Assembly: GCA_963851265.1 (NCBI GenBank)
Contig: CAWKNZ010000002.1
Span: forward strand, 1,056,001-1,120,000
DNA from: an uncultured Gemmatimonadales bacterium
Lineage (GTDB): Bacteria; Gemmatimonadota; Gemmatimonadetes; Gemmatimonadales; Gemmatimonadaceae
Length of the DNA stretch: 64,000 nucleotides
Direction: 5' to 3'
The notes beneath the pieces are model-generated. The model did no database searches. It saw only the letters and a program-made list of their open reading frames with translations, and was not told the DNA's origin. Positions 1-64,000 of this stretch are shown in pieces. The position numbers and the translations under genes were made by a program. How positions within the stretch are numbered: position 1 is the first letter of the stretch; the number at the start of each line of letters is the position of its first letter.

Positions 1-169
1 TCGCGAGGATATCGTCGCCATTCACCTTGGCGACGACGGAGTTCGTCGTCAGGCGGCTGGCGCCGCCGCCGAGCAGCCCGGAGGTCTGACCGAAGAGGAA
101 GACGGCGACGAAAGCGGCGGCCATGATGACGACGAAATACTTGCCGCTGCTTCGCATCTGTTGCAGCAC
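1..169 (-). CDS. SurA N-terminal domain / PpiD-like peptidylprolyl isomerase (5' part only; runs off the window)
   Basis: Not in the ORF track. Manual translation from GTG at 169 gives MLQQMRSSGKYFVVIMAAAFVAVFLFGQTSGLLGGGASRLTTNSVVAKVNGDDI: an N-terminal TM anchor plus the VAKVNG motif of SurA_N/PpiD. SD GAGGAG lies upstream. Confidence 0.8.
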   Translation of the reverse strand, partial: MLQQMRSSGKYFVVIMAAAFVAVFLFGQTSGLLGGGASRLTTNSVVAKVNGDDILA

Positions 170-291
170 GGGGCGGAACTCCTCGCGGGGTAGAGCGGAT
201 GGTCGATGGGGCGCGCGACGGCCCCGAACGCGCGCGGCGCGCCGACGGCGGTATCGACCGTGGCGCGCCTCGGGCCGGAACGGAACCTCGA

Positions 292-321
292 AACGTACGA
301 GTCGCCGCGCGCTAAAGGCAA
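292..321 (-). promoter_or_regulatory. Putative sigma70 promoter for the SurA/PpiD-like gene
   Basis: Minus strand TTGCCT-N18-TACGTT, about 120 nt upstream of the start codon. Confidence 0.45.
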
Positions 322-364
322 GGGAACGTGAGACTTCGGCACCGGCGTTCGCGGGGCGCGCGCG

Positions 365-394
365 TTGACGCGTCCGTTCACGAGCGCGTATTCT
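365..394 (+). promoter_or_regulatory. Putative sigma70 promoter for the TPR-aroQ-peptidase operon
   Basis: TTGACG-N18-TATTCT in the divergent intergenic region. Confidence 0.55.
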
Positions 395-466
395 TCCCGC
401 TCGTCTTCACCGTTGCCCGCCTCTGCCGCCGCGTGCCGTTTGCCGCGACGGCGCCGCCCGCCTCCC

Positions 467-1792
467 ATGGCCGCCCCTGTCCGGATCGACGAGTTGCGGC
501 ATCGCTACGCCGCGCAGCCGCGCCGGTATCTCGCTCCACTTGCGAACGCGCTGCGGCAGGCGGGTGCGCTCGAGGAGGCGGTGACGATGTTGCGCGCGCA
601 GTTGGCGGAGTACCCCGATCACCTGACGGGCCACGTCGTGCTCGGGCAGGCGCTCTTCGATACCGGCGCCCTCGCCGACGCTCGCGTCGCGTTTGAGGCC
701 GCGCGTGCGCTCGACCCGGGGAACCGCGTCGTGCTGCGGCAACTCGGCGAAATCGCGAGTCTCGCAGGCGATCGTGAGGCCGCGCGGCGGTGGTTCGAGC
801 GGCTCCGGGCTGCCGAACCGTATGCCGACGACGTCGGCGTCCAGCTCGGCGGCGCGTCGTTCACGCCGCCCGAAGCCGAGGACGTCGACGGTGTCGCGGG
901 CGCGATCGAGCCGGATCGCGAGGTGCGCGGGCAGGTGATCGCGGCAGAGGTGCCGACGCTGGTGGCACCAGGACCGGAGCCCGAGGACGCCCGTGGTCCC
1001 GAGCTACTCGGCACCGACGCGTTCGAACCGCTCGAGTTCGCGCCGCACGAGTTCGCCCTGCACGAGCTTGCGCCGGTGACGACCGACACCGCCGCTTCGG
1101 AGCGCGTGGCGGTCGGAACGACGCAGGCCGACGCGGCTCCGCTCGATCCGGTGGTCGGGCTCGACCTCGCGCCGTCGGAAGCGCCAGCCGTCCTGGCCGA
1201 CGCCGACGTGGCCAACGCCGACGTGGCCAACGCCGACGTGGCCGATTCGCGCGCGTCGCGCGACGTCGGCCAGCTTCACGACGACGCCGCGGGGTTCGAG
1301 CACATCACCAACGGGCCGTTCGCGACCGAGACGATGGCCGGATTGCTCGCCGCACAGGGACACACCGACCAGGCGATCGCGCTGTACGAACGCCTGACAG
1401 CCGATCGCCCCGGCGATGCGGGGCTACGCGCCCGTCTGGGCGCGTTGCGCGGCGACGGGCCGAGCGACGCGCCCCCACCTGTGTCGCCGAGTTCGGCGCC
1501 CGTGAGCGGCACCAGCGACGCCGAACGGGGCGCGGTGCTCGCGGCCGCATTCGCGGACCCCTACGCGGATCTGTCGTTCGACCGGTTTTTCGCGGCCGCG
1601 CCTGCGGAGGCCGCGGGGCTCCCGCCATCGCCGCCGGCAAGAGCGGCGACGCCTTCGCCGCCCACGGGAGCGGCCGCGGCATCGAACGGCGACGATGCGT
1701 CGCTGGACACGCCGGACCCGATGCCTAACGGTGCGTCGGAGGATGCGGACCTGGCGCGGTTCGACACGTGGCTCCGCGACACGGCGGCGTGA
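467..1792 (+). CDS. Tetratricopeptide repeat protein with long acidic low-complexity linker
   Basis: N-terminal TPRs ([31 protein letters not shown]). Internal [26 protein letters not shown]-like motif. ATG at 467 chosen over TTG at 365. Confidence 0.8.
1202..1243 (+). repeat. In-frame 15-bp tandem repeat (GCCGACGTGGCCAAC, about 2.8 copies; peptide ADVAN)
   Basis: Direct reading: gccgacgtggccaac gccgacgtggccaac gccgacgtggcc. Confidence 0.9.
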
Positions 1793-1814
1793 CGGACCGC
1801 GCGATGCGCGGCCG

Positions 1815-2312
1815 ATGAGCGCGCCGTGGCGGGTCGCGGTGTTGAACGGCCCCAACCTGAACCTCCTCGGACGGCGCGAGCCGCAGCTGTATGGGCGCGA
1901 GACGCTGGCGGACGTCGAACGGCGGATGCGGATGCTGGGCGGTGACCTCGGCGCGGAGCTGTCGTTCGCGCAACACAACGGGGAGGGGGAACTCGTCAGC
2001 GCCGTGCACGCGTTCGCCGGCGCGGTCGACGCCGCAATCGTGAACGCGGGCGCGTACAGCCACACGAGTCTCGCATTGCGCGACGCGCTCGTCGGTGTCG
2101 CGGTCCCGTTCGTCGAAGTGCACGTCACCAACGTCTACGCCCGCGAGCGCGAGCGGCACCGATCGGCCCTCGCACCGGCGGCGGTCGGGACGATCGTCGG
2201 ATTCGGAATCTTCGGCTACGAACTCGCGCTCCGCGCGGTCGTCGCGGTTCTCGAGCGGACGCGCGGGTCGGCCGGCGCCGCACCGGCCTCATCGCCCGAC
2301 CACCGTTCATGA
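1815..2312 (+). CDS. aroQ: Type II 3-dehydroquinate dehydratase
   Basis: VLNGPNLNLLGRREPQLYG, NAGAYSHTSLALRDA and VEVHVTN motifs. Confidence 0.95.
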   Translation: MSAPWRVAVLNGPNLNLLGRREPQLYGRETLADVERRMRMLGGDLGAELSFAQHNGEGELVSAVHAFAGAVDAAIVNAGAYSHTSLALRDALVGVAVPFVEVHVTNVYARERERHRSALAPAAVGTIVGFGIFGYELALRAVVAVLERTRGSAGAAPASSPDHRS

Positions 2313-3400
2313 CTGACCACCGTTCCGCGCGCGTCGCGGCGCTCGTCGCACAGCTCGAGGTCGCGCACTTCGACGCGGTGCTGTTGACCGGACTCGCGAA
2401 CGTGCGCTACCTGACCGGGTTCAGCGGCACCAGCGCGCTCGCCGTCGTCACGCGTCGTGCCGACGTCCTGCTCATCACCGACTTCCGCTACCAGACGCAG
2501 GCCGCCGAACAGGTCGGGGGGGCCGCGCGCGTCGTCATCGAACAGGCGAGCCTCTGGAGCGGGCTCTGGCAGCAGCTGCCGCAGCTCGCGTACACGGAGG
2601 TCATCGGGTTCGAGAGTGCTCACCTCCTGCACCGCGACTTCCAGCGCCTGCTCGAAGCCGGGTCGCGCTGGTCGTGGCGCCCCACCACCGACCTCGTTGA
2701 GGCGTTGCGGGAGCGTAAGGACGCCGACGAGGTCGCGTGCGTACGGGCCGCGGGCGAGGTCGCGATGGCGGCGCTCGCGCGCACGCTCGACGACGTGAGG
2801 CCTGGGATGACGGAGCTGGGCGTGGCGGGGTTGCTCGAAGGGAACCTTCGCGCTGCCGGCAGCGAGGGGTTCCCGTTCGAAACCATCGTCGCAAGTGGGC
2901 CGCGTTCGGCGCTGCCGCATGCCCGCGCGTCCAATCGGGTGCTCGCGCGCGGCGACCTGCTGCTGGTCGACTTCGGAGCCGTGGTCGACGGCTACTGCGC
3001 GGACGTCACGCGCACGGTCGTCCTCGGGCCCCCGGACGACCGGCAGCGTGAGGTGCACGGGATCGTTCGAGCTGCCAACGAGCGCGCGTCGGCCCTGGTG
3101 CGCGCCGGCATGAGCGGGCGACAGGCCGACGCGCTGGCGCGCGACTTCATCGCCGCGCACGGTTTCGGCGACGCGTTCGGTCACTCGCTCGGGCACGGCC
3201 TCGGCCTCGAGGTGCACGAGGCGCCGCGCCTCGCGCGTACGGCTGACGCGGTCCTTCCGCCACAGGCCGTCGTCACGATCGAGCCGGGGATCTACCTGCC
3301 TGGTTGGGGCGGGGTTCGCGTCGAGGATGACGTGCACCTCGCGGCGGACGGTCCGGTGCTCCTGACCGACTTCTCGCGCGATCTGTTGACGATTTCGTAA
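2309..3400 (+). CDS. Xaa-Pro aminopeptidase (M24 family)
   Basis: NVRYLTGFSG creatinase N-domain; DFGA...YCADVTRT, HSLGHGLGLEVHE, TIEPGIY and GVRVED motifs; ATGA overlap with aroQ. Confidence 0.93.
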   Translation: MTDHRSARVAALVAQLEVAHFDAVLLTGLANVRYLTGFSGTSALAVVTRRADVLLITDFRYQTQAAEQVGGAARVVIEQASLWSGLWQQLPQLAYTEVIGFESAHLLHRDFQRLLEAGSRWSWRPTTDLVEALRERKDADEVACVRAAGEVAMAALARTLDDVRPGMTELGVAGLLEGNLRAAGSEGFPFETIVASGPRSALPHARASNRVLARGDLLLVDFGAVVDGYCADVTRTVVLGPPDDRQREVHGIVRAANERASALVRAGMSGRQADALARDFIAAHGFGDAFGHSLGHGLGLEVHEAPRLARTADAVLPPQAVVTIEPGIYLPGWGGVRVEDDVHLAADGPVLLTDFSRDLLTIS

Positions 3401-3571
3401 GCGGGCACGGGTGGTGGGGGCCGCCCGGCGCTCCCGTCCGCGTGCTCGTCGTGCTACCCTCCCCGGTCTTCCGCGGATTGGATCTCCGCGGGCCAGGCTT
3501 CCGCGCGCCGGGCGTTCGCCCGACCGCCGCGGCGTTCGCCGTCGCGCGTCGCGCTTCCTTCCTCGCTCCTG

Positions 3572-4099
3572 ATGATCGACCTCCGCTACGTCAAGAAGCT
3601 CATCGAGATGCTGGACGCGTCGTCCGTCGATTCGATCGAGATTTCGTCCGACAAGGGGATGAAGCTGCGCATCGCGAAGACGCCGACGCAGCGCGGCGCG
3701 CCGATGGTCGCCGCGCCCTTGCCCGCGGTTCCCGCGGTGCTCGCGGGCGGGGCGGTTGTTTCGGGCGCGCTGGGCGCCGCGACCGGCGCGGCACCGCTCG
3801 CGGCCGCTCCGGTCGCGGCGCCCGCGCCCGCCGCGCCCGCGCCGCCGACCCCGAGCGGAGTCGAGATCACCTCACCGATGGTCGGCACGTTCTACAGCTC
3901 GGCGGAGCCTGGCGCGCCGGCGTTCGTCACCGTCGGCCAGCGCGTGAGCAAGGGCCAGGTCGTGTGCATCATCGAGGCGATGAAGATCATGAACGAGATC
4001 GAGAGCGATCACGACGGCGTGGTCACGGCGGTTCTCGCCGAGAACGCCCACCCGGTCGAGTACGGACAGGCGCTGTACCGCGTCGATCCGAACGGCTGA
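3572..4099 (+). CDS. accB: Acetyl-CoA carboxylase biotin carboxyl carrier protein
   Basis: SPMVGTFY and EAMKIMNEI biotinylation motif; Ala/Pro-rich linker. Confidence 0.97.
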
Positions 4100-4112
4100 C
4101 GCGTCGCGCTTC

Positions 4113-5537
4113 GTGTTCAACAAGGTTCTCATCGCCAACCGGGGCGAGATCGCGCTCCGCGTCATCCGCGCCTGCCGCGAGCTCGGCGTCGACGCCGTTG
4201 CGGTCTACTCCGAGGCGGACCGTGAATCGCTGCACGTGCGCTTCGCGGACGACGACGTGTGCATCGGCCCGGCGGCGGGTCGCGAATCGTACCTCAACAT
4301 CCCGCGGCTGATAGCGGCCGCGGAAATCACCGGCGCCGACGCGATCCACCCGGGCTACGGATTCCTGGCCGAGAACGCGGAGTTCGCCGAGACGTGCGCG
4401 GCGAGCGGCATTGCGTTCATCGGTCCGACCGCGTCACAGATCCGCACGATGGGCGACAAGTCGGCGGCGCGCCGCGCGATGGCCGACGTGGGCGTTCCGA
4501 TCGTGCCCGGCACGCCCGGCCCCGTCGAAGACCCCGCCGAGGCGCTCGGCTTCGCCGAAACGATCGGTTTTCCGGTCATCATCAAGGCGGCGGCCGGCGG
4601 GGGCGGGAAGGGGATGCGCGTCTCGCACGACCCGGACGACTTCCTGCGGGCGTTCCAGCTCGCACGCTCGGAAGCGTTAGGCGCGTTCGGGAACGGCGAC
4701 GTGTACATCGAGAAGTACCTCGAGCGCCCGCGCCACGTCGAGTTCCAGATCCTCGGCGACCAGTTCGGCCACGTGATCCACCTCGGCGAGCGCGACTGCT
4801 CGGTGCAGCGGCGGCACCAGAAGCTCGTCGAGGAGGCGCCGTGTCCGGTGATCACGCCCGAGCTGCGCGAGGCCATGGGCGATGCGGCCGTTCGCGGTGC
4901 GAAGGCGATCGACTACGTCGGCGCGGGCACGGTCGAGATGCTGCTCAACGCGGACGGCGCGTTCTACTTCATGGAGATGAACACGCGCATCCAGGTCGAG
5001 CACCCGGTCACGGAGATGCTGACCGGCGTGGACCTCGTGAAGGAGCAGATCCGCGTCGCCGCCGGGGAGCCGCTCTCGGTCCGTGCGATGCCGCCGCTGC
5101 GCGGGCACGTGATCGAGTGCCGCGTGAATGCGGAGGACCCGACGCGCAACTTCCAGCCATCGCCTGGTCACATCACGACCTTTCACCCGCCCGGCGGGCC
5201 GGGCGTGCGTCTCGACACGCACGTGTACGCGGGCTACACGGTGCCGCCCTACTACGACTCGCTCATCGCCAAGCTGATCGTCCAAGGGAGCGACCGGGAG
5301 GAGGCACTCCGGCGCATGCAACTCGCGCTCGAGACGTTCATCATCGAGGGCGTCGCGACGACGATGCCGTTTCTCGCCGTGGTGATGCAGGATGCGCAGT
5401 TCCGAGCGGCGGACGTTGACACGAAGTGGTTGGAGCGCAATTTCGACCGCCTCCGCGGCGAACTCGCGCAGGCCGAGCAGGCCCGCGCCGACGCGGCGCG
5501 CGTCGAGCCGCGCGCGATCACGCACGTCCCGCGGTAG
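4113..5537 (+). CDS. accC: Acetyl-CoA carboxylase biotin carboxylase subunit
   Basis: [35 protein letters not shown] and [10 protein letters not shown] motifs. Confidence 0.97.
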
Positions 5538-5669
5538 CGGGGCGCGTCACAGCGGTCGCGTGCCCGGCGCCCGGTTCGGCGTCGGCGCCGCGCCGAGGTG
5601 GGCCGTGCGGCGCGACACGCCGCGCGTAGATTCGTGGAAGGGTTCGGACCGCGCGTCGCGCACACGAGG

Positions 5670-8201
5670 ATGATGACGGCTTTGCGGGGATGGGTGGCGG
5701 CCGCGTTTGGGACGGGCGCGGCTCACGACGCGGGGGTCGCGCTCTCCCCCGAGCGTGCGCGGCGGCGCGAGTACGAGCGCTCGGAACTGGCCGGGCTGGC
5801 GTGGCTCGCGCTCGGGCTGTTCCTCGCCGTCGCGCTCGGGCTCAAGGCCGTACAGACCGCCTTCGGCCACGCGGGCGGCGGCTTGGGTGCGGTCGGCTCG
5901 TTCGCGGCCGGCGCGCTCGTGACCGCCCTCGGCTGGAGCGGCGCCGTGCTCGTGCCCGCGGCGCCGCTCGCGCACGCGCTGCGCGGCTTCGGGCGCCTCG
6001 CGCCGGCGGACGACCGGCGCTGGCTCGCATTGTTAGGCGGCCTCGCGCTGCTCGTCCCAGTCGCCGTGGCCCTCGCCGTCGGTGCGGGTCGCGGCGAACT
6101 CAGCGCGGCGGCCGGGCTCTGGGGCGGGTTCGCCGCGTTCTCCGCGCGCGAGTTGTTAGGGACGGCCGGCGGCTGGATCGTCGTGCTGTTCGCGTCGTCG
6201 GCGCTCCTCGTGCGCACCGTGGCGTGGAATCCGGTTCGCGCGCTGCTCCGCCCGCGCCGGCGCGGCGCGCCCGTGCTCACGTATGCGGAGGTCCTCGGCG
6301 ATGAGACGCCCGCGGATCGCGGGCGACGCGGGCGCAGGAAGTCGCTGCCGCTGGACCTTGCGCGTGCGCTCGAACCCGCGCCGGAGGAGATGCCAGCCGC
6401 GGATCGCGCGATGCTCGAAGCCGCCAGGGAGTTTCCGCGCCCGGCCGCGGCCGGAGACGGGAGCGGTGTCGCGTCCGCGGTGGCCGAGGTCGAGGGCGCG
6501 CGCCGCGGCAAGAAGGTGCGCGGTGGCACGCTGGGCGTCGCGCAGCCGGTGCTCGAACAGATCCGGAGCGACGTGGCCGCCGAAGCCGCCGCGGAGGCGG
6601 GCGGCGCCGAAGTGCTCGCCGAACGGCCGCCGCGCGAGCTGCTGGACGCGGCGCCGCCGCGGAACTCCGAGGTGAGTCGGCGCGAGCTGGACCTCGCGGG
6701 CGCGCGGCTCGAGGAGGTGCTGCGGACGTTCCGCATCGACGGCCAGATCACCGGGCGCACGGTCGGGCCGACGGTGACGCAGTTCGAGTACACGCCCGCG
6801 GCCGGCGTGAAGGTACGGCAGATCGCGTCGCTCGCGGACGACCTGGCGCTCGCGATGCGCGCGCCGAGTATCCGCATCGTCGCACCGATTCCGGGCAAGG
6901 GAGCCGTCGGCATCGAGGTGCCCAACGCGACGCGCGAGATGGTCGCGTTCCGCGACCTCGTCGAGAGTCGCGAGTTTCAGGACGCGAAAGCTGCGCTGCC
7001 TGTCGCGTTGGGCAAGGATCTCGAAGGGCGCACGATCGTCGCCGACCTCGCCAAGATGCCGCACCTGCTCATCGCGGGCGCGACGGGCGCCGGGAAAAGC
7101 GTGTGCGTGAACACGATCATCACGTCGCTCGTCTACCGGCACACGCCGCGGACGCTGCGCTTCCTGATGGTAGACCCGAAGATGGTCGAGCTGTCGGTGT
7201 ACAACGACCTGCCGCACATGCGGCACAAAGTGATCACCGACAGCAAGGACGCCGCCGCCGTTCTCAAGTGGGCGCTCATGGAGATGGAGGAGCGCTACGC
7301 GCTGCTGGCCGAAAACGGCTGCCGCAACCTCCAGGACTTCAACCGGCGCGTGCGCCAGCACGCCGACGGTGCGGGCGCCCCGTTGAAGGCGAAGGTCCCG
7401 TCCGACACGGGCTTTCTGTACAACGAGTACACGAAGGGCGAGTTGCCGTACGTCGTCGTGGTGATCGACGAGATGGCCGACCTGATGATGACCGTGCAGG
7501 GCGAGGTCGAGACGCCGATCGCGCGCCTGGCGCAGAAGGCGCGCGCGATCGGGATCCACCTCATCATCGCGACGCAGCGGCCGAGCGTGAATGTCATCAC
7601 CGGTCTGATCAAGGCGAACTTCCCGAGCCGCATCGCGTTCCGGGTCGCGTCGCAAATCGACAGTCGCACCATCATCGACGGCGCCGGGGCCGAGTTGCTG
7701 CTCGGGAACGGCGACCTGCTCTTCATTCCGCCGGGCAGCAGCGCGCCGTCGCGCATCCAGGGCGCGTACCTGTCGAGCGAGGAGACCGAGCGCCTGATGG
7801 GTTGGTACCGCGACCGGGCCGAAGGGACCTCGGCGGAAGGGCGCGCGCGGGCCGCCGGTGTGGACGCGGAGATCGCGGCGCGCGACGGCGACGAGGAGGA
7901 CATCCTCGAGGTCGTGCGCCGTCGCGAGGCGCTCGACGCCGGGTCCGGCGCGGGCGACGACGAGCCAGCGGCGGGCGAACGCGACAAGCTGTTCTACGAG
8001 GCGGCAGAGGCGTGTATCCAGCACCAGGGCGGGTCCACGTCGTTGCTCCAGCGCCGGCTGAAGATCGGGTACGGTCGTGCCGCGCGGATCATCGATCAGC
8101 TGAACGCGGCCGGCGTACTCGGGCCGCCCGACGGTTCGAAGCCGCGCGACGTGCTCGTCGGGCTCGAAGACCTGCACCGGCTCCCCGCCGGGCGCGAGTG
8201 A
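5670..8201 (+). CDS. ftsK: DNA translocase FtsK
   Basis: N-terminal 4TM region, Walker A GATGAGKS, IDEMADLMM, ATQRPSV, gamma domain (SLLQRRLKIGYGRAARIID); start approximate. Confidence 0.95.
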   Translation: MMTALRGWVAAAFGTGAAHDAGVALSPERARRREYERSELAGLAWLALGLFLAVALGLKAVQTAFGHAGGGLGAVGSFAAGALVTALGWSGAVLVPAAPLAHALRGFGRLAPADDRRWLALLGGLALLVPVAVALAVGAGRGELSAAAGLWGGFAAFSARELLGTAGGWIVVLFASSALLVRTVAWNPVRALLRPRRRGAPVLTYAEVLGDETPADRGRRGRRKSLPLDLARALEPAPEEMPAADRAMLEAAREFPRPAAAGDGSGVASAVAEVEGARRGKKVRGGTLGVAQPVLEQIRSDVAAEAAAEAGGAEVLAERPPRELLDAAPPRNSEVSRRELDLAGARLEEVLRTFRIDGQITGRTVGPTVTQFEYTPAAGVKVRQIASLADDLALAMRAPSIRIVAPIPGKGAVGIEVPNATREMVAFRDLVESREFQDAKAALPVALGKDLEGRTIVADLAKMPHLLIAGATGAGKSVCVNTIITSLVYRHTPRTLRFLMVDPKMVELSVYNDLPHMRHKVITDSKDAAAVLKWALMEMEERYALLAENGCRNLQDFNRRVRQHADGAGAPLKAKVPSDTGFLYNEYTKGELPYVVVVIDEMADLMMTVQGEVETPIARLAQKARAIGIHLIIATQRPSVNVITGLIKANFPSRIAFRVASQIDSRTIIDGAGAELLLGNGDLLFIPPGSSAPSRIQGAYLSSEETERLMGWYRDRAEGTSAEGRARAAGVDAEIAARDGDEEDILEVVRRREALDAGSGAGDDEPAAGERDKLFYEAAEACIQHQGGSTSLLQRRLKIGYGRAARIIDQLNAAGVLGPPDGSKPRDVLVGLEDLHRLPAGRE

Positions 8202-8231
8202 GCGTCGCACGCGACGACGATCGGTGAGCGT

Positions 8232-9059
8232 GTGATCCTGCTCGACCCCGACGCCCGGCTCGTCATCGCGCATCGCGGGGATTCGGCGCACGCGCCGGAG
8301 AATACGATCGAGAGTTTCGCTCGGGCCGTCGAGTTGGGCGCGCACGCGCTCGAATTCGACTGTCGCGTGTCGGCGGACGGCGTCGCGATGGTCGTGCACG
8401 ACGAGATGCTGGACCGGACCACCGACGCGCGCGGCCTTGTACGCGCGCTGACCGCCGACAGGTTAGGTGAGGTCGACGCGGGCGCGCGCTTCGTCGCCGA
8501 CCGCGCCGGCTCGCGTCCCTTCGCCGGGCGCGGGATCGGGGTGCCCACGCTCGACGCGGTCCTCGGTGCGTTCCCGGGAGTCCCCGTGCTGATCGAGGTC
8601 AAGGAACTCGCCGCGTGTGACGCCGTGCGCGCCACGCTGGATCGTCATGCCGCAGTCGATCGCGCAGTCGTCGCATCGTTCCGCGACGACGTGGTGGCCT
8701 ACTTCCGCGGGACGGCGTACCCGACGGGCGCGGCGCAGGGGGACGTGGTCCGACTGCTCCGTGCGGCGGTCACGGGCGGACGCATCGTCCCGGCGTACCG
8801 CGCGGCGTCGATCCCACCGTCGTACCGCGGGCTTCCGCTGCCGCTCGGACGATTCGCGCGGCTACTCGCTCCGTTCGGCGTACCCGTGCACGTGTGGACG
8901 GTCGACGACGCGCGCGCGGCCACGCGGCTGTGGGATGTGGGCGTGAGCGGGATCGTGTCGAATGCCCCGGGCGTCGTGCTCCACGCGCTGCGCGGGCGCC
9001 AACCGACCGGCCGCGAACCGTCCGGGCGCGGTGGGCAGGCGGTCGCGCGCGAGGTTTGA
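8232..9059 (+). CDS. Glycerophosphodiester phosphodiesterase family protein
   Basis: IAHRG..APENT, EFDCR.SADG, HD..LDRTT and VHVWTVD motifs. Confidence 0.93.
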   Translation: MILLDPDARLVIAHRGDSAHAPENTIESFARAVELGAHALEFDCRVSADGVAMVVHDEMLDRTTDARGLVRALTADRLGEVDAGARFVADRAGSRPFAGRGIGVPTLDAVLGAFPGVPVLIEVKELAACDAVRATLDRHAAVDRAVVASFRDDVVAYFRGTAYPTGAAQGDVVRLLRAAVTGGRIVPAYRAASIPPSYRGLPLPLGRFARLLAPFGVPVHVWTVDDARAATRLWDVGVSGIVSNAPGVVLHALRGRQPTGREPSGRGGQAVAREV

Positions 9060-9117
9060 GCCCACTTTGACACGTTCTGATGCACGCGGAACGGGACGTC
9101 TCGCGTAGCCTGGGCCC

Positions 9118-9585
9118 GTGCTCAACATCTCAAGCGCCCGAGCGCAGGCCGCGCTCGCAAGACGACCGACGGTGGACGCGTCGCGACCGGCGGCCGACGT
9201 CGAGGCTTGCGTCGACCCGCGGCAGGCGCTCGGGATCGCCGGTGAGCGCGTCGCGGAGCGGTGGCTGCGGGCTCGCGGATGGACGGTCGTGAGTCGTCGA
9301 TTCCGATCGGGCCACCGCGATCTCGACCTCGTGGTCGCGCGTCCGGGGCTGGTCGCGTTCGTCGAGGTGAAGGCGCGTCGGGGCCCCGCGTTCGGCGGTC
9401 CTCTGGAAGCCGTACACTGGCGGAAGCGGCGCGAACTGGTGCGGAGCGCGCACGCATGGATCGCGCGTCACGGGGGCGGCGCGACGGCGTACCGATTCGA
9501 CGTGATCGGGGTAGTGTTCGGCCGTGGCAAGAGGCCCGTCGTGCGGGTTCGACACGTCGCGGACGCGTTCCAAGTGCCCACGTGA
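9118..9585 (+). CDS. YraN family (UPF0102) endonuclease-like protein
   Basis: LG..GE..A.RWL...G, DLDLV, FVEVKAR and YRFDVI motifs; start uncertain (9118 or later). Confidence 0.88.
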   Translation: MLNISSARAQAALARRPTVDASRPAADVEACVDPRQALGIAGERVAERWLRARGWTVVSRRFRSGHRDLDLVVARPGLVAFVEVKARRGPAFGGPLEAVHWRKRRELVRSAHAWIARHGGGATAYRFDVIGVVFGRGKRPVVRVRHVADAFQVPT

Positions 9586-9612
9586 CAACACGTTACAACG
9601 CACTCGCGGCGC

Positions 9613-9645
9613 TTGCGCCTGCGGTGACTTCTTCGTATTTTGTTC
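9613..9645 (+). promoter_or_regulatory. Putative recA promoter with an overlapping candidate operator
   Basis: TTGCGC-N17-TATTTT; CTTC-N7-GTTC (9631-9645) straddles the -10 element. Confidence 0.45.
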
Positions 9646-9732
9646 GGGTGCTTCACGTCCTCGTCCTGTCGTCCGGCAGGCGACGTCGTGCGGGCAGTTG
9701 CGGCCAGGACCCTTCAACGACTTGAGGCGAGT

Positions 9733-10776
9733 ATGGCGACGACGGTGCAAGGCGACGACAAGAAGAAGGCGTTGAACCTGGCCATTGCGCAGATCGAGAA
9801 GAATTGCGGCAAGGGCTCGATCATGCGCATGGGGACGGACACGAAGGTCAAGGTCGAGTCGATCCCGACGGGCGCGATCAACCTCGACGCGGCGATCGGG
9901 ATCGGCGGCGTGCCGAAGGGTCGTATCACGGAGATCTACGGGCCGGAGTCGTCGGGGAAGACGACGCTCTGTCTGCACGTCGTCGCGAACGCGCAGAAGG
10001 CGGGAGGCGTCGCGGCCTACATCGACGCGGAGCACGCGCTCGACACCGAGTATGCACGGAAGCTTGGCGTCGACATCGAGGCGCTGCTGATTTCGCAGCC
10101 GGACACCGGTGAGCAGGCGCTCGAGATCTGCGACATCCTCGTGCGCTCGGGCGCCGTCGACGTGATCGTGATCGACTCGGTGGCCGCGCTCGTACCGAAG
10201 GCGGAGATTGAGGGCGACATGGGGGATAGCCACGTCGGGCTGCAGGCGCGCCTCATGAGTCAGGCGCTCCGGAAGCTGACCGGTGCGATCGCTCGCTCGA
10301 AGACTTCCGTGGTGTTCATCAACCAGCTGCGCGAGAAGATCGGCGTGATGTTCGGCAACCCGGAGACGACGACGGGTGGCAAGGCGCTCAAGTTCTACGC
10401 GTCGGTGCGCATGGACATTCGGCGTATCGGACCGGTGAAGGACAAGGAGGACGTGGTGGGCTCGCACGTCCGCGTGAAGGTGGTGAAGAACAAGGTCGCG
10501 CCGCCGTTCCGTCAGGCGGAGTTCGACATCATGTACGCCGAGGGGATCAGCCACGCGTCGCTCGTGCTCGACATCGCGAGTGAGGCGGGGATCATCGAGA
10601 AGTCGGGCGCGTGGTACAGCTACCAGGGTCAGCGGATCGGGCAGGGGCGTGAGAACGCGAAGATGTTCCTGAAGGACAACCCGACCCTGATGGCCGACGT
10701 CGAGGAGAAGGTGAAGGGCATCCTCGGCATTACGGGCGAGGTTGGCGCGGAGACGGCGGAACCCGGCGAGGAGTGA
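9733..10776 (+). CDS. recA: Recombinase RecA
   Basis: [31 protein letters not shown] and [10 protein letters not shown] motifs; SD GAGG before ATG 9733. Confidence 0.99.
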
Positions 10777-11522
10777 TGCGTCGCGCGCCGGCGCGTGCCG
10801 AGTCGCCGGCGCAGCCGCCGGTTCGGGCGGGGGTCATCACGGAGATGGTCCCCGCGACCCGACGCGCCGGCCGGTGGGAGCTGTCCATCGAGGGGAGGTC
10901 GGTCGGCGTCGTGTCGATCGACCTCGTCGAGCGCATGGGCGTGCGGGTCGGTCGGGCGCTCGACGACGCGGCAGCGGCGCAGCTCTCAGACGGCATCATG
11001 GAGCTGTCCGTGTACGACAGCGCGCTCGGGATGCTCGCGGCTCGTGCGCGATCGTCGCGCGATCTGCGTCACCGGCTGATTCGCGGGGGCGCATCGCCGG
11101 TCCACGCCGACGCCGCGATCGCGCGGTTGCAGGAGGCGGGCTTCCTCGACGATTCGGAGTACGCACGGCAGGTGGCGAGAAGCCGCGTCTCGACGCGCGG
11201 GGATTCGCGGAGGCGCGTGTCGCAAGCGCTCGCGCAGGCGGGCGTCGCGCGGTCGACTGCCGACGAGGCGGTTGCGGAGGTCTTCGTCGACGAGGCCGTG
11301 GACGAAGTCGCGCTCGTCGAACAGGCGGCTCGCAAGCGCGTCCGGAGCCTGGGTGGGCTCGATTCCGCGGTGCGACGGCGACGGCTGTACGGCTACCTGG
11401 CGCGGCGAGGGCACGACGGCGCCGTGATCCGCGACGTCGTCGATCGCGTGCTCGGCGAGAAGTCAGAGGGCGCGGACGATGAGTCCGACCCGTTCGGGTC
11501 GGCCGAGACCGTGACGGAGTAG
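10773..11522 (+). CDS. recX: Regulatory protein RecX
   Basis: Overlaps the recA stop; [14 protein letters not shown]...[10 protein letters not shown] and [11 protein letters not shown] motifs. Confidence 0.9.
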
Positions 11523-11843
11523 TATGCGCGACTCGCGCCGGACAAAGGGGGACGCCGGCCTTGATATCGGCCTTCGTATGGGCCATCGCTCGGCATGCAC
11601 GTTCGGCCGGGCGCCTCATCGCACTGTCGCAACGCTGATCCTCGAACGCGCGAACGAGGGAATGTTTTCAATATCTGACACCTTTCCCTCGGTAAACGAG
11701 AGCAGAACGAAACCGATTGCGCAGACTCACCCGGCGTGCATAGGTCGACCACGGCCTGCCGCCGAAGCCCGCCGTGTACCACCGTCGCACACCATAAAGC
11801 CCACACGCGCGAACCGATCGCGCCTGATCGGAACCGACTCACC

Positions 11844-12625
11844 ATGGACAGCGCCTCGCACTTCAGCTTTGTCGCGCGTACGGACACCGCGGACCTGCCA
11901 GAACGCACGGGCGCGACCGCGGTCGAACGCATCGCCGTGCGGACGGTCGCCCGAGAGATTGCCGCGATGCCGGCGTCGATGGTCGTCCAACTCGCGCTCT
12001 GGCCAGATGAACTCGCGCGGTGGTCGCGCAGCACACGCACGGATACTTCGGTCGTGTACAACGCCCTCGCAGGTCGGAAGCCGTACCGCGCGGTGCGCGA
12101 ACGACTCGCCGCACGGCTCGGTGTCTCACCGGGCGTGCTCGGGCAACTCATCGACGCGGCGCGCCCGCTCCCGACGAGCCAGCGCGACCCCGACGCGCCG
12201 CCCCCGGCCGAGCCGAGCGCCAGCTGGGACGAACCGCCGTACCCCGCCCACCGCACCGGATCCAATCCGTCGAGCGCCGCGCCGCGGCAACGGTCGCGCG
12301 CGAGATCGCCGCGCTGCCGGCTAGCACGGTCGTCGGGCTCGCGCTCTGGCCCGAAACGCTGGCGGCGTGGTCACGCGAGCGGAAGCTCGCGGCTTCCGTC
12401 GTCTGGGCCGTCCTCGCCGGCACGCCGAGTGCGCCCGTGCGCGACATGCTCGCTCGACGGCTCGGCGTCTCGATGCGCGATCTCGGCGCGCTCATAGACG
12501 CGCGACGGCAGGAGCCGGCGGGGCGTCGCGCGTCGGCCGGCGGCGCGGACACCGGAACGTCCGAGACGCCCGACGAGGTCCTGTCCGTCGACGCGACCTC
12601 CGAAGGCGCCCCACGTCCGGATTAG
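11844..12625 (+). pseudogene. Tandem-duplicated Ner/Nlp-like helix-turn-helix protein, split by a 1-nt frameshift at about 12268
   Basis: Repeat 1 (frame of ORF 11736): VERIAVRTVAREIAAMPASMVVQLALWPDELARWSR..VVYNALAG...RLAARLGVS. Repeat 2 (frame of ORF 12020): VERRAAATVAREIAALPASTVVGLALWPETLAAWSR..VVWAVLAG...MLARRLGVS. Adding one base at AAT-CC^GTC joins them. Confidence 0.7.
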
Positions 12626-12636
12626 ATTGCCGCAAC

Positions 12637-15381
12637 ATGCACGCCGCCGACATCCGATCACGGTTCCTCGAGTTCTTCGCGCGCCAGAACCACGCCGTCC
12701 GGCCGAGCGCCTCGCTCGTGCCCGCGGACGACCCGACCCTGCTGTTCACCAACGCCGGGATGGTCCCGTTCAAGCGCGTCTTCCTCGGTCAGGAGGAGCC
12801 GCCGACGCCCGCGCGACGCGCGACGACGGCGCAGAAGTGCGTGCGTGCCGGCGGCAAGCACAACGACCTCGAACAGGTGGGGCACACGGCCCGGCACCAC
12901 ACCTTCTTCGAGATGCTCGGGAACTTCTCGTTCGGAGACTATTTCAAGCGTGACGCGATCCGCTTCGCGTGGGACTTCGTCACCGGCGACCTCGGGATCC
13001 CGCGCGAGCACCTGCGCGTGAGCGTGTTCCACGAGGACGACGAGGCGCGCGCGCTCTGGCGGGAGATCGCCGGGCTGCCCGACTCGCGGATCTACGGCCT
13101 CGGCGCGAAGGACAACTTCTGGCAGATGGCCGACACCGGGCCGTGCGGCCCGTGCACGGAGATCTACGTCGACCTCGCGGCGGTGGCGCGCGACTACCGC
13201 CTCCCGGACGGCGCGGCCGGCGAGTGGGCGGACCTCGGGCGCGCGGAGTTCTCGACCGATGCGTTCGCCGAGGGGGCGGAGGCTGGCCGGTTCCTCGAGA
13301 TCTGGAACCTCGTGTTCATGCAGTACGACCGGCAGCTCGACGGGACGCTCGTGCCGCTCCCGCGGCCGAGCGTCGACACCGGGGCCGGCCTGGAGCGCAT
13401 CGCCGCCGTGATGCAGGGCGTGACCAACAACTTCCACACCGACGTCTTCGCGCCGCTGATCGCAGCCGTCGAAGCCGCCGTAGGGAAGTCGTACCGAGGG
13501 CGCGAGTCCGACGCGGTCGTCGAGGGCGTCGATCCGGCGTCGTTCCGCGTGCTCGCCGACCACGCCCGTGCGGTTGCGTTCCTCCTCGCCGACGGCGTCT
13601 TCCCCTCCAACGACGGGCGCGGATACGTGCTGCGCCGCATCCTCCGGCGCGCGGTCCGGCACGCGTATCTGTTAGGCAGGACGAGCGAGCCGACGCTCTA
13701 CCGCGTGGTCGAGGCGGTGGTCGCGTCGATGGGCGACGTGTACCCGGAGCTGCGCATGCGCGCCGAGTACCTCGTGGCGACCACGCGCGCCGAGGAGGAG
13801 CGCTTCCTCGCGACCATCGCCGGCGGGCTCGCGCGCTTCGAGGAGCTCGCCCCGGTGCATTCGACGCAGGGCTCGACGTCCCTGCGCGGAGAGATCGACG
13901 GCGAGGAGGCGTTCCGGCTGTACGACACGTTCGGGTTCCCGATCGACCTGACCGAACTCATGGCCGGCGAGCGCGGGTACCGCGTGGACGTGGCGGGCTT
14001 CGAGCGTGCGCTCGGCCGCCAGCGCACGCAGTCGCAGGAGGAGCGACGCTCGCGCAACATCGCCGTTTCGGCCGACACGCTCGGCGACCTCGCGGCGTGG
14101 CAGCGCGACGGCGTGCCGATCGAGGAGGCCGGCCGCTTCGTCGGGTACCAGCGCGTGAGCGTCGAGACCGATGTGGCCGCACTTCGCGACGTGGGCGGCG
14201 GTCGCGTGGCGGTGCTGCTGCGCGAGGCGCCGTTCTACGCGGAGAGCGGGGGGCAGGTGAGCGACCACGGCGAGATCGTCGGCGACGGGTGGCGCGTGGA
14301 CGTGGACGAGGTGCGCAAGGTCGACGGGCGGATCGTCGCGTTAGGCGTCGCGCGCGGAACGCCGACCTTCGGCCGCGTGTTGGCGCGCGTGCCGGCCGAC
14401 CGGCGCCGGGACACCGAGCGGAACCACACGGCGACGCACCTCCTGCACGCCGCGCTGCGCCAGGTCCTCGGCGAGCACGTGCACCAGGCCGGGTCGGTGG
14501 TCGAGCCGGACCGGCTCCGCTTCGACTTCACGCACCACGGGCCCGTCCGAGCGGCCGAGATCGACGAGGTCGAGGCGATCGTCAACCGCGGGATCTGGAG
14601 CGATGCGCCGGTCGGGATCACGGAGAAGGCGTACGCCGACGCGCTCGCGCAGGGCGCGATGGCGCTGTTCGGTGAGAAGTACGGCGACGTCGTGCGCGTG
14701 GTCGAGATTCCCGAGCTGTCGACCGAGCTCTGCGGCGGGACGCACGTCCGGCACACGGCGGAGATCGGGCTCTTCCGCGTCGTCCAGGAGACCGGCGTCG
14801 CGGCCGGCGTGCGCCGCGTCGTCGCACTCACGGGCCCCCGCGCGTACGAACATCTCCGGGCGCGGGAGCGCACGCTCGACGAGGTCGCGAGCGTGCTCAA
14901 GACGCCGGCCGACCAGGCCGTGCGGCGCGCGCAGGCGCTCGTCGACGAGCGACGGCAGCTCGAACGCCGGCTGGACGAGGCGCAACGCGGCGGCGGCGCG
15001 ACGCAGGTCCAGACGCTCGCAGCAGCCGCGGCACCGCTCGGCGTCGGCGCGCGGTTCGTGGCGCGCGAAGTCCAGGCCGGCGACGTCGACGCGCTCAAGT
15101 CGTTGGGCGACGCGGTGCGCGAGCAGCTTCCCGACGGAATCGGCGTGCTTGGCGCGCGTACCGACGACGGGAAAGCGATGCTGCTCGCCGTCGTGGGCGA
15201 CGCGTTGCGCGAACGGGGGATTCGCGCGGACGAGGCCGTGCGGCGCGTGGCCGCGGCGGTCGGTGGACGCGGAGGCGGCAAGCCGCACATGGCGCAGGCC
15301 GGTGTGCCGGATCCCGCGCGCCTTGGTGAGGCGCTCGCGGCGGCTGAAGCGGCGCTCGGACCGCTGGTCGACGCGCGGTGA
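12637..15381 (+). CDS. alaS: Alanine--tRNA ligase
   Basis: DPTLLFTNAGM, RHHTFFEMLGNFSFGDYFK, NHTATHLLH, ELCGGTHV and GGRGGGKP motifs. Confidence 0.99.
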   Translation: MHAADIRSRFLEFFARQNHAVRPSASLVPADDPTLLFTNAGMVPFKRVFLGQEEPPTPARRATTAQKCVRAGGKHNDLEQVGHTARHHTFFEMLGNFSFGDYFKRDAIRFAWDFVTGDLGIPREHLRVSVFHEDDEARALWREIAGLPDSRIYGLGAKDNFWQMADTGPCGPCTEIYVDLAAVARDYRLPDGAAGEWADLGRAEFSTDAFAEGAEAGRFLEIWNLVFMQYDRQLDGTLVPLPRPSVDTGAGLERIAAVMQGVTNNFHTDVFAPLIAAVEAAVGKSYRGRESDAVVEGVDPASFRVLADHARAVAFLLADGVFPSNDGRGYVLRRILRRAVRHAYLLGRTSEPTLYRVVEAVVASMGDVYPELRMRAEYLVATTRAEEERFLATIAGGLARFEELAPVHSTQGSTSLRGEIDGEEAFRLYDTFGFPIDLTELMAGERGYRVDVAGFERALGRQRTQSQEERRSRNIAVSADTLGDLAAWQRDGVPIEEAGRFVGYQRVSVETDVAALRDVGGGRVAVLLREAPFYAESGGQVSDHGEIVGDGWRVDVDEVRKVDGRIVALGVARGTPTFGRVLARVPADRRRDTERNHTATHLLHAALRQVLGEHVHQAGSVVEPDRLRFDFTHHGPVRAAEIDEVEAIVNRGIWSDAPVGITEKAYADALAQGAMALFGEKYGDVVRVVEIPELSTELCGGTHVRHTAEIGLFRVVQETGVAAGVRRVVALTGPRAYEHLRARERTLDEVASVLKTPADQAVRRAQALVDERRQLERRLDEAQRGGGATQVQTLAAAAAPLGVGARFVAREVQAGDVDALKSLGDAVREQLPDGIGVLGARTDDGKAMLLAVVGDALRERGIRADEAVRRVAAAVGGRGGGKPHMAQAGVPDPARLGEALAAAEAALGPLVDAR

Positions 15382-15385
15382 TTGC

Positions 15386-15700
15386 GTGAGCGAGGCGAGT
15401 CGCGCGGACGTCGCGCCCGAGGCACTCGAGCGGCGCGTTCGGCAACTCCTCGAGTCTTCAGGCGGCCCCGCGACGTCACCGGTCGAGCGACACCTGACGG
15501 CCGCCGAGCAAACGGTCGCGCGCCTGTTACGCGATCAGTCCACGTCGCGTGCGTCGGCGCTCGACCTGCTCGCGGCCGACGCACTCGCGACGTACGCGTT
15601 CGAACTTGCCGCCGACGACCCGGACACGATCCCGGAACTCGCCATCGCGGCGATGGCGCGTTTCGCCGCGCTCGCCGCTGCCGCACCGCCCGACGTCTGA
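15386..15700 (+). CDS. Hypothetical helical protein (MSEASRADVAPEALERR...SALDLLAADALATYAFE)
   Basis: GTG 4 nt after the alaS stop; typical codon usage; fills the gap before gmhA. Confidence 0.7.
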   Translation: MSEASRADVAPEALERRVRQLLESSGGPATSPVERHLTAAEQTVARLLRDQSTSRASALDLLAADALATYAFELAADDPDTIPELAIAAMARFAALAAAAPPDV

Positions 15701-15742
15701 CGCGGTGCGGCTCCCCGCGGCGAACCCCTTCCTGCTCCTTCG

Positions 15743-16348
15743 ATGACGTCTGCACATTCTCCCTCCGTTGCGTCCGCCGCCGTGTCACCCGCCGAGGTCG
15801 TCGGCGCCCTGCGCGAGCTCGCCGACCTCGCTGCGCGCACGGCGGATACTCTGGCGGACGATGTCGCGGTTGCCGCGACGCTCGTGCGCGACACCGTGCG
15901 CGGTGGCGGAACGCTGTATTTCTGCGGCAACGGCGGGAGCGCTGCCGACGCGCAGCACATGGCGACCGAATACGTGATTCGCTACCGTCGCAATCGGCGG
16001 GCGTATCCTGCTGTCGCATTCACGACCGACTCGTCGCTCCTCACCGCGTGCGGCAACGACTTCGGCTTCGACCAGGTGTTCGCGCGGCAGGTGGAAGCGT
16101 TCTGCCGTCCCGGCGATCTGCTGGTCATCCACTCGACGAGCGGCAACTCGCCCAACGTGCTGCGCGCGGCCGAGGCGGCGCGAGAGGCGGGCGTGCGCGT
16201 GCTCGCGTTCTCCTCGCGCGACGGTGGTGCGTTGCGCGCGCTCGCGGACCACAACGTCGTGATCCCGACCGACCGGACGGAGCGCGCGCAGGAGCTACAC
16301 ATGTGCATCGAACACCTGATCTGCGACCTCGTCGAGGCCGAGCTGTGA
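15743..16348 (+). CDS. gmhA: D-sedoheptulose-7-phosphate isomerase (SIS domain)
   Basis: CGNGGSAADAQH, TACGNDFGFDQVFARQV, STSGNSPNV and QELH motifs. Confidence 0.92.
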   Translation: MTSAHSPSVASAAVSPAEVVGALRELADLAARTADTLADDVAVAATLVRDTVRGGGTLYFCGNGGSAADAQHMATEYVIRYRRNRRAYPAVAFTTDSSLLTACGNDFGFDQVFARQVEAFCRPGDLLVIHSTSGNSPNVLRAAEAAREAGVRVLAFSSRDGGALRALADHNVVIPTDRTERAQELHMCIEHLICDLVEAEL

Positions 16349-17100
16349 TCGACCTCCGCGGGCGGCGCGCCGTGGTGAGCGGGGCGTCGCGCGGCATCGG
16401 CGCGGCCGCGGTTCGGCTGCTCGCGGGCGCGGGTGCCGACGTGGTCGTGGGCTACCGCGCGCGCGCGCACGACGCCGAAGCCGTGGCCGCGGAGGCGCGC
16501 GCGACCGGGGCGCGCGCGGTGACGTGCGCCGCAGACCTCGACACGCGGGCCGGGTGCGACGCGCTGGTGCAGGCCGGCGTCGACGCGTTCGGCGGGATCG
16601 ACATCGTCGTGATCAACCATGGCGTGTGGCCCGCCGAGGAGGTCGCCGTCGCGGCGATGGACGACGCGCGGTGGAGCGCGACGATGCGCGCCGACCTCGA
16701 CTCGGTGTTCTGGCTCTCGCGCGCGGCGGCCGGCGCGTTAGGCGCGGGCGGACGGCTCGTGCTCGTGTCCAGCACGGCCGGGCAGCGTGGCGAGGCGTTC
16801 CACGCCGACTACGCGGCGGCGAAGGGCGCCATGATCAGCTTCGTCAAGTCGCTCGCCGTCGAACTTGCGCCGCGCGACGTGACCGTCAACTGCGTCGCGC
16901 CGGGGTGGGTCGACACCGAGATGACCGACTCGGCGCTCCGAGGCGGCGGCCGCGCGCGCATCGCGGGCACGATCCCGATCGGACGCGTCGCGAGCGCCGA
17001 GGACGTCGCGGGCCCGATCGTATTCCTCGCGTCGCCGCTCGCGCGCCATGTGACGGGTGAGGTGCTCAACGTGAACGGCGGGAGCGTACTGTGCGGCTGA
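16345..17100 (+). CDS. Short-chain dehydrogenase/reductase (FabG-like)
   Basis: SGASRGIG, YAAAKG, VNCVAPGWVDT and VTGEVLNVNGG motifs; GTG overlaps the gmhA stop. Confidence 0.92.
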   Translation: MIDLRGRRAVVSGASRGIGAAAVRLLAGAGADVVVGYRARAHDAEAVAAEARATGARAVTCAADLDTRAGCDALVQAGVDAFGGIDIVVINHGVWPAEEVAVAAMDDARWSATMRADLDSVFWLSRAAAGALGAGGRLVLVSSTAGQRGEAFHADYAAAKGAMISFVKSLAVELAPRDVTVNCVAPGWVDTEMTDSALRGGGRARIAGTIPIGRVASAEDVAGPIVFLASPLARHVTGEVLNVNGGSVLCG

Positions 17101-18128
17101 GCGCGCCCGGCGCGGCAGACGCGCCGGGCACCGATGCCGGCGCGCGCCGCCCGCGCGTCGTCGCGCTGTTCACCGGCGGAACGATCTCGATGCGCGTGGA
17201 CCCGACGGCGGGCGGCGCCGTCCCGGCGCTCTCGGCGGACGAGATCCTCGCCGCGGCGCGCGGCGTCGATGGCGTGGCGGACGTGCGCGCCGAGGGCTGG
17301 GGCCGCTTTCCGGGGCCGCACATGACCGTCGAGCGCCAGTGGGCGCTTCGGCACCGCATCGCCGTGCTGCTCGACGACGCCGAGGTCGACGGGCTCGTGG
17401 TCACGCACGGCACCGACACGCTCGAGGAGACCGCGTACCTCGTCGCACGCTCGATCGCGTCTCCCAAGCCGGTCGTATTTACCGGGGCGATGCGCTCCGC
17501 GAGCGACCTCGGGTGGGACGGGCCGCAGAACCTGCTCGACGCCGTGCGCGTTGCCGCCGCGCCGGCGAGCGCGGGTCAGGGAACGCTGGTCGTGATGGGC
17601 GGCCGCATCTTCGCCGCGCTCGAAGACACGAAGGCGCACACGCACCAGCTCGACGCGTTCGAGGCGCCCGGCCTGGGACCGTTAGGCGTGATCGACGAGG
17701 ACCGCGTGCTGTTCCGCCGAAGCCTCGTCAACGTGCCCGCACCGCTCAACCCTGCCGCGCCGGGCGACCCGGTCGACATCGTCGGGAGTTGGGCGGGCGC
17801 CGACGCGCGGCTGCTGGATGCGTCGCTCGCGAGCGGCGCACGCGGCGTCGTGATCGCCGCGATGGGGCGCGGCAACCTGCCCCCCGCGATGGTACCGGGC
17901 GTCGAGCGGTGGCTCGACGCGGGCCGACCGGTCGTGATCGCGTCGCGTGCGCCGCGGGGGCGCGTCGGACAGACCTACGCGTACCCGGGCGGCGGCCGCA
18001 AGCTGTGGGAGATGGGCGCGATGTTCGCCGGCGCGCGGCGCCCGGCGCAGGCGCGGATCGACCTCATGCTGGCGATCGGCGTGTCGGCCGATGCGACCCG
18101 GCTGCGCGAGCTGTTCGACGCGCGTTAG
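17091..18128 (+). CDS. L-asparaginase family protein
   Basis: TGGTISM, VTHGTDTLEETAY and PVVFTGAMR motifs. Confidence 0.93.
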   Translation: MRLSAPGAADAPGTDAGARRPRVVALFTGGTISMRVDPTAGGAVPALSADEILAAARGVDGVADVRAEGWGRFPGPHMTVERQWALRHRIAVLLDDAEVDGLVVTHGTDTLEETAYLVARSIASPKPVVFTGAMRSASDLGWDGPQNLLDAVRVAAAPASAGQGTLVVMGGRIFAALEDTKAHTHQLDAFEAPGLGPLGVIDEDRVLFRRSLVNVPAPLNPAAPGDPVDIVGSWAGADARLLDASLASGARGVVIAAMGRGNLPPAMVPGVERWLDAGRPVVIASRAPRGRVGQTYAYPGGGRKLWEMGAMFAGARRPAQARIDLMLAIGVSADATRLRELFDAR

Positions 18129-18158
18129 CCCCGTCGCACCGTCCCGTCCCGAGCCGGT

Positions 18159-19517
18159 GTGAGCGAGCCGCCCCCCACCTCGGCGCGCGCGCTCGCCGGG
18201 CGCCTGCGCCCGCCCGAGGGCGTGCTCGAGATCGCGGGCCGCCTCGAGCGCGCGGGGTACGAGGCGTGGTGCGTCGGCGGGGCCGTGCGCGACGTCCTGC
18301 TCGGGCACCCGTCGCTGGACTGGGACCTCGCGACGTCCGCCGAGCCCGCGGTCGTCCAGGAGCTGTTCCGGCGAACGGTACCCAAGGGCGTCGAGTTCGG
18401 TACCGTCGGTGTGTTCGACCGCACCGGCGTGCTGCACGAGGTCACGACGTTCCGCCGCGACGTGCAGACCGACGGTCGGCACGCGGTGGTCGCGTTCGGG
18501 GCCTCGCTCGTGGACGACCTCGCACGCCGCGACCTCACGATCAACGCGATCGCGTTCCGACCCGCGACCGGAGAGATCGCGGACCCGTTCGACGGCGTCG
18601 GCGACGCGCGGCGTCGCCTCGTCCGCGCCGTCGGCGATGCGCCGACGCGTATGCGCGAGGATCGGCTGCGCGCGCTGCGCGCGATCCGATTTGCGGCGCG
18701 ATTCGAGTTCGAGATCGACCGGGATACCTGGCTGGCGATCGTCGCGAGCGCGCCGCACCTCGGCCGGCTCTCGCCGGAGCGCGTACGCGAGGAGATCGAC
18801 AAGACGATGCGACAGGTTCGTCTGCCGTCCGCGGCGCTTCTCCGGTGGCGCGACGCCGGCGCGCTCGCGGTTCTCGTGCCCGCACTCGCCACACAATCCG
18901 AGATCGCGTTCCGAACGGTCGACTGTCTCGCCGCGCCCACGCTCGCCGGCCGGCCGCAGCGACTGCCGAACCGGCTCGCCGCGGCCTGGCTCGGCATCCC
19001 GCGGGCCGACGTCGAGCGGGGCCTGCGTGCGCTCCGCGCCAGCAACCACGAGGTGCGATGGACCGCTGATCTGACGCAACGCGCCGCGGCGTTGCTCGAT
19101 CGCGCGCGCGTCGAGCTCGTGTCTGAGCACGGCGCATCGGACGCGGAGCTGCGGCGGTGGGCGGCGATCTGCGGGCGCACGCTCGCCGCGGCGACGTTTC
19201 GGCTCGTGGCCGCCCGGTTCGCGGCGGAACGTGCGCCCGGGGCAGATTCCGCAGGCGACCGCGCGGGTCCTCCGATTCCTGGTGCCGCGCGTGTGCGGTC
19301 GACCTACCGCCGGCTCGTGCGGATCGCTTACCGTGACCCGATCGAGCTCGCCGACCTCGCCGTCTCGGGAAGCGACCTGCCCGGCGTTGGTGTGACGGCG
19401 GGGCCGGCCGTGGGCGCTACGTTGCGACAGCTTCTCGACGACGTGGTCGAAGACCCGGCGCGCAACACGCGCGCGTGGCTGCTCGCCCGAGCGGCCGCGC
19501 TCGCCGACCGCGCGTAG
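18159..19517 (+). CDS. cca: CCA tRNA nucleotidyltransferase
   Basis: VGGAVRD.LLG..DWDLAT, EVTTFRRD, DLARRDLTINA and EDRLRALRAIRFAAR motifs. Confidence 0.9.
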   Translation: MSEPPPTSARALAGRLRPPEGVLEIAGRLERAGYEAWCVGGAVRDVLLGHPSLDWDLATSAEPAVVQELFRRTVPKGVEFGTVGVFDRTGVLHEVTTFRRDVQTDGRHAVVAFGASLVDDLARRDLTINAIAFRPATGEIADPFDGVGDARRRLVRAVGDAPTRMREDRLRALRAIRFAARFEFEIDRDTWLAIVASAPHLGRLSPERVREEIDKTMRQVRLPSAALLRWRDAGALAVLVPALATQSEIAFRTVDCLAAPTLAGRPQRLPNRLAAAWLGIPRADVERGLRALRASNHEVRWTADLTQRAAALLDRARVELVSEHGASDAELRRWAAICGRTLAAATFRLVAARFAAERAPGADSAGDRAGPPIPGAARVRSTYRRLVRIAYRDPIELADLAVSGSDLPGVGVTAGPAVGATLRQLLDDVVEDPARNTRAWLLARAAALADRA

Positions 19518-19587
19518 GCACGTAGGCCGTTCGGTCCGACCAGCCAGGTCCACGGACTCGTCCGGCTTCACCCGCTCCCTCTACGCG

Positions 19588-20139
19588 ATGCTCTTCCGCG
19601 GCCGACAGCCCGCCGCCAGCGTGTGGCGCCGCTTCCGCTCCGACGCCGACGAATTCACGGCAGTCGAGGCGGACGGATATATGGAGATTCGCGTTGACGC
19701 CAATGCGGACCGCGCGGTCGACCTGCTGAACGCGCTCGCGGAGCAACTTCCGCCTGCGGTCGACGTCTACGTCGAGGATGTGCGTGGCCGTCGCGCGTGG
19801 CGCGGCACCGACGTCGCACTGCCCGACGTGCGTGAAAGCATTTCGCGCCTGAAGGTGCCGCTCGCCGCGTACGGCGGAGTTGAGTTCGCGATCTACACCG
19901 CGGACGACCAGATCACGCTTGCGGCCGATCTCACGCTATACGTCTACTCGCGGACCGACCGCTGGATCTACGTCCTCCAGAGCTTCGGACTCATCGAGTC
20001 GCGGACGCCGTCGCGAGACAGCTACGAACTGCTGCGCGACGAGCTCGGCGACGCGCCTGAACTCGCGGACGCCCTCGTCACCGTCGCGGACCGTATGAGT
20101 TTGCCCGCCGTCGGATCGACCGTGGCGACGCGCGCGTGA
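19588..20139 (+). CDS. Hypothetical protein
   Basis: 183-aa ORF with globular composition and typical codon usage; GTGA overlap with rarA. Confidence 0.8.
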
Positions 20140-21551
20140 CTGCCCGGCGCCGCGGTGCGCCCGCCGCGCCGGGCGACTCGCTCTTCGGGACGGCGCGCGA
20201 GGCGGCGGCTCCGCTCGCGTCGCGCATGCGGCCTCGCACGCTCGAGGAGTTCGTCGGACAGCAGCACCTGTTGGGGCCGGGCCGACCACTCGGTGACTCG
20301 ATTCGGCGAGGGACCGTGCGTTCGATGATTCTCTGGGGTCCGCCGGGCACCGGGAAAACAACGCTCGCCCGCCTGGTCGCGGGGTACACCGATCGGATGT
20401 TCGTGCCGTTCTCGGCCGTGACCGAAGGCGTTCCGCGTGTGCGCGAGATCGTCGGGGAGGCTGCGGAGCGGTGGCAGCGCGAGGGGCGGGGAACGATTCT
20501 GTTCGTCGACGAGATCCATCGCTTCAACCGCGGACAGCAGGACGCGTTCCTTCCGCATGTCGAGAGCGGTACGGTCACGCTGATCGGCGCGACGACGGAG
20601 AACCCGTCGTTCGAACTCGTCGGCGCGTTGCTGTCGCGCGCGCACGTGTTCGTGCTCGAGCCGCTGGGCGCGGACGCGCTCGTGTCCCTCGTTCGGACCG
20701 CGCTCGCCGACGCCGAGCGCGGCCTCGGCTCGCTCGCGTTGCGGGCCGACGAGGACGCGGTCGCGCTGCTGGCCGAGCTCGCCGACGGTGACGCGCGGCG
20801 CGCGTTGACGACGCTGGAATCGGCCGCGGACCTCGCGGGAGCGGGGGGGCAGATCACGACCGCGCTCATTCGCGACGCACTCCAGCGGCGCGTGCCCCGG
20901 TACGACAAGGCGGGCGAGGAGCACTACAACATCATCTCGGCGTATCACAAGGCGCTGCGGGGTAGCGATCCGCAGGGGGCGTTGTACTGGCTGGCCCGGA
21001 TGATCGAAGGCGGCGAGGACCCTATGTACATCGCGCGGCGAACGGTGCGCTTCGCCGTCGAGGACGTCGGACTCGCCGACCCCAACGCGCTGCGCCTCGC
21101 AATCGCCGCGCGTGACGCGTATCAGTTTCTCGGTTCGCCCGAAGGCGACCTGGCTCTGGCCGAGGCCGCTGTCTACCTGGCGACCGCGCCGAAGTCGAAT
21201 CGGGTGTACGCGGCGTGGAAGGCTGCGCTCGCGGCGGCGCGCGAGTCCCCGGCCGAGCCGGTGCCGCTGCACATCCGGAACGCGCCGACGGGCCTGATGC
21301 GCGAACTCGGGTACGGCGCGGGGTATGAATACGCGCACGATGTGCCCGAGGCGTACATCGCGCAGGAGTATCTCCCGGATCGACTCCGCGGCGCGGCGTT
21401 CTACGAGCCCGGGCCGCACGGCTTCGAGCGGGACGTGGCGCGACGCCTCGCGTGGTGGGCCGACCTCAAGGCCCGCGCGGCGGGAGACGCCGAAGGGCCC
21501 GAATCGACGAACGACCCTACGACCAGCCGCGACGTCGGCAAGGAGGCATGA
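20136..21551 (+). CDS. rarA: Replication-associated recombination protein A (MgsA/RarA AAA+ ATPase)
   Basis: [39 protein letters not shown] and [10 protein letters not shown] motifs. Confidence 0.96.
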
Positions 21552-22033
21552 TGCGACATATCACGCGTGGGACCGCAGTCGCCGTCGTGGCCGCCGCGGC
21601 GATCGCGGCGACCGGATGCGCCAGCCTCGGGCACTCAGTGTTCGCGACACCAATCGTCTCGTTCAACACCGTCGAGGTGAACGGGCTCGGCCTGCAGGGC
21701 GGCAGTCTCGACGTCGTTCTGAGCGTGTACAACCCGAACCACTACGGGCTCAGCGCGCAGCGCATGGACTACCAGGTGCTCGTCGATTCGGTGCCGCTCG
21801 GGACGGGCGCGATCACGCGCAAGTTCGACGTGCACGGCGGCGACTCCACCCAGGTGCGGCTTCCCGTCACGTTCACCTACGCCGGCCTCGGCAGCGCCGG
21901 CCGTGCGCTGCTCGCACGCGGCGTCGTCAACTACCGCGTGCTCGGTAACATTACGGTCGGCACGCCGGTCGGCAATTTCACGCGCCCGTTCGACCGCACC
22001 GGGCAGTACAACAGCATCGGCGGCTTTCACTAA
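21548..22033 (+). CDS. LEA type 2 (WHy domain) lipoprotein
   Basis: Lipobox ATGC; L.VYNPN.Y.L motif of LEA_2; SD AGGAGG. Confidence 0.85.
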
Positions 22034-22109
22034 CCGCCCGCGTCGCGGCGATCGTGCCGCTTCGTTCCGTTAGTCATACCACGTCACACACGCAGACAGA
22101 GGCCATCCC

Positions 22110-23399
22110 ATCGCACGCGATCTGATCACGCTCGCGCCGCCTACAGAACGCGCGATCCTGGTCGGCGCACCGCTCAAGCGGTCGCACGACCGACACAACG
22201 TCGACGAACACCTCGAGGAGCTCGGCCGCCTGGCCGATACCGCGGGGGCGTCCGTCGTCGGCACGCTCACGCAGCAACTCGACCGCCCGCACCCGGGCAC
22301 GTACCTCGGCAGCGGGAAGCTCGAGGCGCTTAAGGAGCGCGCCGGCGAGCTCGACGCGTCGCTGGTGCTGTTCGACGACGAGCTGTCGCCCGCGCAGGGC
22401 AAGAACATCGAGCAGGCGATCGGCGTGCGCGTCATGGACCGCGCCGAGCTGATCCTCGACATCTTCGCGACCCGCGCGCGCACCAACGAGGCGAAGCTGC
22501 AGGTCGAGTTGGCCCAGCTCGAATACATGCTGCCGCGTCTGACGCGCATGTGGACCCACCTCGAGCGCACGCAGGGCGGCATCGGCACGCGCGGCCCCGG
22601 CGAAACGCAGCTCGAAACGGACCGGCGACTCATCGGCCACCGCATTCGCGTCCTCAAGGAGCGACTCGAAGCGGTGCAGCGGTCGCGCGAGGTGCAGCGG
22701 GCGTCACGGCGCGACAGCTTCCGCGCGGCGCTCGTCGGCTACACGAATGCGGGGAAGTCGTCGATCCTTCGTGGCCTCACCGGTGCGAACGACGTGTTCG
22801 TCGAGGATCGCCTGTTCGCCACGCTCGACCCGCTGACGCGCGAGGCGCAAGTCGGCGCGCACGCGCGCGTCCTCGTCACCGACACGGTCGGGTTCATCCG
22901 CAAGCTGCCGCACCACCTCGTCGCGTCGTTCCGCGCGACGCTCGAGGAGACGCGCGAGGCGGACCTGCTCCTCCACGTGATCGACGCGAGTCATCCGGGC
23001 TGGGAGGAGCAGCGCGCCGTCGTCGAGGACGTGCTCGCCGACATCGGCGTGCGCGAAACACCCGTGCTCTACGTGTTCAACAAGATCGACGCGCTCGAGG
23101 CGGACGTGGTTGACGCGATGCGCACGCGCGAAGCGCACGCCGACGTCGAAGCGGTTTTCGTCTCCGCGCAGACTCCGGGCGGATTGCAGCCGCTTGCCGA
23201 CGCCCTCGCCGCGTGGGAGCAGAAGCGCTACAGCGTGGTCGACGTGTGCCTCGCGGCCGGCGATGGGCGCGAGCTCGCGACGCTCTACCGCGAGGCTGAG
23301 GTGCTGGAGCAGCGGTCGGACGAGGGGATGCTGCACGTACGGGCGCGGGTCGGGTCGCGGCTGCTCGGGCAGCTCCGAGACCGCGGGTTGGTGACGTAA
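22110..23399 (+). CDS. hflX: GTPase HflX (probable non-canonical ATC start)
   Basis: GTRGPGETQLE, GYTNAGKS, LFATLD, DTVGFI and NKID motifs. The N-domain motifs ERAILVG, EELGRLADTAG and TYLGSGK lie in-frame upstream of the first GTG (22365). Confidence 0.93.
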   Translation: MARDLITLAPPTERAILVGAPLKRSHDRHNVDEHLEELGRLADTAGASVVGTLTQQLDRPHPGTYLGSGKLEALKERAGELDASLVLFDDELSPAQGKNIEQAIGVRVMDRAELILDIFATRARTNEAKLQVELAQLEYMLPRLTRMWTHLERTQGGIGTRGPGETQLETDRRLIGHRIRVLKERLEAVQRSREVQRASRRDSFRAALVGYTNAGKSSILRGLTGANDVFVEDRLFATLDPLTREAQVGAHARVLVTDTVGFIRKLPHHLVASFRATLEETREADLLLHVIDASHPGWEEQRAVVEDVLADIGVRETPVLYVFNKIDALEADVVDAMRTREAHADVEAVFVSAQTPGGLQPLADALAAWEQKRYSVVDVCLAAGDGRELATLYREAEVLEQRSDEGMLHVRARVGSRLLGQLRDRGLVT

Positions 23400-23567
23400 T
23401 CCCGCCGGTACGGCACACGGGTGCGACGGCCGGTGCGGCGGCCCTGCTTCCGTCTGCATGCTCGAGCGGCCACATTTGACCGCTGGACTGCGTAGCCGGG
23501 GTTCCGGCGCGCGCGCTTCGCGCCGGCTCGACGCGCGCTGCAGCGGTGACCCGGGATGAGGATCTGA

Positions 23568-25304
23568 GTGCACGGAGCGGGGCAAATCGGTTTCGAAGTT
23601 GGTTCCAAATCCGTCCGCATTCGTGCGCAGCGGTGCCTGTCGCGCGGCCGGCGCGCCGGGCCGATCGTCAGGAGCGTTGGCGCGGTCGTGTTCGCGGTCA
23701 CACTGGCCAGCACGGCCCACGGGCAGGCAGCGCCGCCGGCCCGGCCGACGACGGCGCCAAACACGGCGGCCCCGCCGCTCGGTACCGCGGCGTCAGCAGC
23801 ATCGCCCGGTGCCGTGCCACTCCCGACCGGCGGCCCCCTTCTCGACGCACCGGTCAGTCGCACGCAGTACCGAGTCGGGCCGGGCGACGTGCTCGACGTC
23901 GCGCTCCTCGGCGATCTGACCCGCGTGTTCGCGGTCGGCGTCGCGCCCGAGGGAACGGTGCTCGTCCCAGGGGTCGGCCTCGCGCGCGTCCTCGGCCTCA
24001 ACATCGACGAGGCGGAACGGCGCATCCGCGACCTCGTGCTTCGGTACTACCGCAACGTCGACGTTCGAGTCTCGCTCGCGCAGGTGCGAGCGTTCAAGGT
24101 GTTCGTCGTCGGCGACGTGGCGGCGCCCGGCGTTCGCAACGCGACCGCGGCCACTCGGGTCAGTGAAGTACTCCCGGACGCTCCCACCGATGGAAGCGTG
24201 CGGCACCGGAACGTGATCCTCCGGCGCTCGTCCGGCGACTCGCTCTCGATCGACCTCCTCCGGTTCCGCCAGACCGGCGACCTGAGCGCGAATCCAACGC
24301 TCCGCGAGGGAGACGCGATCATCGTCCCGATCATCGATCGCACGGTTCAGGTTTACGGTCGCGTCGCGTTCCCGGGCACGTACGAGTACCGGCGCGGCGA
24401 AACGCTGCAACAGCTCCTCGCCGTAGCCAACGGCGCCGGACCGTTCCCCGCGGACGCAGCCGACACGCTCCGCGTCGCGCGGTTCGTCGGCGCGGAGCGC
24501 CGCGAATTCCGCGTGTTCTCGCGGACGCAGGCCACCGGTCCGGAAGGTGACCGGTTCGTACTCGAGCCGTCCGACGCCATCTTCGTTCCGGCGGTCGCCA
24601 ACTACAAGGTTCAGAAGACGGCGGCGATCACCGGACAGGTCCTTCGGCCGGGGACGTACCCGATCCGACCGGAGACGACGACCGTTCGTGAACTCGTCGC
24701 CCTGGCCGGCGGATTCACGCCGGACGCGTCGCTCGCCGACGCCACCCTGCGTCGCGTTCCGCCGGCGAGCGAACTCCAGGGCGCGCGACAGCTCGCCAGC
24801 GTCCCACAGGATCTGTTGACGAGCGAGGAGCGGCGAGTCCTCCAGGCGCGGTCGCAGGCCGACCCCGCGCGCGTCGTGATCGACTTCCAGGCGTTGTTTA
24901 CGGGCGGACGCGATGCGCTCGACCAGTCGCTCGAGGCCGGCGACTCGCTCACGGTTCCGGTCCGGCGCACCGGCGTGACCGTGATCGGCGCCGTCACGAA
25001 TCCAGGGATCGTTCCGTACGCGTCGGGGCAGGGCATCGACTACTACGTGAATCTCGCCGGCGGCTACGCGCGGCGCGCCGATCGCGGCGGACGCACGGTG
25101 CTGCGCGCTCGACTCGGCGGTCGCGCGGACGCGACCGACGCGCGCGACATCCGGAACGTCAACGCGGGCGATCAGATCGTCGTCCCGTTCCGCGAACGGT
25201 CGCGCGTTCTGCAAAATTTCCAGACCGCGGCGGCGATCGTCGGTACCGTCACGGGGACGCTCTTCTCGCTGTACACGATTCGCCAGCTGGCGCGCGGCCA
25301 ATGA
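23568..25304 (+). CDS. SLBB-domain polysaccharide export protein (OPX, Wza/KpsD-like)
   Basis: Poly_export motif (YRVGPGDVLDV, V.PEGTVLVPGVG) and several SLBB repeats (GRVAFPGTY, GQVLRPGTY, GAVTNPG); SD GAGGA. Confidence 0.88.
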   Translation: MHGAGQIGFEVGSKSVRIRAQRCLSRGRRAGPIVRSVGAVVFAVTLASTAHGQAAPPARPTTAPNTAAPPLGTAASAASPGAVPLPTGGPLLDAPVSRTQYRVGPGDVLDVALLGDLTRVFAVGVAPEGTVLVPGVGLARVLGLNIDEAERRIRDLVLRYYRNVDVRVSLAQVRAFKVFVVGDVAAPGVRNATAATRVSEVLPDAPTDGSVRHRNVILRRSSGDSLSIDLLRFRQTGDLSANPTLREGDAIIVPIIDRTVQVYGRVAFPGTYEYRRGETLQQLLAVANGAGPFPADAADTLRVARFVGAERREFRVFSRTQATGPEGDRFVLEPSDAIFVPAVANYKVQKTAAITGQVLRPGTYPIRPETTTVRELVALAGGFTPDASLADATLRRVPPASELQGARQLASVPQDLLTSEERRVLQARSQADPARVVIDFQALFTGGRDALDQSLEAGDSLTVPVRRTGVTVIGAVTNPGIVPYASGQGIDYYVNLAGGYARRADRGGRTVLRARLGGRADATDARDIRNVNAGDQIVVPFRERSRVLQNFQTAAAIVGTVTGTLFSLYTIRQLARGQ

Positions 25305-26560
25305 CCGACCACGGCGCAAGCCTCGGGAACGGCGCGGGCGCGAACGGGCAGTCCCTCCCGCGGGTGGTGGCCGACCCTGTCGGGGGAGGAACCTCCGGCA
25401 GCGTGCCGACCGCGCTCCGCGTCGCTGCCATTCTCGCGCGCGGCTGGCGGCGCGTACTCGCGATCGCACTCGCCACGACGGTCGCGGCGACGGCGGCGGC
25501 CGCATTCTTCCCGCAGACGTACGTCGCGGGGACGCTGCTCGTGCCGTTCGCGGGGTCGTCGCACAGTTCGCTCGCGAGCGCGGGCCTGCCGAGCGGAGTC
25601 GCGGGGCTGCTCGGGAGCGTCGGGAGTTCCCCGGGGGAGCGGCTCCTCAGTTCGGTGCTCTCCTCGGTGCGGCTCTTCGAGGCCGTGTCGCGCCGGGCGG
25701 TTCGCGCACCGCGTGAGTCGGAGATCGTCGACCACGTGCTGCGGAAGGGTGTGCGGGTGGTGCACAACCCGGACGGATCGATCGTGATCCAGGTGAGCGC
25801 GCCGACGCCCGAACTCGCCGCTCGCATCGCGAACACGTATCCGCCAGTGCTCAACGCCGTGCTCGCGCGGCTGAGCGCGGAAGGGGCGGCGGTGAAGCGT
25901 TCGTATCTCCGGACGCAGCTCGACACGGCGGACGAGCGCCTAACGTCGTCGGAGCGGAAGTTCGTCGAGTTCGCCCAGCAACGAACCGCCCCGGCGCCCG
26001 AACAGCAGGCGCAACGCACGCTCGACGCGGCCGCGAGCCTGCAACAGCAGATTTTCGAGCAGGAGGCGGCGATCGCGCAGCTGCGGCGCACGGCGACTGT
26101 CGACAACCCGGAGCTTCGAGCTGCCGAGGCGCTGCTCGCGACGCGCCGCGGACAGCTTCGCGAACTGACCAACGGCGGTGGACCGCAGCGCTCGGTGTTC
26201 GTCCCGGTCGAGCGCGGTCCGGCCCTCCGCGTCGCGTCGACCCGCGTCGAGCGCGAGTACCAGCAGGATCTGCGCGTCTACGCATCGCTCGCGGCGCAGC
26301 TGACCGATGCGGAGATCGACGAGACCAACTCGCTCCCGGTGTTGACCGTCCTCGACCCGGCGCGCGAGCCGGGCGATCCGACTCTCACCGTTCCGGTGGC
26401 GGCGCTGCTCGGGCTCGTCTTCGGGCTCGTGCTCGGCGCCGCCGTCGCGATGGTCCGTGATGCCTTTGCGCGCCTGCGGGGCCGCCCCGACGCCGCGCCG
26501 TATTTCGCCGCGTTCACGCGCGGCGGTACGCGCGAGCCGGCTGCGGTGCAGCGCTCGTGA
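25301..26560 (+). CDS. Polysaccharide co-polymerase / chain-length determinant (Wzz/GNVR-like)
   Basis: Two terminal TM helices around a coiled coil; VLDPAREP..P followed by GLVFGLVLG; no kinase domain. Confidence 0.82.
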   Translation: MTDHGASLGNGAGANGQSLPRVVADPVGGGTSGSVPTALRVAAILARGWRRVLAIALATTVAATAAAAFFPQTYVAGTLLVPFAGSSHSSLASAGLPSGVAGLLGSVGSSPGERLLSSVLSSVRLFEAVSRRAVRAPRESEIVDHVLRKGVRVVHNPDGSIVIQVSAPTPELAARIANTYPPVLNAVLARLSAEGAAVKRSYLRTQLDTADERLTSSERKFVEFAQQRTAPAPEQQAQRTLDAAASLQQQIFEQEAAIAQLRRTATVDNPELRAAEALLATRRGQLRELTNGGGPQRSVFVPVERGPALRVASTRVEREYQQDLRVYASLAAQLTDAEIDETNSLPVLTVLDPAREPGDPTLTVPVAALLGLVFGLVLGAAVAMVRDAFARLRGRPDAAPYFAAFTRGGTREPAAVQRS

Positions 26561-27522
26561 GCCTGTCACACGGATCCGCCGCGACCGCGACGCCTGCCCG
26601 CGATCCGCTGAACGGCGCGCCGCGCGTGGCCGAACCCGCCGCGGACGGCGCGCCGGTGTCGCGCGCGACGCGCGACGCTGGTTTGGAGACTCACGCGGGC
26701 CACGTTCCGGTGCTCGTCACGATCGACCCGCGGCGCCGGCTGACGTGGCCGAGTCCGCGCGAGCTGTGGGCACACCGCGAGCTTCTGTATTATCTGGCGT
26801 GGCGCGACCTGAAGGTGCGCTACAAGCAGACGCTGCTCGGCGTATTGTGGACCGTCGCGCTGCCGCTCGCGACGGCGCTCGTGTTCACCGTGTTCATCGG
26901 CCGCGTCGCGCGTGTGCAGTCGAACGGGATGCCGTACACGCTGTTCGCGTATAGCGGCCTGCTGCCATGGAATTTCTTCTCGGCGGCGGTCTCTGGCTCT
27001 GCGGGAAGTCTCGTAGGAAGTGCGAACCTGATCACGAAGGTGTACTTCCCGCGCACGATCGTGCCGGCGGCGCAGATCGCGGCGCGACTCGTCGACTACG
27101 CGATCTCGTACGCCGTTCTCGGCCTCATGATGGCGTGGTACCACGTCGCACCGTCGCGCAACCTCTTCCTGCTGCTCCCGCTGACGGTGCTCGCGACGCT
27201 CTGCGCGCTCGCGTTCGGGCTTTGGGTGGCCGCGGTCAACGTGCGGTACCGGGACGTCGGCGTGATCGTCCCGGTCGCGCTCCAGCTCTGGCTGTTCGCG
27301 TCGCCCGTGATGTATCCGATGGAACTCGTCTCGCCGCGCTGGCGCATCATGTACTACCTGAATCCGCTTGCGGGAATCATCGATGGATTCCGCGTCGCGA
27401 TAGGCGGCGGCCGGCTCAACTGGACGGCGCTCGGTATCTCCACGGCCGTCACCTGCGCCGTCCTGGCGTATTCGCTCCGAACGTTCGTGCGATCCGAACG
27501 CAGTTTCGCCGACATCATCTGA
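26557..27522 (+). CDS. wzm: Polysaccharide ABC transporter permease
   Basis: RDLKVRYKQTLLG.LW, NLITKVYFPR, YRDV and NPL..IIDGFR motifs. Confidence 0.93.
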   Translation: MSLSHGSAATATPARDPLNGAPRVAEPAADGAPVSRATRDAGLETHAGHVPVLVTIDPRRRLTWPSPRELWAHRELLYYLAWRDLKVRYKQTLLGVLWTVALPLATALVFTVFIGRVARVQSNGMPYTLFAYSGLLPWNFFSAAVSGSAGSLVGSANLITKVYFPRTIVPAAQIAARLVDYAISYAVLGLMMAWYHVAPSRNLFLLLPLTVLATLCALAFGLWVAAVNVRYRDVGVIVPVALQLWLFASPVMYPMELVSPRWRIMYYLNPLAGIIDGFRVAIGGGRLNWTALGISTAVTCAVLAYSLRTFVRSERSFADII

Positions 27523-27529
27523 ATTCTGC

Positions 27530-28822
27530 ATGCCGACGGTCGTCTCAGTAGACCGCCTCGCGAAGGTGTACCGCCTCGGTGGGCGTCCCACCTCCGACAC
27601 GCTGCGCGACGCCGTCGTCCAGTTCGCGCGCGCGCCGCTCGGCGCGCTCCGACGCCGCCAGTCGGACGACCCGCTGCAAGAATTGTGGGCACTCCGCGAC
27701 GTGTCGTTCGACATCTCCGATGGCGACGTGGTCGGCTTCATCGGCCACAACGGCGCCGGGAAATCGACGCTGCTCAAGGTGCTCGCGAGGATCGTCGAGC
27801 CCACCTCGGGACGCGTACAGATCCGCGGGCGGGTCGGCAGCCTGCTCGAAGTCGGCACGGGCTTTCACCCCGACCTCACCGGTCGCGAGAACGTCTACCT
27901 GAACGGCGCGTTGCTCGGCATGCGACGTTTCGAGATCGCGCGCCGCTTCGACGAAATCGTCGCATTCTCGGAACTCGAGCGGTTCCTCGACACGCCGGTG
28001 AAGCGTTACTCGAGCGGGATGTACATGCGCCTGGCGTTCGCCGTCGCTGCGCACCTCGAGCCGGAAGTGCTGATCGTCGACGAGGTGCTGGCGGTCGGCG
28101 ACATCGCGTTTCAGAAGAAGTGTCTGGGGAAGATGATGGACGTCGCGAAGCACGGGCGCACGGTGCTCTTCGTGAGCCACAACCTGCAGGCGATCGCGAA
28201 CCTGTGCTCGCGCGCGCTCTTACTCGCGGGCGGTCGCGTCGTGGAAGACGGCGCAGCGGCCGGCGTGATCGACCGGTACTACCAGGCGTTCCAGACGGGG
28301 CAGACCGCGCGTTCGTTCGGCGACCGCGCGGATGGCGACAACCGAATCGTGCTCAGCGCACTTTCGGTCGACCAACCCGGGTCGGAACTCGCGAGCTTCC
28401 GATCCGAAGCGCCGGTCGAGGTCGCGATGCAGGTACGAGTCACCGCCGAGCCCCCGTTCGATGGCTTGGTGATCGGATTCTCGCTCTTCAACTCGGACAA
28501 CGTTGAAGTGCTCTCGTCGTACTACGATGACCTCGAACGCTCGCCACCGGGCGCGGCCGAGTCAGGCGTGTACGACATGCGGTGCACGATTCCCGGCCAC
28601 CTGTTGCAGGAAGGGACGTACCGCCTGATCCCAAACATCGCGATCGCGGAGATCAAGCGGTTCGCGGGTGACGAGCACGCGGTCGAGTTCTCCGTCAGCA
28701 ACGTGCGTGGCGTCGGCAGCCGCTGGCAGTCGCACCGCTGGCGGCGGAGCGTCGTGCTCCCGTACCTCCCCTGGATCGTCGAAGGCGCGGAGTTGCCGGC
28801 GACGGTCGACGTCGGACTATAG
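27530..28822 (+). CDS. wzt: Polysaccharide ABC transporter ATP-binding protein with Wzt C-terminal domain
   Basis: GHNGAGKSTLLK, YSSGMYMRLAF and DEVLAVGD motifs; about 170-aa beta-rich C-terminal extension. Confidence 0.93.
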   Translation: MPTVVSVDRLAKVYRLGGRPTSDTLRDAVVQFARAPLGALRRRQSDDPLQELWALRDVSFDISDGDVVGFIGHNGAGKSTLLKVLARIVEPTSGRVQIRGRVGSLLEVGTGFHPDLTGRENVYLNGALLGMRRFEIARRFDEIVAFSELERFLDTPVKRYSSGMYMRLAFAVAAHLEPEVLIVDEVLAVGDIAFQKKCLGKMMDVAKHGRTVLFVSHNLQAIANLCSRALLLAGGRVVEDGAAAGVIDRYYQAFQTGQTARSFGDRADGDNRIVLSALSVDQPGSELASFRSEAPVEVAMQVRVTAEPPFDGLVIGFSLFNSDNVEVLSSYYDDLERSPPGAAESGVYDMRCTIPGHLLQEGTYRLIPNIAIAEIKRFAGDEHAVEFSVSNVRGVGSRWQSHRWRRSVVLPYLPWIVEGAELPATVDVGL

Positions 28823-28880
28823 GTCCGAAGGGGCACTACCGCGGCGCGACGGTCGGCCGTCACCGGCCGTCGCGCGCGCG

Positions 28881-29849
28881 TTACGCGTGCGCTGCCGCGG
28901 GCTCGACCTCGATCGTGTTCGGCTGGTTCCCGCGACGACGCGTACGCTCGGCGCGCGTGAACGTCGCGGCGAGCTCCGAATCGTCGGAATGAAAGAGGCA
29001 GAGGTCGACGTAATAGATCGAGCCGTCGCGTCCGTTGGCGTAATCGTGAAGGTCACGGATGAGGTCGATCTCGTCGAGCGTCGTCGAAAGGAGCATGCGC
29101 CCGCTCTGGTCGAAGTAGACGATCGCGGAGTACCCGGCATCGCGCAGCCGCAGCAGCGTGTCGAGGCCGTTCTCGCCGATCGCGTCCATATTCTCCCGAT
29201 TGTACTCCATCAGAATGAGCGGGCGGACGCGCTCGATGTACGACAGTCCACCGCGGATCACGCGACAGTCGAATCCCTCCACGTCCACCTTCAAGACGCG
29301 ATACCGGTCCAGATCGGTCAGCTCCCGCGTGCATTCGTCGAGCGTGGTGAGCGACACCGTCGTCGACGTCGGCCCGGCGTTGGGCACCACCGTCAGGTTC
29401 CACCCTTCCTTCTGGAACACGACGGGGAGGTCTTCGACCCGCTCGCCCAGCAGGACGTTGCGCGCCGTCACGTCCGGAAATTGCCGCATGTTCTGCTGGA
29501 GTATCTCGAAGACGCGTGGATCTCCCTCGATGCAGAAGATTGCGACATCGCCGGCGGTCTTCACGACCGCCGCGGTATCGCCGAAATTCGCTCCGACGTC
29601 GATGACGGCGAGGTCCGGATACTTGGTGAGCGCGAGGGCGACGAGGCGGCTCAGCTCCCCGTTGTGCTTCTCGTCCCAGGTCCGGTGTGGGTAAACGGTC
29701 CCGTTCTCGAACAGCAGGATGGTGTGCGCGCCGACGCGCGTCGGCACGAGCGGAGTCGGGGTGGGCGGCGCCGGTTTGCGCTGAAGCCTGTACCCGAGGC
29801 GATCGAGCGTGTTGGACGCAGCTCGAAGCGTCATTCCCTTCAAGTTCAT
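28881..29849 (-). CDS. FkbM family SAM-dependent methyltransferase
   Basis: VIDVGANFG, TTLD, LKVDVEGFD and RPLILMEY motifs; SD AAGGA. Confidence 0.9.
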   Translation of the reverse strand: MNLKGMTLRAASNTLDRLGYRLQRKPAPPTPTPLVPTRVGAHTILLFENGTVYPHRTWDEKHNGELSRLVALALTKYPDLAVIDVGANFGDTAAVVKTAGDVAIFCIEGDPRVFEILQQNMRQFPDVTARNVLLGERVEDLPVVFQKEGWNLTVVPNAGPTSTTVSLTTLDECTRELTDLDRYRVLKVDVEGFDCRVIRGGLSYIERVRPLILMEYNRENMDAIGENGLDTLLRLRDAGYSAIVYFDQSGRMLLSTTLDEIDLIRDLHDYANGRDGSIYYVDLCLFHSDDSELAATFTRAERTRRRGNQPNTIEVEPAAAHA

Positions 29850-29974
29850 GCCGAATTTCCTTGGTGGACGTGGATGACTAGGTCACGTCGGGGAGTCGCT
29901 GCACGACGACCCGAGCGACGTAGATCACCCGATTCCTCGCCGTCCCGCAACGGTCAGCGCGCGAGACGCATGTC

Positions 29975-31255
29975 TCACGCTGCGGCGGATTCTGCACCTT
30001 CGTGATGATACGACTCGGACGCGGCGGCGTCGGGCGTCGAAGCCGTCGCGTGGGGGTCGGAGCGCCGGAACGCCTTGACGGGGAGTTCGCGTCGATTGCC
30101 GTATAAATCGGTAAGCGTCACAAACCTACGTCCGTCCGGTGTCGTCCGAGCCGGCGCAGTGGCCGGGAGCGACGCGATGTCGGTGTCGACCGGGAGCGGC
30201 GTGCCGTGCCGGGCCACCTGCCGTGTCACTGCATCGACTACCTCATCGGGCATGATGGCCCGCATACATGCCATCGCGTGCCCGCAGGTGTTGAGCTTCC
30301 AGCACGGTGAACACGGCACGGGCGCGTACAAGTTCTCGTTACACCCGTAGCCCGTCTGCCCCGGGTGCTCCCGACCCCCGTACACGATGACCGCGCGACA
30401 ATCGACGGCGCGCGCGAGGTGCATCGGCATCCCGACCTGGCCGACGAACAGGAGCGAATTGGCGAGCACGGCGGCCGTTTCACGCAACGAGGTCTTGCCG
30501 CGGAGGTCTACGGCGCCGTCAAGCGGCGGGTCGTTCGGTGAGCCGATTTGCACGAATTCGAAGTCGTGTTTGAGCGCGTCCACCACCGCCTGAAAGCGCT
30601 CGGGAAACCACTGCTTCGTTTTCATCGAGAATCGCGCAGTCAGCCCGGCGCTCTGAATCGCGATCTGGTTGGGTCGCACCACGCCCGCGGCGCGCTCCTC
30701 ATCGGTCAGGTCCAGGCGCGGCTTGAGCGAGATCGGCCCGACGATCCCGACCGCCTCACACATCAAGGTGAGGATGTGCTTGCGCGGGGACACGTCCCGA
30801 TCACCCCAGCGCATGTACCGCGTGTAATGCGGGCGCAGAAGGTCCCAGCCGAACGCGTCGGCCCAACGCATCTGCCGCCAACCCCACTTCAGTAGCAGGG
30901 CGGGGTCGTCGTTCCCGCGCCAGACATCGGGAAACTCGCTCACGACCCAGGTCCCGTCGAACCCGCGGTTCCGCAGCTCGCGGAGCACCACGGTCAGCAG
31001 CAACTCGTCCCCGATCCCGCCGAAGTAGCCGAGGAGCAGGTCGGGGGCGCCGTGGGCACGCCGGACGGCGAACGCCTCGGGTGCCGCGGCGGCAACCATC
31101 ACCTGCTCTCGCGTCCACCGATACCCGGGAACGACGCGCGGAACGTAATGCCGCTCGAACGCCTGCAGTACGCCCGCGGGCCCTTGCTTGCGGGCGATCC
31201 TGCGGGCCGTTTCGAGCTTCCGCTCAACTTTCCGCGCGAGGCTTGGCGGTTCCAT
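29975..31255 (-). CDS. Glycosyltransferase family 9 (heptosyltransferase-like), paralog A
   Basis: GGIGDELL, KQWFPERF, DLRGKTSLRETAA, MHLARAV and CSPC motifs. Confidence 0.85.
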   Translation of the reverse strand: MEPPSLARKVERKLETARRIARKQGPAGVLQAFERHYVPRVVPGYRWTREQVMVAAAAPEAFAVRRAHGAPDLLLGYFGGIGDELLLTVVLRELRNRGFDGTWVVSEFPDVWRGNDDPALLLKWGWRQMRWADAFGWDLLRPHYTRYMRWGDRDVSPRKHILTLMCEAVGIVGPISLKPRLDLTDEERAAGVVRPNQIAIQSAGLTARFSMKTKQWFPERFQAVVDALKHDFEFVQIGSPNDPPLDGAVDLRGKTSLRETAAVLANSLLFVGQVGMPMHLARAVDCRAVIVYGGREHPGQTGYGCNENLYAPVPCSPCWKLNTCGHAMACMRAIMPDEVVDAVTRQVARHGTPLPVDTDIASLPATAPARTTPDGRRFVTLTDLYGNRRELPVKAFRRSDPHATASTPDAAASESYHHEGAESAAA

Positions 31256-31395
31256 GTCGTCGTCGTCGGTGGAGCGACCGGCGCCGCGCACGAGCCCGCT
31301 CAGCAGCGACGCGCGCGGTGGCGGTCACGCGAAGCGTATCGAAAACCCGGCTGCGCGACCAGTGCCGGACGTCACACAGCGACGCCTTGTGCTCG

Positions 31396-31450
31396 TCACC
31401 GCGCCGGCGAGCGACGGCGGTGAAGCGCGCCTCACCGCGGCGCGGTGAGG
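31396..31450. repeat. Two adjacent intergenic inverted repeats sharing TCACCGC...GCGGTGA arms
   Basis: tcaccgc-N14-gcggtga (31396-31423) and cctcaccgcg-g-cgcggtgagg (31430-31450). Confidence 0.7.
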
Positions 31451-31465
31451 ACGCGTGTCGGGCGC

Positions 31466-32713
31466 TTACGCGCCCCCATCCCGGAGCGGGAGCCAAGCGC
31501 GGATGTCCCGTGCCGTGCCGTTCGGGTATGGCACTGTCAGCAGCGTGCGCCCGTCGGCCGTCTCGCGCGACGGCACCCGAGATAACGCGATGGAATCGGT
31601 GTCGACCGCGAGGGGCTCATGACGGCGGGCCACCTGCCGGTCGAGCGCTCGGACGACGTCGGACGGACCGATCGCATCCATACAGCGCAGGCCATAATCG
31701 CACGTGTTGAGCTGCCAGCACGGCGAGCACGGCACCGGAGCGTACAGGTTTTCGTTGCAGGAATATCCCGTCTGGTCGGGGTGTTCGCGTCCGCCGTAGA
31801 CGATGACGCTCGGGCAGTCGACGGCGCGCGCCAGGTGCATCGGCATTCCCACCTGGCCCACGAAGGCCAGCGCGTTGGCAAGCAGCGCCGCGGTCTCGCG
31901 GAGCGTCGTGCGCCCGCGCAGGTCGATGGCGCCGTCGAGCGGCGGGTCGCTCGGCGAGCCGATCTGTAGGAACGTGAACTCCGCCCGCCGCGCGTCGACG
32001 ACCGCCTGATATCGCTCCGGGAACCACTGCTTCGTGCGCATCGGATGCCGAGCCGTCAGCCCTGCGCTCTGAATCACGACCTGGTTCGGCGCGAGGACGC
32101 CGCGGGCGCGCTCCGCGTCGGTGAGGTGCAGGTAGGTTCGGCGCGCGATCGGGCCGACGATCCCGACCAACTCGCACATGATGGTCAGGATGTGCCGCGG
32201 GGGCGGAACGTCACGATCCTCGGCCGGACGATTGGTCGTGTAGTGTGGAAGGAACAACGACCAGCCGAACAGCTGGACCCACCGGAAATAACGTTCATCC
32301 CAATCGACGACGAGCGCGGGATCGGTGTTCCCTCGCCACAGTTCCGGCCGCGTACTGAACACCCACGCTCGTTCGACGCCGCGGCGCCGTAACTCGTGCG
32401 TCACGCCCGTCATCAGCAACTCGTCGCCGATCCCGCCCCAAAACGCCAGCGTGAGATCCGGGTCGCCGTAGCGCAGCCGCACCATCAGCGCCTCCGGTCC
32501 CGCCGCGGCAGCCTTCAGGCCGCGCTGCGCCCGCGCGAGTGCGGCCGCGAGGCGAGCCCGCCGCGAACGGGTCGGGTGCGCCGCGGCGCTCTCGGGCGGC
32601 TGGCGCACGAGCCCCGGGTCGGTCGTAGCGATGTCCAGTCCTGCGGTTTCGAGCATGCAGAGCGGTCGGGGGGCGGAGCGAGCCGCCGTCGCGCGACGGC
32701 GCTGAGCGGACAC
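31466..32713 (-). CDS. Glycosyltransferase family 9 (heptosyltransferase-like), paralog B
   Basis: Same motifs as paralog A (GGIGDELL, KQWFPERY, DLRGRTTLRETAA, CSPC); start may be ATG 32656. Confidence 0.85.
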   Translation of the reverse strand: MSAQRRRATAARSAPRPLCMLETAGLDIATTDPGLVRQPPESAAAHPTRSRRARLAAALARAQRGLKAAAAGPEALMVRLRYGDPDLTLAFWGGIGDELLMTGVTHELRRRGVERAWVFSTRPELWRGNTDPALVVDWDERYFRWVQLFGWSLFLPHYTTNRPAEDRDVPPPRHILTIMCELVGIVGPIARRTYLHLTDAERARGVLAPNQVVIQSAGLTARHPMRTKQWFPERYQAVVDARRAEFTFLQIGSPSDPPLDGAIDLRGRTTLRETAALLANALAFVGQVGMPMHLARAVDCPSVIVYGGREHPDQTGYSCNENLYAPVPCSPCWQLNTCDYGLRCMDAIGPSDVVRALDRQVARRHEPLAVDTDSIALSRVPSRETADGRTLLTVPYPNGTARDIRAWLPLRDGGA

Positions 32714-32808
32714 TCACGCGTCTGGCCCCAAGCTATTCCGGCCGGAATGCTCCCGCGAACGGGACGCGGTGCCACGCGTCGGTCCATTCGTGGCTACGTT
32801 CCGGGGCG

Positions 32809-33906
32809 ATGGAACCGTCGCCACCGCCGTACGCGAGCCCGGGAGCCGGATCGGGCGAGACGCCGTCGAGAGCCGCGTCCGTCACGCGGCCGCTCGTGAC
32901 CGTGCTGATCACGGCCCATAACCGGCCCGACGAGCTGGGCGAGACGTTGCGCGCGATTCGCGCGCAGAGCTACCCCGCAGTCGAGCTGTTGGTCATCGAC
33001 GACTGTTCGACGGAGAGCCTGGCCCCCGTCGTCCGGTCCGAGGCGCCCGAGGCGGTACTGTGGCGGAACCCCGCGAACCTCGGCCTCGTTGCCAGCCGTT
33101 CCCTCGGCATGACGCGCGCGCGCGGGGAATACATCGTGACGCTCGACGACGATTCGCACCTCGTCGCGCCGGACGCGCTGGAGCAGGCAGTCAGGCGCAT
33201 GGAGCGCGAGCCCCGCGTGGGCGTCGTCACGTTCCTGCTGCACGAAGGGTTGAACGCGCCCGCGGACTGCCCGGCCGGTGACGAGCATTACGCGCACACG
33301 TTCCTGGGCGGCGCGAACATGATGCGCCGGCAAGCCGCCCGCGACGTCGGCGGGTTTCGCGACTTCTTCGAGTACTACTCGGAAGAGTCCGAGTATGCGC
33401 TGCGCTTGATCGACCGCGGGTGGCGGATCCTGCACTTCCCGCGCGTCGTCGTCCATCATCGGGTGTCCCCGATCGGGCGCTCCGCCGCGCGAATTGCCGC
33501 ATACAGCGCGCGGAACTCGATCTGGACCGTGCTGCTGAACATGCCGGCCCACGTGGCGCTCGTCGAGGCGCCGTGGAAGTTCATGGTCGGGTTCGCAGAG
33601 ATCGCGCGGCGCGGGCAGCCGCGATGGGCCGCGTGGGCACTCGCGTCGACCGTGCGCGGCCTTCCGCGCGTGCTGCGGGCTCGGACGCCGATCTCGCCCG
33701 CCGCCGTCCGCACGCTCCGGACTCTCCGCTTTCGCGACGTACGCACGGCCGAGTTGCTCGACGACGCACGTCCGCCGAGTGCGCGTGAGCGTTGGCGGTG
33801 GTTCACCACCGTCTGGCTGCGACGGCGCCGCCCGCGTGCGTTCTGGGACCGTCGCGAGGGGCACCTCGGCGCGTCCGCGTGGATGACCAGGCCGTCTCGC
33901 GACTGA
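32809..33906 (+). CDS. Glycosyltransferase family 2
   Basis: VTVLITAHNR, VIDDCS, TLDDD and EESEYALR motifs. Confidence 0.92.
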   Translation: MEPSPPPYASPGAGSGETPSRAASVTRPLVTVLITAHNRPDELGETLRAIRAQSYPAVELLVIDDCSTESLAPVVRSEAPEAVLWRNPANLGLVASRSLGMTRARGEYIVTLDDDSHLVAPDALEQAVRRMEREPRVGVVTFLLHEGLNAPADCPAGDEHYAHTFLGGANMMRRQAARDVGGFRDFFEYYSEESEYALRLIDRGWRILHFPRVVVHHRVSPIGRSAARIAAYSARNSIWTVLLNMPAHVALVEAPWKFMVGFAEIARRGQPRWAAWALASTVRGLPRVLRARTPISPAAVRTLRTLRFRDVRTAELLDDARPPSARERWRWFTTVWLRRRRPRAFWDRREGHLGASAWMTRPSRD

Positions 33907-33936
33907 GCTGGTCGGCGTTCCGATAGATTCGAAGCC

Positions 33937-35374
33937 GTGGCCACCGTCGAGCGTCCTCCGATCCGTCGGCTCGGTAGCTCGCCTGCGTTCGGGGTGCAGC
34001 TAGGGCTCGCCGCGCTCGTCGGCGGCACGCTGGTCGCCGCCGGTGGCGCGCACCTCGGGATCGAGATCGCGGTGTGTCTGCTGCTCGGCGTCGTGACCGC
34101 GGCGCCGGTCGTGCTCCGTGTGTGGGCCGGCGAGTTCGACCTGTTCGAGCCCGCCGTGATCGTCGCGACCGTGTACTTCGTGTACTTCGTGTTCGCGCCG
34201 CTCGCCCGGTTCGCCACCGACGACCTCACGTTCATCGGGCGAAACTTCGAGCCCGACTACCTGCGCGCGCTCGTCGCCGCGCTCGTCGCGGCGCTCGCGC
34301 TCTGGCTCGGCTACGCCGTGCCGGTCGGGCCGGAGCCGGCCCCGGCAGACGCCCGTCCGCCCGTCACGTCCGCCGCGGCGCTCCGCCGAGGGCGCCAGCT
34401 CGGCTGGATGCTCCTCGTCGCCGCCGTATTCTGCCTCGTGGTCTGGGCGCGGCTCGCGGGTCGTTCGCTGCTGACGTTCTTCCTGCCGGGCGTCTTCCAT
34501 GCGGCGGACGAAGGCGGCGGGACGGACATCGCGTACCTGTTCCTCGCGATCGAATGGTTCATCCCGGCGCTCGTGTTGATCATGGCCGGCGGCGGCCTGC
34601 AACGGACCAGTCGTCGCGTCGCGGCGGTCCTGGTCGTCACCGTCGTCTACGTCTCGATCGGCTTCCGCTACCGTATCGCCCTGCTGTGGCTCGCCACGGC
34701 GATGCTGACGTACATCCAGCGCGGCCAGCGGCCTCGAGTACTCCGGCTCGTCGTGCCCGGGGCGGTCGCGTTCGTCGCCTCCGGATGGCTGACGGGTGCG
34801 CGCCTGTACTTCCGGACGGCGGGGGCGCTCGGGACGCTTCGGTTCGACTTACGCGGTGCCGTGCTCGGCGGGCTCTCGGACACGCGAATTTTCGAGACGT
34901 TCGCGGCGGTGCTCAGCACCATCCCGCGGTACATCTCGTACAGCGGACCGACGCCGTTCACCTACGTGCTCCTGCTCCCGATCCCCCGATTCATCTGGTC
35001 GGAGAAGCCGTTACCGACCTCGCTGGCTGACGTCGCCGCGAGTGTCGGCACGGCCGAAGCGCCGGGCGGCGGCCTGTTCGTGCCACACTTCGGCGAGTAC
35101 TACCTCGCGTTTGGCTGGCCCGGCATCGCGGTCGGCGCCTTCCTGTTCGGGATGGGCGCGAAGTGGCTCTGGCGGTGGTACCGCGCTGCACCGCAGGACC
35201 CGTGGCGGCAGACCCTGTTCGTGCTCAACAACGCGCTTGTTGTTCCAGGCGATCATCCGCGGGTACACACCGCAGATCGTGATGGAATGGTGCTTTCTCG
35301 TCCTACCGGCGATCGTGATGACGCGCTCCGCGCGACGCAGATCGGCGACCCCCGCGCCGTTCGTGCATGCGTAA
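33937..35374 (+). CDS. O-antigen/EPS polymerase Wzy-like membrane protein (1-nt frameshift at about 35236)
   Basis: About 11 TM helices, PIPRFIWSEKP and FGEYYLAFG motifs. The hydrophobic C-terminus LLFQAIIRGYTPQIVMEWCFLVLPAIV is in the +1 frame and ends at TAA 35374, overlapping the next ATG. Confidence 0.78.
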
Positions 35375-36524
35375 GGTGCTCGTCGTCAGCAACATCCCGA
35401 CGCCGAACAACGACGCCCTGTTCGCGCGCGTGACGTGTCAGCCCGGGGTCGAGTTGCGCGTCGTGTACGCTGCGCTCGTCGAGCCCAATCGGAAGTGGCA
35501 CCTCGCGGCCGACAAGGCCTACGCGTATGACGTGCTCCCGGGGTGGACCGTAGCGGGAACGGCTCACGTCAACCCTGGCGTGCTGCGCGCGGTTCGGGCG
35601 TTTCGGCCGGACGTGGCCGTGCTCACCGGATGGTACGGCATGCCCACGGTGCAGCTGGCCGCCGCGGCCCTGCGGACGCGTCGTACGCCCTGGGTCTACT
35701 GGGGTGAGGAGCTCGCCCACGACACCGCGTCTGCGACCGTGCGGTTCGGGCGCGCGGGCCTTCGCCGGATCCTGTCGCGCGCGCGCGGTGTGCTCGCGGT
35801 CGGATCGCGGGCGTGCGCGTCGTACGTACGTGCGGGGGTCGCCAGCGAACGTGTCGCGGACTTCCGGTATTACGCCGACACGGACCGGTTCGCGCTTCCC
35901 GATCACGCGCGGCACGAGGCGCGCGCCGCGGTCCGGACGGCGCTCGGCATCGCGCCAGACGACTTTGCGGTGCTGTACTGCGGACAGCTCATCCCGCGGA
36001 AGGGGGTCGACACGCTGCTGCGTGCCGTGGCGCGTCTCTCCGATGGGCCGGCTCCGACGTCGGTCCTGCTGGCGGGCGAAGGCCCGGAGCGGCCGACCTT
36101 GGAGGCACTGTCGATCGAGCTCGGGATTCGCGACCGCGTGCACTTCGTCGGCTTCCGCCAACCGTACGCGCTGCCAGAGGTGTTCGCCGCCGGTGACGTG
36201 CTCGTGCTGCCATCGCACGCCGAAGGCTGGGGGCTCGTCGTTTCGGAGGCGCTGGCTGCCGGACTGCCCGTATTCGCATCCGATCGCGTGAACGCCGCGG
36301 TCGACCTCGTGCGCGACGGCGAGAACGGAGGCCTGTTCCCCGCCGGCGACCACGTGCGACTGGCGGAGTTGCTCGACGTCGTCGCACAGGATCCGGTCCG
36401 GCGTCGGGCGATGGCGGACGCGACGCGCCCCGCGGTCCGGTGCGAGACGCCCGCGTTCGCGGCACGGCGCCTCATCTCGTTGCTCGAAGCTGCAGCCGCG
36501 TGCGAGCCCTTGCGCGGCCTGTGA
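35367..36524 (+). CDS. Glycosyltransferase family 4
   Basis: GQLIPRKGVD and VLPSHAEGWGLVVSEALAAGLPV motifs. Confidence 0.92.
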   Translation: MRKVLVVSNIPTPNNDALFARVTCQPGVELRVVYAALVEPNRKWHLAADKAYAYDVLPGWTVAGTAHVNPGVLRAVRAFRPDVAVLTGWYGMPTVQLAAAALRTRRTPWVYWGEELAHDTASATVRFGRAGLRRILSRARGVLAVGSRACASYVRAGVASERVADFRYYADTDRFALPDHARHEARAAVRTALGIAPDDFAVLYCGQLIPRKGVDTLLRAVARLSDGPAPTSVLLAGEGPERPTLEALSIELGIRDRVHFVGFRQPYALPEVFAAGDVLVLPSHAEGWGLVVSEALAAGLPVFASDRVNAAVDLVRDGENGGLFPAGDHVRLAELLDVVAQDPVRRRAMADATRPAVRCETPAFAARRLISLLEAAAACEPLRGL

Positions 36525-36686
36525 CACGACGCGCGCCGGCACGCGGGTGACGCGTTCTTGCGCGCGCTGTCATGCGCCTTTTGGGCGCACTATCTTGCGA
36601 CGTTCGGACGCGGGCGGTCCGGCTCGCCTTCGCGCGCCGCGGCGTGGAATCGCCGCCGCCCGCTGCCCGCCCGCACAGGACGTTTG

Positions 36687-38054
36687 GTGGCCCACGTTCG
36701 AGACGCCGTCGACATGCACGCGCAGAAGACGGAGCGCTCGGACGCGGCGCTCGCGCCGGGCACCCGCCTGTGCTTTGTCGCTGACGGCCGAAGCCCTATC
36801 GCACGCAACTGGATCGCCGACTACGGCGCGCGTGGCTTCGAGGTTCACCTGATCTCGACCTATCCTTGCGACGGTGCCGGGCTCGGCCTGGCGAGCGTCA
36901 CCGTCATCCCGGCCGCGTTCGGTCGCCTCGCCGGGTCCGGAGCGAGCGTCTCGACCGCCTCGGGGCCTGGCACCGCGCCGCACGGCGCGCCGACCGTGTG
37001 GCGTGCAGTCCGTCGCGTCCGGGCGGCCGCGACGAGCGCGCTCCTCCCCGCCGTCCTCGGCTGGCTCGCGCCGTTCGACCTCGCTCCGCACGCGCGCAGG
37101 CTGCGCGACGTCATCCACCGCATCGATCCGGCGCTCGTCCACGCGATGCGTGTGCCGTACGAGGGCGTTCTCGCCGCGCTCGCGCTCGAACATTCCGACC
37201 GGCCGCTGGTGGTGTCGATCTGGGGGAACGATCTCGAGCTGTGGGCGGCGCGCTACCCGCTCGTCGCGCGTCTCACGCGCCGCGCGCTGCGGCGCGCCAC
37301 GGCGCTACACCCGGACTGCGTGCGCGACCTGCGACTTGCCGCGGCGTGGGGGTGGGACCCTGCCCGACCCGCGTCGGTCATCCCCGGCAATGGCGGCATC
37401 CGTGAGGACGTCTTCCACACCGGACCGGCCGACGCCGCGCTTCTCGCGCGCTACGACCTGCCGAGCGCGGTGCCGCTCGTGCTCAACGCGCGCGGGTTTC
37501 GCGGATACGTCCGAAACGACACGTTCTTCCGCGCGATTCCGCTCGTGCTCGAGCGCCGCCCCGACACACTGTTCGCCGGTGTCGGCATGCGCGGTCATCC
37601 CGCCGCGCTTCGCTGGACGCGCAGCCTCGGGATCGAGCGCGCGGTGCGCCTGCTCCCGCCGGTCCCGCCCGCGGACATGGCGGCGCTCTTCCGGTCGGCG
37701 ACTGCCGCGGTGTCGCCGGCCACGTTCGACGGGACGCCCAACACGCTGCTCGAGGCGATGGCGTGCGGCGCGTTGCCGGTGGCGGGCGACATCGCGTCCG
37801 TGCGCGAGTGGATCGACGACGGGCGCAACGGACTGCTGTTCGATCCGGCGAGCCCGCGCGCGCTCGCCGACGCGCTCGTGCGCGCGCTCACCGATGCGCC
37901 GCTGCGCGCGGCCGCCGCGGCGACCAACGCAGCCCTCGTGGCCGAGCGGGCCGATTTCCGAGCCGGGATGCGTCGCGCCGACGCGCTGTACGCGGCGGCG
38001 CTCGGGGACGCGGGTCGATCGCCCGTCGCCGCCCGCGCGCCCGCGGCGGCCTGA
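36687..38054 (+). CDS. Glycosyltransferase family 4
   Basis: DGTPNTLLEAMACG and WIDDGRNGLL motifs; start 36687 (SD AGGA) or 36714. Confidence 0.88.
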   Translation: MAHVRDAVDMHAQKTERSDAALAPGTRLCFVADGRSPIARNWIADYGARGFEVHLISTYPCDGAGLGLASVTVIPAAFGRLAGSGASVSTASGPGTAPHGAPTVWRAVRRVRAAATSALLPAVLGWLAPFDLAPHARRLRDVIHRIDPALVHAMRVPYEGVLAALALEHSDRPLVVSIWGNDLELWAARYPLVARLTRRALRRATALHPDCVRDLRLAAAWGWDPARPASVIPGNGGIREDVFHTGPADAALLARYDLPSAVPLVLNARGFRGYVRNDTFFRAIPLVLERRPDTLFAGVGMRGHPAALRWTRSLGIERAVRLLPPVPPADMAALFRSATAAVSPATFDGTPNTLLEAMACGALPVAGDIASVREWIDDGRNGLLFDPASPRALADALVRALTDAPLRAAAAATNAALVAERADFRAGMRRADALYAAALGDAGRSPVAARAPAAA

Positions 38055-38065
38055 CGGAGCGCGCG

Positions 38066-40087
38066 ATGTGTGGCCTCGCCGGGTTTGCCGGCTCGTTCGA
38101 CTCGACGCTGCTCGCGGCGATGAACGCGTGCGTCGCCCACCGCGGTCCGGACGGCGGCGGCGATTTGGTGCTGCGTGCCGGTGCCGGACGTGGACGGGTC
38201 GGGCTCGCGCACCGGCGGCTGTCGATCATCGACCTCTCGGCGGCCGGCGCGCAGCCGATGGGGGTCGCGTGCGCGCGCTGTGGCGTGCGCCACGACGCGC
38301 CTGCCGACGACGCGCTCTGGCTCGCGTACAACGGCGAGATCTACAACTTCCCGGCGCTCCGCTCCGAGTTGGAAGCGGCCGGACACCAATTCCGCAGCCG
38401 GACGGATTCGGAGGTGCTCCTGCACCTGTACGCCGAGTGCGGACCGGCCATGCTCGAACGGCTGAACGGCATCTTCGCGTTCGCGCTCTACGACGGACGG
38501 CCGACGGGGCGCCCCGACGGCGTCGCGCGTGGAGATGTGGTGCTCGCGCGTGACGGGCTCGGGACGAAGCCGCTCTACTACGCGAGCATTGCGGACGGCG
38601 TGTTGTTCGGCTCCGAATTGAAGTCGCTGCTGCAGAGCCCGGCCGTCTCCCGCGACGTGGACGCCGCGGCGATCCACTTCCACCTCGCGTACCTCTGGTC
38701 GCCCGCGCCGCATACGGTCTTGCGCGACGTCCGCAAGCTGCGACCGGGGCACGCGCTCGCGCTGCGGGACGGCGCGGTCGTACGCGAGTGGTGCCACTAC
38801 GACCTGCCGTATGGCCGCACGCCGCTCGGCGGCTCGCGAGACGAGATCGCCGCCGAACTTGCGGCGCAGATCGAGGCGGCGGTGAACCGGCAGATGGTGG
38901 CCGACGTGCCGGTCGGGGCGTTCCTGTCGGGCGGGCTCGACTCGAGCGCCGTGGTCGCCATGATGCGCCGCGCGCGCCCGGACTACCGGCCGCGCTGCTA
39001 CACCATCGGTTTCGCCGACGACCGCGACGTCGAGGGCAACCCCGCGGACCTGCCCTACGCCCGGCGCGTCGCGGCGCACCTCGACGTCGACCTCCGGGTG
39101 CTCGAGATCGCCCCCGACGCGATCGGCCACCTCGGCCGCATGCTCTACCACCTCGATGAGCCGCAGGCCGATCCCGCGCCGATCAACGCGTTGCTGATCG
39201 CCGAGGCGGCGCGCGAGGACGGGACGAAGGTCCTGCTGTCGGGCGCCGGCGGCGACGATCTGCTGAGCGGGTACCGGCGGCACCGCGCGTTGGGCGCCGA
39301 ACGCGCGTGGCGCTGGCTGCCGCGTCCTGTCCGCCGCGGGATGGCCGCCGGCGCGCGCGCGGCGAGTGAAGGGCGGGGCGCCGTCGCGGTGATGGACCGT
39401 CCGCTGGCCCGCCGCGTGGCGAAGATGTTCGCGCACGCCGACCTCGCGCCCGACGCCCGGCTCGCGAGCTACTTCTGGTGGAGCGGGGAAGCCGTGCGGC
39501 GCTCGCTCTACACGCCCGCGTTCGCCGAGGCGACGCGCGCGCTCGACACGGCCGGACCTCTTCTCGATTCGCTGGCCCGCATCCCCGCCGAACGCGACCC
39601 CCTCAACCGGATGCTGTACCTGGAAGGCAAGCACTTCCTGGCCGACCACAACCTGAACTACACGGACAAGACGGGCATGGCGGCGGGCGTCGAGGTGCGG
39701 GTCCCGCTCCTCGACCGCGAGCTGGTCGACTTCGCGACGCGGATCCCGACGCGCATGAAGCAGCGGGGCGCCGTGGGTAAGGCGATCTTCAAGCGAGCGA
39801 TGGAGCCGTATCTACCGCACGACGTGATCTACCGGCCCAAGAGCGGATTCGGCGCGCCCCTCCGCCGCTGGATCCACGGCGAGCTGCGCGATCAGGTGCA
39901 GGATGCGCTGAGTCCGGCCGCGCTCGTTCGCCGCGGGTGGTTCGAACCTGCGGCCGTCGCGCGTCTCATCGAAGCGGACCGCCGCGGCGCGGTCGACGGC
40001 GCATACACCATCTTCGCGCTCGTGTGTCTCGAACTGTGGTGCCGCATGTTCATCGACGTGCCGGCGCCGTCGCGCGCGCGCGCGTGA
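38066..40087 (+). CDS. asnB: Asparagine synthase-like glutamine amidotransferase (polysaccharide amidation)
   Basis: N-terminal MCG, HRGPD, HRRLSIIDLS, NGEIYN, FLSGGLDSS and EVRVPLLD motifs. Confidence 0.95.
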   Translation: MCGLAGFAGSFDSTLLAAMNACVAHRGPDGGGDLVLRAGAGRGRVGLAHRRLSIIDLSAAGAQPMGVACARCGVRHDAPADDALWLAYNGEIYNFPALRSELEAAGHQFRSRTDSEVLLHLYAECGPAMLERLNGIFAFALYDGRPTGRPDGVARGDVVLARDGLGTKPLYYASIADGVLFGSELKSLLQSPAVSRDVDAAAIHFHLAYLWSPAPHTVLRDVRKLRPGHALALRDGAVVREWCHYDLPYGRTPLGGSRDEIAAELAAQIEAAVNRQMVADVPVGAFLSGGLDSSAVVAMMRRARPDYRPRCYTIGFADDRDVEGNPADLPYARRVAAHLDVDLRVLEIAPDAIGHLGRMLYHLDEPQADPAPINALLIAEAAREDGTKVLLSGAGGDDLLSGYRRHRALGAERAWRWLPRPVRRGMAAGARAASEGRGAVAVMDRPLARRVAKMFAHADLAPDARLASYFWWSGEAVRRSLYTPAFAEATRALDTAGPLLDSLARIPAERDPLNRMLYLEGKHFLADHNLNYTDKTGMAAGVEVRVPLLDRELVDFATRIPTRMKQRGAVGKAIFKRAMEPYLPHDVIYRPKSGFGAPLRRWIHGELRDQVQDALSPAALVRRGWFEPAAVARLIEADRRGAVDGAYTIFALVCLELWCRMFIDVPAPSRARA

Positions 40088-41340
40088 CCGCCGGCGTGAC
40101 ACGCGGCACGCCGGCGACCGATCGCGGTCCGACGCTGCTCTGGGTGAACCAGTTCGCGGTCACCCCGGCGCAGCAGGGCGGGACGCGGCACTTCGAGTTG
40201 GGCCGCGAACTCGTCCGCCGCGGCTGGGGGGTGACCGTCGCCGCGTGCGACCTCAACCTGCACTCCCGCGAGTACGCGCGGCGAGCCGACGCGCGTGCCA
40301 CGGGCGCCGTCGACGACGTGGTAGACGGCGTGCACTTTCGGTGGCTCTGGGCCGCGCCGTACGCGCGCAACGACTGGCGCCGCGCGCACAACTGGCTGTC
40401 GTTCAGCCGTCGCGTGTGGCGCTGGCGCGGCGCGCGCCCGAACGTCGTGATCGGGTCGTCGCCGCAGCTTTTCGCGGCGCTCGCGTCGGAGCGCCTCGCG
40501 CGGCGCTGGCGGGTGCCGTTCGTCTTCGAGGTGCGCGACCTGTGGCCCGAGAGCCTGCTCGCCGCGGGCGGGCGTCGCGGCCTTTCCTACCGCGTGCTCG
40601 AGCGCATCGCGCGCCACCTCTACGCGCGCGCGGAGCGCATAGTCGTGCTCGCGCGCGGTTCGGCCGACTACCTCGTATCGTTAGGCGTCGATCCGGCGAA
40701 GATCGTCTTCGTGCCCAACGGGGTGGACGTGTCGGCGTTCGCGGCGGTCGACCGGCCGCCGCGCGAGACGCTCACGTTGGTGTACACCGGCGCGCACGGG
40801 CCGGCCAACGGGCTCGACGCGGTGCTCGACGCCGCGGAACTGCTCCGGGACCGGCGCGACGTGCGCTTCCTCCTCGTGGGCGACGGCCCGCTGAAGGGCG
40901 CGCTCGTCGCCGACGCGGCGCGGCGGGCGCTCGGCAATGTCGAGTTCCGCGACCCGGTGCCCAAGTCGGCGATGCCGGCGCTGCTCGCGAGCGTCGACGC
41001 GGGGCTCATGGTACTCCGCGATTCGCCGCTGTTCACGTTCGGCGTCAGCCCCAACAAGCTGTTCGACTACCTCGGCGCGGGACTGCCGGTGGTCTGCAAC
41101 GTCCCCGGCGAGGTCGCGGCGATCGTGCGCGACGCGGGCGCGGGCGAGCAGACCGCGGACGCGAGCGGGGCCGCGCTCGCCGCCGCGGTCGCGCGGCTCG
41201 CCGCCCGGGCGCCCGCGGAACGCGCGGCGCTCGGCGCGGCCGGGCGGGCGTGGGTCGCCCACGAGCACGACCGCCCCGTGCTCGCCGATCGTCTGGACGC
41301 TGTGCTCCGCCCCCTCGCGCGTTCCCGTGCTGCCCGTTAG
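40084..41340 (+). CDS. Glycosyltransferase family 4 (WbuB-like)
   Basis: GGTRHFEL, FEVRDLWPESL, YTGAHGPANGL and SPNKLFDYL motifs. Confidence 0.9.
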   Translation: MTAGVTRGTPATDRGPTLLWVNQFAVTPAQQGGTRHFELGRELVRRGWGVTVAACDLNLHSREYARRADARATGAVDDVVDGVHFRWLWAAPYARNDWRRAHNWLSFSRRVWRWRGARPNVVIGSSPQLFAALASERLARRWRVPFVFEVRDLWPESLLAAGGRRGLSYRVLERIARHLYARAERIVVLARGSADYLVSLGVDPAKIVFVPNGVDVSAFAAVDRPPRETLTLVYTGAHGPANGLDAVLDAAELLRDRRDVRFLLVGDGPLKGALVADAARRALGNVEFRDPVPKSAMPALLASVDAGLMVLRDSPLFTFGVSPNKLFDYLGAGLPVVCNVPGEVAAIVRDAGAGEQTADASGAALAAAVARLAARAPAERAALGAAGRAWVAHEHDRPVLADRLDAVLRPLARSRAAR

Positions 41341-43261
41341 GCGCTGGCCCGCGGCGGCCGGCACGCTCGCGCGCACCTTCGGCGTGCGCGGAGCGGCGTT
41401 CCGCGCCGTGCACGAGCTACGGCGCGCCGCGAACCGGTTCCGCGCCGCGCCGCGACACCCGCTCGTGGTCGACCGGCTGCGCGCCGACGCGACCTTCCGC
41501 GTGGACGCGGCGCGCCTGGCCGCGGCCACCGACGCGGCGGCCGCGATCGCGCGCGGCGACCGCGTCCTCGCCGGCGAACACGAGGCGTACCGGTGGACGT
41601 GGATGCCGCTTCCGACCACTCCCGCCGCGTGGCTCCGGCATCCGCGCACCGCACACGTCCACCCGGGCCGCGCGCCCTGGTGGACGGTGGCGCACCTCGA
41701 CGCGTCGGCGGGCGACATCAAGGACGTGTGGGAGCCGGCGCGCTTCGGCTGGGTCTACGATCTCGTTCGGGCGTCGCTCGTCTCGGGGGACCCGCGGTAC
41801 TCGGCGGCGTTCATCCGCGAGTTCGAGCGTTGGGCGGCGAGCAGCCCGCCGTTCGCCGGACCGCACTGGTCGTGCGGCCAGGAGACCGCGATTCGTGCGG
41901 TCGCGCTGTTGTACGCCGAAGCGAACCTGCCACTCGCGCCCGACGCCGCGGCCGCGGTCCTCGCCACGCTCGCCGCGTCCGGGGAACGGATCAACGACGC
42001 GCTCGGCTACGCCGTCTCGCAGCGCAACAATCACGCGATCTCCGAGGCCGTAGGGCTGCTCGCGATCGGGGCGCGGTTGCGTGACGCACACCCCGAAGCG
42101 GCCCGGTGGGAGGCGCGGGGGCGTCGATGGTTCGCGCGGCTCGTGTCGGAGCAGTTCGCCGACGACGGGTGGTACGCCCAGCACTCGTTCACGTACCTGC
42201 GACTCGCGCTCGACCAGTGCATCGTCGGCGCACGGGTGCTTCGCGCGGCCAGCGGCGAGCTTCCCGACGTCGCCGTGCAGCGGCTACGCGCAGCCGTGGC
42301 GTTGCTGCTCGCCGTCGTTGAGCCCGAGTCGGGCGATGTGCCCAACTACGGCGCCAACGATGGTGCGTTCGTGCACCCGATCACGACGGCTGCCTATCGC
42401 GATTTCCGCCCCGTGATCACCGCCGCGTGCGCGACGTGGGACATTCCGCTCCCCGAGAACGTCGTGTGCGACGCCGAAGCGCTCGCCTGGCTCGGCCTCC
42501 CCGCGCCAAGCCCCGCCCCGCCGCTCGTCGACGGGGTGCAACACGGCGCGTCCGGCTGGGCGGCGGCGCGCGTCGGGAACACGCGCGTGTTCGTTCGCGC
42601 GGGCCGCTACGCGAGCCGGCCAAGCCACGTCGATCCGCTGCACGTCGACGTGCGGTTCGGGCGCGAGCCGGTGATCGTCGACGCCGGCACGTTCGCGTAC
42701 AACGCGGCGGCCCCGTGGCGGAATGGGCTCGTGACGGCGCACGTGCACAACGGCCCACTGCTCGATGAGCGCGAGCCGGGCGTACGCGGTCCGCGCTTTC
42801 TGTGGTACGCTTGGCCCGACGCGCGGTTGGCGGCGGTCGGGTGGTCCGGCGGCGTCGCGACCATCGTCGCCGAACGCGGCGGTGAGGTGCGGCGCACCAT
42901 TCGTGTGACGCCGGAGCGCGTCGAGATCGAGGATCACGTCGAGCCGGGTATCGCGGACGAAGTGGCCGTACGCTGGCTTCTTCACCCCGACGCGATCGAC
43001 TCGTCGCTCCACGTCGACATCCTCGAGCGCGAGGACGGTCCCGCGCAGACGGAGGTCGTCCGCGCGATCGAGGGCAGGGTGGATGGCTGGTACTCGCCGG
43101 CGTATGGGGTCCGCCAGCCGTCTCGGACCGTCGTCGTCCGGCGCGCCGCGCGACGCGGTGGCACACTGGTGACGACCATCTGCCCGCGCGATGGCCGGCC
43201 AGGTGGTACATCGTCCAGTGTCCCGGCCGCCGAACGCCTCCTCGCCATCGCACCCGCATGA
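41327..43261 (+). CDS. Heparinase II/III family protein
   Basis: GDIKDVWEPARF, NNHAISE, DG.Y.QHSFTY, PNYGANDG, HVD.LH and DAGTFAYN motifs. Confidence 0.88.
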   Translation: MLPVRRWPAAAGTLARTFGVRGAAFRAVHELRRAANRFRAAPRHPLVVDRLRADATFRVDAARLAAATDAAAAIARGDRVLAGEHEAYRWTWMPLPTTPAAWLRHPRTAHVHPGRAPWWTVAHLDASAGDIKDVWEPARFGWVYDLVRASLVSGDPRYSAAFIREFERWAASSPPFAGPHWSCGQETAIRAVALLYAEANLPLAPDAAAAVLATLAASGERINDALGYAVSQRNNHAISEAVGLLAIGARLRDAHPEAARWEARGRRWFARLVSEQFADDGWYAQHSFTYLRLALDQCIVGARVLRAASGELPDVAVQRLRAAVALLLAVVEPESGDVPNYGANDGAFVHPITTAAYRDFRPVITAACATWDIPLPENVVCDAEALAWLGLPAPSPAPPLVDGVQHGASGWAAARVGNTRVFVRAGRYASRPSHVDPLHVDVRFGREPVIVDAGTFAYNAAAPWRNGLVTAHVHNGPLLDEREPGVRGPRFLWYAWPDARLAAVGWSGGVATIVAERGGEVRRTIRVTPERVEIEDHVEPGIADEVAVRWLLHPDAIDSSLHVDILEREDGPAQTEVVRAIEGRVDGWYSPAYGVRQPSRTVVVRRAARRGGTLVTTICPRDGRPGGTSSSVPAAERLLAIAPA

Positions 43262-45420
43262 AGCAGTTGCTGCAACAGCTCGACACGGGGGTGACCCGGC
43301 TCGTCGACGTCCCCGCGCCGAGTGCCGGCTCCGCCGCGCTCGTCGTCGAGACACGGGCGACGGTCGTCTCGGCAGGCACGGAGCGCATGCTCGTCGAGTT
43401 CGGTCGCGCCAACCTGCTCGACAAGGCGCGCCAGCAACCCGATAAGGTCCGTCAGGTGCTCGACAAGGTGCGCACGGACGGGCTCGCGCCGACGCTCGAG
43501 GCGGTACGCGCCAAGCTGGATGCGCCCATCCCGTTAGGCTACTGCCACGCCGGGGTGGTCGTCGAGGCCGGCGACGGCGTGCGCCAGTTCCGGCGCGGCG
43601 ACCGCGTCGTGACCAACGGCGCGCACGCCGAGTACGTGCGCGTGCCGCAGACGCTCGCGGCCCGCATCCCCGACGCGGTCGGCTTCGAGACGGCGGCGTT
43701 CACCCCACTCGCCGCCATCGGCCTGCAGGGAGTGCGGCTCGCCGCCCCCACGCTCGGCGAGACCGTCGTGGTCTACGGGCTCGGTCTCATCGGCCTGCTC
43801 ACCGTGCAGTTGCTCCGCGCGAACGGGTGCCGCGTGATCGGGATCGACCGCGACGCCGCGCGCCTCGCTCTCGCCGAGCGCTTCGGAGCGACGGTGATCG
43901 ACGGCGGGGCGGGGGTGGCCGCGGAGCACGTGCTCGCGCATACGCGTGGCGTGGGAGCGGACGCCGTGTTGCTCACACTCGCATCGCAATCGGACGAGCC
44001 GGCACACGACGCCGCCGTGATGAGCCGCAAGCGCGGCCGGATCGTGCTCGTCGGCGTGACGGGACTCCACCTGCGACGCGACGACTTCTACCGCAAGGAG
44101 CTTTCGTTCGCGGTGTCGTGTAGCTACGGACCGGGCCGCTACGACCCCGAGTACGAGGAGGCCGGGCGCGACTATCCGCTCGCCTTCGTGCGGTGGACCG
44201 AACAGCGGAACTTCGACGCGGTCCTCGCGCTCATGGCACAGGGAGCCGTCGATCCGCTCCCGCTCGTCACGCACCGCGTCGCATTCGACGACGCGCCCGC
44301 CGCGTACGACGTGATTGCGGGCGGAACTCCGAGCCTGGGCGTCGTGCTCCAGTATCCCGACCGCGGTGGCGAGCGCCCGACGGCCGCCGCGCGACTCGTC
44401 GCCACACCCGGCGCGGGCGCGGCCGGGCGCGCCCGCAAGCCGACACCGGGAGTGGTCGGCGTGATTGGGGCAGGCAATTTCGCGGTTCGCACCCTGCTGC
44501 CCGCGTTACAGGCGACCGGTGCGCGTCTACAGACCATCGTATCGTCGGGCGGAACGACCGGTGCGATTGCGGCTCAGAAGTTTGGCTTCGCGCAGACGAG
44601 CAGCGACGTCGATGACGTCCTCAACGACAGCGTCGTCGACACCGTGTTCGTGCTCACTCGACACGATTCGCACGCGCGGCTCGCCGAGCGCGCGCTCGGC
44701 GCGGGTAAGCACGTGTTCGTCGAGAAGCCGCTCGCGCTGACCGAGGACGCGCTCGAGCGCGTGCGCGAGGCGCAAGCGGCATCGGGCCGACTGCTCACGG
44801 TCGGCTTCAACCGCCGGTTCGCGCCGCTGACGCGGGAAGTTCGTGCGCTTCTGCGCGGCCGCGCGGGACCGGTGTCGGTGATCGCGACCGTGAATGCGGG
44901 CGCGATCCCGCGCGATCATTGGACGCAGGACCCGGAGGCGGGTGGCGGCCGCATCGTCGGTGAGGCGTGCCACTTCATCGACCTCTGCCGCGCGCTGGTC
45001 GGCTCACCGATCCGCGAACTCCAGGTCGCCACGGCGCGCGATGCCGCCGGCCGGCCGATCGACGACATCGCGCACCTGTCGCTCGGCTTCGACGACGGAT
45101 CCACGGCGGCGGTGCACTACCTCGCGACCGGGGCACGCGCGTTCCCGAAGGAGCGGATCGAGTGCTTCTGGGATGGGAAGACGGCCGCAATCGACAACTG
45201 GCGTCGCGTGCACCGGTACGGCGTACCCGGCCCGATGTGGGAGCGATCGCGGGCGATGGACAAGGGCCACGCAGAGGAGCTGCGGCGCTGGATGGCAGCC
45301 GTGCGGGGTGAGGGCGCGCTTCCGATTCCGCTCGACGAGCTGTTCGAAGTCTCGCGCTGGTCGGCGTACGCGGGACGCGTCGCACGCGCGGGCGACGCCG
45401 GCGGCGCGCCTGCGTGTTGA
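43258..45420 (+). CDS. Bi-domain oxidoreductase (MDR/Zn-ADH-like plus Gfo/Idh/MocA)
   Basis: SAGTE, GLGLIGLL, SCSYGPGRYD, GAGNF, VFVEKPLA, GFNRRF and GGGRIVGEACH motifs. Confidence 0.92.
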   Translation: MKQLLQQLDTGVTRLVDVPAPSAGSAALVVETRATVVSAGTERMLVEFGRANLLDKARQQPDKVRQVLDKVRTDGLAPTLEAVRAKLDAPIPLGYCHAGVVVEAGDGVRQFRRGDRVVTNGAHAEYVRVPQTLAARIPDAVGFETAAFTPLAAIGLQGVRLAAPTLGETVVVYGLGLIGLLTVQLLRANGCRVIGIDRDAARLALAERFGATVIDGGAGVAAEHVLAHTRGVGADAVLLTLASQSDEPAHDAAVMSRKRGRIVLVGVTGLHLRRDDFYRKELSFAVSCSYGPGRYDPEYEEAGRDYPLAFVRWTEQRNFDAVLALMAQGAVDPLPLVTHRVAFDDAPAAYDVIAGGTPSLGVVLQYPDRGGERPTAAARLVATPGAGAAGRARKPTPGVVGVIGAGNFAVRTLLPALQATGARLQTIVSSGGTTGAIAAQKFGFAQTSSDVDDVLNDSVVDTVFVLTRHDSHARLAERALGAGKHVFVEKPLALTEDALERVREAQAASGRLLTVGFNRRFAPLTREVRALLRGRAGPVSVIATVNAGAIPRDHWTQDPEAGGGRIVGEACHFIDLCRALVGSPIRELQVATARDAAGRPIDDIAHLSLGFDDGSTAAVHYLATGARAFPKERIECFWDGKTAAIDNWRRVHRYGVPGPMWERSRAMDKGHAEELRRWMAAVRGEGALPIPLDELFEVSRWSAYAGRVARAGDAGGAPAC

Positions 45421-46058
45421 AGCGGATCGTCGACGTCGTCGGCGCTGCACTGGGACTGGTCCTGCTGTCGCCCGTGATGCTCGGCGTTGCTCTCGTCGTC
45501 GCACGGCGAATCGGACGCCCCGTGCTGTTTCAGCAGACGCGTCCGGGGCTGCACGGTCGGCCGTTCACGATCTACAAGTTCCGCACGATGCGGGACGCGG
45601 TTGGCACCGACGGCCAGCCGCTGTCCGACGCCGAGCGCATGACGTCGCTCGGCCGGATCCTGCGCGGCGCGAGTCTGGACGAGCTGCCCGAGCTGTACAA
45701 CGTGCTACGAGGCGAGATGAGCCTCGTCGGCCCGCGCCCCCTTCTGATGCAGTACTTGCCGCTGTACACGCCGAGGCAGGCTCGGCGCCACGAGGTGCGG
45801 CCAGGGATCACCGGTTGGGCGCAGGTAAACGGCCGCAATGCGATCACGTGGGAAGACAAATTCGAGCGCGATGTGTGGTATGTGGAGCACCACTCCGTCG
45901 CGTTGGACCTGCGTATACTCCTTCTGACCGTCGCCCGGGTGTTCTCGCGCCACGGTGTGAGCGCAGCGGGAGAGGCGACGATCACGCCGTTCACGGGCTC
46001 TCACGCAGTGGTCGCTCCGGAGCCCGTTCGGCGGCAGCACGAACCGTCCCCTACGTAG
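45414..46058 (+). CDS. Phosphoglycosyl transferase (Bac_transf; PglC/EpsL-like)
   Basis: KRIVD, KFRTM, SLDELPEL.NVLRGEMSLVGPRP and PGITGWAQVNGRN motifs. Confidence 0.93.
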   Translation: MLKRIVDVVGAALGLVLLSPVMLGVALVVARRIGRPVLFQQTRPGLHGRPFTIYKFRTMRDAVGTDGQPLSDAERMTSLGRILRGASLDELPELYNVLRGEMSLVGPRPLLMQYLPLYTPRQARRHEVRPGITGWAQVNGRNAITWEDKFERDVWYVEHHSVALDLRILLLTVARVFSRHGVSAAGEATITPFTGSHAVVAPEPVRRQHEPSPT

Positions 46059-46181
46059 GCGCACAACTTCCGCTCGCGGCATGTTGATCGTCCGCATGGC
46101 GACGCCCAGCGGCGTCCGCGCCCGCCTCGGCTTCGGATCGCGCCCGGGCGCGATCTCGATATTCGACAGCGCCGCGCCGGC

Positions 46182-46883
46182 ATGACGGAATTCGAGTTCG
46201 CCGCATCGCCGCTTCGCGCCCGGACGCGTCGGCTGCTGATCTGGGGTGCCGGCGGTCACGGCCGAGTCGTCGCCGATCTCGCGCGCGCACTCGGCTACAC
46301 GATCGTCGGGTACATCGACCGCGACGAGGCAAGAGTCGGAGACGCCGTCGAGCCCGGCGGGGCGCGCGTCGTGATCGGCGAGCGCGCGTTCGTCGAGGCC
46401 GTTGCGGCTGGTGCGGAGTACCCCGGGCACGACGCGGACGTCGCCGTCGCGATCGGCGACAACGCCGTCCGTCTCGCCTGCGTCGCATCGCTCGGTGCGC
46501 ACCACGTTCCGGCGCTCGTCCATCCGACGGCCGTGTGCAGCGATTCGGCGACCGTCGGTGCTGGAACGGTGGTGCTTCCGCGCGCGGTCGTGAACGCCGC
46601 CGCGCGCGTCGGAGCGGCGGTGATCGTGAACTCCGGCGCCATTGTCGAGCACGACTGCACGGTCGGCGACGGCGCTCACCTCTCGCCCGGGTCGATCCTC
46701 ACGGGCGGGGTGCGTGTGGGTGCGCGCGCGTGGGTCGGCGCCGGCGCGACCGTCATCCCGCTCGTCACGGTGGGGGACGACGCGGTCGTCGGCGCAGGCG
46801 CGGTAGTGATCCGCGACGTTCCGCCCGGTGCCACGGTCGTGGGGAACCCCGCCCGCGTGCTCACGCCGAAGCGGCGCGCGTAG
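46182..46883 (+). CDS. Sugar acetyltransferase (PglD/NeuD family)
   Basis: WGAGGHGRVV, AIGDN..R, HPTA, EHDC hexapeptide repeats and VVGNPAR. Confidence 0.92.
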   Translation: MTEFEFAASPLRARTRRLLIWGAGGHGRVVADLARALGYTIVGYIDRDEARVGDAVEPGGARVVIGERAFVEAVAAGAEYPGHDADVAVAIGDNAVRLACVASLGAHHVPALVHPTAVCSDSATVGAGTVVLPRAVVNAAARVGAAVIVNSGAIVEHDCTVGDGAHLSPGSILTGGVRVGARAWVGAGATVIPLVTVGDDAVVGAGAVVIRDVPPGATVVGNPARVLTPKRRA

Positions 46884-46918
46884 CGCCGGAAGGCGCCACG
46901 CGCGAGCGCGGCGGCGTC

Positions 46919-48241
46919 TCAGTCGCCGCGTGCCCCGGGGACCTGGCGGCCGATGGAGGCGTAGCGGAAGCCTAGTGCGGCCATGCGCGCCGGATCGTAG
47001 AGATTACGGCCATCGATGATCACGGGCTGCCGCAGACCGGCCTTGATCCGGGCGAAGTCGGGGTTCCGGTACTCACTCCAATCCGTGACGATCACGAGCG
47101 CGTCGGCGCCGTGCGCCGCGTCGTAGTTCGTCTCGGCGTACTCGATGCGGTCGCCCAGCCGGCGTCGCGCCTCCTTGATGGCCTCGGGGTCGTGGGCGAC
47201 GACGGACGCACCGCGCGCGAGTACGCCTTCGATGAGCGTGAGCGATGGAGCCTCGCGCATGTCGTCGGTCCGCGGCTTGAACGCGAGGCCCCAGACCGCG
47301 ATCCGGCGCCCTTCGAGTGGGCCGTCGAGCTCGGCCGCGAGCTTCTCGAGCAGCCGCGTCTTCTGGCGGTCGTTGGCCGCCTCGACGGCCTCGAGAACCT
47401 GCAGCGGCGATCCGGCATCGTGTGCGGTGCGCACGAGCGCCTGCACGTCCTTCGGGAAGCACGACCCGCCGTAGCCGGGTCCCGGGAACAGGAACGACCG
47501 GCCGATGCGGGAGTCCGTTCCGATCCCCTCGCGCACGAGGTCGACGTTCGCGCCGACCTGATCGCAAAGGTTGGCGATCTCGTTCATGAACGAGATGCGC
47601 GTCGCGAGCATCGCATTGGCCGCGTACTTCGTCATCTCCGCGGACGGGATGTCCATGAAGATGATCGGGTTGCCGGTCCGGACGAACGGCGCGTAGAGCG
47701 TCGCCATCACGCTCCGCGCGAAGTCGCTGTCGACGCCGAGCACGACGCGGTCCGGCTTCATGAAGTCGTCGACCGCCGCGCCCTCCTTCAGGAACTCGGG
47801 GTTGCTGCATACGTGGAACGGCACGCTCGAGTGCCGCGCCACCGCGGCGCGCACCTTGGCCGCGGTCCCGACGGGGACGGTGGACTTGGTGACGATCACC
47901 GCCTCGCGCGTGAGGCGGCGTCCGACCGTGTCGGCCACGGCCAGCACGTGCCGCAGGTCGGCCGAGCCGTCCTCGTCGGGTGGCGTGCCGACCGCGATGA
48001 AGACCACCTCCGCGTGCTCGACCGCGGCGCCCACGTCGGTGGTGAACGCGAGTCGCTTCTGCACCTGGTTGCGCTCGACGAGCGCGTCCAGGCCCGGCTC
48101 GTAGATCGGGAGGACGTTGTTCCGGAGTCCCTCGATCTTGGCGACGTCGAGGTCGGCGCAGACGATGTCGTTGCCGGTTTCCGCGAGGCAGGCGCCGACC
48201 ACGAGTCCGACGTAGCCGGTGCCGATGACAGAAATCTTCAC
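46919..48241 (-). CDS. ugd: UDP-glucose 6-dehydrogenase
   Basis: KISVIGTGYVGL, KSTVPVGT, NPEFLKEG, GYGGSCFPKD and GLAFKP.TDDMRE motifs; GTG start at 48241. Confidence 0.95.
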   Translation of the reverse strand: MKISVIGTGYVGLVVGACLAETGNDIVCADLDVAKIEGLRNNVLPIYEPGLDALVERNQVQKRLAFTTDVGAAVEHAEVVFIAVGTPPDEDGSADLRHVLAVADTVGRRLTREAVIVTKSTVPVGTAAKVRAAVARHSSVPFHVCSNPEFLKEGAAVDDFMKPDRVVLGVDSDFARSVMATLYAPFVRTGNPIIFMDIPSAEMTKYAANAMLATRISFMNEIANLCDQVGANVDLVREGIGTDSRIGRSFLFPGPGYGGSCFPKDVQALVRTAHDAGSPLQVLEAVEAANDRQKTRLLEKLAAELDGPLEGRRIAVWGLAFKPRTDDMREAPSLTLIEGVLARGASVVAHDPEAIKEARRRLGDRIEYAETNYDAAHGADALVIVTDWSEYRNPDFARIKAGLRQPVIIDGRNLYDPARMAALGFRYASIGRQVPGARGD

Positions 48242-48291
48242 GTTAGGAGGAGCGGGGGTGGCGGGGTGGGGGCGACGAGACGCGCCGATGG

Positions 48292-49449
48292 TCAGACGGC
48301 GGCGGGGTGGAGCTCCGCGGCGCCTAACGTAGCCCTGACGGCCGCGGTGACGCGTGCTTGGTCCCGAGCGGTGAGTGACGACGACGACGGTAGGCACACG
48401 CCGGTGCGGTACAGGCGCTCGGCGACGCCGCCGCCGATCACGCCGCAGCCTTCGAACATCGGCTGCATGTGCATCGGGCGCCAGACGGGGCGCGCCTCGA
48501 TGTCGTCGGCCCCCAGTCGCGCGACGAGCGCGGTCGGCGTCGCCGCCGCGACGTCGGGGTCGAGGAACATGACCGTGAGCCATCGCGAGTGCGTGCCCCA
48601 GGCGGCCTCGCGCTGGAACTCGACGCCGGGCAGCGAGCCGAGCGCGTCGCGGTAGCGTTCGAACACGGCTCGGCGCTGGGCGACGCGCTCGGCGAGCACG
48701 GTGATCTGCCCGCGCCCGATCCCGGCGAGGACGTTGCTCAGCCGGTAGTTGTAGCCGAGCTCCGCGTGCAGGTACTCGACCGCCGGCTCGCGCGACTGGT
48801 TGGCCCACTTGCGCATGCGCGCGAGGGCGTCGGCGTCGCGCGTGACGACCATCCCGCCGCCGGTGGTCGTGATGATCTTGTTGCCGTTGAAGCTCAGGAT
48901 GGCGTAGTCGGCGGTGGTCGCGGTCGGGCGGCCGCCGTACGTCGCGCCGAGCGACTCGGCCGCGTCCTCGACGAGGGTCACGCCGTACTCGGCGCACGCG
49001 TGCGCGATCGCGTCGACGTCGGCGTGTTGGCCGTACAGGTGCACCGCGACGAGCGCCTTCGGCAGCGCGCCGCGCCGCGCCGCGTCGCGCAGGTACTCCG
49101 CGACGAGATCCGCAGAGACGTTGCCCGACTCGGCCTCGCTGTCGACGAATACCGGCGTCGCGCCGAGGTACAGGATGGGCCACACGGAGCCCGCGAACGT
49201 GAGCGACGAAACGGCGACCCGGTCGCCCGGGCCGACGCCGACGGCGCGCAGCACGAGGTGTAAGGCCGCCGTGCCGCTCGCAGTCGCCAGGGTGCGCACG
49301 CCGTGGCCTAACGCAGAGGCGACGTCGGCTTCGAAGCCGTCGAGGCTGGGCCCGGTCGATGACAGCCAGTTCGTGCGGAACGCCTCGTCCACGAACGAGC
49401 GCTCGAGGCCGCTCATGTGTGGGACGGAGAGGTAGATGCGATCGGACAT
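48292..49449 (-). CDS. DegT/DnrJ/EryC1/StrS aminotransferase (PglE/EpsN-like)
   Basis: SGTAALHL, EDAAESLGA, SFNGNKIITT.GGG, GYNYRLSN and RPVWRPMH motifs. Confidence 0.94.
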   Translation of the reverse strand: MSDRIYLSVPHMSGLERSFVDEAFRTNWLSSTGPSLDGFEADVASALGHGVRTLATASGTAALHLVLRAVGVGPGDRVAVSSLTFAGSVWPILYLGATPVFVDSEAESGNVSADLVAEYLRDAARRGALPKALVAVHLYGQHADVDAIAHACAEYGVTLVEDAAESLGATYGGRPTATTADYAILSFNGNKIITTTGGGMVVTRDADALARMRKWANQSREPAVEYLHAELGYNYRLSNVLAGIGRGQITVLAERVAQRRAVFERYRDALGSLPGVEFQREAAWGTHSRWLTVMFLDPDVAAATPTALVARLGADDIEARPVWRPMHMQPMFEGCGVIGGGVAERLYRTGVCLPSSSSLTARDQARVTAAVRATLGAAELHPAAV

Positions 49450-49628
49450 GACTGGCGGGACGGCGCGCGAACCGGGGCCGACCCGTCGCCCCCGCCCCAG
49501 GGCGGTCGCGCGGGCCGCGAAACCGACTCGTTATACTTCGCGGGCTAACACGTTAACCTTGTTCGGGTTACCTGCGCCACGGTCGAGTACGTGATGGTCC
49601 GTCGGCGCGGCCTCGCGACTCCCCCCGC

Positions 49629-51533
49629 ATGCTCCAGATCCGGAACCGCCACCTGATGACGGCCGACGCGCTGCTACTCGGCGCGGCAGCGGCGCTCGCG
49701 TTCGTGGCGCGATTCGAGACGTGGTCGCTGCCGCGGGGTGTGGCCGTCGTGCTTGGCGTGTATCTCGGCGTGGCGATGCCGCTACGGCTGCTCGCGTTCG
49801 TGCGGCTCGGGCTGTACTCGCGGCTCTGGCGGTACGCCGGCCCTGCAGACCTCAGGTCCCTCGTCGCCGCCGCGGCCACGTCCGTCGTGATCTGCACCGG
49901 CACCGGGCTGCTGCTCCCGATCACGGGGCTCGCACGGGTGCCATACGGTGTTCTCGCCCTCGACGGCCTGTTGAGCGCGCTCTTCCTCGCGCTGCCTCGC
50001 GTCGCACTCCGGATGCACGCGCCGAGCGCGCCGCGGCCGCGTGCCAACACGAGGCGCGTGCTCGTCGTCGGCGCCGGCTCGGCGGGCTCGTTCATGGTGC
50101 GCGAGCTACGCGCCCATCCGCAATTGCACCTGACGCCGGTCGCGTTCGTCGACGACGACCCATACAAGGCGCACCGCACGCTCCAGGGCGTTCCCGTGGT
50201 GGGACGCGTGGACGAGATTCCCGGCATCGCGCGGCAATTCGAGATCGATGAGATCGTCATCGCGATGCCCTCGGCGCCCGGCGCGGCGCTGCGGCGCGTG
50301 ATGCAGGCCGCCGCCGACGCGGGCGTACCGGCGCGCACCGTCCCGGGGATGTTCGAACTCATCTCCGGCGCGAAGTCGGTCAGCGCGCTGCGCAAGGTCG
50401 CGATCGAAGACCTGCTCCGCCGGGCGCCGATCAAGACCGATCTCGCGCGCGTTCGCAGCCTCGCCCAGGGAAAGACCGTGCTCGTCACCGGCGCCGGCGG
50501 GTCGATCGGGTCGGAGCTCTGTCGGCAGATCGCGCAACTCGGTCCGAGTCGCATCGTCGCCGTTGGACGTGGCGAGAATTCGGTGTTCGAGCTGCTACAG
50601 GAGTTCACGCGCACGTTTCCCAACGTTCCCGTCCACCCGGTCATCGCCGACGTGCGCGACCGGACGCGACTGGAACCCGTGTTCGACGCGTTCGAGCCGG
50701 CGACGGTGTTTCACGCCGCCGCGCACAAACACGTCCCGCTCATGGAGCAGAACGTGTCGGAAGCGGTGCTCAACAACGTGCTCGGCACGCACGTGCTCGC
50801 CGAACTCGCGGCCCGTCACGGCACGGAGCGGTTCGTGCTCGTCTCGAGCGACAAGGCCGTGCGTCCGTCGAGCGTGATGGGCGCCACCAAGCGCATCGCG
50901 GAGGGCGTGCTGCAGGACGTCGGACGCGACGGCACGTGCCGCTTCGTCTCGGTGCGTTTCGGCAACGTGCTGGGGAGCCGCGGAAGCGTGATCCCGACGT
51001 TCATGCGCCAGATCGCCGCGGGCGGCCCGGTCACGATCACGCACCCCGAGATGACGCGCTACTTCATGACGATCCCCGAGGCCGTCCAACTGGTGCTCCA
51101 GGCGGGCGCGATGGGCACCGGGGGCGAGGTCTTCGCACTCGACATGGGCGAGCCGATCCGCGTGATCGACCTCGCGCGCGACCTCATCCGGCTTTCGGGA
51201 GTGAGCGAGCAGGACATCGAGATTCGCTTCACAGGGATGCGGCCGGGTGAGAAGCTCTACGAGGAGGTGTTCTTCGACGAGGAGAACGCTTCGCCGACGG
51301 AGCACCCCAAGGTCCTCCGCGCACGGAACGCCGAACTGCACATCGCTCGGCAGGGCTCGCTCTCCGCGCTCATCACGCTCGCCCGCCGTAACGGCGACGC
51401 CGACGAGATCCGGCGCGCCATCAAACAGTTGGTGCCCGAATACACCGGCGCGGCGAGCGAGAAGATCACCCAGACGCCGAGCACGGCGCACCAACCGGAC
51501 GCGAGCTTGATCGGGCTCGCCGCCGCGAGCTGA
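49629..51533 (+). CDS. UDP-GlcNAc 4,6-dehydratase with N-terminal TM region (PglF/CapD family)
   Basis: 4 TM helices, IEDLLRR, TGAGGSIGSELCRQ, HAAAHKHVP, SDKAVRPSSVMGATKR and RFGNVLGSRGSV motifs. Confidence 0.94.
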   Translation: MLQIRNRHLMTADALLLGAAAALAFVARFETWSLPRGVAVVLGVYLGVAMPLRLLAFVRLGLYSRLWRYAGPADLRSLVAAAATSVVICTGTGLLLPITGLARVPYGVLALDGLLSALFLALPRVALRMHAPSAPRPRANTRRVLVVGAGSAGSFMVRELRAHPQLHLTPVAFVDDDPYKAHRTLQGVPVVGRVDEIPGIARQFEIDEIVIAMPSAPGAALRRVMQAAADAGVPARTVPGMFELISGAKSVSALRKVAIEDLLRRAPIKTDLARVRSLAQGKTVLVTGAGGSIGSELCRQIAQLGPSRIVAVGRGENSVFELLQEFTRTFPNVPVHPVIADVRDRTRLEPVFDAFEPATVFHAAAHKHVPLMEQNVSEAVLNNVLGTHVLAELAARHGTERFVLVSSDKAVRPSSVMGATKRIAEGVLQDVGRDGTCRFVSVRFGNVLGSRGSVIPTFMRQIAAGGPVTITHPEMTRYFMTIPEAVQLVLQAGAMGTGGEVFALDMGEPIRVIDLARDLIRLSGVSEQDIEIRFTGMRPGEKLYEEVFFDEENASPTEHPKVLRARNAELHIARQGSLSALITLARRNGDADEIRRAIKQLVPEYTGAASEKITQTPSTAHQPDASLIGLAAAS

Positions 51534-51568
51534 CGGCGCCCCCGGCCGCCGCCCTGTCCGCCGGCGAT

Positions 51569-52747
51569 ATGGGAGGCGTCGCGAGCGGCCCCGCGCCTCG
51601 GCGCGTCGCGATCGTGCACGAATGGCTCGTCAACTACGCCGGGTCGGAGCGCGTGCTCGAGCAGCTGCTCCTGCTGTTCCCGCACGCGGACCTGTTCGCG
51701 GTGGTCGACTTCGTGCCCCCCGACGAGCGCGCGTTCCTCGGCGGCCGCCGCGCGCGGACGACGTTCGTGCAGCGGCTGCCATTTGCGCGCACGCGCTACC
51801 GCACGTATCTGCCGCTCATGCCGCTCGCCATCGAGCAGCTGGACGTGTCCGCATACGACCTCGTGATCTCGAGCAGTCACGCGGTGGCGAAAGGCGTACT
51901 CGTCGGGCCGGACACGCTGCACGTGTGCTACTGCCACACCCCGCTCCGCTACGCCTGGGAACTGCAGCACGCGTATCTGCGGGATAGTGGGCTCGCGAAT
52001 GGCGTCGCCGGGTGGGCGGCGCGGTGGATGCTTCACCGCCTGCGCATGTGGGACGTCCGGTCGTCGACCGGCGTGGACGCGTTCGTCGCCAACTCGGCGT
52101 TCGTCGCTCGCCGCATTCGCAAGGCGTATCGGCGCGATGCGGGCGTGATCTATCCGCCGGTCGACGTCGAGCGGTTTCGTCCCGCGGGCGCTGGACGCGG
52201 GAATTACTACGTGACCGCGTCGCGCTTCGTCCCGTACAAGCGCGTCGGGATGATCGTCGACGCGTTCCGCGCGCTACCGGATCGCGAGCTGGTCGTGATC
52301 GGCGACGGACCGCAGCGCCGGGAGATCGAGCGCCTGGCGGGCCCGAACGTGCGCGTACTCGGGCACGTGCCCGGGGCCGAGTTACGGGGCTGGATCGCGG
52401 GGGCGCGCGCGTTCCTCTTCGCCGCCGTCGAGGATTTCGGGATCGCGCCGGTCGAGGCGCAGGCTGCCGGCACGCCGGTGATCGCCTACGGCGAGGGCGG
52501 CGTGTGCGAGACGATTCCGGGTCTCGATGCGTTGGAACCGTGCGGGGTTCTGTATGCCGAGCAGACGGCCGCGTCACTCGCCGACGCGGTGCGCCGGTTC
52601 GAAGCGACGGGGGACCTCATCACCGCGGCCGCCTGCCGCAGCAACGCCGTGCGCTTCTCCGCCGATCGGTTCCGGGCGGAGTTCGCCGCGTTCGTCGACG
52701 CGGCGCTCGCGGCGGAGCGAACGGCGGCGCGCGCCGCCGGCGCCTAA
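51569..52747 (+). CDS. Glycosyltransferase family 4 (WbaZ-like mannosyltransferase)
   Basis: VHEWL..AGSERVL, SSSHAVAKGV, YCHTPLRYAW and EDFGIAPVEAQAAG motifs. Confidence 0.92.
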   Translation: MGGVASGPAPRRVAIVHEWLVNYAGSERVLEQLLLLFPHADLFAVVDFVPPDERAFLGGRRARTTFVQRLPFARTRYRTYLPLMPLAIEQLDVSAYDLVISSSHAVAKGVLVGPDTLHVCYCHTPLRYAWELQHAYLRDSGLANGVAGWAARWMLHRLRMWDVRSSTGVDAFVANSAFVARRIRKAYRRDAGVIYPPVDVERFRPAGAGRGNYYVTASRFVPYKRVGMIVDAFRALPDRELVVIGDGPQRREIERLAGPNVRVLGHVPGAELRGWIAGARAFLFAAVEDFGIAPVEAQAAGTPVIAYGEGGVCETIPGLDALEPCGVLYAEQTAASLADAVRRFEATGDLITAAACRSNAVRFSADRFRAEFAAFVDAALAAERTAARAAGA

Positions 52748-52757
52748 CGCGCGACTG

Positions 52758-53723
52758 TCAGGTCGCGCCGCGCCGCTGGAGTACGGCGCCGACCGTCTTG
52801 AGCAGGATGACGGCGTCGTGCCGGAGCGACCAGCCGCGCACGTAGGCGACCTCGATCGCGGCGCGTTGCGGGTAGACGACCCGGCTGCGGCCCGCGACGG
52901 CCCAGGCGCCCGTGATCCCGGGGCGCATCGAGAGCAGGACCGCGCGGTCGGCCGCGCCATACTGGAACAGCTCCTGCGCGACGATCGGTCGCGGGCCGAC
53001 CAGCGACATGTCGCCCCGCACGACGTTCCAGAGCTGCGGCAACTCGTCGAGGCTCGACACGCGAAGTAGCCGTCCGATGCGCGTCACCCGCACGTCGGTC
53101 GACGACGGCAGCTTGAAGTCGCTCGCGACGTATGCGGCGCGGAGGCGCGGGTCGGCATGGAGACGCGCCTCCGCGTCGGCGCACATCGTCCGGAGCTTGT
53201 AACACGTGAAGAACCGGCCGCCCCGGCCGATCCGTTGCTGCGAGAATAGCACCCGCCCGGGCGACTCGAGGCGGACCGCCGCCGCGAGCACCAGCAGCAG
53301 CGGGGCGACGAGCAGAAGCGCCAGCGTTGCGATGACGACGTCGACCACGCGCTTGACTCGAAGGCCCCAGACCGCCGGGTGCGGAAGGTCGACGAGTGCG
53401 ACGACGCGTCCTTCGGGTTGCGCGCGGGCTCCGCGCCCCACCGCACCACGCGCCGCGGCGTCTGCGCGTGCGCGTACCATCGCGCCGCGGCGACGCCTTA
53501 CCGGTCCTGCGGGCGTGCCGAAAGGAGTCGCCGGTCCCGGCAGCACGGCCGGAACGGCGCCAAGCCGGTGGTCTCGTCCCGCGCGCGTCTCGCCGTCGTG
53601 CGCGTCGCGCTCGACCGCGGCGTCGTCAGCTCGGGCACGCCGGCCCGCTCGGCCCTTGGACCGATCGGGCGGGACCACAGGCTGCTCGACCGCGTTGTCG
53701 ACGCGCTCGGGGCGACTCGGCAT
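52758..53723 (-). CDS. Phosphoglycosyl transferase (WbaP/ExoY-like C-terminal domain)
   Basis: KRVVDVV, YKLRTMC.DAE, SSLDELPQLWNVVRGDMSLVGPRP and PGITG motifs; start uncertain (low-complexity N-terminus). Confidence 0.85.
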   Translation of the reverse strand: MPSRPERVDNAVEQPVVPPDRSKGRAGRRARADDAAVERDAHDGETRAGRDHRLGAVPAVLPGPATPFGTPAGPVRRRRGAMVRARADAAARGAVGRGARAQPEGRVVALVDLPHPAVWGLRVKRVVDVVIATLALLLVAPLLLVLAAAVRLESPGRVLFSQQRIGRGGRFFTCYKLRTMCADAEARLHADPRLRAAYVASDFKLPSSTDVRVTRIGRLLRVSSLDELPQLWNVVRGDMSLVGPRPIVAQELFQYGAADRAVLLSMRPGITGAWAVAGRSRVVYPQRAAIEVAYVRGWSLRHDAVILLKTVGAVLQRRGAT

Positions 53724-53983
53724 GCAATGGGAGTGACGGGTGGCTTGGGTGGAGATCGTGGCGATCCGGACGCCGCCGCTCCCAACGTAACGCGTACATC
53801 TCGGGGCAGGTAGCAGCCCAGGCGCAGGTGCCGCAACTGCGTGCCGGTCGCGCCGCCCCCAGCCCCCGCCGCGGGGCAGGGGTCGGCGCGTGCGTCACAG
53901 CGACTGCGTCACTTCTCGTCCCGGCCGCGGTCGACACGTCTACACAGGGCACGTGACCGCGTTCCCCCAGAGGCGGACGGCTC

Positions 53984-54013
53984 TTGATCCTTGCGCCGCG
54001 ACGGGGGTAGCAT
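53984..54013 (+). promoter_or_regulatory. Putative sigma70 promoter of the second export operon
   Basis: TTGATC-N18-TAGCAT. Confidence 0.4.
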
Positions 54014-54092
54014 GCACGCCGGAAACGCGGTCGTTCGGCCCGCCGCCGAGTCAGGTCCGGGTCCGACGCCCGCTTCCCTCTCACTTTTTTTG

Positions 54093-54854
54093 ATGTTTTT
54101 CGTCCGACGTCCGCCCGCCGCCATGCGGCGCCTGGGCCTGCGCCGCCGGTTGTACACGCACTCCGCCCTTGTACGCGTCGCGGTTGTGCTACTCGCGTGG
54201 CCCGCTGCAGCCTCGGGACAGCGCGCCGCGGGCGACACCGCCGCGCCTGTTGTCGGCTCCGCGCGCGCGTCCCTGGGCGCCGACTCCACCGCGGCGGCCG
54301 CGCGCCGCGCTGCCGCGGTTGCGATCGCGGTGGGAGATCGCATCCGCGTGCGCGTGTGGCGCGAACCGACGCTGGGCGACACCGTGACGGTGGACGAGCG
54401 CGGCGAGGTCGTGCTGCCGCGTCTCGGCAGCGTGCGCGTCGAGGGCCGGACGATCACCAGCCTGCAAGACACGCTGCGGGCCCGCTTCTCCGAATACCTC
54501 CGGAACCCGAGCGTCGAGGTGACCGTGCTCCGGCGGGTGAGCGTGCAGGGCGAGGTCCGGTCGCCCAACGTGTACTACGTCGACGCAACGGAAACCGCTC
54601 GCGAGGTACTCGCCCACGCGGGTGGGATCACGGAGATCGGTGATCCGAACAACATCGTGATCTCGCGCGACGGTCGGACGATCCCGCTCGGGCGGTGGCG
54701 CGACGGCGGCTCGCTGTCGGCCGATCTGCGGTCGGGCGACCAGCTGATCGTCGGGCGGACGAGTTGGTTCTCGCGGAACGCCCTCGCGGTCGTCAGTACG
54801 GTCGGCCTGATCGTCACGGTGGCCATTCAGGTGATCAATGCCCGTCGGAACTGA
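54093..54854 (+). CDS. Polysaccharide biosynthesis/export protein (Wza-like OPX)
   Basis: Signal peptide, GDRIRVRVW, VDERGEVVLPRLG, YLRNPSVEV, GEVRSPNVY SLBB and a C-terminal helix; start 54093 or 54123. Confidence 0.88.
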   Translation: MFFVRRPPAAMRRLGLRRRLYTHSALVRVAVVLLAWPAAASGQRAAGDTAAPVVGSARASLGADSTAAAARRAAAVAIAVGDRIRVRVWREPTLGDTVTVDERGEVVLPRLGSVRVEGRTITSLQDTLRARFSEYLRNPSVEVTVLRRVSVQGEVRSPNVYYVDATETAREVLAHAGGITEIGDPNNIVISRDGRTIPLGRWRDGGSLSADLRSGDQLIVGRTSWFSRNALAVVSTVGLIVTVAIQVINARRN

Positions 54855-57054
54855 AGACGGCGCGCGCGTCGCGGTCGCCGACGCGATGCGTGGCGTGCCG
54901 CACGCACCGACCGGGAGCGACGCCGACAGCGTCGACCTGGTCGAGATCGGTCGCGGCATCCGCCGGAACTGGGCGACGGTGCTGGCGACAGCCGTCCTCG
55001 GTGTGCTCGCGGCGCTGGCGGTGGTGGTCTTCGTGCCGCCGCGTTACCACGGCGCCGCCACCGTGCTCGTCCGGAGCGCGAACGCGAACGGCGCGTCGCT
55101 GCTCTCCCGGCTCGGCTCCGCGGGCGACCTTGCCGCCTCGGCCGGTGCCGGCGGCATCGGCAACGCCTTGTCGACGCCGCTCGAAACCGAGCTGCGCATT
55201 CTGGACAGCCGGGACGTCCTCGGGCAGGTCGTCGACTCACTCGGGCTGCAAGCGCGCGTGCTCTCGCCGCGCGGTGTCGCCGCCGCGCGGCTGCTCGCGC
55301 CCGCGCGATATCCCGGAGCGTTCAGGCCCGTCGCGTACACCTTCACGCCGTCGGGCGCGTCGACCTACCAGGTCAGCGGACCGACCGGACCGCTCGGATC
55401 GGTGCGAGCCGGAACGAACATCACGCTCCCGCAGGTCGGCGCGGTCACGGTCGTGCCGACGGCCGCCGCCGTAGCGGGTCCGTTTCGCGTCGACTTCGAG
55501 GACCGTGAGGACGCGATCACACGACTCGCCAAGCGGGTCACGGTCGACAAGAAAGGGGGAGAGCTCGCGAGCGTGGATTACTCGGGGCCGGATTCGCTCA
55601 CCGCGGCGGACGTCCCCAACACGCTCGTCGCGGTCTACCTCCAGCGGCGCCGCACGGTGGATCGCGGCACCAACCAGCGCCGGTTCGAGTTTCTCACCAC
55701 GCAGGCCGACAGCCTGCAGCGCGCGCTGCGTGTGGCGGAGGACGCGCTTCGCGCGCAGCAGGATGCGAGCGGGCTGTACGATCCGGACGTCGTCGGAAAG
55801 TCGGAAATCGAGGCGCTGCAGGCGTTGCAGACGCGGCTGAGCGATGCCGAGACGGAGCGCTCGTCGGCGCGGCGCGCCGTGGAGCAGGCGGAGCGGGGTG
55901 CGATCGCGCCGCGTCAGCTGACGGCCTTCCCGACCTTCCTCCGGAGCCCGGCGATCAACTCGCTGTTGACCCAGCTCACGCAGCTCGAGACACAGCGCGA
56001 CACGCTGCTCGAGCGGCGGACCGAGCGGGATCCGCAGGTGATCGCACTCGCGCAGAGCATCGCCCAGATCGAACGGCAGTTCGTTCCGCTCGCCCGGACG
56101 TACGCCGCGTCGCTCGATCGGCAGGCCGCGGAGCTCACGCGAGAGTCGGGTGTGCTCGAGAGCCGCCTCACCGCGCTCCCGGGCCAAGCTCTCGCAAACG
56201 TGCGCCGGCAACGCGAGGTCCGCCGGCTTTCGCAGACGGTTCTCGGTCTGCAGTCCGAACTCATCGACGTCCGACTCTCTGCGATGGGGGAGGGAGGGCA
56301 GGTCCGCCAGGTGGACGTCGCGTACCCGCCGAAAGACGTCGGATTCCCGCGCCCTCTGCTGACCGTCGCCGCGGGATTCGTGGCCGGATTGATCGTCGGC
56401 GCCTTGATCGCGGCCGTGCGAGCGTTGCTCGCGACGCGTCTGGTCACCGCGGCCGACGTCGAACGTGCGACGGGGCTGCCAGTCTACGAGTTCGACGACC
56501 GTCGTCCGCTGCTCGCGGTTGCGCGCTGGCGCGGCGTGCTCACGCTCGTCCCCGTCCCGGCCGGTGCGCCCCTCGCGGTCGACGCGCTAGCGCGTGCGAT
56601 CGCCGAGCAGGCGCGCACGGCGGGGCGCGACGCCGTCGCCCTGGACCACATCGCCGCCGTGGCGCGTGTGACGGGAACCCCGGTCGGCGACGCGCCGAAC
56701 GCGTCGTCGGCGCGTCCGGGTCTGCTCGTGGCGGGTGGCGTCGCACTCGATGACGCGCGCGCGCTCGCGCTGCTGGATGCCACGGACGCGGTGCTCCTGT
56801 GCGCGTCGCCCGGCCGCACGCGCCGCGCAGCGCTCGTCGACGCCGCGACGACACTGGCGGGCGCCGGCATCCCGTGCGACGGCGTCCTGCTCGTGTTGCG
56901 CCCACCGGCCGCGCGTTCGTCGGTCGGCGACGGTGAGCGTTCGGCCGAGTCGCCGGGGCGGCGATCCGTTGAGGTGAGCCGCACGCTCGCGGGCAACGGC
57001 GCGGCAAGCGATCCCGCGACGAACGGCGGCTCGCACGTCGGCGGTCGGCACTGA
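54838..57054 (+). CDS. Polysaccharide co-polymerase GumC/Wzc-like with degenerate kinase domain
   Basis: DLVEI..TM..PPRY.A, coiled coil, TERDPQV, VD.AYPP...PRP TM and DVERATGLPV; the tail lacks a Walker A and a Tyr cluster; start may be 54886. Confidence 0.85.
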   Translation: MPVGTEDGARVAVADAMRGVPHAPTGSDADSVDLVEIGRGIRRNWATVLATAVLGVLAALAVVVFVPPRYHGAATVLVRSANANGASLLSRLGSAGDLAASAGAGGIGNALSTPLETELRILDSRDVLGQVVDSLGLQARVLSPRGVAAARLLAPARYPGAFRPVAYTFTPSGASTYQVSGPTGPLGSVRAGTNITLPQVGAVTVVPTAAAVAGPFRVDFEDREDAITRLAKRVTVDKKGGELASVDYSGPDSLTAADVPNTLVAVYLQRRRTVDRGTNQRRFEFLTTQADSLQRALRVAEDALRAQQDASGLYDPDVVGKSEIEALQALQTRLSDAETERSSARRAVEQAERGAIAPRQLTAFPTFLRSPAINSLLTQLTQLETQRDTLLERRTERDPQVIALAQSIAQIERQFVPLARTYAASLDRQAAELTRESGVLESRLTALPGQALANVRRQREVRRLSQTVLGLQSELIDVRLSAMGEGGQVRQVDVAYPPKDVGFPRPLLTVAAGFVAGLIVGALIAAVRALLATRLVTAADVERATGLPVYEFDDRRPLLAVARWRGVLTLVPVPAGAPLAVDALARAIAEQARTAGRDAVALDHIAAVARVTGTPVGDAPNASSARPGLLVAGGVALDDARALALLDATDAVLLCASPGRTRRAALVDAATTLAGAGIPCDGVLLVLRPPAARSSVGDGERSAESPGRRSVEVSRTLAGNGAASDPATNGGSHVGGRH

Positions 57055-57076
57055 TGCCGTTGCCGCGCGTCGCCGA

Positions 57077-58450
57077 ATGCCCGCGCCCGCGGCATCGCGC
57101 GTGACTACCGCGTCGCTCGCGCCGCTCGGGCGGCCGCTGTCGCTCCCGGCCCTTCGCACGCGCGCCGGGATCCGGCCGATCCGCCTCGTTCACTTCTGCA
57201 TCGTGATCATGGCGGCCGGCAATCTCGGCCGCTTGCCTGCGCTTTGGGTGCTCGGCCGAGACACGCCGATCCTGCCGCACGAAATCGTGCTGCTTGGAAC
57301 GCTGCTGGTCGCGGCGCTCGCGTGCGTCCAGGCGCGCGCGCTTCGCGTCGACGGCGTGATCGGTGCGGCGGCCGCGTTCGCCGTGGTCGGCCTCGGCTCC
57401 GCAGTCGCGACTGCGTTACGCCTCGGGCTCGGTGCGGCCGACCTGTTGTACGCGCTCGCGTACCTCGCCCGGTGGCTGGCGTACGTGGCGCTCTACGTCG
57501 CGATCGTCAACGTGGGCCGAGGCGCCGACGCCGAGGCGCTGTGGACGACGGTCGAACGCACCGTGCTCGCCTTCGCCGCATTCGGCGTCGTGCAGGCGCT
57601 CGTGATTCCGGGCTTCGCGCAGCGCGTGTTCCCCACCGGCGGTGACACGGCGGGGTGGGACGTGCAGGGCCATCGGCTCGTGTCGACGCTGCTCGACCCC
57701 AACTTCGCCGGAGCGTTCATCGTCCTACCGCTCCTGGTCATGCTCGGGCGGCTCTCGTTCGGCGTGCCCGTTCGCGCGTGGAAGCCGCTGCTGCTCATCA
57801 CGAGCGTGCTGCTGACCGCGTCGCGCAGCAGCATCCTCGCGCTGATCGTCGGCGGAGGCGTCATCGTGCTCGCGCGCGGTATCTCGCGTCGACTCGTTCG
57901 GTTCGCCGCCCTCGCGCTCGCGTTGACAGTGCCGTTCGTTCCGCTCCTCGTGCAGTTCGGGCAGCAGTACAACAAGTTCGGCATCGACGGCTCGGCGTTG
58001 TTGCGACTGGTCGCGTGGCTGCGCGCGCTGGTCGTGCTGTCGGACTACCCGGTGTTCGGCGTGGGCTTCAACACGTACGGATACGTGCAGGCGAGCTACG
58101 GCTGGGCGTTGATCGGGCGCGACGGATTCGGCCTCGACGGCGGCCTGCTGTTCATCGCCGTGCTGACCGGTGCCGTGGGACTGACCGCGTACGTCGCCAT
58201 GCTCGCCGCCGTGGTACGTCGGTCGCGCCGCCTCTGGCGCGACTCGAGTGCTCCGCTCGCGGTCCGCGGGACGGCGCTCGGCGTCGGCGCCGGCGTTCCG
58301 GCCATCTGTGTCCACAGCATCTTCGTCAACAGCATACTGCTGCCCTGGATCGTCGCGATGCTGTCCGTGCTGTGGGGGATCGTCTACCTGATGAACCGCC
58401 GGCAGGCCACCGCGCGAACGCTCGCCGGCGTCGGGGCCGCGTTCGCATGA
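57077..58450 (+). CDS. O-antigen ligase / Wzy_C family membrane protein
   Basis: Multiple TMs; RLVSTLLDPNFAG, LTASRSS, SALLRL..W and PVFGVGFNTY motifs. Confidence 0.87.
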   Translation: MPAPAASRVTTASLAPLGRPLSLPALRTRAGIRPIRLVHFCIVIMAAGNLGRLPALWVLGRDTPILPHEIVLLGTLLVAALACVQARALRVDGVIGAAAAFAVVGLGSAVATALRLGLGAADLLYALAYLARWLAYVALYVAIVNVGRGADAEALWTTVERTVLAFAAFGVVQALVIPGFAQRVFPTGGDTAGWDVQGHRLVSTLLDPNFAGAFIVLPLLVMLGRLSFGVPVRAWKPLLLITSVLLTASRSSILALIVGGGVIVLARGISRRLVRFAALALALTVPFVPLLVQFGQQYNKFGIDGSALLRLVAWLRALVVLSDYPVFGVGFNTYGYVQASYGWALIGRDGFGLDGGLLFIAVLTGAVGLTAYVAMLAAVVRRSRRLWRDSSAPLAVRGTALGVGAGVPAICVHSIFVNSILLPWIVAMLSVLWGIVYLMNRRQATARTLAGVGAAFA

Positions 58451-59616
58451 CGCGCGTCGCGCGGGACATCACGGTGGCCGTCGACGCACGCGCGCTGCAC
58501 TCGTCCGGCATCGGGCGGTACCTCCGTGAGCTGCTCGGAATCTGGCTCCGCGACGCGTCGTTCGATCGCCTGACGCTCCTCGGCGAGCCCGACGTGCTCC
58601 GGCCTTTCATCGCCGAGCGCGAATCCGCGATGCGCGTCGACATCGTTCCGCACCGCGGCACGGCGTACTCGCCGGTCGGGCAGTGGTCGTGGGTCGCCGG
58701 CGGGCGCGGCGCGGCCGCGCAGGCCGACGTCACGTTTTTCCCGAACTGGGACGCGCCCGCAGTCGGGCTGCCGCGCCGCAGCGTCGTGACCGTGCACGAC
58801 CTGACGCCGTTCCGCGTTCCCGACGCCTTCGGGGCCGCGCGCCGCGCGGGCGGCCGGGTGCTCCTGCGGCGCGTGCTGTCGCGCGCCGCTCGCGTCGTGT
58901 GCGTGTCGCAGGCGGCCGCGGCGGACGTGCGCGCCGACTTCCCCGCGCTGACGTCGCCGATCGACGTGGTGCCTAACGGCGTCGATCCGCGGTTCGGCGA
59001 ACCGGCCGGTCCACCGCCGGTGGCGGGGCCGTACCTGCTGTGGGTCGGGAATCTCAAACCGCACAAGAACCCTACGGCCGCCCTCGACGTGCTCGCTCGC
59101 GCGCGAGCCGCCGGATGGCCCGGGCTCCGGCTCGTGTGCGTCGGGCGTGCGTTCCCCGAGCTCGAACTCGCCGATCTCGCCGCGGCGCGCGGGCTGGGAG
59201 ACGCGGTCCTCGCGCTCGGCGAGGCCGACGACGCGACGCTCTGCGCGCTCTATGCCGGGTGCGTAGCGCTGGTCTTTCCGTCGCGCGCCGAGGGGTTCGG
59301 GTTGCCCGTACTCGAGGCGATGACGGCGGGCGCGCCGGTGATCGCGTCGGGCCTGCCTGCCCTGCGCGAGGTGGTCGGAGATGCGTGGCCGCTCCACGCG
59401 CCCGACGACGTCGATTCGATGGCGCGCGCCGTGACGCAGCTACTCAGCTCGCCCGAGGCACGCGCGGCCGGGATCGCTCGGGGCCGCGCTCGCGCCGCTC
59501 ACTTCAGCTGGACGGCGAGCGCGGGCCGGACGGCAGCCATCTTTCGAGACGTCGCGGGGCCCTCTCGCGCCGAGCGCGGCCGGATCGGCGCGGCGCACCG
59601 GGCGGCGGTGGGCTGA
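58447..59616 (+). CDS. Glycosyltransferase family 4
   Basis: VDAR..SGIGRY, VTVHDL, GNLKPHKN and FPSRAEGFGLPVLEAM motifs. Confidence 0.92.
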   Translation: MTRVARDITVAVDARALHSSGIGRYLRELLGIWLRDASFDRLTLLGEPDVLRPFIAERESAMRVDIVPHRGTAYSPVGQWSWVAGGRGAAAQADVTFFPNWDAPAVGLPRRSVVTVHDLTPFRVPDAFGAARRAGGRVLLRRVLSRAARVVCVSQAAAADVRADFPALTSPIDVVPNGVDPRFGEPAGPPPVAGPYLLWVGNLKPHKNPTAALDVLARARAAGWPGLRLVCVGRAFPELELADLAAARGLGDAVLALGEADDATLCALYAGCVALVFPSRAEGFGLPVLEAMTAGAPVIASGLPALREVVGDAWPLHAPDDVDSMARAVTQLLSSPEARAAGIARGRARAAHFSWTASAGRTAAIFRDVAGPSRAERGRIGAAHRAAVG

Positions 59617-59680
59617 GGTGTCATTACAGGTGCATGCAACTTTGCGGAAGTCGATCGGGCGCGAGTCAGCCGTCTCGAAC

Positions 59681-60502
59681 GTGATTGCGAACGGGACGCG
59701 GCGGTACGCGCCCCGACTGTCGGCCGTGGCGAACGCGCTGGCGGTCGCGGGCGGCGCGTTCGTGATCGGCGGCTGCGGTCCTTGCGACGGCGTGATCGGC
59801 TGCAACCGGAACCCCCGCCTCGACATCAGCGGTCAGTTCATCGACCGCGACGCTCCGGGCACGCCGCCGCTCGGCGGCGTGCGCGTCGAGGTGATCCGCA
59901 TCTCCGGCGTCGGCCTCAGTGCGCCGTCGGTGGTCGGGGTGAGTGACGCGACCGGCTGGTGGTCGGTGTCGATCGGCGCGGGGGCGCCCAACGCATTCGT
60001 CAACGTCGACCTGCTCGTCACGCCCCCGGCGCCCAACGCGCCATACCGTGTGCGCGCGGTCCAGTTCGCGACGACGTCGACGTACGGCGCTGGCGCACAG
60101 GTCGGGCGCTGGGTCGCGCACCCGTACATCACCTACGTGGGCCTGCTCCTCGACGCGGCCAGCGGACGCCCGATCGCGAACGCGAACGTCACCATCGTGC
60201 CGCGCGGCGGCGTGGCGATCACGCCGACGCCCGCGACGAAAATGTCGTCGCTCACCGACGAATCGGGCCAGTTCGTGTACGACGTTCGCCCGGCGGACCT
60301 GCAGCCACTGTTCGTCGACTTCTACGTCGACCGGCCCGGACTGCCCCGGGCCGTGGTCACGAACGCGCAGCTCGACCCCAGCTACGAAGACACGCCCCCG
60401 CGCGCGTTCGCCGCGAGCACCTTCACGATCGACAGCGCCGGACGGGTGTCCGGCGGGCTCACGCAGTCCCGGGCCGCCGCGCGCGCGCGCGGCTTGCGTT
60501 AG
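59681..60502 (+). CDS. Putative lipoprotein with two carboxypeptidase-regulatory-like beta-sandwich repeats
   Basis: Hydrophobic stretch ending VIGGC; repeats G...D...G.P.....V ... (S/T)D..G; start uncertain (59618-59726). Confidence 0.65.
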   Translation: MIANGTRRYAPRLSAVANALAVAGGAFVIGGCGPCDGVIGCNRNPRLDISGQFIDRDAPGTPPLGGVRVEVIRISGVGLSAPSVVGVSDATGWWSVSIGAGAPNAFVNVDLLVTPPAPNAPYRVRAVQFATTSTYGAGAQVGRWVAHPYITYVGLLLDAASGRPIANANVTIVPRGGVAITPTPATKMSSLTDESGQFVYDVRPADLQPLFVDFYVDRPGLPRAVVTNAQLDPSYEDTPPRAFAASTFTIDSAGRVSGGLTQSRAAARARGLR

Positions 60503-60510
60503 GCGCCGTC

Positions 60511-62064
60511 GTGCTCGGGACCTCGAACGAGCTCACGCGAGGCCGCCTCCTCGCGGCGAACGTCGGCCTGAACCTGGCGGGGTGGTTCCTCCCGGCACTC
60601 TCCGCGCTGGTCGCGATCCCCGCGCTCGTCCACGGGATGGGCGCGGAGCGGTTCGGCCTGCTCTCGCTGGCATGGACGATCGTCGGGTACTTCAGCGCGT
60701 TCGACCTCGGCATCGGCCGGGCGCTGACCCAGGCGCTCGCCGAACGCGTCGGAGCAGGCGACCAGTCAGACTCGCCCTTCGTGACCTGGACCGCGTTCTG
60801 GCTGCTGCTGCCGATCGGAGGCGTGTGCGGCGTCGCGCTCGCGCTCGCGGCCCCGAGCCTGGCCGCCCGCGGGCTGCACGTCACGCCTGCGCTGCGCGGC
60901 GAGGCCGCGAGCGCCGTCGGCCTGCTCGCGCTCGCCGTCCCGTTGATGGTGATGACGTCCGGGTTGCGCGCAGTTCTGGAGGCGGGACAGCGGTTCCGCA
61001 CGATCAACGCGCTCCGCGTGCCGCTCGGCCTGCTGACGTTCCTCGGACCGCTCGCGGCGCAACGCATCAGCCACTCGCTCCCGCTCGCGATCGGCGTCCT
61101 CGCGGCCGCGCGCGCGCTCGTCTTCCTCATGCACGTGCTCGCGGTGGGCCTCGTGCACCCGGAGCTACGCCGACCGCGTCCCCCGCGCACCGCCGACCTT
61201 CGCCGCCTCTGGCGCGTCGCCGGATGGATGACGGTCAGCAGCATCATCAGTCCCGTGCTCGTCTCCGCCGACCGGTTCGTGATCGGCGCCGTGCTGCCCA
61301 TGGTGGCGGTCGCGCACTATGCGACCGCCAGCGAAGTTGCGACCAAGATGTGGCTGTTCACGGCCGCGCTGCAGCCGGTCATCTTCCCCGCGCTCGCCGC
61401 GACCGTCGTCGCGGCCCCGCAGCGCGCGGTCGTGCTCTTCGACCGCGGCGTGCGCGCGACCACGCTCGCGCTCGCGCCGGCGACGCTCGTCCTCGTGCTC
61501 TTCGCGCCCGAGTTGCTCGCGCGCTGGCTGGGCGGAGACTTCGCCGCGGCGAGCGCGCCGCTCGTGCGCTGGCTTGCCGTCGCGGTGTTCGTGAACTCGC
61601 TCGCCGGAGTCCCGCACGCGGTCTTGCAGAGCGCCGGGCGCGCCGACCTGCCGGGCAAACTGCACGCGCTCGAACTGCCGCTGTATTTCGGCGCGCTCTG
61701 GCTGCTGCTGCCGCGCTTCGGGCTGAACGGCGTGGCGTTCGCCTGGCTCCTCCGCATGGCCGCGGACGCATTCGCGCAACTCGCCGTCGTCCCACTCGTG
61801 CTGAAGCAGGCGCGCACGGCCGTCTGGCGCGCGGCCGGGATCATGGCCGGCGGTATGGCGTTCTTCGGCGTGCTCACCATCCCGATGCCGCTCGTCGCCC
61901 GCGTCGCGGTCGGTGCGTGCGCCGTCGCCGTGTATCTGGTTGGTGCGCCGCGTTGGCTCGTGACGAGCGGCGAGCGACGCGAAGCGCTCGCGTGGTCGCG
62001 GCAGCGGCTCGCGACGCTCCGGCGGCGCGGCACGGACGGCGAGGCACCGCCGGTCGTCGCGTAA
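60511..62064 (+). CDS. wzx: Polysaccharide flippase
   Basis: About 14 TMs; MGAERFGLL, FDLGIGRALT, DRFVIGA and FGLNGVAFAW motifs. Confidence 0.9.
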   Translation: MLGTSNELTRGRLLAANVGLNLAGWFLPALSALVAIPALVHGMGAERFGLLSLAWTIVGYFSAFDLGIGRALTQALAERVGAGDQSDSPFVTWTAFWLLLPIGGVCGVALALAAPSLAARGLHVTPALRGEAASAVGLLALAVPLMVMTSGLRAVLEAGQRFRTINALRVPLGLLTFLGPLAAQRISHSLPLAIGVLAAARALVFLMHVLAVGLVHPELRRPRPPRTADLRRLWRVAGWMTVSSIISPVLVSADRFVIGAVLPMVAVAHYATASEVATKMWLFTAALQPVIFPALAATVVAAPQRAVVLFDRGVRATTLALAPATLVLVLFAPELLARWLGGDFAAASAPLVRWLAVAVFVNSLAGVPHAVLQSAGRADLPGKLHALELPLYFGALWLLLPRFGLNGVAFAWLLRMAADAFAQLAVVPLVLKQARTAVWRAAGIMAGGMAFFGVLTIPMPLVARVAVGACAVAVYLVGAPRWLVTSGERREALAWSRQRLATLRRRGTDGEAPPVVA

Positions 62065-62078
62065 GCCGGTCACGGCCT

Positions 62079-62152
62079 GCCCCGATCCCCGTACGATCGG
62101 GATGCGGGGCTTCGTAAGCCGCGCGGCGGCCCCGTGCGGTGACGCGCGGGGC
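62079..62152. terminator. Cluster of GC-rich hairpins between convergent wzx and GT2 genes
   Basis: gccccg-atccc...gggat-gcggggc and gccccgtgcg-gtga-cgcgcggggc stems; no clear U-tract. Confidence 0.35.
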
Positions 62153-62163
62153 GCGCCGTGCGG

Positions 62164-63270
62164 TCAGGCGTGCGTCGGGCCGGTGTGCACGACGCGCGCG
62201 TTGCGCGGCGCCTCGGTGAACGACGGGCTGTACCCGAGCCGCCGGCGCAGCGCGTGGAGCAGCGCATCGGTACGTTGGCTGCCGAGCAGGCCGACGCCCG
62301 CCGCGTAGGCGTGGAAGAGCGGGTACCGCCAGAAGCCCATCTTCCAGAGATCGCGGTACAACCCGAAATACGCGCGGACTCCCTCGCCGGCGTGCTGCGC
62401 GAAGGTCGGATAGATGTTGCGCCCGTGGTCGCGGTGAATGCGCGCCAGGAGCTGCGTGCCGTACACCTCGTCGGCGTGGCTCGCGATGTCGAGGTGCGCG
62501 CGCAGGAACCGCACGCTCGCGCCGGCGCGGTGGCCTCCGGGCGTGAAGCGCCCCCGCTCGCGGCGGCTCGCGCCGAAATCGGGGATGCCGCCCATGCGGT
62601 ACCAGGCGAGCACGTCCGGCAGGAAGAGCCCCGGGCGGTTCATCAGGATGTGCGCGGCGAGGTGCAGCTGATAGAACAGCGTTCCGTCGAAGCGATCGGT
62701 CGCGTGGCGCAGCGCCTCTTCGCGGTGGAAAACGAGGCCGGACATCACGACGAGCCGCCGGTAAAACGTGACCACGGTGTCGGGGCCGGGCGGGAAGAGC
62801 AGCGCGTCCTTGTAGTACCGCGTGACGGTGTACAGCTCGTCCGGTCGCTCGCCGCGGAAGCGCGCGAACGTGCGCAGCACGACGCCGACGTCGGGGAACT
62901 GCGTGAGGGCGTTGGCGACGATGCCCAACGCGCCCGGCGCGACCAGGTCGTCGTTGCCGATGATGAAGCAGTAGTCGCCGTGCGACTGGCGGATCAGCTC
63001 GCGGAAGTTGCCGTCGTAGCCGAGCGTCTCCGGGTTTTCGACGTACGTGAACTTGCCCGGGTGCGCGGCCTCGTAGCGCGCGACGACCTGGCGGATCTGT
63101 TCGCGCTGCGGCGAGTTGTCCTCGCAGATCACCACCTCGTAGTGCGGGTAGTCCTGCGTGACGATCGAGTCGAGGAGCGCGGGCAGCTCGGCCGCGCGAT
63201 TGTACGACGGGATGCAGACGGAGATTACGAGCGGAGCCGCGGCAGCCGCGGCGGGAAGTTCCGAAGTCAC
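62164..63270 (-). CDS. Glycosyltransferase family 2
   Basis: ISVCIPSYNR, CEDNS, LGYDGNF and GNDD motifs; GTG at 63270 overlaps the upstream TGA. Confidence 0.9.
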   Translation of the reverse strand: MTSELPAAAAAAPLVISVCIPSYNRAAELPALLDSIVTQDYPHYEVVICEDNSPQREQIRQVVARYEAAHPGKFTYVENPETLGYDGNFRELIRQSHGDYCFIIGNDDLVAPGALGIVANALTQFPDVGVVLRTFARFRGERPDELYTVTRYYKDALLFPPGPDTVVTFYRRLVVMSGLVFHREEALRHATDRFDGTLFYQLHLAAHILMNRPGLFLPDVLAWYRMGGIPDFGASRRERGRFTPGGHRAGASVRFLRAHLDIASHADEVYGTQLLARIHRDHGRNIYPTFAQHAGEGVRAYFGLYRDLWKMGFWRYPLFHAYAAGVGLLGSQRTDALLHALRRRLGYSPSFTEAPRNARVVHTGPTHA

Positions 63271-64000
63271 TGGCGTTGTCGGGCCGCGCGTGGCGAGAGA
63301 GAGAACCTCAGCGCGATGTTGCTGACGTCCACGGTGCCGAGCGCGAAGATGTTGGACTGTCCGTTCTGGAACAGGTAGTTCAACCGGTTGGTCGCGGCGA
63401 GCTCGCCGCGCACGTCCAACGCGGGGAGCCGAAGCCCGCCGCGCACGCCGCCGCCGAGCGTGACGTCGTGGCGCGCGAGGTTGGCGGCAAACTGGCGGTA
63501 CAGCGCGTCGTTCTGGTTGCGTACGCGCTCGGCGAAGGTTCCGAATTGCCAGGTACGCGCGTAGTAGTCGACGCCGAGATACTGGCTCTGCGACCCGGGG
63601 CCGATCGCCGCGCCGAGCACCTGCCCGCGGTTGGTGAAGCCGCCCGGCGCCGCACGCCCCGTGTAGTAGTCGGGCGGCGCGGGTAGGTCGCTGAACTTGC
63701 GCGTCTGCTCGAGGTCGGTCAGCTCGGCGCGGACGATCACCGACGCGCCCTGCGGCGCGCGCCACCCGTGCGCGACTCCGAGCGTGTACGCGCCGGTGTA
63801 GAGCGGCGCGATGAGGAACTGGCGGACCGAGCGCGGAAGTTCGGAGCGCGAGAATTCCGCATACACCTCGGAGCGGGCGCTCGGCAGCAGCCACCGCGCG
63901 AACGCCCCGGTCAACTGATCGCTGCTGCGCGGCGTCGATGGCGTCGTGCCGGACCCGAGATTCTGATTCCGGTACAACACGTCTAACGCGTGCCCGAACA
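63267..64000 (-). CDS. Capsule assembly Wzi family outer-membrane beta-barrel (3' part only)
   Basis: Amphipathic beta-strands; FTNRGQVLGAAIGPGSQSQ motif typical of Wzi-like proteins; capsule-locus context. Confidence 0.68.
   Translation of the reverse strand, partial: FGHALDVLYRNQNLGSGTTPSTPRSSDQLTGAFARWLLPSARSEVYAEFSRSELPRSVRQFLIAPLYTGAYTLGVAHGWRAPQGASVIVRAELTDLEQTRKFSDLPAPPDYYTGRAAPGGFTNRGQVLGAAIGPGSQSQYLGVDYYARTWQFGTFAERVRNQNDALYRQFAANLARHDVTLGGGVRGGLRLPALDVRGELAATNRLNYLFQNGQSNIFALGTVDVSNIALRFSLSPRAARQRQ

What the first reader, a model, noticed from the sequence alone, without database searches (positions are those of the whole stretch)
1723..60504. Dispersed over-represented motif (C/T)GTTAGGC in genes on both strands: candidate unrecognised genome-wide DNA signal
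Seen (manual count, may miss a few): GTTAGGC on + at 4676, 6032, 13671, 14340, 16737, 17681, 40680, 41336, 43533 and 60498, and on - (GCCTAAC) at 1723, 25938, 48322, 49306, 52742 and 58971. That is 16 copies, 14 of them CGTTAGGC; variants GTTAGG(G/T/A) occur at 6155, 8462 and 48242. About 19 of the roughly 26 TTAG/CTAA tetramers I found are GTTAGG. The motif is accommodated in different frames: as the very rare Leu codon TTA plus GGC (accC, ftsK, alaS x2, SDR, asparaginase, GT4, oxidoreductase, aminotransferase x2), as CCT-AAC (Pro-Asn), as CGC-CTA-ACG, and as stop codons (CGT-TAG, GCC-TAA). A rough zero-order estimate at about 72% GC gives only about 2 CGTTAGGC for both strands, and TTA/TAG are depleted here. 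Inference: the constraint acts on DNA rather than protein, like the known dispersed signals (DNA uptake sequences, Chi, KOPS, HIP1, matS, nucleoid-protein or methyltransferase sites), but it matches none I know. The 10:6 strand split is not strongly polarised. It occurs in both the core genes and the polysaccharide locus.
Basis: partly seen in the sequence, partly recalled or inferred. Interest (0 to 1): 0.8.

Follow-up and report, generated by a model that had tools for sequence, protein, structure and literature searches.

The report
Genome-wide GTTAGGC word, uptake-tag-like
This soil bacterium (Gemmatimonadaceae) and scattered relatives have written the exact DNA word (C/T)GTTAGGC about 1,800 times into genes, stop codons and spacers against their own codon habits, which resembles the "self tags" that Neisseria and Haemophilus use for DNA uptake, and the word is spelled like the recombination core of the integrons these bacteria carry.

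Summary
Genome-wide it is the top 6- to 9-mer: 1762 copies against about 126 expected.

It acts on DNA, not protein. It is 7-24x enriched in all four stop-free frames under synonymous shuffling, 8-10x in intergenic DNA, and it supplies 28% of TAA stops.

- There is no strand polarity beyond gene direction.
- Copies avoid each other within about 300 bp.
- Sites persist among congeners far beyond neutral synonymous sites (57% vs 7%).
- Fill rises with codon typicality.

The trait is present or absent by lineage: 14 of 301 sampled genomes of the phylum, all in one order. Rich and poor genomes occur as sister lineages and within one genus. A poor sister has no substitute word.

The word and its flanks (Y at -1, non-T at +7) equal the attC R box of resident integrons. 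Over 98% of copies are solitary.

I found no C5 or N4/N6 methylase, Vsr or RecC. AddA-like, IntI, ComEC, PilQ and pilin genes do not track the trait.

Best reading (0.45): an uptake-sequence-like transfer tag with an unknown reader. The scan has reported this word before on other windows of this genome.

The parts
1723..1729 (-). CGTTAGGC copy, antisense to a TPR-repeat gene (467-1792 +), read there as G-CCT-AAC (Pro-Asn)
4676..4682 (+). CGTTAGGC in biotin carboxylase accC (4113-5537 +) as G-TTA-GGC (Leu-Gly). Present at the same column in all 4 of the genus members compared.
   Evidence: (column 563)
6032..6038 (+). TGTTAGGC in ftsK (5634-8201 +) as G-TTA-GGC. Specific to this genome; the orthologues have CTC-GGC.
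   Evidence: (column 422)
13671..13677 (+). TGTTAGGC in alaS (12637-15381 +) as G-TTA-GGC. Shared with G002, G004 and G012; G001 has TTG-GGC.
   Evidence: (column 1070)
14340..14346 (+). CGTTAGGC in alaS as G-TTA-GGC. Shared with G002 and G004.
   Evidence: column 1754
16737..16743 (+). CGTTAGGC in a short-chain dehydrogenase gene (16345-17100 +) as G-TTA-GGC. Shared with G001.
   Evidence: (column 392)
17681..17687 (+). CGTTAGGC in an asparaginase gene (17091-18128 +) as G-TTA-GGC. Shared with G001 and G004; G002 has TTG-GGC.
   Evidence: (column 602)
25938..25944 (-). CGTTAGGC antisense to a gene without a Pfam match (25301-26560 +), read there as GC-CTA-AC
40680..40686 (+). CGTTAGGC in a family 4 glycosyltransferase gene (40084-41340 +) as G-TTA-GGC. 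Shared with G004.
   Evidence: (column 596)
41336..41342 (+). CGTTAGGC supplying the TAG stop (41338-41340) of the glycosyltransferase gene. It overlaps the start region of a heparinase II/III-like gene (41327-43261 +). Shared with G004.
43533..43539 (+). CGTTAGGC in an oxidoreductase gene (43258-45420 +) as G-TTA-GGC. Shared with G004.
   Evidence: (column 275)
48322..48328 (-). CGTTAGGC in a DegT/DnrJ-type aminotransferase gene (48292-49449 -), sense strand, G-TTA-GGC. Not seen in the orthologues compared.
   Evidence: (column 1121)
49306..49312 (-). CGTTAGGC in the same aminotransferase gene, sense strand, G-TTA-GGC. G004 has TGTTAGGC at the same column.
   Evidence: column 137
52742..52748 (-). 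CGTTAGGC whose complement GCC-TAA-C supplies the last codon and the TAA stop of a glycosyltransferase gene (51569-52747 +)
58971..58977 (-). CGTTAGGC antisense to a glycosyltransferase gene (58447-59616 +), read there as G-CCT-AAC
60498..60504 (+). CGTTAGGC supplying the TAG stop (60500-60502) of a gene without a Pfam match (59642-60502 +)
6155..6161 (+). One-off variant GTTAGGG in ftsK. At the same alignment column G001, G002 and G012 have the full word, so this is probably a decayed copy.
   Evidence: (column 545)
8462..8468 (+). One-off variant GTTAGGT. G001, G002 and G004 have the full word at the same column, so this is probably a decayed copy.
   Evidence: (w8232 column 230)
48242..48248 (+). 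One-off variant GTTAGGA

Best explanation
YGTTAGGC(R) is a lineage-specific tag written on duplex DNA. It is kept at high copy number by a sequence-specific reader that ignores strand, reading frame and gene identity.

The most likely mechanism is the one accepted for the uptake sequences of Neisseriaceae and Pasteurellaceae. Fragments that carry the word are favoured at some step of DNA transfer between cells: uptake at the surface is the model case, and a later protection or integration step is possible. Any mutation that creates the word then spreads by recombination (molecular drive, possibly helped by selection). It settles where it costs the protein least: Leu-Gly, Pro-Asn, stop codons and spacers. 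One copy per fragment is enough, which would explain why copies avoid each other within about 300 bp.

Shown here: the word is a DNA-level signal, its sites are maintained, they are evenly spaced, there is no polarity, and its distribution among lineages is patchy.

Inferred: that the selected step is DNA transfer. Its specificity equals the R' box of the resident integron attC sites.
For: Abundance. The word is the top k-mer of the genome: 1762 vs about 126 expected, and CGTTAGGC 1396 vs 58.

DNA-level signal.
- All four stop-free frames are enriched under synonymous shuffling: 989 vs 41, 205 vs 20, 76 vs 10, 24 vs 1.1.
- Fill of silent opportunities is similar on both strands: 9.1% of x-Leu-Gly (989/10831) and 14.0% of x-Pro-Asn (205/1462).
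- Intergenic DNA holds 281 vs 27-35 expected, at a higher density than genes (0.53 vs 0.32 per kb). Density is highest between convergent genes (63 sites in 55.9 kb).
- 121 of 429 TAA stops and 83 of 733 TAG stops lie in the word.

Sharpness. 989 of 1296 TTA codons are G-TTA-GGC. Fill is 17.3% when G precedes and 0.2-0.6% after A, C or T.

No polarity. Leu-Gly fill is 7.0% (123/1751) in majority-strand genes and 6.9% (23/332) in minority-strand genes.

Even spacing.
- Genic neighbours under 100 bp: 3 vs 39.5 +/- 5.8. Under 200 bp: 10 vs 76.8 +/- 8.3. Under 400 bp: 62 vs 146 +/- 11.
- Both orientations are affected: 16 vs 73.7 and 9 vs 26.0 under 300 bp.
- The pattern is replicated in G012 (12 vs 42 under 200 bp) and G305 (13 vs 33 under 400 bp).

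Maintenance. Within the genus, P(word in B | word in A) is 57% (98/172) vs 7.3% (74/1012). Minor-codon controls give 22% vs 8% and 30% vs 16%. Many sites are nevertheless species-specific gains.

Residence time. Fill rises from 2.4% in the least typical genes to 10.8% in the most codon-typical genes.

Machinery. G000 has ComEC, a PilQ-like secretin and type IV pilin-like genes.

Literature (passages read). Uptake sequences show no orientation bias, an excess in non-coding DNA, 35-65% of copies inside ORFs, and even spacing (PMC1939737). DUS spacing matches conversion-tract length and DUS are conserved (PMC2397512).
Against: - No uptake or transformation has been shown for any Gemmatimonadota. 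I found no paper combining 'Gemmatimon*' with 'uptake sequence'.
- ComEC (40 of 41 relatives), the PilQ-like secretin (40 of 41, all below the family cut-off) and the two pilin-like genes tested occur in word-poor genomes too. No gene was found that tracks the trait.
- Known uptake sequences are family-wide and vary as dialects. Here the same word is either present or absent in sister lineages and within one genus (G241 3896 and G298 4141 vs G294 66). A poor sister, G006, has no substitute word.
- The identity with the integron R box, flanks included, is unexplained by a plain uptake model.
- The exclusion zone (about 200-300 bp) does not widen in genomes with a lower density of the word. A fragment-size explanation did not predict this.
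- Gene calls come from a home-made caller. Class counts are therefore approximate.
Confidence: 0.45

Rival explanations
1. Integron-linked reader. The integron integrase, or another protein with the same R-box specificity, reads solitary duplex R boxes inside the cell. It drives or selects their spread, for instance by short-patch conversion of near-cognate sites during abortive strand exchange, or by favouring integration of incoming DNA that carries the box.
For: - The word is the canonical R box GTTRRRY/RYYYAAC (PMC12901181).
- G000's own attC sites end in GCCTAACG...CGTTAGGC.
- Co-oriented clusters of the word in poor relatives are cassette arrays.
- Flank preferences coincide. At 48 attC sites one end has C 38 / T 9 / G 1 / A 0 at -1, and both ends have G 22-23, A 12-15, C 8-11, T 2-3 at +7. 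Dispersed copies have C .80 / T .13 at -1 and G .54 / A .21 / C .19 / T .05 at +7. The same flanks recur in five separate rich lineages.
- Integrases are common in the order: 25 of 41 genomes score over the cut-off. This supplies a shared module that would explain why separate lineages carry the same word.
Against: - IntI presence does not track the trait. Poor genomes G005-7, G009, G010, G014, G025, G026 and G294 have intact genes. Rich G002, G008 and G018 show none (78%, 93% and 79% complete). In G001 and G012 the gene is broken, and in G000 it is split by a 2.1-kb insert.
- More than 98% of copies lack any partner box or hairpin.
- Other GTTRRRY variants used in attC sites are not enriched: G-TTA-GAC 0.27% and GGT 1.7%, against GGC 17.3%.
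- No known integrase reaction rewrites a site in frame.
- Thousands of active recombination sites inside essential genes should be harmful.
Confidence: 0.2
2. Host chromosome-organisation site. The word is the binding site of a nucleoid-associated or DNA-management protein present only in some lineages. Its density and regular spacing are selected for the host's own benefit, not for DNA exchange.
For: - Density is uniform over all 12 contigs (0.33-0.55 per kb).
- A fixed exclusion distance of about 200-300 bp holds regardless of density. This could be a protein footprint or an oligomer spacing.
- Site retention is strong.
Against: - No candidate protein was found.
- No skew relative to gene-strand bias, unlike KOPS-type architecture signals.
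- Site turnover is high, with many species-specific positions.
- Close relatives live without the word.
Confidence: 0.12
3. Methylation-dependent or other mismatch-repair drive, as proposed for the HIP1 palindrome of cyanobacteria. A repair nuclease converts near-cognate sites into the word.
For: - The word is sharply defined, asymmetric and 7-8 bp long, which is typical of type IIG/III or BREX-like methylase sites.
- G000 encodes one Eco57I/MmeI-type methylase of 1140 aa next to an SNF2 helicase.
- The patchy distribution resembles that reported for HIP1 (recalled, not read here).
Against: - G000 (94% complete) shows no C5 methylase (PF00145), no N4/N6 methylase (PF01555), no Dam (PF02086) and no Vsr (PF03852). 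PF02384 is seen mainly as frameshifted pieces at two contig ends.
- The Eco57I-type gene is conserved in 40 of 41 relatives, rich and poor alike. It is no more similar among rich genomes: 53% to rich G008 and 54% to poor G006.
- A site-autonomous mutational drive does not predict copies avoiding each other.
Confidence: 0.07
4. Chi-like signal. The word is recognised by a RecBCD/AddAB-type helicase-nuclease and protects or recombines self DNA.
For: - It is an over-represented 8-mer at about 1 per 2.6 kb, comparable to Chi.
- One weak AddA-like gene exists in G000 (152 bits, far below the cut-off of 861).
Against: - No orientation bias.
- No RecC in G000.
- The AddA-like gene was not found at E <= 1e-20 in rich G001-G004, G008, G012, G018, G036 and G040. 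It is present in several poor genomes.
- Enrichment against codon usage is far stronger than for known Chi sites (recalled).
Confidence: 0.04
5. Translation-level effect. TTA-GGC is a favoured codon pair and there is no DNA-level function.
For: 56% of copies (989 of 1762) are sense G-TTA-GGC.
Against: - Antisense frames, stop codons and intergenic DNA are enriched 7-10x.
- The base before the codon must be G, and the one before that a pyrimidine.
- The genes with the strongest codon bias carry the most copies.
Confidence: 0.01

Closest known systems
DNA uptake sequences: DUS of Neisseriaceae (read by the minor pilin ComP) and USS of Pasteurellaceae
   Same: - A short exact word at about 0.4-1.6 per kb, on both strands and without replication polarity.
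- Written into genes in the frames that cost least.
- Denser in non-coding DNA, evenly spaced and conserved among relatives.
- Rarer in atypical genes (compared with PMC1939737 and PMC2397512, passages read).
   Different: - Different phylum, and no demonstrated competence.
- Present or absent by genus or species rather than family-wide with dialects.
- Shorter (7-9 specified bases).
- Few inverted terminator pairs.
- The word equals an integron recombination core.
- No receptor identified.
Integron attC/attI core site (R box, GTTRRRY / RYYYAAC)
   Same: Identical heptamer and the same flanking preferences. Genuine attC sites with this box exist in this genome and its relatives.
   Different: - More than 98% of copies are solitary and lie inside ordinary genes. 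They have no partner box, no L boxes, no hairpin and no cassette boundary.
- Only the exact GTTAGGC variant is enriched.
- Abundance does not follow the presence of integrase.
HIP1 (GCGATCGC) of cyanobacteria (recalled from memory, not read here)
   Same: An 8-mer iterated about once per kb in all frames, with a patchy distribution among lineages and a debated origin (drive vs function).
   Different: - HIP1 is palindromic and tied to cognate methylases.
- Here the word is asymmetric, and no matching methylase or Vsr was found.
Chi sites (RecBCD/AddAB) and KOPS/AIMS
   Same: Over-represented asymmetric octamers that act on DNA rather than on protein.
   Different: - Those are co-oriented with replication, whereas this word is not.
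- No RecC was found, and no AddA-like gene tracks the trait.

Membership tests
DNA uptake sequence (DUS/USS type) | Short exact word hundreds to thousands of times over expectation, at roughly a per-kb density | tested here: met
   1762 copies vs about 126 expected in G000. Up to 6360 CGTTAGGC in G012.
DNA uptake sequence (DUS/USS type) | [quoted passage not shown] | tested here: met
   885 vs 877 copies. Leu-Gly fill is 7.0% in majority-strand genes and 6.9% in minority-strand genes. Origin and terminus are not known, so gene-strand bias was used as a proxy.
DNA uptake sequence (DUS/USS type) | Present in coding DNA in every permissible frame and over-represented in non-coding DNA | tested here: met
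DNA uptake sequence (DUS/USS type) | Spacing more even than random | tested here: met
   Neighbours under 200 bp: 10 vs 76.8 +/- 8.3. Replicated in G012 and G305.
DNA uptake sequence (DUS/USS type) | DNA carrying the word is taken up or transformed preferentially | not testable with these tools
   Needs an uptake or transformation assay in a word-rich strain.
DNA uptake sequence (DUS/USS type) | Competence machinery and a sequence-specific receptor | tested here: inconclusive
   ComEC, a PilQ-like secretin and pilin-like genes are present. They are equally present in word-poor genomes. Two pilin candidates do not track the trait.
DNA uptake sequence (DUS/USS type) | Shared by a whole family, with related dialects in related genera | tested here: not met
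   14 of 301 genomes are rich. Sister lineages and one congener are poor. G006 has no alternative word.
Integron attC recombination site | R box of consensus GTTRRRY / RYYYAAC | tested here: met
   Exact match, flanks included.
Integron attC recombination site | Paired R''-L''...L'-R' imperfect inverted repeat of about 60-130 bp at a cassette boundary | tested here: not met
   Flanks of the 1762 copies carry no information beyond -1 and +7. Only 13 R''...R' pairs exist genome-wide, of which 9 (on C6 and C10) look like attC sites by eye.
Chi | Co-orientation with replication and a cognate RecBCD/AddAB enzyme | tested here: not met
HIP1-type iterated palindrome | Palindromic word with a cognate methyltransferase in the genome | tested here: not met
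   The word is asymmetric. PF00145, PF01555, PF02086 and PF03852 were not found. The one Eco57I-type gene is universal in the order.
KOPS / architecture-imparting sequences | Strong strand skew that switches at origin and terminus | tested here: not met
   Strand use follows gene direction only.

The most novel reading that the evidence does not exclude
An integron-linked transfer tag. A mobile reader with the integrase's R-box specificity biases DNA acquisition towards DNA that carries attC-type boxes, in effect scavenging gene cassettes from the environment.

This single idea would account for four observations:
- the exact identity with the resident attC R' box, flanks included;
- the same word in several separate lineages of one integron-rich order;
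- the presence/absence pattern among close relatives;
- the uptake-sequence-like genome signatures.
Probability: 0.15. Interest if true: 0.95.

Novelty: new variant of a known kind. Interest (0 to 1): 0.8.

Why it matters
Sequence-tagged DNA exchange is firmly known from only two families of host-associated Proteobacteria. A third case would show that such tagging is a recurrent solution. This one lies in an abundant soil phylum, arose or was lost repeatedly within one order, and has natural rich/poor sister pairs. Those pairs would give a tractable route to the long-sought logic of how such tags arise, by drive or by selection.

The exact identity with the integron recombination core raises a testable link between cassette capture and DNA acquisition.

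There are also practical points:
- The word is a sharp marker for binning and for spotting foreign DNA in Gemmatimonadaceae genomes.
- It inflates TTA, TAG and TAA usage, which could mislead codon-based analyses.

Tried and rejected
- **Reader hunt, nothing tracks the trait.** Tested: IntI, ComEC (42), PilQ-like secretin (64), a 411-aa and a 330-aa pilin-like protein (71, 75), the Eco57I/MmeI-type methylase (81) and an AddA-like helicase-nuclease (89).
- **Two genus-specific genes beside comEC** are not shared with other rich lineages.
- **G000's cassettes** encode toxin-antitoxin pairs, TonB_C-type proteins and insertion sequences. None looks like a DNA receptor.
- **Dialect idea rejected.** 400 kb of poor G006 has no hyper-abundant word, with a top 8-mer O/E of about 3. 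It does not specially avoid GTTAGGC either: 3 observed vs 1.8-6.8 expected.
- **Longer repeat or mobile element rejected.** Flanks show only codon periodicity.
- **A crude ungapped test for attC arm complementarity** returned 0 of the pairs. It is uninformative, because real attC stems are bulged.
- **Sequencing runs.** No RNA holder is listed. The only holders are assembled contigs with small shares of the words, so read-end or nicking patterns could not be examined, and read laying was not used.
- **Rfam** found nothing in the insert that splits intI.
- **A named culturable example** was sought by an accession recalled from memory and was not in the collection.
- **Shared positions between G012 and the genus.** By my hand tally these number 5 of 21 G012 sites. 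That is too few to separate common descent from convergence.

Full report
**Observation.**

One search finds GTTAGGC at the 16 stated places, where 2.2 are expected from dinucleotide shuffles and 0 of 100 shuffles reach 16. One search finds 14 of them as CGTTAGGC (1.06 expected). One search confirms 26 TTAG/CTAA tetramers, 19 GTTAGG and the three one-off variants.

The window is G000:C2:1056001-1120000 of a 4.60-Mb, 12-contig, 73% GC genome. Its AlaS is closest (69% and 68%) to Gemmatimonadaceae MAGs.

Genome-wide there are 885 + 877 = 1762 GTTAGGC, and 1396 of them are CGTTAGGC. 1762 of all 2470 TTAG lie in the word. Under an order-3 Markov model the expectations are 126 and 58. The word and its sub-words rank first among all 6-, 7-, 8- and 9-mers. 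Higher-order models 'predict' it only because they learn it from the word itself.

**Anatomy.**

The logo is Y (C .79, T .14) at -1, an invariant GTTAGGC, and a weak preference at +7 (G .54, A .22, C .19, T .05). Beyond that the flanks show only codon periodicity. The word is therefore not part of a longer repeat.

No gene finder was available, so I wrote a codon-usage gene caller (3682 genes, 88.5% coding). The class counts that follow are approximate for that reason. The copies fall as follows:

| Class | Copies |
|---|---|
| sense G-TTA-GGC | 989 |
| antisense CCT-AAC | 205 |
| antisense GC-CTA-AC | 75 |
| sense GTT-AGG | 22 |
| miscalled | 2 |
| across gene ends | 188 |
| intergenic | 281 |

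Specificity is sharp:
- 989 of 1296 TTA codons are G-TTA-GGC.
- Fill is 17.3% (989/5729) after G and 0.2-0.6% after A, C or T.
- Fill is 3.2%, 1.7% and 0.6% when the Gly codon is GGA, GGT or GGG.
- Fill is 0.27% for G-TTA-GAC.

Shuffling synonymous codons within each gene is conservative, because it keeps the inflated TTA count. With 30 replicates the results are:

| Frame | Observed | Expected |
|---|---|---|
| G-TTA-GGC | 989 | 41.0 +/- 7.1 |
| CCT-AAC | 205 | 20.4 +/- 3.5 |
| GC-CTA-AC | 76 | 10.4 +/- 2.6 |
| GTT-AGG | 24 | 1.1 |

The share of silent opportunities that are filled is similar on the two strands: 9.1% of x-Leu-Gly and 14.0% of x-Pro-Asn.

Intergenic DNA holds 281 copies against 27-35 expected, and the word is its top 7-mer. 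121 of 429 TAA stops and 83 of 733 TAG stops are embedded in the word. The signal is therefore on DNA, not on protein or translation.

**Further properties.**

*Polarity.* The strand of the word follows gene direction and nothing else. Leu-Gly fill is 7.0% (123/1751) in genes on the locally dominant strand and 6.9% (23/332) in the others.

*Position.* Position within genes is uniform. Density is highest between convergent genes (63 sites in 55.9 kb). Tandem spacers hold 0.5 per kb and divergent spacers 0.39 per kb. Density is uniform over contigs (0.33-0.55 per kb). The longest word-free stretch is 45 kb.

*Spacing.* Copies avoid each other. The null fills the same number of silent opportunity sites at random (300 replicates):

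| Neighbour distance | Observed | Null |
|---|---|---|
| under 100 bp | 3 | 39.5 +/- 5.8 |
| under 200 bp | 10 | 76.8 +/- 8.3 |
| under 400 bp | 62 | 146 +/- 11 |
| under 800 bp | 199 | 266 +/- 13 |

Both relative orientations are affected: 16 vs 73.7 and 9 vs 26.0 under 300 bp. With a simpler uniform null, the same zone of about 200 bp appears in G012, which is four times denser (12 vs 42 under 200 bp). It also appears in G305 (13 vs 33 under 400 bp).

*Typical genes carry more.* Fill rises with codon-usage typicality, from 2.4% in the lowest decile to 10.8% in the top quartile. This is the opposite of what selection on translation would give. It is what slow accumulation in resident DNA would give. 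The lowest class may contain false gene calls.

**Evolution of sites.**

Synteny with four relatives let me codon-align the window genes. Many sites are species-specific, and the usual alternatives are the synonymous CTC/CTG/TTG-GGC. A few sites involve Val/Leu changes. Others are shared.

Over 18,570 aligned codon columns of G000, G001, G002 and G004 (window genes plus the comEC region):
- A Leu-Gly column bearing the word in one species bears it in another in 98 of 172 ordered comparisons (57%). Columns without the word do so in 74 of 1012 (7.3%).
- Minor-codon controls give CTG 22% vs 8% and GGG 30% vs 16%.
- Four-fold site identity is 57%.
- Where one species has TTG, the other has TTA in 26 of 50 cases. 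One-off variants are therefore mostly decayed or nascent copies.

The word is thus both gained repeatedly and actively retained.

**Distribution.**

*Relatives.* Of 41 relatives, 11 hold at least 300 CGTTAGGC: all five members of the genus, plus G008, G012 (6360), G017, G018, G036 and G040. Most others hold 3-65, below the reversed-word control.

*Phylum.* In an even sample of 301 genomes of the phylum, 14 are rich:
- 10 of 70 in the family;
- 4 of 125 in a second family, all in one genus;
- 0 of 103 in nine further families.

Within one genus, G241 (3896) and G298 (4141) contrast with G294 (66).

These tallies include unpublished genomes: G011 in the 41-genome tallies, and G011, G086, G125 and G204 in the 301-genome tally. 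All of them are word-poor rows, and no other claim rests on them.

*Tree.* I built a tree of 36 relatives from ten syntenic genes around comEC (4086 columns, FastTree, midpoint root). G017, G018 and G036 were dropped for having under 25% of the data, and G011 and G021 were not fetched. Rich lineages fall apart from one another, each next to poor sisters:
- the genus clade sits beside G022;
- G012 sits beside the moderate G019;
- G008 sits beside G006;
- G040/G038 lie in another family.

*No dialect.* A 400-kb sample of poor G006 has no other hyper-abundant word and shows no special avoidance of this one.

*One specificity.* The extended consensus (Y at -1, mostly purine and rarely T at +7) is the same in G305, G012, G008, G040, G001, G002 and G004.

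*Interpretation.* Two histories fit. In the first, the same word arose at least four or five times, which needs a transferable reader or a shared pre-existing module. In the second, it is old and was lost many times. By my hand tally, positions shared between G012 and the genus number 5 of 21 G012 sites, which is too few to decide.

One named public record is word-rich: JBGAHX010000003.1 has 8 copies in 22.7 kb. alaS loci of other phyla hold 26 copies in 1.15 Mb.

**The integron link.**

A text search for the word led to an integron paper. Passages read there give:
- R'' = RYYYAAC and R' = GTTRRRY;
- the crossover lies after the first base of R';
- GCCTAAC is the R'' of attC-aadB (PMC12901181).

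The co-oriented clusters of the word, about 550 bp apart, in poor relatives G027 and G025 are classical cassette arrays. Each attC runs GCCTAAC...GTTAGGC.

G000 itself has arrays on C10 and C6 whose attC sites end GCCTAACG...CGTTAGGC. Their cassettes encode toxin-antitoxin pairs and carry two identical IS110 copies. G000's intI is split at about residue 258 by a 2.1-kb insert that carries a large serine recombinase gene.

Flanks of 48 attC sites from four arrays match the dispersed copies:

| Position | attC sites | Dispersed copies in G000 |
|---|---|---|
| -1 (one end) | C 38, T 9, G 1, A 0 | C .80, T .13 |
| -1 (other end) | T 32, C 9, G 6, A 1 | same as above |
| +7 (both ends) | G 22-23, A 12-15, C 8-11, T 2-3 | G .54, A .21, C .19, T .05 |

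Three things speak against a direct integron role:
- More than 98% of copies are solitary.
- Other R-box variants are not enriched.
- Integrase presence does not follow the trait.

Integrons are already known from this phylum (PMC8618304, passage read).

**Candidate machinery.**

G000 (94% complete) has no PF00145, PF01555, PF02086 or PF03852. PF02384 appears as frameshifted pieces at two contig ends, plus a weak match inside the Eco57I-type gene. Its one Eco57I/MmeI-type methylase, paired with an SNF2 helicase, is conserved in 40 of 41 relatives.

RecC was not found. A weak AddA-like gene does not occur in the other rich genomes.

ComEC (40 of 41), a PilQ-like secretin (40 of 41, all below the family cut-off) and pilin-like genes exist in rich and poor genomes alike.

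**Reading.**

The signatures match those described for uptake sequences. No orientation bias, an excess in non-coding DNA, many copies inside ORFs and even spacing are reported in PMC1939737. Spacing tied to conversion tracts, conserved copies and under-representation in strain-specific DNA are reported in PMC2397512.

I therefore favour a transfer-linked tag spread by molecular drive (0.45). Two features do not fit the textbook case: the presence/absence pattern among close relatives, and the identity with the integron R box. They keep an integron-linked reader (0.20) and a host DNA-organising site (0.12) alive. Methylation/repair drive (0.07), Chi (0.04) and codon-pair effects (0.01) are disfavoured by direct tests.

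I found no paper that describes this word as a dispersed signal. The searches were: the word itself (which returned two unrelated papers), 'Gemmatimon*' with 'uptake sequence' (none), and 'Gemmatimonas' with 'overrepresented' and 'oligonucleotide' (unrelated).

Earlier notes of this scan reported the same word, the uptake-like reading and the integron identity on other windows of this genome and in another genome. I reached the integron link independently, before reading them. Among the tests I ran here are:
- the exclusion-zone test;
- the retention test with controls;
- the polarity test by fill fraction;
- the tree and the phylum-wide distribution;
- the flank match to attC sites;
- the negative gene-tracking tests.

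Noticed in passing
L169 (G000:C6:1-20000) 3005-6230: The integron integrase gene of this genome is split at about residue 258. Residues 1-260 lie at 6032-5244 and residues 257-308 at 3160-3005, both on the - strand. The split is caused by a 2.1-kb insert encoding a large serine recombinase (Resolvase + Recombinase + Zn_ribbon_recom). This may be an excisable element that switches the integrase on and off. No Rfam match was found in the insert.
   Followed up: partly
G000:C10:200950-202059 and 206483-207592 (L170/L171): Two 100% identical IS110-family transposase genes lie inside the cassette array. Each has a GCCTAAC box 95 bp upstream of the gene. There are no copies elsewhere in the genome, which suggests attC-targeted insertion rather than use of the solitary words.
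   Followed up: partly
L189 (G000:C7:572001-592000) 7717-13508, - strand: A 1140-aa Eco57I/MmeI-type methylase gene lies next to a 758-aa SNF2-family helicase gene. The methylase is conserved in 40 of 41 relatives, which is unusual for a restriction-type methylase. It looks like a core gene of unknown role.
   Followed up: partly
G000:C7:771474-772495 and G000:C9:923-1858: N6_Mtase (PF02384) matches are broken over several frames at two contig ends. This could be a decayed type I or IIG methylase, or a repeat that broke the assembly.
   Followed up: no
whole genome: The Leu codon CTG is strongly avoided before Gly: 11% of Leu codons before Gly against 36% elsewhere. This is independent of the word and may be a separate codon-pair or CTGG-avoidance effect.
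   Followed up: no
L001 (G027:C95:1-20000), L002 (G025:C3:1-9000), L003 (G027:C80:1-7000), L184 (G026:C8:59001-79000): Word-poor relatives carry large sedentary integron arrays with very homogeneous attC sites of about 90 nt. In L003 the integrase fragment lies downstream of the array and on the same strand as the boxes.
   Followed up: partly
G000:C1:182876-227962: This is the longest stretch without the word (45 kb, 37 called genes). Its codon-usage score is slightly low (0.24 vs the genome mean of 0.27). It may be recently acquired DNA.
   Followed up: no
G241, G298 vs G294 (one genus): Two congeners hold about 4000 copies of the word and a third holds 66. All three have intact integrase genes.
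   Followed up: partly
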